Origin: Thermoanaerobaculia bacterium
Lineage (GTDB): Bacteria > Acidobacteriota > Thermoanaerobaculia > UBA5066
Assembly: GCA_038245905.1 (NCBI GenBank)
Contig: JBBRRY010000045.1
Span: 1-20,740, forward strand
Direction: 5' to 3'
DNA length: 20,740 nucleotides
Below the pieces are notes generated by a model that saw only the letters and a program-made list of their open reading frames with translations, made no database searches and was not told the DNA's origin. Positions 1 to 20,740 of the stretch are shown piece after piece (positions within the stretch are counted from its first letter, which is position 1; the number at the start of each line of letters is the position of its first letter). The translations under genes and the position numbers were made by a program.

Positions 1-1512
1 CAGGCCACGGCGCTGCCGTCGCTCGGAAGCGGCTTGGCGCAGGCTGGAAGCGTCGGCGCCACGCTCGTGACGGACCGCGCATCGGACATCCCGGCGTACT
101 TTGCCGGGCACTGGGTAGAGATTTCGGATTCTTCGAATGTGAAGAAGGGCACGTGGCGGATTGGCACGATCGCGGCAAAGACGGTCACGCTCCTGCCGAA
201 CGGCGCGGAAACGATCAGCGTTGTCGTGGGCGACAAGTGGCAGGGCGTCTATCGCTTCGACTCGGCCCCGGCAGTCACGGGTGGAGCGACGCTCACAAGC
301 GTCGATCCCATCCGCGTCGGCGGCGCGCTCGTGCGGCTCGAGTCCACCGGTCTCTCTGCGCCCGCGGAGTCTCCGCTCGTGATCCGCGCCGTCTCGCTTT
401 GCGCCGGCTTCGCGGCGCCCCTCAAGCCGGGCGGCTCGTTTACCGTCTGCGCCGATACGGGCGCGCGCGAGGTCGATCTCGAGATCTCCGGGGCGTTCGA
501 AGCGCGGGTCGCGGGCTACGGCAACTGCCAGGATCCGATCGCGATCCCCGGCTCGGCGAAGCCCGGGGCGCTGAAGATCGTCGCGACAGCGAAGGGCGCC
601 GAGGGCCGCCTCGCGTCCGCGATCGCGCACGCCAAAGTCGTCGCCGACGAGCTTTCACCGGTACTCGTCTCCGTCGAGCCGGTTGCCGAAACGACGCTCC
701 ATGCGGGCGACCCGCTGCGCGTTGCCGTCGAGACGTGGGACGATGTCGGGATTGCGTCCGTCGCGATTACGCTCGGTGGAACGAGGACGGTCCTGACGGC
801 GCCGCCGTTCGAGATTCGCGCGCTTGCGCCGGCCGTCTCGTCGAACGAGACGTTGCCGGTCCTCGTCGAGGTCTTCGACCCGTCGGGCAACGTCTCGCGC
901 CATGAGACGTCCGTCACGGTCCTTCCGTCGGGCGCGCCGCGCGCGTTCGTGGCTCCGGCGCCGGCCGGCGGAGAGCCGGGCGTCAGGCTCGAAGAGGGGC
1001 GTCTCTCGGTGGAGGGTGGCTGGCCGTGGCGCGACGCGGACGGCGAGACGCGCGGACGCACGCTCGAGCTGCCGGCGATCGGCACACACGAGGTCGCCGC
1101 GGCGGACGGCCCTGTCTTCGCGCTGGACGGTGCAATCGCGCGCGGCGCCGTGTACGGCGGCGCGGTCGTCGTGCGGCGCGGCGGCGAGATCGCTGGACGC
1201 TTCAGAATTCTTTCTGTTTCGGAAGACGGGCTGACCGTTCGGCTCGAGGCTGGAGCGGATGGCATCGTCCGAAGAGGGGATCTCTTAGAAGGTAGATGGG
1301 AATTCGACAGCATCGAGCTCTTCCGAGGGGCACGCCTCTTATCGGCGGACGCGGTTTACGCGCGGTTGGTTCGTGTAGATGCCTCGTCCCTCCTCCTTTC
1401 AAAGAATCTTCAAATTCCTTCTTCTGTTCCCTCCTCTACCGAATGCCCCTCTCACGGCGCACGGCCCGATCCGCCGGGAACGGCGCCCGTGCCTTCCGGA
1501 GGCGCGCCATGA
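1..1512 (+). CDS. 5'-truncated gene; C-terminal 503 aa of a probably large extracellular protein with Ig-like domains and two copies of an approximately 100-aa beta module
   Basis: Frame +1 is open from base 1 (CAG GCC ACG..., QATALPSLGSG) to TGA at 1510-1512, so the TTG at 34 is probably not the real start. It contains an Ig-like domain at about 646-925 (DELSPVLVSVEP...VETWDDVGIASVAI...VEVFDPSGNVSRHETSVTV) and a repeated module ending G-x-Y/W-R/E-F-D-S. Codons are GC3-rich over most of its length. Confidence 0.88.
   Translation, partial: QATALPSLGSGLAQAGSVGATLVTDRASDIPAYFAGHWVEISDSSNVKKGTWRIGTIAAKTVTLLPNGAETISVVVGDKWQGVYRFDSAPAVTGGATLTSVDPIRVGGALVRLESTGLSAPAESPLVIRAVSLCAGFAAPLKPGGSFTVCADTGAREVDLEISGAFEARVAGYGNCQDPIAIPGSAKPGALKIVATAKGAEGRLASAIAHAKVVADELSPVLVSVEPVAETTLHAGDPLRVAVETWDDVGIASVAITLGGTRTVLTAPPFEIRALAPAVSSNETLPVLVEVFDPSGNVSRHETSVTVLPSGAPRAFVAPAPAGGEPGVRLEEGRLSVEGGWPWRDADGETRGRTLELPAIGTHEVAAADGPVFALDGAIARGAVYGGAVVVRRGGEIAGRFRILSVSEDGLTVRLEAGADGIVRRGDLLEGRWEFDSIELFRGARLLSADAVYARLVRVDASSLLLSKNLQIPSSVPSSTECPSHGARPDPPGTAPVPSGGAP
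7..1356 (+). repeat. Diverged internal protein-level duplication in CDS1 (units at about 7-312 and 1060-1356)
   Basis: Unit A: TALPSLG...KGTWRIGTI..KTVTL...VVVGDKWQGVYRFDS...GGATLTSVDPI. Unit B: LELPAIG...AGRFRILSV...LTVRL...VRRGDLLEGRWEFDS...RGARLLSADAV. The motifs are collinear. Confidence 0.75.
1498..1502 (+). promoter_or_regulatory. Shine-Dalgarno GGAGG for CDS2
   Basis: GGAGG lies 6 nt upstream of the ATG at 1509, which overlaps the CDS1 stop (ATGA). Confidence 0.8.
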
Positions 1513-2381
1513 GGTTCTCCTTCGCAGCTCTTTCTTCTCTCTTTTCAGTCCTTTTCCTGGCGGCCCCCGTCCGGGCTGAGGACGCGCCAGTCGTCCTTTT
1601 CCCGGCCGCGTTCTCCGTCGAGCATCGTCTCGTTCAGACCGATCCCGACGGTGACACGTTCCAGGCCGACTCGGTCACGGACACGTACGGCGGCTCGACG
1701 CTCGTCTCGGTGCGCCCGCGCGGAAGCCGCGTCATCGTGGACTTCGGGCGGCGCACGGTCACGGACGTCAGCGTCGAGAAGTCGACGTACTGGACGCTCT
1801 CCTTCTCGCAGATGGGCGACCTCTCGCGGAGGCTGGCGAGGGCCGAAGAGCGGCCGTCGGCCGCGTCGGCCGCGTTGGCCCGGGCGCCGAGCGCGGCGGG
1901 CAAGCAGGATATCCGCATCGAGGAAGTGAGTGATGGCGGGCGCGCCCTCCTCGCCGCCCCGGGCGGTCACGCCCCGCGGGTTGGCGCGCGGCGTTTTCGC
2001 GCCTATGTCGAGAACGGCCCCTCCGCCGACGTTTGGGTGGATGGAACCGTCCGCCTGTCGCCCGCGGCCCTCGACGCGCTCGAATCCTTCGAGAAAGACG
2101 CGCTCGGTTCCGCGGCCGCTCCCGGCGTTTCGCCCGCGCAGCTCGTCGGCGCGGCGCGGCGCGCGGCGGGCGGTGCCGTGCCCGTGCGCGTCAAGCGCCC
2201 GCTCTCTTCGGCGGGAGGCGTCGTCGAGGACGTCGCGACGGCCGTCACGCCGCTTCCGGCCTTCCCGCAGAAGCTTCTCATCGTCGGCGACGGCTTCCGC
2301 CGCGTGCCGAGCCCGCTCGAAGAAATGGTCGCGTTCGCCGAGGACGAAGCTTCGCGCGATTCATCGAGGCTCGTGAAGTGA
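1509..2381 (+). CDS. Exported protein, 290 aa, DUF4412-like (by eye)
   Basis: ATG at 1509 has a strong SD and overlaps the upstream stop. Signal peptide MRFSFAALSSLFSVLFLAAPVRA|EDAP. Motifs VIVDFGRRTVTDVSVEKSTYWTLSF, ADVWVD, GAVPVRV and FPQKLLIVGDGFRRV follow the DUF4412-type pattern. The ORF-track start at 1296 is an in-frame extension inside CDS1. Confidence 0.85.
   Translation: MRFSFAALSSLFSVLFLAAPVRAEDAPVVLFPAAFSVEHRLVQTDPDGDTFQADSVTDTYGGSTLVSVRPRGSRVIVDFGRRTVTDVSVEKSTYWTLSFSQMGDLSRRLARAEERPSAASAALARAPSAAGKQDIRIEEVSDGGRALLAAPGGHAPRVGARRFRAYVENGPSADVWVDGTVRLSPAALDALESFEKDALGSAAAPGVSPAQLVGAARRAAGGAVPVRVKRPLSSAGGVVEDVATAVTPLPAFPQKLLIVGDGFRRVPSPLEEMVAFAEDEASRDSSRLVK
2366..2369 (+). promoter_or_regulatory. 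Shine-Dalgarno GAGG for CDS3
   Basis: GAGG lies 8 nt upstream of the GTG at 2378, which overlaps the CDS2 stop (GTGA). Confidence 0.6.
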
Positions 2382-2443
2382 ACCGTCGCTCCCTTTTTGC
2401 CGCGCTCGCGCTCGCCCTTCTCGGGGCCGGGTTGGCGCGTGCG
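2378..2443 (+). other. N-terminal signal peptide of CDS3 (SPase I type)
   Basis: Basic n-region (MNRR), hydrophobic h-region (LFAALALALLGAGL), A-R-A cleavage motif, and no lipobox Cys. Confidence 0.85.
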
Positions 2444-5400
2444 GCCGACGCGCCGTTCGCGATCGGGCAGCCGCTTGCGCGGCGAGCGATCTTCGGCTGC
2501 GCGGGCGTCACCGTGCAAGACGGCTCGACAGTCCGGTCCGAAGGCGTTTCGTCCTATGCCGCAAAGGAAGGGCAGGCGCACGTCGCGTCGAACGGCGACA
2601 TCCTCGTGACGTCCCGCGCCACGATCCTGGGCGACGCGACCGCCGGGCCCGGACACCTCGCCACGGTCGCGCCCGACGCCGCCGTCTCCGGCCTCACGAC
2701 GCCTGCGGCCGCCGCCGTAGATTGTGCCCCCGTGGATCTCGTGAGGCTCACGGCTTCGCTCGTATCGAACGACAACGCGAAGATTCCAAAAACCGCCCTC
2801 GGCCGAAGCGCGCTCACGGGCGCCACGGGCGACGCGCTGGTGCTGGATGCGCACGACTCGGTCACGCTGCCCGCAGGAACGTTCGTGTTCTCCTCGATCG
2901 ACCTGTCGGAGCGCGCGCACGTCAAGGTCGCGGGCGACGCGCGCGTCCTCGTGACGGGCAACGTGCGCATCACCGGGAACAGCTTCCTGAATCCGGCGGG
3001 CAGAGCCTTCCGCCTGCGGCTCTTCGTCCTGGGGACTCGCGTCACGGTCGAGTCACTTTCGACGGTCGGAGCCTTCGTGATCGCGCCGTCGGCCGAGGTC
3101 TTCGTGGGATCCGAGAGCCGCGTCCTCGGGACGATCTTCGCGAAGACCGTCACCGTGCGCGAGGCGTCCGCGGTCATCCGCCTCGTGGACGACACGCCGC
3201 CCGTGCTCACGCTGATCGAGCCGACGGGGACCGGCCTGCCCTCGCTCGCGGCGGTACGCGTGCGCGGATTCGCGCGCGACCCGGAGACGGCCGTGATCTC
3301 GGCCACGGTGAACGGACGCGTCGTCTCTCTCGAGAGCGACGGGTCCTTCGACACGACGATGGACGTCACGGCCTCGAGTGAGGTTCGCCTCGACGCCGAG
3401 AACGCGATGGGCCTCGTCGCGACGGTGCGCGTGAACCTCTGCAGCGGACCGCCCACGGTCGCCGTGCTCTCGCCGGCCGACGGCTCACTCGTGGGCGCCC
3501 GGATCGGATCGGTCTCGGGGACCTTCCGCGGCGCGACCTCCATCGCGGTAAACGGACGGCCCGCCGTGCTGGGAGACGGCACGTTCCGGCTCGACGGTTT
3601 CGACTTCGGGCCCGACGGAGTCGTCGTCGTCGCCGTCGTCGCTTCGAGCTCCTGCGCGCAGTCGTCCGTCGCCAGCGTCTTTACGCTTGATACCGCGCCG
3701 CCCGTCGTCACGATCGACACCCCGGCCCCGGGCTCCGTTCTCGCGTCGTCGCCGGTCACCGTGAGCGGGACCTTCGTCGAGCCGAATCTCGCGGAGATCA
3801 CGGTGAACGGAGTGGCGGCCGTGATTTCGGGGAATCGGTTCACGGCGGTCGTCCCGATTCCGCTCGGCCCCTCGGCGCTCGTCGCCGAGGGGCGCGACCG
3901 GCTGGGCCGCGTGGGGGTCTCGGCGCGCGTCAACGTTACGCTCGACACTCAGTCCGCTTCGGTGGTCATCACGAGTCCGATTTCGGGCGCGCTCACCGCC
4001 GATGGGACGGCGACCGTAACCGGGACGGCGAGTGTTCCGGGCCTTGCCAGCGTCCGTGTCGCCGGCCGCGCGGCGGCCGTGACGGGCACCAGCTTCACGG
4101 TCTCCGGCGTTCCTCTGGCCGAGGGTGACAACCGGCTCGTGGCCGAGGCGATCGACTCCGCGAGCCGGTCCTTCTTCTCGCAACCGGTCTTCGTGACGCT
4201 GGACTCGCTGCCGCCCGACGTCGCGCTCGACGCGTCCTCGTTCCCGCTCCTGACGAGACTCTCCACCGTCAACGTGTCTGGGACGGCAGCGGATCCGCAT
4301 CTCGGCGCGGTCACGGTGAACGGCGTCGCGGCGGTGGTTTCCGCCGGGCGCTTCACGGCCGCGAACGTGCCGCTTGCCGAGGGCGCCAATTCCGTCCGCG
4401 CGCACGCCATCGACACACTCGGTCACGCGGCGGACTCGGCCTCGGCGACAGTCGACCGCGACACGCAGGCGCCGGCTGTGACGATCACGTCGCCCACGCT
4501 GAACGCACAGCTCACGGCATCGAGCGTGACGGTCTCCGGCACGGCCGTCGACCCACATCTCGCGGGCGTCACGGTGAACGGCGTCGCCGCATCGGTATCG
4601 AACGGCCGATTCACCGCGCTGCTGACGCTTTCCGAAGGCGACACGACGCTCGTCGCGAACGCTTCGGACACTCTGGGCAACGCGGCCTTGTCGGCCGGAG
4701 TTCCCGTCACCGTCGACACGATCGCCCCGATTGTCTCGATCGACTCGCCGGCCGATCCGCTCACCGGCTCGGCGTCCGTCACGGTGACGGGCACGGTCGT
4801 CGAGCCGCACCTCCTCTCCCTCACGGTGTCGGGCGTGCCGGCGTTCGTCTCGGGCGGGAGGTGGGTCGCGACGAATGTCCCGCTCGTCGAGGGCACGCAG
4901 CGCCTCACGGCCGTGGCCGTCGACACGTTCGGTCATCGCGCCGAGTCGTCGCAGGTGGAATACCGGCTCGACTCGACACCGCCCGTTCTCACGATGGACG
5001 CTCCGGCCGCGGGTTCCGCGGCGTGCCGGGCTCCGGGACCGCCCGTGACCGTGTCCGGCCGCGTGTACGGACGCGCGGGCGTCCGGCCCGTCGTCACGCT
5101 CGGCGTGCAGCCGGCCGGCAGCGCGGCGCAGTCCTTCACGGCGGCGCTCGACGCGGCGGGGACGACGTGGACGGTCCCGGCCGTCGACCTCGGCTCCGCC
5201 GACGGCGCGGCCACGCTGACCGCGACGACGTCCGACTCGCTCGGGCACGACGTGCGCGTCCTGCGCACGTTCCGCATCAAGGCCTCCTCGCCATCTCTCA
5301 GCCTCCTCCTCGACGGCAACGCGATGCCGGGCAGCGCCGTCGGCGCGGTGGCGGCTCCCGGCGAGACGCCGGTGCTGTTCGGGCGCGCTCTCTTACCCCG

Positions 5401-8400
5401 CGCGTCCGTCTCGGACGGCCCGGGCTCAGCTCCGCCGGCGCCGGTAGTCACTCTGGACGGCGCGCCCTGGGGAGGCTCGCCGATCTCGGCCGAGGGGACG
5501 CACCTTCTCGCGGCGACCGTGACCGATTGCGCGGGTCACGCGGCATTCGTCCACGCCCTCTTCACGATCGACGTGACGCCGCCGCGGCTGCTCACGTTCG
5601 TGCCCGCCGACCAGGCGACACTGGGGGTCGCGGTCGCGTCCGTGTCCGGCACGTCGGATCCCGACCTCGCCTCGGCGACAGTCAACGGCGTTGCCGCTGC
5701 TGTCTCCGGCGGCGCGTTCGCCCGGACGCCGTTCCCATGGAAGGAAGGCGCGAACGCGCTGACGATCCAGCTCGTCGACCGTGCGGGCAATGCGGCGACC
5801 TACACGCGCAGCTTCACGGTGCGGACGATCGGGCCTTCCGTCGAGATTCTCGAGTCGGGCGCGCCGCTCGGTTCCGGCGCGAAATTCTTCCGCGCCGTGA
5901 CGCCGACCGTCCGGTCGAACGATCCCGCCGCGACGGTCACGGCGACGCTCAACGGCGCGGTGTTCGTCTCCGGCACGCCGGTAAGCGTCTCGGGCGACTA
6001 CGCGCTCGCGGCTACGGCGGCGGACGCGCTCGGCCACACGGCGACCGCGAACGCGTCTTTCAAGGTGGATCTCTCGCCGGGTCCGGAGGTCGACATCGCC
6101 TCTCCAGCGGACAGGTCCGTTCTCCCGGGCCCGACCGTCGCCGTTACGGGCACGGCGAGCGCGTCCGTCACGTCCGTCACCGTGAACGGGCGCATCGCGA
6201 CGCTCGCCGGTGCGACGTGGGGGCTGCCCGACCTCGTTCTCCCGCCCGACGTGCCGTCCGAGATCGTCGCGATCGCCTTCGACGCGGCAGGGCGCACGGC
6301 GTCGGCCACCCGCCAGGTCACCGTCCGAGCCTCCGGGCCGCAAATCGCAATCCTCGAGCCGGCCGACGGGGCGAAGACGAATCGCAAGAAGATCGACGTC
6401 GCGGGCGCGGTCGTGGGCGGCCCGTCCGCGACGGCAAACGGCAGCGTCGTCGTCGCGGGTCAGACGCTCTTGCTGGATGCTCTCGGGACGTTCCGTGCGA
6501 AGGACGTGGCCCTGCAGACCGGCGCGAACACGATCACGGCTTCCGCGACGGACCCGCTGGGCCGCACCGGCACGGCTTCGGTCACCGTCACGACCGACTC
6601 GGCGGCTCCCGGTATCGCGATCGCGGCGGACGGCCAGCCTCTTGCCGAGGGCGCGAGCTTCGCGCGGCCGTTCACGGTGCGCGTGACGATCACCGACGAC
6701 ACCCTGCCGCTCCCCGTTCCGGCGATCCGCCTCAACGGCCAGGACAAGGGAGCGACGGCGGCCGTGACGGACCTCCCGATCGCGCAGGCGGGCGGATACG
6801 TCCTTTCGGTCGTGGTGCGCGACGCGGCGGGCAACGAGAGCCGAGCCGATCGGAGCTTCGTCCTCGCCTCGGGCGGCTGCGCGGTCTCGGCCCTGGATCC
6901 CGGCGACGGCGCCGTCGTGGCGGCGCCGAAGGTGACGCTCAAGGGCCGGAGCGGTGACGCGGCGTCCGTCACGGTCACGTCCGCGGGCCAGACGTTTGCC
7001 GCTCAGCTCGCCGACGGCACGTTCGCGGCGGGCGACGTGCCGCTCGCAGCGATGGGCGACAACCCTCTCTCGATCGCATGCACGGACCGCGCGGGCGCCG
7101 TCTCGACCACGAACCTGAACGTCCGGCGTCTCCAGGACGGCGCGGGCCCGGTCGTGCGCATCGTTCAACCCGCCGGCGGCGCGCGCCAGACCGGCGGCAC
7201 AGTCACCGTGAGCGGCACAGTCTCCGATCCGGCGGCCGCCGTGACCGTGAACGGCGTCAAGGCGACGGTCGCGTCCGGCGGGTTCTCGACGGGTCCGCTG
7301 CCGCTCGTCGAGGGGCCGAACGTTCTCGCAGCTCGCGCCGTGGACGCGGCGGGCCGGAGCGGGGAAGACCGCGTCGTCGTCTTCCGCGACTCGGCCGCGC
7401 CGAAGGTCGCGATCACGTCGCCGCCCGACGGTGCGCACGTCGGCAAGCCCGGTTCCGGTCCAGTCGTCGTCAACGTCTCCGGCTTCGTCGACCTCACCAG
7501 CGAACCGAACCTCGCGTCCGTCGTCGTCGCGACGAGCGCAGGCTCCGTCACCGCGACGGTCGACGCCGACACAGGCGCTTTCTATGCGGGCGGCGTGCCG
7601 CTCGCGACGACGTCGCCTGGCGTGTCGCAGAGCGTGACCGCGACCGCGACCGACACGCTCGGCCAGAGCGTCACCGCGACGGTCGGCGTGATCTACGACC
7701 CGGCGGCGCCCGCGCTCGTCCTCGGGCAGCCCGTCGACGGCACGCGCTTCAGCGAGACCTCGCCTCCGTCGTTTGCAGCCTCCGGCGACGCCTGGGCGAA
7801 GGACGGCGCAATCGTCTCGATCAACGGTGGCGGCCTCGACGGCCTCACGTGGGACGCCCCCGCCGCCGACGGGCGCCGGCACGCGAGCTTCACGCCGCAA
7901 GTCACGATGCCCGCCACCGAGGGCCCGTTCGGCGTCATCGCGCGCGTCGAGGAGCCTTCCGGCGCGTATGCGAACGACAAGCGCCTCCTCTTCAAGGACG
8001 TCACGGCGCCCACGGTCGTCGACATGCAGCCCGCCGACGGTGCGAAGCAGGTCGACGCGAACGAGATCCCGCTCGTCCTCTTCAGCGAGAACGTCCGGCC
8101 CTCGTCGCTTTCGGCAGCGGACGGTTTGACGCTGACGCGCGTTGCGACGGGCGACAAGGCTGTCGGCACGTTCACGATCGCGGGCAGCGCGGTCGCGTTC
8201 GCGCCGGGCGCCGCAATGGTGCGCGGCGAGGCATACAAGTTCCGCGCGGGCGCGGGGGTCACGGACCTCGTCGGGCACCCTCTCGCGGCCGCGAAGGAAG
8301 TCCAGTTCACGGTCGCGGCCGTCGGAACCTCGGCGCCGCCCGTGCTCGACGCCCTGCCTCCGGTCGTCTGCGCGACGCAGCTCGTCGTCGCGGGCGCCGC

Positions 8401-11400
8401 GGTGCCCAACGCCTCCGTCCGAGTTCGCGACGCCGCGCTCTCCGTCAGCGGAAACGCCGACGCGGCCGGCCGCTTCGCCGTCACGATCCCGCTCTCGGGG
8501 AACGGCTGGCACGCCGTGCACGCCGCCGTCATCGACTCGGGCGGCACCGCCGGCCCCGAAGCGGCCGCCCTGTTCCGCGTGGACTGCAGCGCGCCGGCCG
8601 TCGTGGGTGCGACGTTCGACCGCGGATCCGGAAAGATCGCCGTGGTCTTTGCAGAGGCCATGAGAGCTTCGACCGTGACGGTCGGCGGCCCCGGCAGCGC
8701 GATCACGGTGTCAAAGGCCGACGACGCGACGAACGCCCCGCAAGCCGCGACGCTCACGCTTTCGACTGACGGCGCGACGGCGACGCTCGACCTCGGAAAC
8801 AGCCCCTCTATCTGGTGGCTGAACGCCTCCGTCCGTCTCTCGGTCGGCCCGCCGGCGACGGACGCGGCCGGCAACGTCATGACGGCCCCGTTCTCGACCG
8901 TGTTCTTCGCGGGCGGCGGGGGAGATCTCTCGGGCGGATTCCTCTCGGGCGCCGCGCTCGACGAGGAGAGCGGCCGGCCGCTCGCGGGCGCCGACGCGAG
9001 GCTTTACGCTTCCGGCGCCGCGCTGCCGGGCTCGGTTCCCGCGGTCGAGGTCACACCGGCGACGGCCTCCACGGTGACGGACGGCCGGGGCCGGTTCAGT
9101 CTCACGGGCGACATCGCCGCCGGGCGGTACGCGCTCGTCCTCTCGCGGACGGGTTACACACGCGCCGTGCGGCGGCTCGCGCTCGAGCCTGCCGTCGGCG
9201 CTGTGCCGTTCGGCAGCCGTCTCACGCCGCTCGCCGCGCAGGCGCCGTCGCTTCTCGCGGCGGCCGCCGGCGGATCCTTTGCGGGTCCCGCGGGCTCGAG
9301 CCTGACTGCCGACTTCGCGTCGAACGCGCTCGTCGCGGCGACGAGCCTTGGCGTGAGGCTCACGCCGCTCAGCGGGCAGGGCCTCCCTGAACCGCTTCCG
9401 CTCGGATGGACGCCGCTCGCGGCGGCGGAGCTGCGCCTGGTTCCGAACGGCGCCGGCGACGACGCGCTGCCCGAAGGCGCGGGCACGCCGTTCACGCCGG
9501 GCGGTGTCACGCTCACCCTGGCGCTCCCCGCGGGCATCCTCACGGCCGACCTCTACGCCGCGCGGTACGACGTCGTCGCGGGCGCGTGGCTCGCACTACC
9601 CCTTCCTGTCTTCGTCGCGGGCAGCAGCTCGACGCCGGATCGCGCGCGCGTAACGCCCACGGGCCCCGGGACGGTCGCGCTCATCGCGCCTGACGCCGAT
9701 CCCGCGACGCGGCCGGCCGTGATGCCTGTCTCTCTCGACGCGCCGCTCGTCGGTGTTGCTCTGCCGTCCACCGTGCCGACTCTGTCTGCGACGATCGCCC
9801 TCGACCCGCCCATCGTCTCGCCGATCGGCCGCGCGACGGCGCGCGTCCTCGCGAAGGCGTCCGACGGCGTGACGCCGTTCCCCAGCGGCCTCGCCGTTCA
9901 GGGCTACCTCGACGAGAAGCTCATTCTCTCGGGCGGCGCGGGCGAACTGTACGAGGCGCCGTTCAGCGCGGACCTCGTCCTCTACCACCCGCCGCTCTCC
10001 GCGGGCGACCTCGGCGGCGCGGCGCCGGGCGCGGTGGGCGCGCTCTCGTTCCGCATCTCACCCAGCCCGCGCGCGGCGCAGGTCCTCCTCGACACGGGCT
10101 ACGAGAACGTGCGCCTCTTCCCGTTCACGGACCAGCTCGAGCGTGGACAGGTGCTCGGCCCGGCGGGCGGCTCGGTGTCGACGGCGGACGGCGTCGAGCT
10201 TTTCGTGCCAGAGAGCGGCCTCGCACAGAAGACCGTCGTCTCCGCGCGGAAGCTCACGGCGGCGGAGCTGGCGGCGCTACCGCCTGTTTCCGGCTACGCG
10301 ACTGCTGCCGCCGTGCGCGTGAGCTTCTCGGGCGCGTCGCTCGCCCGCGCTGCGTCCCTCAGGCTCAACGCGCCAACCGGCCTGCCCGTCGACGCCGCCG
10401 ACGACCCGCGTTACGTCCTTGCGGTCCTCGTCGACCAGCCCGACGACGGCCGAGGCGCGTTCGCGAACGCCGTCTCGCGTGTCACCCTCCTGCCCGCGGC
10501 GGGCGCCGTGCCCGCGAGGCTCGTCGCGGCGCCCGAGGTCTCCGGCTCGCCGCTGCCGTTCCCGGGCGTCGCGGGAGAGGGCGTCTTCCTCTTCCTGCAC
10601 GCAAACGCGCCCATCGGCTTCGTGACCGGCCGCGTGGCGGCGCCGAACGGAGCGGGCATCGCGGGCTCACGCGTCACGGCCGCCGGCCTTGGCACGGCGA
10701 ACCTCTCCGTGCCCGGCGGCCCGTACGCCGTACCCGCGCCCGCGGGATCTCCCACGCTCACCGCTCTCCATCCCGTGCTCGGGCTCTCGGGTACGGGGCA
10801 GGTTCCGTCGCTTGCAAAGGGTCAGGTCGGGATGCTCGACCTCGTCCTCTCGCCTACGCCGCCCCAGATCCGTTCGCTCCAGCCCGCAAACGGCGCGACG
10901 GACCAGCCCGTCGGCTCGACCGTGGCGATCGTGTTCAGCGCGGCGCTCGATCCGGCAAGCGTCACTGCGGCGACGCTCTCCGTCTCGCTTGCCGACTCGG
11001 CGGGCGCGTCGACGGGACTCGTCTTCAGCGGCGCCATCGCGCTCTCGCCCGACAGGACGACCGTCGTCTTCACGCCAACGCGCCCGCTCCCACCCGGGCG
11101 GCGCATCGCCGCGCGATTCGTAGGAGGCGTGCGCGACGCGGCCGGCACGGCATACGGCGGACCGCTGCCGGTCGACTGGAGCTTCACGACCTCGACGCAG
11201 TTCGTCACGGGCGGCTCCGTGCATCCCGAGAAGATCCGCCTCCTCGTTCCGGTCAACGGCGTCGCCCGGGTGATCGGCGATCCCGGAGCGCTTCCCGCGG
11301 CGCTCTCAGGCACCACGCCGTGGTCCGCTTTCGCGGACGTCGACGGTCCCGTCGCGTGTCCGTCGGTCACGACCGTACCGGCGGACAGCGCCGGCGGCTT

Positions 11401-14400
11401 CACGCTGAACGCGGGCTGCCCACCGTCGTCCACCGTCACGTTTGCGAGCCGCGTCTACATCCACATCCTGGATCCCACCGGAACCGAGGCCGCGACATTC
11501 CGGCTCGGCCTCTTCACGACGCCCGACGGCAAGGGCTTCGTGGCTGTCCCGGGCGACGAGACTGTTTTCACCACCGCCGAAGGCGTCGAGGTCACGACGC
11601 CCGCGGCCGCGTTCGACACGCCCACGCTCGTCAAGGTCACGAAGCAGCCGCTCGACTCCCTCGCCGTCGCCCTGAATCCGGGCTTCGAGATGGGCGCGGT
11701 CCTCAACGTGGACTTCGACGGTACAGCGAAGGAGACGCTGCGCCTCCGAATCCCCGTCGTCACCGCGTCGCCGGTCGGCGGCCTCGTCTTCGCGGGCACG
11801 CCGTTCGAGACGCCGTGGGGCAGGAAGCTCAAGATTCTCGACGTCGGGCGCCTCGTGGACGACGGCAAGGGCGGCAAGCTCATCTCGACTGCGGAGGCGG
11901 ACCAGCCGGACGATCCGGCGCTCGTCGCGGGCGGGGCCTCGAGCGTTCGGACGGGCGGGAGAAAGGCGCAGGCGCTGCCGAAGAAGCTCCTCCAGACGAT
12001 CGCGGCCGAGTTCACGGCGCGGGCTACAGCGGGATTCATCTTCGGCGCCACGCTCGAGCTCGCGGCTATCACGGGGCATGTGGAGCCGGCGATCGTCGGG
12101 ACCACGTTCTTCATCCTCTACAACGCGCTCGCGGACGCCTTCATCTACCAGGCCATCGCACACAACTGGGACGGCCGCTACGTCCTCCCGAGCACGGGTA
12201 CCGCGTTCACGGTGGTGAAACGGGAGCTCGCCACCGGCTGGATCCTCGGACAAAAAGATTACGGTCCTGTCGCTCCGTCGCCCGGCCGGTTCGTGAATCT
12301 CGGGGAGCTCGAGCCGGGTTCCAGCGATCCACCCCGCCTCGTGGACGCGGCGCCGTTCCCCGTGATTCGTTTCAAGGCGCCGGCGGTTTCGACGGGTCAG
12401 GAGACGAACCTCCGGCTGCGGCTCGAGATGGAGGCAAACACGACGGACCAGGCGCTCGTGACCCTGCGGTCCGTCTCCGGGCTCGCGTTTGCCGACGGAA
12501 CCGTCGTCTCGCTCTACAACCTGACACAGGGAACGTCGGTGAAAGCGACGGTCTCGGGCGGCTCGTTCACGGCGGGCCCGGTCGCTGGGAAAGCCGGCGA
12601 CGATCTCCTCGCGCTCGTCCTGGCGTCGGACGTCGAGACCGACGGCCTTACCGATCTCACCTTCGAGTTCAGCCGTCCGCTGCAGAGCGTCGCGGATCCC
12701 CGGACACTCGTCGCCCTGACGGACGTGGAGACGGGAGCGCCCGTGGCGATGCAGGCCTTCCTCGAGGCCAGCTCCACGCGTCTTCGTGTCCAGCTCTACG
12801 GCGCGCTCGGGCGAGGGCGCGACTACAAAGTCGAGCTCTCGAGCATTTTCTCGGACAACGGGGTTGCCTACCATGCGTCCGATCCAACCGTCTTCACGTT
12901 CCGGACTCGCCGCGCCCAGCAGGATCCAATCGGAAGCACCCTCGGACCTGGCCTCTCGCTCGGCGACACGGACTCGGCGCGCGACGTCCTCAAATTCGGC
13001 AACCTCCTTCTCGTCGGCTCCGGTAACGGGCGGCTCCTCGCCGTGGACGCGTCCGACCCGGCGAAGCCGGTTCTGTTCGCGCGGCTCACGCCGTCGGCCG
13101 GGGACCAGGTCCGGGCCTTCGCGACGGATGGCCACAACCGACTCTTCTACAACGCGCGGTTCGGGTCGACCTGGGCCATCAAGGCGGTCCGGGTCGAGGA
13201 CGTCTGGAATGCCAGCTTGGCGAATTGCCCGTCCTCGGCCGGCGATCCCGGTTGGCTTGCCGCGCTCCCGTGCTTCCTGCCCGTGGACGGGGGCGTCAAG
13301 GCCGCGTTCGCTCTCGGCTCCTCCCTCGGGCTGACCGGGTCGGAATACCTTTCGCTGATGGGCGGGCTCGGGACCGGCATGCCGGCGGGCCTGGAGGCAC
13401 TCGCCGCGAACGACGTCGTCGGACCTTATCCCGCCGAGGAGTTCTTTCAGAGGATCGCGGGCTCGGGCACCTACCCGGTGGGACCGCCCTCGTCTCCCGA
13501 CCCCGGTGTCGACGTGACTCTCACCGTGAGCACGGCCGGCCACGTCTTCGACCGGGGCGTCGCCCCGTGCGGCGAGCCCTCGTATGACCGCAAGCAGCGC
13601 GTCACGGTCGACAACCTCACGACGGGGCAGAGCTGGTCGATCGACGTCGCGAACCCGTCCAACTCCGGGACGACGGCGAGCGTCCGCATCCATGCCCGCC
13701 GTCGCGATGTGATTCAGGTCCGCTACAACAAGACGGCCATCGGGTACGTCGCGATCGTCGGCAGCGGCGTGACGGTGGTGGACCTGAACCGCTTCTACGA
13801 TTCGCCGTTGCCTTCGGGTTCGGCGAACCAGATCAACCGGGGCGAGTGCCAGAGGCGGCTCGGCACTTACGAAGGCGCCGACGCGACGTTCGGACCTTGC
13901 TCGGGGGCCTCCCCGACCAGCCTCTCGAACACGCCCGCGCTTGCCGTGGTGCCGGGCCATGCCGAAAGCGCCTCCATCGACGTGTTTTCGGTCCTCACGC
14001 ATTTTGGAGCCGGGAACCTCGTCTCGGATGCAAACGCGCCGGGCGCGCTGCAGGCCGTGGAGATGCGATGCCTCAGGGACGCGGTCCCGTCCGTGCCGCC
14101 CGCGGCGGCCTATCGGGCCGCGGCCATCGCGCTCGGAACGACGTGGATGGACGTCGGCGCGGTCGCGGGTTCCTCCGGGAAGTTCACGAAACCGAACCCG
14201 GCGCCGCCGCCAACCGAACTGAACGGGGACCTCCTCTTCTACTCGCTCGGCCCCGCCGGCGTCGCCGTTTTCGACGTCACGTTCCGGCCGACGATGAACT
14301 TGATCGGGCGGTTCTGGAGGAAGGATCACTCGGTCTACCGGCTCGCGACGGACCGGGCGGGGAAGCGCCTTTTCGCCGGGGGCCAGGACAAGGACGGCAA

Positions 14401-17400
14401 GGCGATCATCGACGTCTGGGACATCGGGCGGGCGAACGGCGGACCCAGCAGCGACGGGAGCTATCCGCCCTCCGTGGATTCGGTAGATCCCCGACTGCTC
14501 TTCACGCTCAATGCGCCATGGGACACGAACCACCTCGGGCTCGACGAGGACACGGGGCTCCTCTATACCTGGGGCTCGCGCGCGGACGGGAAGACCGGCG
14601 GCTTCGTCCTCGCGACACGCGATCCGCAGTTTGTGTTCAGCGGCCTCTTCCGTCCCGTTGGCGAGACGCGGGACCCGATTGCCGGCGGCCCGCCCCTTCC
14701 CAGCGCCCAGCGAACGATCGACAAACTCACACCGCTCATACCGCTTGGCGTCGCCATGCGCGTCCTGCCGAAGGATGAAGCGGACCCGGAGAAGGCGAAG
14801 ACCGACGAGCGGGCGGCGACCGCCGCTTTCAAGCTCCGCGTCGCGCTGCCTGGCGTGCTGAAGGAGAAGCTCTACGCGAGGGTCCAGTCGCTCCGCGCGC
14901 TGCCGGACGAGCGCCTGCTCGCGCGCGAGAACGTCGGGCCTTTCGTCGCCGCACCGGGCGGCGACGGCTGGCCGGAGCGGGACGTGTCGATCACGCTCCG
15001 CCGGCTCGTGCCCGCGGGAGCACCGACGGCGGAGAAGCTCAAGCCCCCCTACAACCTGTACGAGTCGGACGAGGTCATCCTCCTAATCGCCGACCCGCGC
15101 GCGCGGGCCGACTACTGGAAGGGGAAGCAGACGCTCGCCCCGCCGGCGACGGCCGACGAAAACACGCAATGCCGGCGCTGTGGCCGACCGTCCTACCTGC
15201 CCGTCAAGGCGGACGACCCGACGCTCAAGGTGAAGGAGCTGCTCGCGGGCGGCCCGTGGATCCGGGCGTTCCTCGCCGAGCCGCCGGGCGGTGACGCCGA
15301 CACGCGCGCGGCGCTCGATTACTTTGACTCGACCGAGGACAACTACCCGAGACCTGCCGGTGCCGTCCAGTCGCTCGGCTTCGCCGACGAGGTCCCATCG
15401 CCCGTGCAGATCGCGCTCGCGGAGCCCGCGCTCAACGCGGCGTCATGGAGCGCCGAGGCCGGAGCGAGCGTTTCGCTCGTGTCGGGCGAGGCATTGCTCG
15501 CGGCGACGGACCACGCCGTGGAGGGCCGCGGCGTCGGGTTCGTGTTCGACCGCACGTACCGCTCGGGCGTCCTCGGCTATGGTTCGCTTGGAGCCGCGGG
15601 CTGGGGCTCGTCGATGTTCGCGCGCCTGCGCCTCCTTCCGGCCACGAAGGAGGTCGAGCTCCACGACGGCAGCGGCCACGTCTTCAGATTCTCGCCGCCG
15701 GTGGAAGGCTCGTGCGCACTGCCGGCGCTGCCGGGGCCGACCCGCGACGTACCGACGCACGAACTGGACGGCGGCTGGTGCGTCCCCAGAGGCCTTTATC
15801 TGAAGCTGGACGTTGTCGGCGAGGGCGATTCGTACCGCCTCCTGGGGCGCAACCACGACACGATGCTTTTCGACTCGTCGGGCCGCCTCGTGCAGCTCTC
15901 CGACCGCATTCGCCATGGCGCGTCCGACCCGAAGAAGCAGGGCAACACGCTGCAGCTGTTCTACGACGGCGCGGGCTTCCTCATGGGCGCAGAGGACGAG
16001 ATGGGGCGGTCCTACCGATTCACGTACGACAAGGAGCCGCTCCTCGCGGGCGGCGACCCGAACCCGAAGTACGCTCTTCTGAAGACCGTCGAGGACTTCG
16101 CGACGCCCCCGCGCGTCGTGACGTTCCGGTTCGACGACGAGCGGAGACTCACGGAAGTCCAGCTGCCCGCCGTCACGAACCCAGACGCCGAGTTCAAGCA
16201 CGACGCGCCCATCGTCCGATACAAGTACGAGTACGCGAAGACGCTGGCGTCCACCGCACCCGCCAACGGACCGGACTTCTCGAAGCTGAAGCTCACGAGC
16301 TTCCTCCTGCCCGACGCAGACGCCCCACGAATCGCCTTCGACTACGCTCCAGCGACGGGGCGTGTCACCACGCTCACGCTGCCGCCCAGCGCCGTGGGCG
16401 GCACCGGCACGGCGTGGACCCTCCGTTACGTGGATCCGTCGTCCGACGCGGGTCCGACCAAGACCGTGTCCGTCGTGGCGCCCTGGAGTTTCAGCCTCGA
16501 CTACGCCCTTGATGCCGGCCGCATCACGACCCTGACCGAGAAGGTCGAGACGGTGGGCCCGGCCGACGGGGACATTCCTGACGTGGCCGTTGGGCCGCCC
16601 GTACAGACGCTCACGACGAACTACTCTTATCTCGAGGACGGACGTCTCGATTTCGTCGAGTGGCCCGACAAACACCTCACGCGGCAGAAGTACCCGGACG
16701 GCGGGGTGCGGCTCGAGCTCGCCAACGTCGTAGAGGCGACGGCCGAGCCGGGCGGGGCGCCGACGGGCCCGGCAAAGCACGGTGTTCCCGCCACGAAGGT
16801 CACGTCCTTCGTTGACAACATTGCGCAGACGATTCTCGATCCGCTCTTGCGGTCGACGACCTCCGCCGTCGCGACTGCGAACGGCTTGGCAAATCCCGCT
16901 TTCGTGGGCAATGACGACCCCGGCAAGCCCCAACCCATCCAGCCCACGGTCGGCGGGACCGCGTCATACGACCCCTACGGCCGCCTTGCGACGTTCCAGG
17001 GCAACGGCACGAACAGCACGCAAGCAGGGACGAAGTTCGGTAAGGACGCGCAGGGGCGCGAAAACGCGGGCTTCGCGACGGAGATCGCGCGGGGCGAGGT
17101 TAAGGAAACGCTCGAGTACGACACGGACGGCACGGGCCCACGTGGCAACGTGACGCACCGGACGACGAGTTTCAAGACGGAGAGCAAGTTCGATTACGAC
17201 GAGTGGGACCGCACGATCCGCGAAGAGACGGGTCTCAGCAAAGGCGATCTCGAGCAGGTGACGGACGCCATCGTCACGCGCGGCTACGACGCTTCCGGCC
17301 ACCTCGCGGTCGAGCGGCGGAAGCAGGCGGGGGTCGGAACGGGAACAGTCGAGACGCGCTACACCTACAACGACCGCGAGCAGCTCCTCAGCGTCACGGT

Positions 17401-20400
17401 CGACAACCTCGCGTCGGAGAGCCCCGGAGCCGCCGCCGGCCTGAAGGGAACGACGGCGTACTCCTACGACTCGTCGGGCCGCGTCTCGGAGGTCAGGTCA
17501 CCTCAGGGCGTGATCACGCACTACGAGTACGACTCGGCCGGGCGCGTCAAGAGCGAGCGCGTGGGCCCCACGGGGGGAATTCGTAGTCGCGGCTACGACG
17601 CGATGGGGCGGCTCGTCTGGAGGACCGACGGCGACGACGGCTTCTGGCGCGGGCGGTACGACGCCTGGGGCCGGCTCTTCCAGGAGGACCTGCCCACGGG
17701 CGCCTCGCTCGAACGTGAGTTCGACGCCGCGGGCGGCGTCCTCCGCGAGACGCTCTTCACCGGCCTTCCGGGCCTCGTCGCCTCGACGAAGATCACCGAG
17801 ACGAAGAAGCACGTCACGAGCTTCGGCGCGGTCGACCTCGTCGACGAGCTGCTCACGACCGGACCCGAGACGCACCGGATCACGAAGAAGACGTACGACG
17901 GCTCCGGCCGGCTCGTGACGGTGACGAGCGGACCGACCGATGCGATCCAGCGGACGGATCTCACGGCGGCATACGACGCCGCGGGCCGCTCGACGAGCCA
18001 GACCGACGCCGGCCAGAACGTGACGGAGTTCAGGTACACGAATGCAGCGCCCTGGCCCACGCGGATGACATTCACGGAGGCGGTCCCCGGAAAGGCTCCG
18101 GTGCAAACCACGTATTCGGAGTACGGCCGCGACGCGTTTGGGCGCGTAGTGGGCGAGAAGCGGTATGGGGGCAGCAGCGTCCTTGTCTCGGAGACCATGA
18201 CGAAGTTCGACCAGAGCGGCAACGTCCGGTCGGTCAAGACTGTCATCGGCAACGAGACCACTTTCACGTACGACGGCGCCGGCCGCCTCCTGACCGAGGC
18301 GAGGCCGACGAACGGCACGACCCAGTACGGCTACGACCTCGACGGGCGCGTGAGGCACCGCGTGTCGGGCAGCATCAGCGCGCGCCCGAACAAGACGGAC
18401 TACGGTTACGACACGTCGGGGCGCCTCGACAAGGTCGACCGTCCCGACTCGACGAGCGAGTCCTTCAAGTACAACGGCGACGACACCGTGCAGACCTGGA
18501 CCACGCGCTCAGGCATCGTCGTCACGAACCGGTACGACGCCGCCAACCGGCTCCTCTCGCGCACGCCGGCAAGGTCCTCGAACTCGAAGGCGCCCGCCGT
18601 CGACGGCGGCGACAGGTACGCCTACGACGAAGGCTCGCGCCTGAAGTCCGTCGACAGATGGGACGAGCCCGCGGGGGCAGCTGCGTTCCTGTCGAACCTT
18701 TCCGCGCGCGCCGCGTTCGCACAGTACGACGCGGCGGGCCGTCCCGGCGAGGAAAGGATCGGGGCGCGCTCACCGTTGACGCGCGTCTACGACACGTGGT
18801 CTCGCGAGGCTGACGTTCGCGTTCCCGACGGCGTTGGCCGCCAGGCCGCGAGCGCGTTCACGGGCTACCACCGCGAGTTCGACTCGCTCGACCGTCTCTT
18901 GAGCCTCTCGGCAGTCGGCGATACCGCGCTCGGCGCGCGGTGGGATTGGGGCGGCACGTCGCGTCTCTACGGCGTCACGACATCGAGTTCCCTCGGCACG
19001 GCGCACCGCTACAGCTTCCTCGGTTCCTACGGTCCGCAGCCCGGCGGCTCCGTCACGACTCCGTGGCAGCTCGGCGTGGTGTCGGTCGGCTCCTCTGCGG
19101 CGGGCGATGCGGCCGTTGATGCTCCCGCCTCGGTTTGGGGCCAGATGGCCTACGGCTACAAGACGGGCGACGCAACCAAGCGTGGGCGCGCCGTCATGGG
19201 AGCCGCGCCAGGCCGGGTGGGCGTCTTCGCGAACCAGGGCTGGCGCTTCACGTCCGACGACGCGCTGCGCCTGACTTCGGCCGAGGCGGGCAGCGGCAGC
19301 ATTGACGGCTCGGATCCGGCCGTCATAAGCGAGAAGTTCACGGCCGTCTACGACATCGGCGACGAGGTGAAGGTCCTCTCGCGCGAGAAGTCGGCTGTCC
19401 GGAGCGCCACGTTCGTCCCGGGCGTCGAAGGCCGCATCGAATCTCGCAACGGCATCGCGTTCGATCACGACCCCGAGGGCCGCCGTCTCGCGGACGATCG
19501 CTACACCTACGCCTGGGGCTGGCGGGGTGAGCTCCTGTCGGTCAGCGTCAAGGATTGCTGGCCCGCCGAAAACGGCGAGTCCCATGCTCCCGACTGCCCC
19601 TCGGGCTTCACGCGCCCGCGTTTTGCCGGCCACAAGGTCCTCTACGAATACGATGCCCTGGGCAGCCTCCTCGCCCGTGAGGAACGCGGCGAGCCGGCGT
19701 CGCCGGGCGACGAGGCCACGCGGCCCTTCTACGAAAGGCGCGAATACCTTTGGGACGGTACTCGCCTGCTGGCCGAGGCGGGCCGCGCCGCCGACGGCGG
19801 GCTCCTGTGGAGGAAGTCCTACGTCCCCGGAGCCAGCGGCCTCGACGACGCTGTCCAGCAGCGTGTCGAGACCTACGACGTCACGGGAGCCGAAGCCGCG
19901 CCTCCGAAGCTCTATGCCTTCCTGCGCGACGATCAGAACACCGTCCTCGGTCTCGTGGAAGAGCGCGACGGAGCCGACCCTAAGAACCCGCCCATTCCCG
20001 TCCGGTACCACTACAGCCCGTACGGGGAAGCCCACGCCGAGACGGCGACCGAGCTCGTGAGGGTGACGTTCGAGGATTCACTCCACAGCGTCACCAGTCC
20101 GGACGGCACGACGGCCAGCCAGACGACGGCCGCTGATGCGCGAGATGGGGGCCTCAGGATCTTCCTCACCCTCCCGGTCGACCCGTCGGTCCTGGCCACG
20201 GCCCTGACGGTCGAGAAGAGGAACGCGGACGGCACGTGGGGAGCGCTGACTGCCGCCGAGCTCGCTCTCGGACAACATCCCGGCCAGCCGGACGAGATCG
20301 AAGTCATCGCGGTAAACGGCTGGAAGCAGGGCGCGACTTACCGCGTGAGGATCAACGGCCTCAAGGACACGCTCGGCAGAACCGCGACGTCGTCGTCGCT

Positions 20401-20740
20401 CGTTACGTGGGACGTCCCGGCCAGCGACGCTGTCCTCCTCGACCGGAACTTTCCGCTGGTCTACGAATGCGCGGTGGCGTCAGCAGACAGCGTCAGCGGT
20501 GCGTTCCCCGGCGGCCAGAACCTCCTCTTCCAGGGCCTCTGGACCGACCCCGTCACCGGCATCGCCTACGCCAGAAACCGCTGGTACGACGCGAGGAATG
20601 TGGGATGGCTCTCCCAAGACCCTCTCGGCGACCGCGACTCCGTCAACCTCTACGGATTCGTCGGAGCAAGGCCGCACGAGAAGACCGATCCGTTGGGACT
20701 GGGAATCCTCGATGACACATTCGGCTGGGTGAAGGAGAAG
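2378..20740 (+). CDS. Giant (>6121 aa, 3'-truncated) signal-peptide-bearing, multi-Ig-domain Rhs/YD-repeat protein; putative polymorphic toxin/adhesin
   Basis: Frame +2 from GTG 2378 has no stop to the window end in my manual translation. Consistently, the ORF track lists no terminated frame +2 ORF after 2378. It begins MNRRSLFAALALALLGAGLARA and ends WYDARNVGWLSQDPLGDRDSVNLYGFVGARPHEKTDPLGL|GILDDTFGWVKEK. It has many YDxxGR repeats. Confidence 0.96.
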   Translation, partial: MNRRSLFAALALALLGAGLARAADAPFAIGQPLARRAIFGCAGVTVQDGSTVRSEGVSSYAAKEGQAHVASNGDILVTSRATILGDATAGPGHLATVAPDAAVSGLTTPAAAAVDCAPVDLVRLTASLVSNDNAKIPKTALGRSALTGATGDALVLDAHDSVTLPAGTFVFSSIDLSERAHVKVAGDARVLVTGNVRITGNSFLNPAGRAFRLRLFVLGTRVTVESLSTVGAFVIAPSAEVFVGSESRVLGTIFAKTVTVREASAVIRLVDDTPPVLTLIEPTGTGLPSLAAVRVRGFARDPETAVISATVNGRVVSLESDGSFDTTMDVTASSEVRLDAENAMGLVATVRVNLCSGPPTVAVLSPADGSLVGARIGSVSGTFRGATSIAVNGRPAVLGDGTFRLDGFDFGPDGVVVVAVVASSSCAQSSVASVFTLDTAPPVVTIDTPAPGSVLASSPVTVSGTFVEPNLAEITVNGVAAVISGNRFTAVVPIPLGPSALVAEGRDRLGRVGVSARVNVTLDTQSASVVITSPISGALTADGTATVTGTASVPGLASVRVAGRAAAVTGTSFTVSGVPLAEGDNRLVAEAIDSASRSFFSQPVFVTLDSLPPDVALDASSFPLLTRLSTVNVSGTAADPHLGAVTVNGVAAVVSAGRFTAANVPLAEGANSVRAHAIDTLGHAADSASATVDRDTQAPAVTITSPTLNAQLTASSVTVSGTAVDPHLAGVTVNGVAASVSNGRFTALLTLSEGDTTLVANASDTLGNAALSAGVPVTVDTIAPIVSIDSPADPLTGSASVTVTGTVVEPHLLSLTVSGVPAFVSGGRWVATNVPLVEGTQRLTAVAVDTFGHRAESSQVEYRLDSTPPVLTMDAPAAGSAACRAPGPPVTVSGRVYGRAGVRPVVTLGVQPAGSAAQSFTAALDAAGTTWTVPAVDLGSADGAATLTATTSDSLGHDVRVLRTFRIKASSPSLSLLLDGNAMPGSAVGAVAAPGETPVLFGRALLPRASVSDGPGSAPPAPVVTLDGAPWGGSPISAEGTHLLAATVTDCAGHAAFVHALFTIDVTPPRLLTFVPADQATLGVAVASVSGTSDPDLASATVNGVAAAVSGGAFARTPFPWKEGANALTIQLVDRAGNAATYTRSFTVRTIGPSVEILESGAPLGSGAKFFRAVTPTVRSNDPAATVTATLNGAVFVSGTPVSVSGDYALAATAADALGHTATANASFKVDLSPGPEVDIASPADRSVLPGPTVAVTGTASASVTSVTVNGRIATLAGATWGLPDLVLPPDVPSEIVAIAFDAAGRTASATRQVTVRASGPQIAILEPADGAKTNRKKIDVAGAVVGGPSATANGSVVVAGQTLLLDALGTFRAKDVALQTGANTITASATDPLGRTGTASVTVTTDSAAPGIAIAADGQPLAEGASFARPFTVRVTITDDTLPLPVPAIRLNGQDKGATAAVTDLPIAQAGGYVLSVVVRDAAGNESRADRSFVLASGGCAVSALDPGDGAVVAAPKVTLKGRSGDAASVTVTSAGQTFAAQLADGTFAAGDVPLAAMGDNPLSIACTDRAGAVSTTNLNVRRLQDGAGPVVRIVQPAGGARQTGGTVTVSGTVSDPAAAVTVNGVKATVASGGFSTGPLPLVEGPNVLAARAVDAAGRSGEDRVVVFRDSAAPKVAITSPPDGAHVGKPGSGPVVVNVSGFVDLTSEPNLASVVVATSAGSVTATVDADTGAFYAGGVPLATTSPGVSQSVTATATDTLGQSVTATVGVIYDPAAPALVLGQPVDGTRFSETSPPSFAASGDAWAKDGAIVSINGGGLDGLTWDAPAADGRRHASFTPQVTMPATEGPFGVIARVEEPSGAYANDKRLLFKDVTAPTVVDMQPADGAKQVDANEIPLVLFSENVRPSSLSAADGLTLTRVATGDKAVGTFTIAGSAVAFAPGAAMVRGEAYKFRAGAGVTDLVGHPLAAAKEVQFTVAAVGTSAPPVLDALPPVVCATQLVVAGAAVPNASVRVRDAALSVSGNADAAGRFAVTIPLSGNGWHAVHAAVIDSGGTAGPEAAALFRVDCSAPAVVGATFDRGSGKIAVVFAEAMRASTVTVGGPGSAITVSKADDATNAPQAATLTLSTDGATATLDLGNSPSIWWLNASVRLSVGPPATDAAGNVMTAPFSTVFFAGGGGDLSGGFLSGAALDEESGRPLAGADARLYASGAALPGSVPAVEVTPATASTVTDGRGRFSLTGDIAAGRYALVLSRTGYTRAVRRLALEPAVGAVPFGSRLTPLAAQAPSLLAAAAGGSFAGPAGSSLTADFASNALVAATSLGVRLTPLSGQGLPEPLPLGWTPLAAAELRLVPNGAGDDALPEGAGTPFTPGGVTLTLALPAGILTADLYAARYDVVAGAWLALPLPVFVAGSSSTPDRARVTPTGPGTVALIAPDADPATRPAVMPVSLDAPLVGVALPSTVPTLSATIALDPPIVSPIGRATARVLAKASDGVTPFPSGLAVQGYLDEKLILSGGAGELYEAPFSADLVLYHPPLSAGDLGGAAPGAVGALSFRISPSPRAAQVLLDTGYENVRLFPFTDQLERGQVLGPAGGSVSTADGVELFVPESGLAQKTVVSARKLTAAELAALPPVSGYATAAAVRVSFSGASLARAASLRLNAPTGLPVDAADDPRYVLAVLVDQPDDGRGAFANAVSRVTLLPAAGAVPARLVAAPEVSGSPLPFPGVAGEGVFLFLHANAPIGFVTGRVAAPNGAGIAGSRVTAAGLGTANLSVPGGPYAVPAPAGSPTLTALHPVLGLSGTGQVPSLAKGQVGMLDLVLSPTPPQIRSLQPANGATDQPVGSTVAIVFSAALDPASVTAATLSVSLADSAGASTGLVFSGAIALSPDRTTVVFTPTRPLPPGRRIAARFVGGVRDAAGTAYGGPLPVDWSFTTSTQFVTGGSVHPEKIRLLVPVNGVARVIGDPGALPAALSGTTPWSAFADVDGPVACPSVTTVPADSAGGFTLNAGCPPSSTVTFASRVYIHILDPTGTEAATFRLGLFTTPDGKGFVAVPGDETVFTTAEGVEVTTPAAAFDTPTLVKVTKQPLDSLAVALNPGFEMGAVLNVDFDGTAKETLRLRIPVVTASPVGGLVFAGTPFETPWGRKLKILDVGRLVDDGKGGKLISTAEADQPDDPALVAGGASSVRTGGRKAQALPKKLLQTIAAEFTARATAGFIFGATLELAAITGHVEPAIVGTTFFILYNALADAFIYQAIAHNWDGRYVLPSTGTAFTVVKRELATGWILGQKDYGPVAPSPGRFVNLGELEPGSSDPPRLVDAAPFPVIRFKAPAVSTGQETNLRLRLEMEANTTDQALVTLRSVSGLAFADGTVVSLYNLTQGTSVKATVSGGSFTAGPVAGKAGDDLLALVLASDVETDGLTDLTFEFSRPLQSVADPRTLVALTDVETGAPVAMQAFLEASSTRLRVQLYGALGRGRDYKVELSSIFSDNGVAYHASDPTVFTFRTRRAQQDPIGSTLGPGLSLGDTDSARDVLKFGNLLLVGSGNGRLLAVDASDPAKPVLFARLTPSAGDQVRAFATDGHNRLFYNARFGSTWAIKAVRVEDVWNASLANCPSSAGDPGWLAALPCFLPVDGGVKAAFALGSSLGLTGSEYLSLMGGLGTGMPAGLEALAANDVVGPYPAEEFFQRIAGSGTYPVGPPSSPDPGVDVTLTVSTAGHVFDRGVAPCGEPSYDRKQRVTVDNLTTGQSWSIDVANPSNSGTTASVRIHARRRDVIQVRYNKTAIGYVAIVGSGVTVVDLNRFYDSPLPSGSANQINRGECQRRLGTYEGADATFGPCSGASPTSLSNTPALAVVPGHAESASIDVFSVLTHFGAGNLVSDANAPGALQAVEMRCLRDAVPSVPPAAAYRAAAIALGTTWMDVGAVAGSSGKFTKPNPAPPPTELNGDLLFYSLGPAGVAVFDVTFRPTMNLIGRFWRKDHSVYRLATDRAGKRLFAGGQDKDGKAIIDVWDIGRANGGPSSDGSYPPSVDSVDPRLLFTLNAPWDTNHLGLDEDTGLLYTWGSRADGKTGGFVLATRDPQFVFSGLFRPVGETRDPIAGGPPLPSAQRTIDKLTPLIPLGVAMRVLPKDEADPEKAKTDERAATAAFKLRVALPGVLKEKLYARVQSLRALPDERLLARENVGPFVAAPGGDGWPERDVSITLRRLVPAGAPTAEKLKPPYNLYESDEVILLIADPRARADYWKGKQTLAPPATADENTQCRRCGRPSYLPVKADDPTLKVKELLAGGPWIRAFLAEPPGGDADTRAALDYFDSTEDNYPRPAGAVQSLGFADEVPSPVQIALAEPALNAASWSAEAGASVSLVSGEALLAATDHAVEGRGVGFVFDRTYRSGVLGYGSLGAAGWGSSMFARLRLLPATKEVELHDGSGHVFRFSPPVEGSCALPALPGPTRDVPTHELDGGWCVPRGLYLKLDVVGEGDSYRLLGRNHDTMLFDSSGRLVQLSDRIRHGASDPKKQGNTLQLFYDGAGFLMGAEDEMGRSYRFTYDKEPLLAGGDPNPKYALLKTVEDFATPPRVVTFRFDDERRLTEVQLPAVTNPDAEFKHDAPIVRYKYEYAKTLASTAPANGPDFSKLKLTSFLLPDADAPRIAFDYAPATGRVTTLTLPPSAVGGTGTAWTLRYVDPSSDAGPTKTVSVVAPWSFSLDYALDAGRITTLTEKVETVGPADGDIPDVAVGPPVQTLTTNYSYLEDGRLDFVEWPDKHLTRQKYPDGGVRLELANVVEATAEPGGAPTGPAKHGVPATKVTSFVDNIAQTILDPLLRSTTSAVATANGLANPAFVGNDDPGKPQPIQPTVGGTASYDPYGRLATFQGNGTNSTQAGTKFGKDAQGRENAGFATEIARGEVKETLEYDTDGTGPRGNVTHRTTSFKTESKFDYDEWDRTIREETGLSKGDLEQVTDAIVTRGYDASGHLAVERRKQAGVGTGTVETRYTYNDREQLLSVTVDNLASESPGAAAGLKGTTAYSYDSSGRVSEVRSPQGVITHYEYDSAGRVKSERVGPTGGIRSRGYDAMGRLVWRTDGDDGFWRGRYDAWGRLFQEDLPTGASLEREFDAAGGVLRETLFTGLPGLVASTKITETKKHVTSFGAVDLVDELLTTGPETHRITKKTYDGSGRLVTVTSGPTDAIQRTDLTAAYDAAGRSTSQTDAGQNVTEFRYTNAAPWPTRMTFTEAVPGKAPVQTTYSEYGRDAFGRVVGEKRYGGSSVLVSETMTKFDQSGNVRSVKTVIGNETTFTYDGAGRLLTEARPTNGTTQYGYDLDGRVRHRVSGSISARPNKTDYGYDTSGRLDKVDRPDSTSESFKYNGDDTVQTWTTRSGIVVTNRYDAANRLLSRTPARSSNSKAPAVDGGDRYAYDEGSRLKSVDRWDEPAGAAAFLSNLSARAAFAQYDAAGRPGEERIGARSPLTRVYDTWSREADVRVPDGVGRQAASAFTGYHREFDSLDRLLSLSAVGDTALGARWDWGGTSRLYGVTTSSSLGTAHRYSFLGSYGPQPGGSVTTPWQLGVVSVGSSAAGDAAVDAPASVWGQMAYGYKTGDATKRGRAVMGAAPGRVGVFANQGWRFTSDDALRLTSAEAGSGSIDGSDPAVISEKFTAVYDIGDEVKVLSREKSAVRSATFVPGVEGRIESRNGIAFDHDPEGRRLADDRYTYAWGWRGELLSVSVKDCWPAENGESHAPDCPSGFTRPRFAGHKVLYEYDALGSLLAREERGEPASPGDEATRPFYERREYLWDGTRLLAEAGRAADGGLLWRKSYVPGASGLDDAVQQRVETYDVTGAEAAPPKLYAFLRDDQNTVLGLVEERDGADPKNPPIPVRYHYSPYGEAHAETATELVRVTFEDSLHSVTSPDGTTASQTTAADARDGGLRIFLTLPVDPSVLATALTVEKRNADGTWGALTAAELALGQHPGQPDEIEVIAVNGWKQGATYRVRINGLKDTLGRTATSSSLVTWDVPASDAVLLDRNFPLVYECAVASADSVSGAFPGGQNLLFQGLWTDPVTGIAYARNRWYDARNVGWLSQDPLGDRDSVNLYGFVGARPHEKTDPLGLGILDDTFGWVKEK
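2477..3187 (+). other. Beta-solenoid domain, ice-binding (DUF3494)/DUF7305-like
   Basis: Motifs AIFGCAGVTV, VASNGDILV..ATILGDATAGPG, VTLPAGTFVFSSIDL, VLVTGNVRITG, LRLFVLG and FVIAPSAEVFVG..VLGTIFAKTVTV occur in the order typical of this fold. Confidence 0.65.
3191..7996 (+). repeat. Tandem array of about 18 bacterial Ig-like domains (about 85-105 aa each)
   Basis: Units open with D-T/S-x-x-P-x-V-x-I-x-x-P and contain VSG...VTVNG...F...VPLxEGxNxLxAxAxDxxG. Unit starts at 3689, 3944, 4202, 4460, 4715 and 4970 give a 255/258-nt period. Confidence 0.9.
7997..12910 (+). other. Mixed domain block: about four SbsA-type Ig (Big_5), two to three carboxypeptidase-regulatory-like and three ZU5-like domains
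   Basis: Big_5-like at about 7997 (DVTAPTVVDMQPADGAKQVD..VLFSENV), 8582, 10856 (PPQIRSLQPANGATDQPVGSTVAIVFSAALDPASV..VVFTPTRPL..VRDAAG..WSFTT) and 12326. CarboxypepD_reg-like at about 8936 (LSGAALDEESGRPLAGA..TDGRGRFSL..GRYALVLSRTGY), 10615 and possibly 12065. ZU5-like at about 9260, 10145 (LGPAGGSVSTADGVELFVPESGL) and 11530 (GVEVTTPAAAF). Confidence 0.7.
12977..14620 (+). other. LVIVD/YVTN-like beta-propeller with large loop insertions
   Basis: Blade motifs: ARDVLKFGNLLLVGSGNGRLLAVDASDPAKPVLFARL, VRAFATDGHNRLFY, GYVAIVGSGVTVVDL, LLFYSLGPAGVAVFDVT, VYRLATDRAGKRLFAGG..IIDVWDI and HLGLDEDTGLLYTWG. Confidence 0.7.
15461..15691 (+). other. DUF6531-like Rhs shell entry domain
   Basis: GASVSLVSGEALLAATDHAVEGRGVGFVFDRTYRSGVLGYGSLGAAGWGSSMFARL...VELHDGSGHVFRF matches the VxxxxGE..TD..G..FxRTYRS..GxxGxGW pattern. 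Confidence 0.8.
15850..20029 (+). repeat. YD/RHS repeat array (cocoon shell)
   Basis: Many units, e.g. FDSSGRLVQLSD, YDPYGRL, YDEWDRTIRE, YDSSGRVSEV, YEYDSAGRV, YDAMGRLV, YDAWGRL, YDGAGRLL, YDLDGRV, YDTSGRL, YDAANRLL and YEYDALG. Confidence 0.93.
20003..20701 (+). other. RHS repeat-associated core (aspartyl autoprotease), split by an inserted domain
   Basis: RYHYSPYGE, then a 163-aa insert, then NLLFQGLWTDPVTGIAYARNRWYD...WLSQDPLG...NLYGFVGARPHEKTDPLGL. The PxxxxDPxGL terminus is at 20672-20701. Confidence 0.93.
20702..20740 (+). other. Start of the hypervariable C-terminal cargo (putative toxin); identity not determinable
   Basis: GILDDTFGWVKEK follows DPLGL directly; the window then ends. 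Confidence 0.8.

Follow-up and report, generated by a model that had tools for sequence, protein, structure and literature searches.

To our knowledge, the deployment of Rhs proteins by Gram-negative bacteria is understood almost solely for T6SS and Tc systems, and we know of no explanation for the Sec-signal Rhs proteins that have been catalogued in diderms. The locus described here raises the question of how one such protein, encoded together with a second giant protein and a small accessory protein, might be exported and put to use.

The window and its gene junctions

We analysed a window of 20,740 bp, which is the whole of contig C45 in the genome of a sediment acidobacterium (G000; 3.80 Mb in 113 contigs, completeness 96.4%). 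Since the window is the entire contig, both giant genes are truncated at its ends. It contains, all on the + strand, the last 503 codons of an adhesin-like giant gene (CDS1, giant1), a gene of 290 codons (CDS2) and a giant Rhs gene (CDS3), of which the first 6,121 codons are present. The preliminary description had guessed an origin in Acidobacteriota, correctly, as the related records are Thermoanaerobaculia or Acidobacteriota. With moderate confidence, we regard the window as the middle part of one operon from a Thermoanaerobaculia-type acidobacterium, in the order giant1, CDS2, Rhs toxin. An immunity gene is expected 3' of the toxin, beyond the contig edge.

The TGA of CDS1 (1510-1512) and the ATG of CDS2 (1509-1511) form an ATGA overlap at 1509-1512, and the TGA of CDS2 (2379-2381) and the GTG of CDS3 (2378-2380) form a GTGA overlap at 2378-2381, this GTG being in frame with the open frame of 6,121 codons. 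SD-like motifs precede both starts on the + strand, GGAGG (1498-1502) 6 nt 5' of the CDS2 ATG and GAGG (2366-2369) 8 nt 5' of the CDS3 GTG. The two 4-nt overlaps and their SD motifs, listed in the preliminary description, were all read directly in the sequence. No promoter-like or + strand terminator-like site was found in positions 1-4000 of the window. Comparison with other loci revealed an NTGA overlap between CDS2 and the downstream giant in 14 of 14 loci (the window and 13 others) and between giant1 and CDS2 in 11 of 12, and because the overlaps are kept to this extent they are not due to chance. Judged from these junctions, giant1, CDS2 and the Rhs giant are translationally coupled. The three-gene coupled operon that had been proposed from the window is a conserved unit, overlapping at both junctions across loci and kept together in differing gene orders.

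Products of the three genes

The window carries the end of giant1 with its stop codon (1-1512, + strand), assigned from the sequence and its orthologues, whose complete versions measure 5.2-6.1 kaa. The 5' part of the gene lies on contig C49 (7168-19038), and its internal repeats of about 1.1 kb were collapsed in the assembly into contig C111. The extracellular-type Ig modules that had been attributed to gene 1 are borne out by the C49 part, where Pfam detected Big_7 (E 2.3e-13) and Big_5 together with CarboxypepD_reg (E 4.3e-42), but not by the window part, where Big_7 alone was found, below threshold (E 0.0037). An AlphaFold model of the conserved 644-aa N-terminal region had a pLDDT of 61 and a pTM of 0.32. 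Searched with Foldseek, this low-confidence model retrieved the MG arrays of alpha-2-macroglobulin and complement at a TM of only 0.1-0.2, and the ESM Atlas returned no usable match for the same region.

CDS2 (1509-2381, + strand; 290 aa) starts with a Sec-type signal peptide at about 1509-1577 (MRFSFAALSSLFSVLFLAAPVRA, cleavage before EDAP, read by eye) that has no lipobox cysteine. CDS3 starts with one at about 2378-2443 (VNRRSLFAALALALLGAGLARA, cleavage before ADAP, also read by eye). The n-h-c pattern, recognised by eye, recurs in the homologues of both proteins, in agreement with the signal peptides announced for genes 2 and 3. By sequence, CDS2 stays outside the LolA/LolB/RseB families: it matched no Pfam or NCBIfam family, and its profile gave no meaningful match to PDB sequences. 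Its model (pLDDT 88.7, pTM 0.84) was more informative. Foldseek retrieved LolA chains with E-values of 1e-7 to 1e-4, at a TM of only 0.3-0.5, and VIA-align gave Z-scores of 8.3-10.5 over alignments of 137-152 residues, among them 10.5 (2yzy), 9.3 (LolA, 6f3z) and 8.4 (MucB). The similarity to LolA, LolB and RseB/MucB is about equal (Z 7.4-10.5). At the level of the modelled fold, CDS2 is a member of the LolA/LolB/RseB superfamily, with an unclosed antiparallel beta-barrel and a helical plug. Such a fold leaves the ligand unspecified, which could be a lipid instead of a protein. Conservation is strong in its C-terminal helix and at many positions on its surface. Co-folding of CDS2 with the N-terminal domain of CDS3 (residues 28-390) and with the last 190 residues of CDS1 gave a score of 0.00, which counts neither for nor against binding by CDS2.

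The DUF4412-like label first given to CDS2 had to be abandoned: none of 62 family members matches DUF4412 (PF14371) even at E<=5, and when the CDS2 profile was compared by hhalign with DUF4412 proteins from the same genomes, the probability was 2%. Outside the class, the CDS2 profile produced four weak matches (E 3e-7 to 7.5e-6), none of them near giant genes, and these were set outside the family. As a separate observation, the sole lead connecting CDS2 with that domain came from language-model features, by which it scored 0.92 against a DUF4412 cluster.

CDS3 (2378-20740, + strand) runs for 6,121 codons from its start to the contig edge, out of a full length of about 6,400 aa, and was assigned from its sequence and from Pfam and NCBIfam matches. 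A DUF7305-like stretch (2894-3169, residues 173-264) lies in the N-terminal domain; its Pfam match is under the cut-off in CDS3 and over it in the G001 orthologue. It is followed, within approximate limits of 3533-8563, by an array of Pfam Ig-like domains (ten Glucodextran_B, Big_13, Big_3_3 and Big_6). Residues 2201-2800 (8978-10777), within the best-conserved part of the protein and containing a weak CarboxypepD_reg-like match (9041-9178), served as the CDS3-specific probe, CDS3-mid. Pfam further placed a Big_5 Ig-like domain at 10856-11191 (residues 2827-2938) and DUF6531, a domain that stands before many Rhs cores, at 15464-15691 (residues 4363-4438, E 4.3e-9). The RHS/YD repeats of the cocoon were detected by Pfam and NCBIfam at 17351-18835, the true shell being larger; they were identified as shell repeats by RHS_repeat PF05593 (E 4.4e-20, 72 bits against a cut-off of 22) and by TIGR01643 (RHS/YD repeats, E 5.9e-22), and YD_repeat_2x was found as well. 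The Rhs-associated core TIGR03696 (20513-20701, residues 6046-6108; 48.1 bits against a cut-off of 32.5) closes with DPLGL at 20687-20701, a motif of the DPxGL type that is the usual self-cleavage site. Directly after it, the first 13 codons of a predicted variable C-terminal toxin were read (20702-20740) before the contig ends, and the remainder of this toxin and the expected immunity gene are absent from the contig. On these features, CDS3 is a signal-peptide Rhs polymorphic toxin.

CDS3 can be aligned over about 6,100 aa to orthologues with 67%, 59% and 44-45% identity. The C-termini of the related Rhs proteins differ, with a YwqJ-like deaminase (E 4.8e-6), a Tle1-like lipase (E 1.2e-34) and three of no family, and in G001 and G002 a small ORF of lower GC3 lies 3' of the Rhs gene. 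The N-terminal domain is not kept in the distant CDS2 clade described below, so the Rhs protein offers no obvious conserved docking site. A PDB sequence search with the Rhs half of CDS3 yielded only weak matches, to T6SS-type cores (8qja, 8h8a, 7q97), the similarity to solved Rhs cores reaching E 7e-14 over about 100-130 residues; the N-terminal half had none.

Conservation of the cassette and its core

We examined the flanks of the CDS2 homologues and found that every one with enough flank adjoins these giants, in two gene orders that correspond to two CDS2 clades. A giant ORF lies directly 3' of CDS2 in 13 of 13 genome loci, and a 5' giant is present in 11 of the 11 with upstream flank. Among the metagenome loci, a CDS3 homologue was found in 31/31 with at least 1 kb downstream and a giant1 homologue in 25/31 with at least 1 kb upstream, five of the other six having an ORF that runs off the edge. 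This metagenome sample was drawn with the narrow CDS2 alignment A1 as query and therefore leans to the window's own CDS2 clade. The distant clade has the order CDS2-giant1-like (8/8 loci), a CDS3-like second giant following in four of the four loci extended and ending with the Rhs core motif in all three read to their end. The split between the two clades, and so between the two gene orders, has a support of 100/100. Inside the class, no CDS2 relative was found away from giants in either the genome or the metagenome loci.

Across 301 genomes of the class, CDS2 was detected in 60, the giant1 N-terminal region in 108 and CDS3-mid in 86. Giant1 accompanies CDS2 in 59 of the 60 CDS2-positive genomes and is present in 83 of the 86 that are Rhs-like-positive; the giant1 and Rhs giants occur together in 83 genomes and all three genes in 50. 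No CDS2 match was found in 33 of the 83 genomes bearing the giant pair, and at the complete locus of G202 both giants are directly adjacent and CDS2 is absent, which indicates that the giants do not generally require it. An ORF of 325 aa upstream of the G202 pair was considered as a hidden CDS2 analogue and rejected (hhalign 0.2%), as it reads as an integrase-core transposase. By this gene distribution, the system centres on the giant pair and not on CDS2, which occurs almost only with the pair. Giant1-like proteins are also found alone or distant from an Rhs-like gene (genome G085), and are present in other phyla too.

Export, rival explanations and known systems

All three products carry Sec-type signal peptides. 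The wider loci, when scanned, confirmed the impression gained from the window that the cassette neither contains nor adjoins a T6SS, Tc or TPS gene; no secretion gene is linked to it, and its neighbours are housekeeping genes. No TPS-domain family appears in the Pfam lists, which places the trio outside two-partner secretion. A POTRA outer-membrane protein adjoins the trio only in G001 and is not near it in G000 or G002-G005; it had been considered, with the DUF6600 gene that precedes giant1 in that genome, as a transporter, and this idea was dropped because neither gene is linked to the trio in the other genomes. Two secretins were found in each of the five carrier genomes tested.

We propose, as a reading that we hold to be about evenly balanced, a Sec-dependent, T6SS-independent Rhs system built on the giant pair, with CDS2 as a predicted clade-specific periplasmic escort. 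Giant1, CDS2 and the Rhs giant would cross the inner membrane by Sec, and CDS2, once in the periplasm, would serve one of the two giants during export as its dedicated escort or holdase. For the outer membrane, the proteins would rely on a general machine encoded elsewhere, such as either of the two secretin systems. Outside the cell, giant1 would bind a target and the Rhs fibre, formed by the long Ig stalk and the cocoon, would deliver its encapsulated C-terminal toxin, while a downstream immunity protein would protect the producer. Alternatively, the proteins might remain periplasmic or leave by lysis or in vesicles. The stronger form of the proposal, an undescribed Sec-dependent, T6SS-independent apparatus for contact-dependent toxin delivery in a diderm lineage, in which two surface fibres of about 6,000 residues would work together, one on the target and one bearing the Rhs cocoon, and a dedicated periplasmic LolA-like escort, present in two clades, would pass a giant client to the outer-membrane exit, is put forward tentatively and appears somewhat less probable.

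Most studied Gram-negative Rhs proteins are T6SS cargo effectors, and TssC is present in four of six carrier genomes. It was not found in the other two, the host G000 (96.4% complete) and G002, and in G001 the T6SS locus lies more than 1.7 Mb from the trio. PAAR, VgrG and Eag-type families are missing from the Pfam lists, which keeps the trio out of the T6SS-effector class, and the N-terminal Sec signal and the 4,000-aa array of extracellular-type domains also argue against a cargo effector, an explanation to which we give hardly any credence. Two adjacent genes for very large partners, one being an Rhs cocoon that encloses a C-terminal toxin, would also suit a Tc-toxin-like ABC complex, in which giant1 would be the A-type translocator and the Rhs giant would unite B and C in a single cocoon. 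In the scan at E<=0.001-0.01, however, neither giant1 nor the Rhs giant of G000, G001, G002 or G136 showed a TcA (VRP1, TcA_TcB_BD) or TcB (SpvB, TcdB_toxin_mid) family, and their Pfam lists hold only Ig-like, CarboxypepD_reg, DUF6531 and RHS families. The Sec signal peptides of both giants and the solely T6SS-type, weak PDB matches of the Rhs half point the same way, and a Tc-like complex is very improbable.

The three genes could also be co-inherited neighbours that do not cooperate, namely an independent adhesin, a general LolA-like envelope protein and an independent Sec-exported Rhs toxin, as solitary giant1-like genes and giant pairs lacking CDS2 might suggest. We consider this improbable in view of the overlaps at both junctions across loci, a linkage that outlasts the change of gene order, the co-occurrence of giant1 with CDS2 and with the Rhs-like gene, and the confinement of CDS2 relatives to the vicinity of giants inside the class. 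A rather unlikely explanation, less so than mere neighbourhood, keeps the same functional unit and makes CDS2 something other than a chaperone: a LolB-like tether that binds lipid or lipoprotein and holds a fibre at the outer membrane, an RseB/MucB-like envelope sensor that signals or adjusts the giant-protein load, or a co-secreted helper of membrane insertion at the target. It would fit the nearly equal fold similarities, the conserved helix and surface positions, and the dispensability of CDS2 in 33 of the 83 pair genomes, as expected of an accessory. Against it, the signal peptide has no lipobox cysteine, sigma or anti-sigma genes are not adjacent, and translational coupling to a client of 6,000 aa suits a stoichiometric partner better than a sensor.

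The proposed Sec-dependent system on the giant pair shares features with several known ones. CdiA/CdiB systems form a very long extracellular filament with a polymorphic C-terminal toxin and downstream immunity, and in Tc toxins an Rhs cocoon acts with a second very large protein. The trio differs from the former in having neither a TPS domain nor a conserved TpsB, and from the latter in lacking Tc A/B families in its Pfam lists. Like the T6SS Rhs effectors with Eag/DUF1795 chaperones, the Rhs giant combines a DUF6531-type N-side, a DPxGL C-side and a polymorphic toxin, and has a small dedicated accessory gene directly 5'; unlike in those effectors, a Sec signal replaces PAAR, VgrG and prePAAR, T6SS was not found in two of six carriers, and CDS2, LolA-like by its model, would be periplasmic whereas Eag chaperones are cytosolic. 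With LolA, LolB and RseB/MucB, CDS2 shares the modelled unclosed beta-barrel with a helical lid and the periplasmic location, and it differs from the Lol, sigma-E and alginate pathways in its gene context, lying beside genes for two giant secreted proteins.

Sec-signal Rhs toxins as such are already a known class: in the available part of Zhang et al. (2012, PMC3482391), a Sec signal with RHS and a C-terminal toxin is recognised as the 'T2SS' (general secretory pathway) class, which includes Acidobacteria among others and, as in the present relatives, deaminase and DUF2235 toxin types. The same part of that article names neither a LolA-like partner ('LolA' does not occur) nor a giant adhesin-like gene paired with the toxin. 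A literature search found no paper on this trio or on an Rhs protein with a LolA-like partner. The cassette recurs across the class and may be an undescribed, T6SS-free form of Rhs deployment in double-membraned bacteria. It offers handles in its conserved partner giant, its LolA-fold accessory outside described families and its natural accessory-free variants, and CDS2 would bring the LolA fold into a new cellular role. The class is abundant and uncultured in soil and sediment and, with the giant pair in 83 of 301 sampled genomes, the system may thus influence how its members compete or prey in these habitats.

WapA, a YD/Rhs polymorphic toxin of Bacillus subtilis with cognate immunity, is exported by Sec and associated with the wall. 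The present system resembles it in the N-terminal Sec signal, the Rhs/YD shell, the lack of a dedicated injection machine and, as predicted, a C-terminal toxin that varies and has a small immunity gene 3' of it. CDS3 differs in being about three times larger, with an Ig-rich stalk of about 4,000 aa, and in having two conserved partners, giant1 and CDS2, the latter in two clades; and since the host is a diderm, an outer membrane must be crossed, unlike for WapA. By analogy, a WapA-like action carried out in a diderm with two extra partners is a reasonable description of the proposed system, to which we lend about half our confidence.

Gene junctions and extent of the locus

The three genes lie on the plus strand of the window: CDS1, the 3' end of the giant adhesin-like gene giant1 (1-1512, 503 codons, 5' end open), CDS2 (1509-2381, 290 codons) and CDS3, the giant Rhs gene (2378-20740, 6,121 codons, 3' end open). 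Reading of positions 1498-2381 bore out the ATGA overlap of CDS1 with CDS2 (1509-1512), the GTGA overlap of CDS2 with CDS3 (2378-2381) and the SD-like motifs GGAGG (1498-1502) and GAGG (2366-2369), all on the same strand, and the three genes are coupled, as the preliminary description had observed. Neither a sigma-70-like promoter nor a plus-strand terminator-like site was found in window positions 1-4000. The N-termini of CDS2 and CDS3, judged by eye, carry a classical n-h-c signal sequence with AxA at its end, and giant1 also begins with a signal peptide, giving Sec-type signals on all three products.

The genome (3.80 Mb in 113 contigs, 68% G+C, 96.4% complete, 0.7% contamination) contains the window as the entire contig C45, both ends of which are assembly breaks within giant genes. 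The N-terminal ~3,950 residues of giant1 are encoded on contig C49 (7168-19038); contig C111 (1.2 kb) is a collapsed internal giant1 repeat of ~375 aa, and the two contigs share an identical terminal stretch of at least 55 nt. Tandem ~375-aa (~1.1 kb) modules of giant1, seen at window 1-350, at the end of C49 and in C111, are the cause of the break. On C49, giant1 is separated from a divergent TPR/transglutaminase gene by ~1 kb, which is filled by an ORF of 300 aa (L049:6161-7060) that has a high GC3 and matches no Pfam family; the corresponding gap in genome G002 is only ~170 nt.

At the other end, CDS3 is cut 13 codons past the DPLGL motif that closes the Rhs core, and by comparison with the 6,419-aa orthologue of genome G001 ~300 toxin residues and the immunity gene are missing from C45. 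The last ~1.1 kb of contig C19 of the same genome (L050:18446-19999, minus strand) holds a related orphan Rhs C-terminal cassette, with a 34-aa stretch 88% identical to the CDS3 core end, then a ~250-aa C-terminal domain without Pfam family, a 191-aa ORF, possibly for immunity, and an rve-type transposase close by. This orphan cassette may lie downstream of the window's locus.

Composition of the three products

CDS3 encodes, in order, a signal peptide, a DUF7305-like N-terminal domain, an Ig-like array of ~1,700 residues (ten Glucodextran_B, Big_13, Big_3_3 and Big_6), a conserved middle, Big_5 domains, DUF6531, RHS/YD repeats and the Rhs-associated core. Its orthologues can be aligned over their whole length, with 67%, 59% and 44-45% identity, and its sequence similarity to the solved T6SS Rhs cores is only weak (best E 7e-14). 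Residues 1000-3200 (window 5378-11977) show ~50-55% identity to distant orthologues, compared to 33-44% for the Rhs cocoon. For a 'stalk', it is unusual that this Ig-rich middle should be conserved better than the cocoon, which hints at a specific function.

In giant1, the signal peptide is followed by a ~640-aa N-terminal region matching no Pfam family and by CarboxypepD_reg, SpaA/SdrD_B-like, Big_5 and Big_7 modules, with F5/8-type-C lectin-like domains at the C-terminal end of distant relatives, a predicted domain make-up that is that of a giant adhesin. The N-terminal region (L049:7336-9267 on C49, and relatives) has 83 invariant columns in 11 sequences and is shared by 123 giant proteins with lengths of 2.2-6.9 kaa, some of them labelled Verrucomicrobiae, Binatia, Deltaproteobacteria or tubeworm-associated gammaproteobacterium. 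It reaches other phyla, in contrast to CDS2.

CDS2 has no match in Pfam or NCBIfam. It had been called DUF4412-like, a label resting on a language-model score of 0.92 as its sole lead, and this did not hold: at E<=5 not one of 62 family members hit DUF4412 or a LolA family, and the CDS2 profile, compared with that of the genuine DUF4412 proteins encoded in these genomes, gave a probability of 2%. The AlphaFold model is confident (pLDDT 88.7, pTM 0.84), and two independent structure searches grouped it with LolA, LolB, RseB/MucB and their kin, with Foldseek E 1e-7 at a modest TM of 0.3-0.5 and VIA-align Z 8.3-10.5 across ~140-150 residues against LolA-type folds. CDS2 is a predicted LolA-fold partner. 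Its relatives number 68 in a 90%-clustered collection, the window's own protein counted, and 138 clusters among 1.84 billion 50%-representatives; the complete ones among these clusters are all ~280-400 aa, and those with a named source come from Acidobacteriota or Thermoanaerobaculia.

Conservation and rearrangement of the cassette

A same-strand giant lies downstream of CDS2 in all 13 species-representative genome loci, and a giant lies upstream in 11/11 of those with upstream flank. Among 53 metagenome CDS2 loci, counted where at least 1 kb of flank was present, a CDS3 homologue follows in 31/31 and a giant1 homologue precedes in 25/31; in five of the other six an ORF runs off the edge, L110 being the exception. 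The CDS2/giant NTGA overlap is kept in 14/14 loci and the giant1/CDS2 overlap in 11/12. The complete loci of G001 and G002 encode giant1 (6,147 and 5,238 aa), CDS2, the Rhs protein (~6,420 and 6,434 aa) and a small ORF of lower GC3 (157 or 184 aa).

Downstream of the G001 Rhs gene (L018) is an island with a Ser/Thr kinase, a Vsr endonuclease, a C5 DNA methylase, an HTH protein, a primase-like protein, a tyrosine integrase and colicin-immunity-like and SUKH-like small ORFs, apparently a mobile or orphan-immunity region adjoining the toxin gene. The G002 counterpart (L024) has a toxin-antitoxin cluster (MazF/PemK, HicA, ParE-like), an IS110-family transposase and two large ORFs (853 and 746 aa) without family.

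The proposed gene order stood for loci of the window's type; a distant CDS2 clade uses a second order with the linkage kept. Other families of the class gave weak CDS2-profile matches (E 1e-5 to 1e-20), which are true relatives whose cassette is rearranged: in 8/8 loci no giant precedes the CDS2-like gene, and directly after it comes a giant1-like gene that shares the conserved N-terminal region. All four loci that were extended have a CDS3-like second giant next, and the three read to the end finish on the Rhs core motif, each with a different toxin, a YwqJ-like deaminase (G136), a Tle1-like phospholipase (G027) and a domain of no recognised kind (G080); the toxins are polymorphic within the family. 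In the CDS2 tree the two orders form two clades (split support 100/100), for which a single change suffices. Linkage outlasting rearrangement is a stronger argument for joint function than a fixed order.

Co-occurrence was counted in one sample of 301 genomes of the class for all features; these are mutually related and many are fragmented, so that the counts are descriptive. They include four unpublished genomes, which contributed to the counts but supplied no sequence: G180 and G184 in all three sets, G140 in the giant1 and CDS3 sets and G109 in the CDS3 set. The CDS2 profile matched 60 genomes (15 strongly, E<1e-50, and 45 weakly), the giant1 N-terminal profile 108 and the CDS3-specific profile (residues 2201-2800) 86. 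Of the 60 CDS2 genomes, 59 have giant1 and 50 the CDS3 probe; both giants occur in 83 genomes, all three components in 50, and both giants with no CDS2 match in 33. In the one CDS2-less case checked, the single-contig genome G202, the two giants directly adjoin with no CDS2 homologue; the ORF upstream of this pair is a transposase. In G085 a giant1-like gene stands alone, with a CDS3-like match 77 kb off. In a phylum sample of 301 genomes, CDS2 matches outside the class occurred in only four, weak and partial, and 0/4 were near giants. For these reasons, the two giants together make up the core, and CDS2 is a third component limited to two clades, in which it is essentially restricted to genomes with the pair. 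Within the window's genus the cassette is patchy (3/15 other genomes) and was not found in several highly contiguous genomes. The cassette or its giants are present more than once in some genomes, as in G286 (its contigs C25 and C45) and G136 (four giant1-N matches).

Export and comparison with known systems

The three products had been proposed to form one dedicated secretion/display apparatus, and this was borne out in part: the conserved coupled cassette and the absence of a linked secretion machine were upheld. The flanking genes are housekeeping or mobile-element genes that vary between genomes. In G001 alone, giant1 is directly preceded (L015:18806-L016:1708) by genes for a 533-aa POTRA-containing outer-membrane protein and for a DUF6600 protein. 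The window's genome (96.4% complete) and G002 gave no TssC match; TssC is present in G003-G005 and, far from the trio, in G001. The Pfam lists for the giants contain no PAAR, VgrG, TPS, TcA or TcB family, and, of the features that define T6SS effectors, Tc toxins and two-partner secretion, the cassette lacks those tested. Two secretins occur in each of the five carriers tested, so a T2SS or T4P-type exit is possible, though unlinked.

We propose that giant1, CDS2 and the Rhs giant would be exported by Sec, CDS2 acting as periplasmic escort or holdase for a giant client or, alternatively, as tether or sensor. Exit through the outer membrane would use a general system, giant1 would serve as target-binding fibre and the Rhs giant as toxin-bearing fibre, and the downstream immunity protein would give self-protection.

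Literature searches, which reached few subscription journals, turned up no description of the trio. The West-Roberts et al. survey of giant genes (bioRxiv 10.1101/2023.11.21.568195) concerns Omnitrophota, and the parts consulted mention neither Acidobacteria nor LolA. In its working the cassette would be most like WapA of Bacillus subtilis. It belongs to the signal-peptide RHS toxin class catalogued by Zhang et al. 2012 (PMC3482391), in whose consulted passages and tables the word 'LolA' is absent. The accessory pairing around this known kind of toxin is real, conserved and so far unannotated.

Follow-up and report, generated by a model that had tools for sequence, protein, structure and literature searches.

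The window analysed here (20,740 nt) is the whole of contig C45 of a Thermoanaerobaculia metagenome bin (genome G000) and holds the 3' end of one gene (u1), a complete second gene (u2) and a giant gene for an Rhs-type protein, inside which the contig ends (Table 1). Frame +2 stays open from 2033 through 20740, where it runs off the 3' end (6236 codons in the ORF listing), and translation from 2378 gave 6121 residues with zero stops, an outcome with a probability of ~1e-48 at the base composition of the window. In each of 30 windows of 600 nt along the giant gene, GC was higher at the third codon position (range 0.84–0.93) than at the other two, and the coding periodicity changed frame at GTG 2378. 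This GTG overlaps the TGA of u2 as GTGA, and a 6417-aa relative (P0002) aligns from residue 1 in both proteins; together with the switch in periodicity this places the start of the giant gene at GTG 2378. The alignment to P0002 is a single colinear blastp HSP (1–6113 versus 1–6127, 66.8% identity), which makes a chimera unlikely. The giant ORF is a genuine gene. That it could be an assembly artefact or a dead gene, whether a chimeric contig or a pseudogene held open by high GC, is hardly credible: the source is a metagenome bin, the contig stops within the gene and two relatives (G212 and G328) carry frame breaks, but against this stand the colinearity over 6113 residues with an independent protein, the codon periodicity, the stop-free frame and an 8770-nt contig in run X1 (possibly the source sample) that covers 19741–20629 with 0 differences. 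The ORF of more than 18 kb that the earlier note had reported, although it was absent from the ORF track, is upheld, with neither an in-frame stop nor a sign of chimerism in frame +2.

Table 1. Features of the 20,740-nt window; residue numbers (aa) are those of the giant protein.
Feature	Residues	Position (nt)	Strand	Basis or remark
u1 (giant beta-sandwich surface protein), last 503 codons		1..1512	+	frame open at 5' end; coding GC3 periodicity
u2, 290 aa, signal-like N-terminus		1509..2381	+	ATG 1509 overlaps u1 stop as ATGA; TGA overlaps giant-gene GTG as GTGA
Giant Rhs gene	6121 codons, 628 kDa within the window	2378..20740	+	5' end complete; 3' end cut by contig end
Predicted Sec-type (SPI-like) signal peptide	~1–23	2378..2446	+	A-R-A before mature end, no lipobox Cys; cleavage site placed by reading the sequence
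Ice-binding-protein-like right-handed beta-helix (DUF7305 / pAdhesive_15)	26–270	2453..3187	+	Pfam, AF2, Foldseek
Ig-like repeat, 15 in tandem (Glucodextran_B / Big_13 / Big_3_3 type)	271–1769	3188..7684	+	Pfam and self-built HMM
Second stalk part	1874–3510	7997..12907	+	named domains parted by long beta-rich stretches without a family
Big_5 in second stalk part	1874–1978, ~2084–2176, 2827–2938, 3424–3510		+	Pfam
Big_6 in second stalk part	1997–2062		+	Pfam
CarboxypepD_reg in second stalk part	2190–2271		+	Pfam
Propeller-like all-beta module, family-specific	3534–4091	12977..14650	+	AF2, Foldseek, weak LVIVD repeat
Alpha/beta linker module	4092–4362	14651..15463	+	invariant CxxC (C4265, C4268) in conserved QCRRC motif
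DUF6531	4363–4438	15464..15691	+	Pfam PF20148, E 3e-9, 37.5 bits versus cut-off 24.1
YD/RHS-repeat shell	4439–5892	15692..20053	+	RHS_repeat PF05593 E 5.7e-23; TIGR01643 E 1.4e-26; RHS_core partial
Ig-like (Big_5-type) insertion between last YD repeats and core end	5893–6014	20054..20419	+	likeness to short relatives
Rhs-associated core end, autoprotease motif PHEKTDPLGL	6046–6108	20513..20701	+	TIGR03696; DPLGL at 20687–20701
Recombination-junction stretch		20606..20740	+	last 135 nt of the window, identical to the first 135 nt of L031, a contig of a named relative

Both upstream genes recur beside relatives of the giant gene. In G328, G260 and G212 the giant gene is preceded by an ORF whose product is 65–69% identical to that of u1; the G260 homologue is ~5,200 aa long and carries CarboxypepD_reg (six copies), SpaA, SdrD_B, Big_5 and Big_7 domains. 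Among six fetched relative loci, u1 had a strong match at three, a weaker one or only partial repeats at two and none at one, and a u2 homologue (33–78% identity) was found at all six, directly upstream in the layouts examined. No family in Pfam or NCBIfam matched u2, and Atlas offers DUF4412 (score 0.92) as no more than a lead. By their overlapping stop and start codons, u1 and u2 are translationally coupled to the giant gene. The earlier note had described a 'self-contained' weapon; the conservation and coupling of u1 and u2 argue against that description, and the two proteins probably act in the display or outer-membrane passage of the giant protein.

The giant protein begins with a signal-like peptide, its only strong hydrophobic segment (hydropathy peak 1.78), as the earlier note had held. 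Tat export, considered due to the sequence NRRSLF, was rejected as the closest homologue has no RR; the size of the protein would also speak against it. The adjoining domain matched Pfam DUF7305 at 27.5 bits (cut-off 27) and pAdhesive_15 under the Pfam cut-off (E 0.0015). Its AF2 model (pLDDT 84.4, pTM 0.76) shows a right-handed beta-helix with a flanking alpha-helix, and its top Foldseek matches in the PDB were all ice-binding proteins (E 7e-5, TM-score by target 0.46–0.60). The domain is predicted to have the beta-helix fold of ice-binding proteins (DUF3494-type), a likeness of fold only, and in that sense the 'tip' of the earlier note is borne out. A long stalk follows, again as proposed. 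Pfam Glucodextran_B matched over 10 stretches (E 3e-98), and a self-built HMM of the Ig-like repeat found 16 domains, the 16th copy lying apart from the tandem array at aa 1985–2064; Big_5, Big_6 and CarboxypepD_reg domains make up the named portion of the remaining stalk. A PDB sequence search with aa 2270–4441 gave no match.

Between stalk and shell lie two modules, the first of which is particular to this family; aa 3420–4441 were matched by only 163 of 1.84 billion representative proteins at E ≤ 1e-3. In the AF2 model of aa 3401–4560 (pLDDT 71.7, pTM 0.70), beta-propellers (Sevenless/ROS1, tandem WD40, BT4663) led the Foldseek PDB matches for the first module with probabilities of 0.8–1.0, but with TM-scores of only 0.08–0.20, and Pfam added a weak LVIVD repeat (E 0.002). 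Of the propeller named in the earlier note, the leading matches and the medium-confidence model stand, and the low TM-scores limit the description to propeller-like. In the linker module, C4265 and C4268 correspond to invariant columns C865 and C868 of a 20-sequence alignment (A1).

Before the shell stands DUF6531, which presumably plugs its N-terminal opening, and the RHS repeats come after this domain, in agreement with the ~4360 aa first estimated to precede the shell. The stretch from the plug to the strong RHS repeats (aa 4440–5030) was read as degenerate YD repeats. Against PDB sequences the shell matched the Rhs cores of type VI secretion system (T6SS) effectors (8qja, 8qjb, 8h8a, 8uy4, 7q97 and 8cp6; E 2e-16 to 5e-7). 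The insertion behind the last YD repeats has no Pfam match in the window's own copy; it is 33–35% identical (E ~1e-11 to 1e-12) to all five short relatives compared (P0216, P0218, P0219, P0221 and P0223), and Pfam names the matching stretch Big_5 in both short relatives scanned (P0221, E 2e-8; P0219, E 2e-7). The core end matched TIGR03696 (E 4e-13, 49.6 bits versus cut-off 32.5) up to model position 76 of 76. It carries the pattern RWYD...SQDPLGD...PHEKTDPLGL (R..D..DPxG), conserved in 19 of 20 relatives, so that RHS/YD repeats forming a shell and a core ending in PxxxxDPxGL with the upstream R and D of an aspartyl protease are both present by sequence. This matches the autoprotease-bearing Rhs shell of the earlier note. 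Just 13 codons of the window lie beyond DPLGL (20702–20740), and the toxin domain falls outside it.

The relatives indicate what follows the core end. Twenty, of which three are named as from Thermoanaerobaculia bacterium, are 34–61% identical to the giant protein over 98–100% of aa 3400–6121 and measure 3373–6678 aa when complete, against at least 6121 aa held in the window; some had earlier been deposited as, for example, 'RHS repeat-associated protein'. Of 400 other genomes in the class, 30 matched aa 3401–4400 strongly (E < 1e-50), including 6 of 18 of the same genus. The core end could be placed in all 20 relatives, with 250–454 aa beyond it in 19, and only 14 of 210 pairs of these C-termini gave any blastp match at E ≤ 1e-3. 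The last 600 body residues of P0004 and P0005 are 92.5% identical and their C-termini 24.7%; for P0002 and P0003 the values are 85.2% and 20.8%. Domains found after the cleavage motif were PT-TG, PT-HINT, Endonuclea_NS_2, LHH and DUF2380, with HNH-type, NS-endonuclease and PT-HINT domains among the divergent C-termini of the giant relatives. Orphan C-terminus cassettes with a core-end handle were found twice in G260, once in G209 and at the end of contig C19 of the window's own genome. In all four relatives with sequence past the toxin stop (G260, G328, G209 and G100), a small same-strand ORF of lower GC begins within a few nucleotides of that stop. The conserved body, variable C-termini and small downstream ORFs that had been predicted are seen in these relatives, and the opposite outcome (invariant C-termini and no immunity gene) is not what they show.

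The missing 3' end can be approached through L031, whose first 135 nt are the last of the window. Beyond them L031 encodes an HNH domain (PF01844, E 8e-11), followed by an Imm33-like ORF (E 6.6e-4; 19.9 bits, under the Pfam cut-off of 27), and its positions 1158–10135 are syntenic with C19 at 82–94% identity. Positions 136–1157 have no match in G000, and the toxin and immunity genes of the window's copy are absent from the binned genome; no other contig end in the bin has an exact match of 21 nt or longer to the end of the window, and none of 50 short relatives bridges it (best 66% identical). In the independent contig set of run X1, three upstream variants converge near the window's 3' end, at 20,600–20,664, with additive contig depths, which are not copy numbers (50 and 65 merge into 116, and a further 28 brings 146), and a 1155-nt contig of depth 140 extends 1049 nt beyond the window's end. 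Based on the 135-nt identity, the synteny and the additive depths, the toxin of the window's copy is most likely an HNH DNase cassette of 258 aa, with a putative immunity ORF (88 aa, Imm33-like) behind it, as on L031. A complex prediction for the HNH region and the Imm33-like ORF scored 0.01, which gave no answer and counts neither way. C19 itself starts with an orphan Rhs toxin cassette, consisting of a 34-aa core-end fragment (88% identical) and a 250-aa C-terminus which, in its first 132 aa, resembles that of family member P0006 (55% identity); this C-terminus and the ORF downstream matched no family in Pfam or NCBIfam, and Atlas pointed to restriction-endonuclease-fold toxins as leads only. 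Rfam found no family at threshold on the window, L031 or the C19 end.

Taken as a whole, these features are best explained by a giant Rhs-type polymorphic toxin that is Sec-exported, independent of the T6SS and equipped with an exchangeable C-terminal toxin, a reading to which we give a probability of about three in four. The signal peptide would route the protein via Sec. The mature protein would be a long fibre, perhaps ~80–90 nm in length, composed of the ice-binding-like beta-helix and ~20 Ig- and prealbumin-like domains and bearing the propeller-like and CxxC module, the DUF6531 plug and the YD shell, as Pfam, NCBIfam, AF2 and PDB matches suggest. By comparison with solved Rhs, Tc and TLP (teneurin-like protein) structures, the aspartyl-protease core (R...D...DPLGL, ending at aa 6108) would sever the C-terminal toxin, which would be retained within the shell. 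The toxin appears exchangeable, the body being kept and the C-terminus swapped right after DPxG in the relatives, and the short core-end copy carried by downstream spare cassettes in relatives and at the C19 end may act as a recombination handle. An immunity protein would shield the producer and its kin, and neighbours lacking it would be killed on contact, by analogy with CdiA, bacterial teneurin-like proteins and WapA of Bacillus subtilis, which we take to be an example of Sec-dependent RHS polymorphic toxins.

Most studied Rhs effectors are cargo of a T6SS, and the giant protein might likewise travel through a type VI or other contractile or dedicated machine. Its nearest solved relatives by sequence are T6SS Rhs cores and the genome has two Hcp-family ORFs, but these ORFs have signal peptides and seem, by eye, to sit amid housekeeping genes. 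The TssC, VgrG (Phage_GPD) and PAAR (PAAR_motif) families were not found in the genome, which is 96.4% complete. A tiled Pfam scan of the giant protein likewise found no PAAR or VgrG domain and the protein has no prePAAR segment, its one strongly hydrophobic stretch being the signal-like peptide, so that on this point the first reading was right. Neither the N-terminus typical of a T6SS Rhs effector nor a T6SS in the genome was found, a 628-kDa fibre is an implausible load for such a machine, and we regard this route as very improbable. The genome carries two secretin genes, which do not discriminate between outer-membrane routes.

Two other readings accept Sec export and dispute the purpose; both are improbable, to about the same degree. 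The protein could be mainly an adhesin or a fibre for cell–cell recognition, like metazoan teneurins, with the shell as a structural or recognition head and a C-terminus that is no weapon. About 70% of the residues lie in adhesin-type domains, the N-terminus has an ice-binding-like adhesive domain, a second giant beta-sandwich protein (u1) belongs to the same operon, and the TLP paper (PMC13018210, Nat Commun 2026) argues that such proteins serve cooperation too, and not just competition. However, this protein keeps an intact autoprotease motif, as do 19 of 20 relatives, the C-termini are hypervariable and include nuclease families, and orphan cassettes and small downstream ORFs accompany them; since these are hallmarks of toxin–immunity conflict, the adhesin reading is disfavoured. 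The same C-termini weigh against a released, Tc-like or otherwise soluble toxin aimed at eukaryotic grazers or prey, in which the propeller would be a docking or gating device as in TcB. The adjacency of a propeller-like module and a YD cocoon recalls TcB–TcC, and the protein has a signal peptide and no recognised anchor motif, but the tiled Pfam scan (E ≤ 0.1) found neither SpvB nor TcdB_toxin_mid, no TcA-like gene is among the neighbours, the C-terminal families are DNases with small immunity-like ORFs of the kind typical of interbacterial systems, and the orphan cassette arrays also point to interbacterial use.

The interbacterial toxin reading can be carried further, tentatively and with more doubt than confidence. 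The locus might be an undescribed Sec-dependent contact weapon of diderm Acidobacteria, in which u1 (~5,200 aa in a relative), the Rhs protein (~6,400 aa) and u2 build a ~100-nm surface fibre and the propeller/CxxC module before the plug serves to bind a receptor or to trigger toxin release. One cassette, passed at 100% nucleotide identity among divergent bodies of co-resident sediment species, would then make these species mutually immune. Rhs toxins are known mostly through Tc toxins and the T6SS effectors of Proteobacteria. Here an Rhs capsule with its autoprotease sits atop a 4,360-residue fibre of predicted Sec export in an uncultured member of the Thermoanaerobaculia (Acidobacteriota), which offers a way to ask how such capsules get delivered without a contractile machine and gives the teneurin superfold a wider bacterial background. 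In the contig graph of X1 one toxin cassette is joined to three gene bodies from a single sample, a direct view of cassette sharing within a natural community. Because assemblies break exactly at the core-end repeat, the toxins of such genes are systematically missing from bins.

Several known systems share parts of this architecture. CdiA, with its partner CdiB, forms a long surface filament whose C-terminal toxin is paired with an immunity protein, and orphan C-terminus/immunity cassettes bear a short stretch of homology as a handle; CdiA is a functional analogue of the giant protein in its filament, exchangeable C-terminus and orphan cassettes. Membership of this type V group was rejected as the tiled Pfam scan detected neither a TPS (Haemagg_act) domain nor FHA repeats, and the neighbours of the giant gene (u1, u2 and, in relatives, a TPR/transglutaminase lipoprotein) include nothing CdiB-like. 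In the Tc toxins, the YD cocoon of TcB–TcC adjoins a beta-propeller, and an aspartyl autoprotease frees the encapsulated C-terminal toxin. The giant protein shares the cocoon, a neighbouring propeller-like module and the autoprotease motif, but its module lies before the plug whereas the Tc propeller lies within the shell sequence; it was not assigned to TcB/TcC, given the lack of SpvB and TcdB_toxin_mid and an upstream giant gene with only Ig- and prealbumin-type domains. T6SS Rhs effectors (8qja, 8qjb-d, 8h8a, 8uy4, 7q97 and 8cp6) resemble the giant protein in the sequence of YD shell and core end, in a plug of the DUF6531 type and in the DPxGL cleavage motif; the giant protein is 3–4 times longer than these and differs in having a signal peptide and no PAAR, VgrG or prePAAR.

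The TLPs come closer. As described in PMC13018210 and a preprint (10.1101/2025.11.11.687626), they are Sec-signal YD-shell toxins with N-terminal Ig (BIG) and transthyretin (TTR)/CarboxypepD-like modules, a plug and a YD shell with a PxxxxDPxG autoprotease, a polymorphic C-terminal toxin with an immunity gene just downstream, and a patchy accessory distribution that includes Acidobacteriota. The giant protein and its family share these features, the polymorphic C-termini and candidate immunity genes being those of the relatives. They differ in an NHL propeller between plug and shell. The giant protein has no NHL or TEN_NHL match (Pfam, E ≤ 0.1) and its propeller-like module is N-terminal to the plug, and it does not show the TLP order of FN-plug, six-bladed NHL propeller and YD shell. 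It is about three times as long as BiTLP (2237 aa, the one TLP length known here), and it further differs in its Big_5 insertion ahead of the core end and its two conserved partner genes, one giant and one small. Full encapsulation of the toxin is not certain, since the C-termini of the giant family (250–454 aa) exceed the ~15 kDa given for TLPs.

A literature search found no paper joining Thermoanaerobaculia and Rhs and no description of the giant family; the string 'Thermoanaerobacul' is absent from the main text of PMC13018210, and in a preprint on giant genes (10.1101/2023.11.21.568195) Rhs is present merely as a structural comparison. The Sec-dependent ('T2SS' class) RHS toxins of Zhang et al. 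(2012; PMC3482391) share with the giant protein and its family the signal peptide, N-terminal adhesion or anchoring modules, RHS stalk or shell, exchangeable C-terminal nucleases and standalone recombination cassettes, and their pairing of Tox-HNH with Imm33 resembles the candidate pair on L031. Compared with these, the giant protein belongs to a diderm host, has no cell-wall-binding domain and places ~4360 aa before the shell, including the ice-binding-like beta-helix and the family-specific propeller/CxxC module. As Sec-dependent Rhs/YD toxins with N-terminal adhesion modules were already described (PMC3482391; PMC13018210), the novelty first claimed was overrated, and the giant protein is a variant within the known Sec-dependent Rhs polymorphic toxins.

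Frame +2 carries no stop between 2033 and the end of the window, which makes up all of contig C45 and belongs to a bin of 3.80 Mb in 113 contigs (96.4% complete, GC about 70%). The start of the giant Rhs gene was placed at GTG 2378 because this codon shares bases with the TGA of the upstream gene u2 (GTGA overlap), the GC signal at the third codon position shifts there from frame 3 to frame 2, and the blastp alignment with P0002, a giant family protein of 6417 aa, starts at residue 1 in both proteins. Translation from this start gave 6121 residues (628 kDa) with zero stops, and GC was highest at codon position 3 in 30/30 windows of 600 nt, bearing out the earlier note's uninterrupted frame of at least 6121 codons. 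With the chance of such a stop-free run at ~1e-48 from base composition, the ORF is far beyond chance expectation. The same note had named a stop or a chimera within the frame as grounds for doubt; no stop was found, and a chimeric origin is unlikely since P0002 aligned in a single HSP (1-6127 against 1-6113 of the window protein, 66.8% identity) and four further giant proteins also aligned colinearly.

The best-supported reading takes the giant protein for an Rhs polymorphic toxin exported by Sec and displayed at the surface. Established here are its domains and motif, C-terminal polymorphism across the family, orphan cassettes and an absence of T6SS parts. We infer export, display, cleavage, toxicity and contact dependence: a fibre of beta-helix and Ig domains would carry the capsule, whose own aspartyl protease would release an exchangeable nuclease toxin inside it, immunity would be conferred by a small protein encoded downstream, and spare cassettes would recombine via the GWLSQDP...DPxGL handle.

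Features of the giant Rhs protein (aa numbered from GTG 2378), its neighbours and related loci (nt; G, genomes; C, contigs; L, fetched loci)
Feature	Position	Strand	Remarks
Signal peptide	aa 1-23		Sole strong hydrophobic segment of whole protein
Beta-helix	aa 26-270		DUF7305 at Pfam threshold; pAdhesive_15 sub-threshold
Ig-like repeat	aa 271-2064		16 copies of a single type
Mixed stalk	to aa 3510		Big_5, Big_6, CarboxypepD_reg; long family-less beta-rich stretches in between
Propeller-like module	aa 3534-4091		All-beta in AF2 model of aa 3401-4560
Alpha/beta stretch	aa 4092-4362		Invariant CxxC
DUF6531	aa 4363-4438
YD repeats	aa 4439-5892
Insertion	aa 5893-6014		Aligns to stretch called Big_5 by Pfam in short relatives
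Rhs-associated core	aa 6046-6108		Terminates in PHEKTDPLGL
u1	1-1512	+	Last 503 codons of a giant protein's gene
u1 in G260	L034:8717-19999 plus L003:3-4427		Internal repeats about 340-510 aa
u2	1509-2381	+	290 aa; N-terminus signal-like
Orphan cassette, C19	72099-73070 (L002:751-1722)	-	34-aa core-end handle + 250-aa C-terminus
Candidate immunity ORF, next after C19 cassette	L002:172-747	-
~0.46-kb element	G000 C19 71495-71031; L031 1158-1621; G328 25061-25136
~0.46-kb element, G260	joined coordinates 25267-25632, 32674-32734
Type II toxin-antitoxin-like ORFs	C19, about 4176-4694 nt from its end; G260 joined coordinates 25660-26010	C19: reverse
Hcp-family (PF05638) ORFs, two	C5 32139-32525, 33323-33685	-
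Tandem beta-helix domain	L009:4391-6715 (G100); L011:5775-7331 (G192)
Family copies split across frames	G212 C4 about 1018278-1021325; G328 joined coordinates about 22441-22467

The AF2 model of the beta-helix (pLDDT 84.4, pTM 0.76; alignment of 9 sequences) had ice-binding proteins throughout its top PDB matches (E 7e-5, TM by target 0.46-0.60), and Pfam describes pAdhesive_15 as a 'putative ice-binding-like adhesive domain'. This N-terminal domain was doubled in tandem in two relatives. Beta-propeller proteins headed the PDB matches of the aa 3401-4560 model (pLDDT 71.7, pTM 0.70; 20 sequences), among them Sevenless/ROS1 ectodomains, tandem WD40 and BT4663, with TM-scores of just 0.08-0.20 that are low because the query is multi-domain; owing to these scores aa 3534-4091 is termed propeller-like, short of proof. 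The module spanning aa 3420-4441 is rare, with 163 matches at E<=1e-3 among 1.84 billion representative proteins, and the long ones are the giant Rhs family. Passages of Zhang et al. (2012; PMC3482391) and of the paper on bacterial teneurin-like proteins (TLPs; PMC13018210) place the anchoring modules of comparable systems at the N-terminus, and for this reason the beta-helix may be the base of the fibre instead of the 'binding tip' proposed in the earlier note, with the propeller beside the capsule facing the target. The binding partner of either fibre end, like the roles of u1 and u2, is putative.

Translational coupling links both upstream genes to the giant Rhs gene, the ATG of u2 overlapping the u1 stop (ATGA). 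The u1 protein of genome G260 is about 5,200 aa long and contains CarboxypepD_reg (six copies), SpaA, SdrD_B, Big_5 and Big_7. The u2 protein matched no known family; an Atlas score of 0.92 gives a relation to DUF4412 as a lead. A u2 homologue was detected at 6/6 fetched relative loci (33-78% identity), directly upstream of the giant gene wherever locus layout was examined.

A search with aa 3400-6121 returned 20 proteins of 3373-6678 aa (34-61% identity, query coverage 98-100%), three of them labelled Thermoanaerobaculia bacterium and some deposited as 'RHS repeat-associated protein', 'polymorphic toxin-type HINT domain-containing protein' or 'Ig-like domain-containing protein'. The distribution of the family is patchy and accessory: aa 3401-4400 matched 70/400 other genomes of the class at E<=1e-3 (a count including G175, a weak match flagged unpublished that enters no other result), 30/400 strongly (E<1e-50), and 6/18 genomes of the same genus. 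Copies split across frames in G212 and G328 could be pseudogenes or assembly indels. The core end was present in 20/20 relatives, with 250-454 residues beyond it in 19/20; the Rhs aspartyl protease pattern R...D...DPxG was intact in 19/20, and similarity ended directly after it. The C-termini are mostly unrelated, any blastp match at E<=1e-3 occurring in just 14/210 pairs. P0004 and P0005 share 24.7% identity over the C-terminus and 92.5% over the last 600 body residues (P0002 and P0003, 20.8% and 85.2%). Pfam families past the cleavage motif were PT-TG, PT-HINT, Endonuclea_NS_2, LHH and DUF2380. Where relatives have sequence past the toxin stop (four of them), a small, lower-GC, same-strand ORF begins at every such stop or a few bases from it, so that the conserved body, variable C-termini and small downstream ORFs predicted earlier were all seen in relatives.

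Past PHEKTDPLGL the window itself holds only 13 more residues. A scan of named genomes identified two contigs from one Thermoanaerobaculia MAG. L029 carries another giant family gene likewise terminating at the core end, and L031 is the beginning of a 181-kb contig; L031 1-135 is identical to the last 135 nt of the window, and 1-141 to the last 141 nt of L029. The C-terminus encoded on L031 is 258 aa long and contains an HNH domain (PF01844, E 8e-11). An ORF of 88 aa overlaps it and resembles Imm33 below the threshold (E 6.6e-4), and from 1158 on L031 has 82-94% identity to contig C19 of the window's genome, G000. C45 (the window) and C19 therefore appear to be neighbours in G000, the gap containing at least the primary toxin and its immunity gene. 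Contigs assembled separately from sequencing run X1, which may be the source sample and is hence not independent for presence, included one of 8770 nt (depth 50) matching window 19741-20629 with 0 differences, short pieces (depths 65 and 28) joining at 20600-20664 to give running sums of 116 and 146, and one of 1155 nt (depth 140) covering 20635-20740 and extending 1049 nt beyond. The way these depths add up suggests three different gene bodies leading, in one sample, into one shared cassette about as long as the HNH C-terminus and the Imm33-like ORF together. The HNH cassette probably belongs to the window's giant gene; the assignment goes no further because contig depth is not copy number and the 1155-nt contig is known by extent and depth, not letters. 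Contigs of G112 (C38), G144 (C1), G108 (C13) and G192 (C26), as well as L029, likewise appear to break off close to the core end or the C-terminus, where the window ends too; the break position was checked directly for L029 and G192 and estimated from match coordinates for the other three. The core-end repeat seems to be a systematic cause of broken assemblies, parting the toxin from its gene.

Orphan cassettes, consisting of a core-end fragment and a new C-terminus, followed the main gene in G260 (two) and G209 (one). The end of C19 is the sole other Rhs-like sequence inside the G000 bin; its 34-aa fragment has 88% identity, with homology starting at GWLSQDP. The 250-aa C-terminus matched no Pfam family, its first 132 residues have 55% identity to the P0006 C-terminus, and an Atlas lead points weakly to a restriction-endonuclease-fold toxin. 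The 121 nt preceding this cassette hold a hairpin with a T-run. Toxin-immunity cassettes are followed by a GC-rich element of ~0.46 kb that looks non-coding (two copies in G260, one in G000). Its identity is 88-94%, compared to about 82% for flanking genes, Rfam gave no match for it, and it may mark the 3' boundary of cassette exchange. Some small ORFs near cassettes look, judged by eye alone, like type II toxin-antitoxin genes: one pair resembles Phd/YefM-RelE and one ORF MazF/PemK.

TssC, VgrG (Phage_GPD) and PAAR gave no match in the G000 genome (96.4% complete). Each of the two Hcp-family ORFs starts with a signal peptide, and their neighbours look by eye like housekeeping genes. Two secretin genes are present.

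This kind of system is already known. Zhang et al. (2012; PMC3482391) report RHS toxins that carry a signal peptide and adhesion modules, and their list has Tox-HNH with Imm33. Passages of the 2026 TLP paper (PMC13018210) cover YD-shell toxins that have a Sec signal and BIG/TTR modules at the N-terminus, vary at the C-terminus (polymorphic) and come with immunity genes, Acidobacteriota included. The literature searched, which took in the main text of the TLP paper, yielded no paper on the giant Rhs family. TLP membership was considered and rejected because the NHL between plug and shell is missing. Compared to TLPs, the giant Rhs family also differs in size, and has a propeller/CxxC module before the plug, an ice-binding-like beta-helix, a Big_5 insertion ahead of the core end, C-termini of 250-454 aa and two partner genes.

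Follow-up and report, generated by a model that had tools for sequence, protein, structure and literature searches.

The C-terminal core of Rhs proteins, captured by the model TIGR03696, has been solved in RhsA (7Q97), P. laumondii Rhs1 (7PQ5), S. bongori Rhs (8QJC), Tse15 (8UY4) and TcdB2-TccC3. Every Rhs, Tc and teneurin protein with a solved structure shares an uninterrupted C-terminal plug, and this plug is regarded as the unvarying element of these machines. According to the published descriptions of such structures, the C-terminal plug lies deep within the final ring of the barrel; Ig-like plugs are found outside it, at the opposite end (PMC8636562, PMC8765631). The cleavage motif has been described as PxxxxDPxGL (PMC8765631). 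In polymorphic toxins, lectin-type domains have been reported among the RHS repeats or near the toxin, and it was proposed that they enhance the contact with target cells (Zhang et al. 2012, PMC3482391). Here we analysed a 20,740-nucleotide stretch of DNA (the window) from a Thermoanaerobaculia bacterium, which carries a giant Rhs gene with a core broken by an Ig-like domain.

The giant Rhs gene and its surroundings

The window corresponds to an entire contig (G000:C45). An open frame of 6236 codons occupies positions 2033..20740 of the forward strand and reaches the contig end without a stop. The likely start of the giant Rhs polymorphic-toxin gene (2378..20740, +; 3' end lost at the contig end) is the GTG at 2378, which, as read from the sequence, is overlapped by the stop of ORF-B. 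The product translated from this codon begins VNRRSLFAALALALLGAGLARA, judged by eye to be a putative signal peptide. Two conserved reading frames lie upstream of the gene. ORF-A (1..1512, +) is open at the contig start and adjoins the giant Rhs frame in three of the four relatives searched; its matches in genomes G108 and G100 fall within open frames of 5628 and 6295 aa. ORF-B (1296..2381, +; 361 aa) is located directly upstream, and its synteny is kept in G112, G108 and G100. The Pfam scan (for ORF-A at E ≤ 1e-4) revealed no family in either of them, and the ESM Atlas points, as a lead only, from ORF-B to DUF4412 (score 0.91).

In the giant protein, Pfam recognised Glucodextran_B (10 stretches), Big_13, Big_5, Big_3_3, Big_6, DUF6531 and RHS_repeat domains. 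The Rhs region opens with DUF6531 (15464..15691, +; aa 4478-4553; PF20148, E 2.8e-09), which in eight long relatives precedes the insert described below by 1438-1504 aa. The YD/RHS-repeat shell (15692..20029, +; RHS_repeat PF05593, E 4.8e-26; TIGR01643, E 6.2e-27) closes with the hairpin RYHYSPYGE (nt 20003-20029). The Rhs-associated core, a predicted plug and aspartyl autoprotease (20513..20701, +), follows the insert and closes with PHEKTDPLGL (nt 20672-20701). Beyond this motif, the frame continues for 13 codons into the variable C-terminal toxin (20702..20740, +) before the contig ends; past approximately nt 20600 the sequencing depth rises from 50 to 140-540 and the contigs branch. In relatives, the motif is followed by HNH-type nucleases, deaminases, a colicin DNase, Ntox8 and other toxins, and the median length of this cargo is 272 aa (n = 88).

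The window core aligned with those of two solved Rhs proteins, 8qjc and 8uy4. Its PHEKTDPLGL motif and the aspartates of RWYD and SQDP, which we take to be the two catalytic aspartates of the core, aligned with those of 8qjc. Since the insert is N-terminal to PHEKTDPLGL, it would stay on the carrier after the predicted self-cleavage.

An Ig-like domain within the Rhs core

The YSPYGE end of the shell (nt 20029) and the start of NLLFQG (nt 20519) are separated by 163 codons (nt 20030-20518; aa 6000-6162), exactly as counted in the initial annotation, and all three strings quoted there as Big_5 hallmarks are present in this insert. TIGR03696 matched the window at nt 20513-20701 with model positions 14-76 only (50.4-53.6 bits; cut-off 32.5), and the insertion point is between model positions 13 and 14. 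An uninterrupted core, that is model positions 1-76 within approximately 75-97 residues, is not found in the window protein. In 121 control genomes of the same class, 135 of the approximately 150 best TIGR03696 matches listed (counted manually) start at model position 1-3 and span about 219-291 bases, and thus the canonical core is uninterrupted. A separately assembled Logan contig of 8770 bases, which may derive from the source sample itself, covers positions 19700-20629 without a single difference and spans both junctions. No RNA record containing the stretch was listed. The GC content has no step at either of them. Inteins, HINT domains and mobile inserts were rejected as candidates, as HINT families occurred only in the toxin regions of relatives.

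When modelled by AlphaFold2 with short flanks, the insert reached a pLDDT of 97-98. Inside a 1200-aa model (whole-model pLDDT 90.4, pTM 0.87) it retained values of 88-95, which suggests a fixed orientation of the modelled domain on the shell. The N-terminal connector (20030..20143, +; aa 6000-6037, AHAETATEL...) was modelled as strands with high pLDDT. It leads to the Ig-like beta-sandwich proper (20144..20437, +; aa 6038-6135), a distant Big_5 relative by VIA-align and hhalign, and the C-terminal connector (20438..20518, +; aa 6136-6162; pLDDT 88-93 in the 1200-aa model) closes with the conserved FPGGQ. In the alignment of 31 inserts, E4, E8 and Q31 of the N-terminal connector and F159, P160 and G162 of the C-terminal one are invariant, and the conserved GW, YRV and LxDxxGR look, from the sequence, like structural residues of Big_5.

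The structural comparison by VIA-align placed the insert closest to an MG domain of a bacterial alpha-2-macroglobulin (4zjg_A, Z 10.7) and to the S-layer protein SbsC (4uj6_A, Z 10.3), and Z ≥ 8 was reached in only 13 of 48,161 chains. With the Big_5 domains of the SbsA/SbsC S-layer proteins (PF13205; 4UJ6, 2RA1; Z 10.1-10.3, rmsd 2.7-2.8 over 98-100 residues, 20% identity) it shares the YxVxV...LxDxxG motif. However, it differs from them in the extra connectors, which bring both ends back to one point. Foldseek with a 262-aa model found nothing in the PDB at E ≤ 1e-3 (best 1.1e-3, the Ig-like part of TssM), and searches of PDB sequences reached at best an E of 0.26 with the insert and gave no match with its profile.

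A Pfam scan for Big_5, the check named in the initial annotation, did not recognise the window's own copy: no family was found even at E ≤ 10, with the insert alone or with 30-aa flanks, and it missed the Big_5 gathering score (23.6 bits). NCBIfam assigned no family to the insert alone. In 15 of the 69 relatives scanned, Big_5 matched the homologous stretch at E ≤ 0.01, and four of these passed the cut-off (P0090, 38.6; P0093, 34.4; P0094, 32.0; P0107, 26.1 bits), the other 11 remaining below; a gene of genome G048 scored 35.7 bits. When aligned by hhalign with the two Big_5 domains of its own protein, the insert gave probabilities of 77% (E 2.1e-5) and 51% (E 1.5e-4), and the control with a Glucodextran_B domain gave 0.2%. 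We consider with moderate confidence that this profile-profile likeness is specific for Big_5. The AlphaFold2 fold, the VIA-align and hhalign comparisons and the Big_5 matches in homologues bear out the proposed Ig-like domain of the Big_5 kind within the Rhs core, and by sequence and model the insert is a folded Ig-like domain distantly related to Big_5 (SbsA/SbsC). The resemblance to the earlier Big_5 domains of the same gene held at the family level (21% identity; the hhalign probability of 77%), but it is weak, as the best BLASTP match, obtained with the composition correction off, covered 141 aa at 30% identity with E 0.002; recent duplication of an N-terminal Big_5 domain was thereby rejected. 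The best domain found by phmmer in the own protein had an E of 0.043. The clusters nearest to the insert in the ESM Atlas are Big_5 (score 0.86), a lead only.

The layout is found in many other proteins. With the insert as a query against 1.84 billion representatives, phmmer returned 126 matches at E ≤ 1e-3, and with the limit set to E ≤ 1e-10 there were 61; the insert is thus no chance occurrence. The exhaustive search, which answers the earlier suggestion to look for other split cores, identified 125 protein clusters with the same Ig-like domain. The Rhs core begins within 25 aa after it in 115 of the 117 testable clusters, and shell sequence lies ahead of it in 73 of 85. All named records with the insert belong to Thermoanaerobaculia or Acidobacteriota; judged from these sequences, the insert is widespread in a single acidobacterial lineage rather than unique to the window gene. 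Across 30 named loci (related loci were searched with a 10-row alignment) and the 125 clusters it is kept open and foldable at 27-63% identity, with a length of 156-183 aa (median 168). The initial annotation had also argued that the insert would split the HMM matches to Rhs cores and leave the class under-annotated. The core match is indeed shortened, beginning at model position 12-18 in most members tested, but it is not lost: all 19 family members tested passed the TIGR03696 cut-off and would still be annotated as Rhs. It is the Ig domain that Pfam and NCBIfam leave unnamed.

Shell-less cassettes and the possible role of the Ig-like domain

We hold with about even confidence that the Big_5-kin insert of this giant Rhs toxin forms an exposed cap for binding or anchoring, placed at the cocoon's protease pole. 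The Ig-like beta-sandwich of about 100 residues, together with its conserved connectors, enters the core at positions 13/14, where the YD shell gives way to the plug, and the inward-spiralling plug and aspartyl autoprotease follow the insertion point. The host is a polymorphic toxin of giant size (more than 6100 aa), for which export by Sec is probable. Its parts are an Ig-rich stalk, a shell of approximately 1450 aa and a C-terminal toxin that can be swapped. The Ig domain would sit outside the cocoon, capping its protease pole, and may bind or anchor the toxin to the surface of the target or the producer; it probably has no part in the cleavage chemistry. In all 10 long relatives compared, the identity of the Ig core (29-61%) was lower than that of the adjoining shell segment (50-68%) and of the Rhs core (49-89%). 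This low conservation can be read as the mark of a peripheral, exposed domain, or alternatively as relaxed constraint.

The same Ig-like domain and half-core also occur in proteins that have no shell. P0107, P0060, P0035 and the loci L069-L071 consist of a putative signal peptide (by eye), two Ig domains, core positions 14-76 and a toxin, and P0048 and P0051 have the same order with a single Ig domain. No RHS_repeat match was found in the shell-less proteins scanned by Pfam, and all four tested passed the TIGR03696 cut-off. One shell-less gene encodes an LHH nuclease and is followed by a SUKH-1 gene. In the ORFs around shell-less genes and in the candidate toxins and immunity proteins of L007 and L002, Pfam recognised, apart from SUKH-1 and LHH, only a protein kinase encoded downstream in L007. 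Orphan copies start at PYGE or inside the Ig domain. In the tree of Ig segments, shell-less forms are nested among the shell-bearing ones in two or more well-supported clades, and the tree, being midpoint-rooted with weak deep branches, gives no order of the two forms. Judged by the behaviour of these sequences, the Ig domain, half-core (14-76) and toxin appear to form one cassette. That this cassette is self-sufficient, a portable secreted toxin with an autoprotease acting without a cocoon and with the Ig domain as its platform or targeting part, which giant Rhs genes gained or donated by recombination, is a tentative proposal. If it is correct, self-cleavage and toxin release in Rhs proteins would be uncoupled from encapsulation.

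It is rather doubtful that the Ig domain has no binding role and acts as a folding platform or regulator of the half-core, holding the plug strands or timing self-cleavage. Its constant direct fusion to core positions 14-76, also in proteins that lack a shell, would agree with such a function, as would the connectors and FPGGQ being the best conserved parts of the insert and the poor model of Ig and core without shell (core pLDDT about 50-60). However, the canonical cores manage without an Ig domain, both in the solved Rhs proteins and in the uninterrupted majority of class matches noted above. It is also the shell, and not the Ig domain present in both models, that raises the core to a pLDDT of 76-95, and the Ig core changes more rapidly than the Rhs core that it would regulate.

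A location of the Ig domain within the cocoon, where it would lengthen the plug or serve the unfolded toxin as an internal partner, appears improbable. Such a location could be accommodated by the long shell, and it has parallels in published accounts, in which the barrel encloses the following plug (PMC8636562) and teneurin extends its Ig-like FN-plug into the shell (PMC8765631). However, the cargo is already large, the cavity of Rhs1 (approximately 28,000 cubic angstroms) is described as filled by a 16-kDa toxin (PMC8636562), the same Ig domain occurs where no cocoon exists, and no other segment of the C-terminal region is conserved as poorly.

We regard as very improbable a history in which recombination joined a shell gene to a free Ig-core-toxin cassette and the insert was carried along as a by-product, with hardly any function itself. 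The scatter of shell-less forms in the tree and the orphan homology beginning at or within the insert would fit such a history, but the domain has been kept open and foldable throughout the family with a stable length. Finally, an assembly chimera or an unstructured linker is refuted by the evidence presented here, because, even though the contig stops 222 bases downstream within a repeated region, the second assembly bridges both junctions, the same layout recurs in many independent records and the pLDDT of the insert is 88-98.

Comparison with known Rhs, Tc and teneurin proteins

The shell repeats, the TIGR03696 match above the cut-off and the PxxxxDPxGL motif with two core aspartates identify the window protein as an Rhs/YD-repeat polymorphic toxin. 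It shares the YD shell with the solved Rhs proteins, RWYD...QDP...PxxxxDPxGL aligns with theirs, and the 1200-aa shell model matches the solved cocoons at E ~1e-36. A variable toxin after the motif is common to canonical Rhs proteins and the relatives of the window protein. In contrast to the canonical core, that of the window is broken by 163 residues, and the delivery part differs as well, as an Ig-rich stalk behind the putative signal peptide (by eye) takes its place. In the whole window protein, Pfam detected no PAAR, VgrG-linked or Tc-type N-terminus. Nor did Pfam detect the PAAR/VgrG-linked N-terminus of T6SS Rhs effectors in 10 long relatives, or the TcB-type SpvB or beta-propeller parts of Tc toxin BC in the window protein. 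The likeness to TcdB2-TccC3 is limited to the shell and core.

None of the solved Rhs structures in the PDB comparison has an Ig domain in its core, and we found no paper describing such an insert in the literature searched, in keeping with the novelty claimed initially. In the first 300,000 characters of the main text of PMC3482391, the terms 'Ig-like', 'inserted' and 'RHS core' do not appear. The lectin-type domains described there are comparable to the window Ig domain, both being extra, probably adhesive domains close to the toxin module. As published, the N-terminal plug of the T6SS effector Rhs1 and the FN-plug of teneurin are also Ig-like domains capping the opening of the YD barrel (PMC8636562, PMC8765631). 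By these descriptions they are N-terminal and ahead of the shell, whereas the Ig domain of the window is C-terminal, at the protease end and inside the core.

The half-core without a shell raises the question of whether the plug and protease depend on the cocoon, and the insert that of whether the protease pole can carry a functional surface module. The Ig-split core, whose layout was not encountered in the literature searched, is a variation on the known Rhs toxins: throughout one lineage, a folded domain is tolerated and retained just where the chain passes from shell to plug.

An interrupted Rhs core in the window gene

The window is the complete contig C45 of the source genome (G000), and an open frame of 6236 codons extends from nt 2033 to its end. 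Within the giant gene of this frame (2378..20740, forward strand), 163 codons (aa 6000-6162) separate YSPYGE, whose last base is nt 20029, from NLLFQG, which starts at nt 20519; this gap, reported in the initial annotation, was borne out, and all the strings quoted there were present. The Rhs-associated core model TIGR03696 (NCBIfam; 76 positions, cut-off 32.5 bits) matched nt 20513-20701 with 50.4-53.6 bits, but over model positions 14-76 only (hereafter the half-core). In a control search over 121 genomes from the organism's class the core was found in 85, and by our own count 135 of the approximately 150 best matches listed began at model position 1-3 and spanned about 219-291 bases, which implies that the normal Rhs core is uninterrupted. 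This tally, like the class and phylum counts of the insert, took in two genomes flagged as unpublished (G004 and G104), on which nothing else stated here depends. The insert was present once in the source genome, and an 8770-base contig assembled separately from sequencing run X1 spanned 19700-20629 with 0 differences and bridged both insert junctions; since X1 may be the source sample, this contig is a second assembly and not independent DNA. The GC content was flat across both junctions, with no step. The gene has the repeats, the above-cut-off core and the cleavage motif of Rhs proteins, the interruption of the core being the exception, and its N-terminus is neither of the T6SS type nor of the Tc type.

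At 20600-20740 the depth of run X1, previously about 50, rose abruptly to 140-540, and at least several contigs with differing continuations branched off there. The conserved core end is the repeat on which the assembly of the window broke. At the other end (1-2381), two ORFs (ORF-A, 1..1512; ORF-B, 1296..2381; both forward) were kept beside the giant Rhs gene in three of four relatives, and the ORF-B stop overlaps the GTG at 2378. The first ORF corresponds to a portion of a separate frame in genomes G108 (5628 aa) and G100 (6295 aa), and therefore the Rhs gene may have a second giant gene upstream. The N-terminal stalk (2378-11000) comprises ten Glucodextran_B-type repeats together with Big_13, Big_3_3, Big_5, Big_6 and DUF7305 matches. 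The approximately 1400 residues between this Ig-rich stalk and DUF6531 (about 11200-15460, aa 3060-4470) matched no Pfam family at E ≤ 0.01.

Fold of the insert and its relation to Big_5

Pfam and NCBIfam assigned no family to the insert itself. When modelled by AlphaFold2 with an alignment of 64 relatives, it reached pLDDT values of 97-98 at model residues 31-170, where the secondary structure was nearly all strand. A 1200-aa model including the final two thirds of the shell (the YD/RHS-repeat cocoon), the insert and the core had a mean pLDDT of 90.4 and a pTM of 0.87, with 88-95 in the insert blocks, and its matches to solved Rhs cocoons had E values of about 1e-36. Foldseek with the small insert model gave no match at E ≤ 1e-3. 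In the VIA-align comparison only 13 of 48,161 chains reached Z ≥ 8; they included the MG domain of a bacterial alpha-2-macroglobulin (4zjg_A; Z 10.7, rmsd 2.8, 102 residues aligned), the S-layer protein SbsC (4uj6_A, Z 10.3, rmsd 2.8, 100 residues, 20% identity; 2ra1_A, Z 10.1, rmsd 2.7, 98 residues) and CopC proteins (Z 8.8-9.7). The structure prediction proposed as a check in the initial annotation thus returned, as regards the fold, a structured (pLDDT 88-98) and Ig-like (Z 10.1-10.7) insert. The Ig core covers approximately aa 6038-6135, and the conserved connectors AHAE..PEL and R.FP..YES...GG.FPGGQ return both ends to the insertion point.

The insert had been read as a Big_5 domain resembling those earlier in the same gene. 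Homologues and profile comparison point to Big_5, but the window's own copy lacked a Pfam match even at E ≤ 10. PF13205 matched the insert-homologous stretch at E ≤ 0.01 in 15 of 69 relatives scanned, and four passed the gathering score (P0090, 38.6 bits; P0093, 34.4; P0094, 32.0; P0107, 26.1). A profile of 31 inserts matched the protein's own two Big_5 domains with probabilities of 77% (E 2.1e-5) and 51% (E 1.5e-4), compared with 0.2% for its Glucodextran_B Ig-like domain used as a control. The nearest ESM Atlas clusters were also Big_5 (score 0.86), which serves as a lead only. The likeness to the earlier domains therefore held at the profile level, but direct similarity was weak (BLASTP best E 0.002; 21% identity by hhalign), and on these grounds a recent internal duplication was rejected. 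Judged from sequence comparison, the kinship is distant but specific: the insert seems to work like the Big_5 family and is its distant relative, yet it falls below Pfam's own threshold.

Relatives, lineage and shell-less forms

A phmmer search of 1.84 billion cluster representatives with the insert yielded 126 proteins with E ≤ 1e-3, of which 61 had E ≤ 1e-10 and 2 had E ≤ 1e-30; P0123, with 21 query residues matched and not recovered in a local re-run, was left out. The suggested search for other split cores was thus productive: the same domain occurred in 125 clusters, and in 115 of the 117 with at least 45 residues after it the core began within 25 residues, the remaining two looking frameshifted. 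Among the 85 with at least 45 residues before the domain, phmmer placed the last shell segment directly upstream in 73; seven of the 12 misses had the same motifs by eye, and five had unrelated sequence up to TPYGEAHAE. The insert had a median length of 168 aa (range 156-183, n = 90). Long members share an N-terminal Big_5 or Glucodextran_B, DUF6531, RHS repeats, insert, core and toxin; PAAR was not detected in those scanned. The distance from DUF6531 to the insert was 1438-1504 aa in eight long members and alike in the window. The stretch past the cleavage motif (median 272 aa, n = 88) is diverse, including AHH, WHH, GHH and LHH nucleases, deaminase, colicin DNase, Ntox8, Ntox15 and PT-HINT. 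It had been anticipated that the insert would split core matches and might leave the class under-annotated. The matches were indeed shortened, beginning at position 12-18 in 17 of 19 family members tested, but none was lost: all 19 passed the cut-off, and so the class is still called Rhs (P0002, for example, is named an RHS repeat-associated protein by JGI). It is the Ig domain that escapes annotation.

A scan of one genome per species revealed 59 loci, 32 of which, by our own count, matched over the whole insert; being seeded with PYGEAHAE and F[QE]GLWTDP, it was biased to close kin. All whole-insert loci with a lineage in their title belonged to Thermoanaerobaculia, Acidobacteriota or Ca. 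Sulfomarinibacteraceae, a family within Thermoanaerobaculia, and three loci titled as other phyla matched in the post-insert core only. A single-sequence query detected the insert in 7 of the 121 class genomes (the source genome, 5 of 12 others in its family and 1 of 14 belonging to a different family), and a profile query detected it in 2 of the 401 phylum genomes (8 candidates scored per genome), figures that mean not found in those searched rather than absent. Two loci come from other families of the class. L065 (G075:C52:94400-96300) has a more divergent insert at the same site of a 6737-aa frame (hhalign probability 99.5% across the whole region, much of it from the flanks), and L068 (G005:C45:1500-2900) has two divergent Ig-like stretches directly upstream of the half-core; Pfam detected no Big_5 in either. 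We conclude that the insert is real, that it is conserved and that its occurrence is confined to a single lineage.

A layout without the shell was observed in P0107 (645 aa), P0060, P0035, P0090, P0093, P0094, P0096 and loci L069-L071, these loci belonging to two genomes in the same genus as the window: a signal-peptide-like N-terminus is followed by two Ig domains, FPGGQ, core positions 14-76 with PxxxxDPLGL, and a toxin. P0048 and P0051 are shell-less with one Ig domain. RHS_repeat had no match in the shell-less members scanned, and TIGR03696 matched four of them at positions 14-76 (one at 14-75), all above the cut-off. L069 has an in-frame stop 24 codons upstream of its start. The small shell-less proteins have about 450-645 aa and Big_5-like Ig domains (listed loci L069-L071 and L074, on G014:C8, G014:C10 and G048:C10). 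The G048 gene has an LHH nuclease at its end, and the gene after it encodes SUKH-1 (SMI1_KNR4), a standard immunity family. In a midpoint-rooted tree of 123 Ig segments with weak deep branches, shell-less forms fell into at least two well-supported clades amid shell-bearing ones. Some orphan modules start at PYGE, others within the Ig domain or with a portion of the shell. The Ig domain, half-core and toxin thus travel together.

Tandem modules were seen in L008 (6076-6561 and 10132-10617), L007 and L009. A main gene and a small ORF precede a 1057-aa orphan, in which about 360 aa of shell are joined to an entire Ig insert, core and toxin; a further orphan, in a different genome, lies about 15 kb downstream and starts inside the Ig domain. 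In the source genome, L002 (G000:C19:71349-73071, minus strand) is an orphan C-terminal module at a contig end, homologous to the window only from GWLSQDP on (84% nucleotide identity, 102 bases) and followed by a 300-aa frame without known family and a 191-aa ORF, a candidate immunity gene.

Proposed placement and possible role of the Ig domain

The insert lies N-terminal to the cleavage motif PHEKTDPLGL, and, should the protein be cleaved like other Rhs proteins, the Ig domain would stay with the carrier. Its site corresponds to the point at which the sheet strip of solved Rhs proteins gives way to the plug. In Rhs1 the shell comprises residues 420-1262, and the plug (1263-1357), described as "deeply embedded", shuts the barrel (PMC8636562, PMC8765631). 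We suggest that the Ig domain is a putative exposed cap at the protease pole of the cocoon, which might serve in binding or anchoring. In all 10 long relatives compared, no C-terminal segment was less conserved than the Ig core: identity was 29-61% there, 50-68% in the last shell segment and 49-89% in the core. Alternatively, the Ig domain could act as a scaffold for the half-core or regulate it; comparing the small and the 1200-aa models, the confidence of the core was raised by the shell, not by the Ig domain. It could also be positioned in the lumen. Last, it could be a relic of recombination, a reading against which the conservation of the insert speaks.

As the initial annotation had supposed, a search of open-access main texts yielded no report of an Rhs core with an Ig domain inside it, and in the same texts we found no account of Rhs proteins in Thermoanaerobaculia; in the Tse15 paper, "Ig-like" means VgrG (PMC11461821). 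The cap proposed here would resemble known arrangements: the Ig-like N-terminal plug of the T6SS protein Rhs1 is external, and adhesive domains near toxin modules are described by Zhang et al. (PMC3482391).
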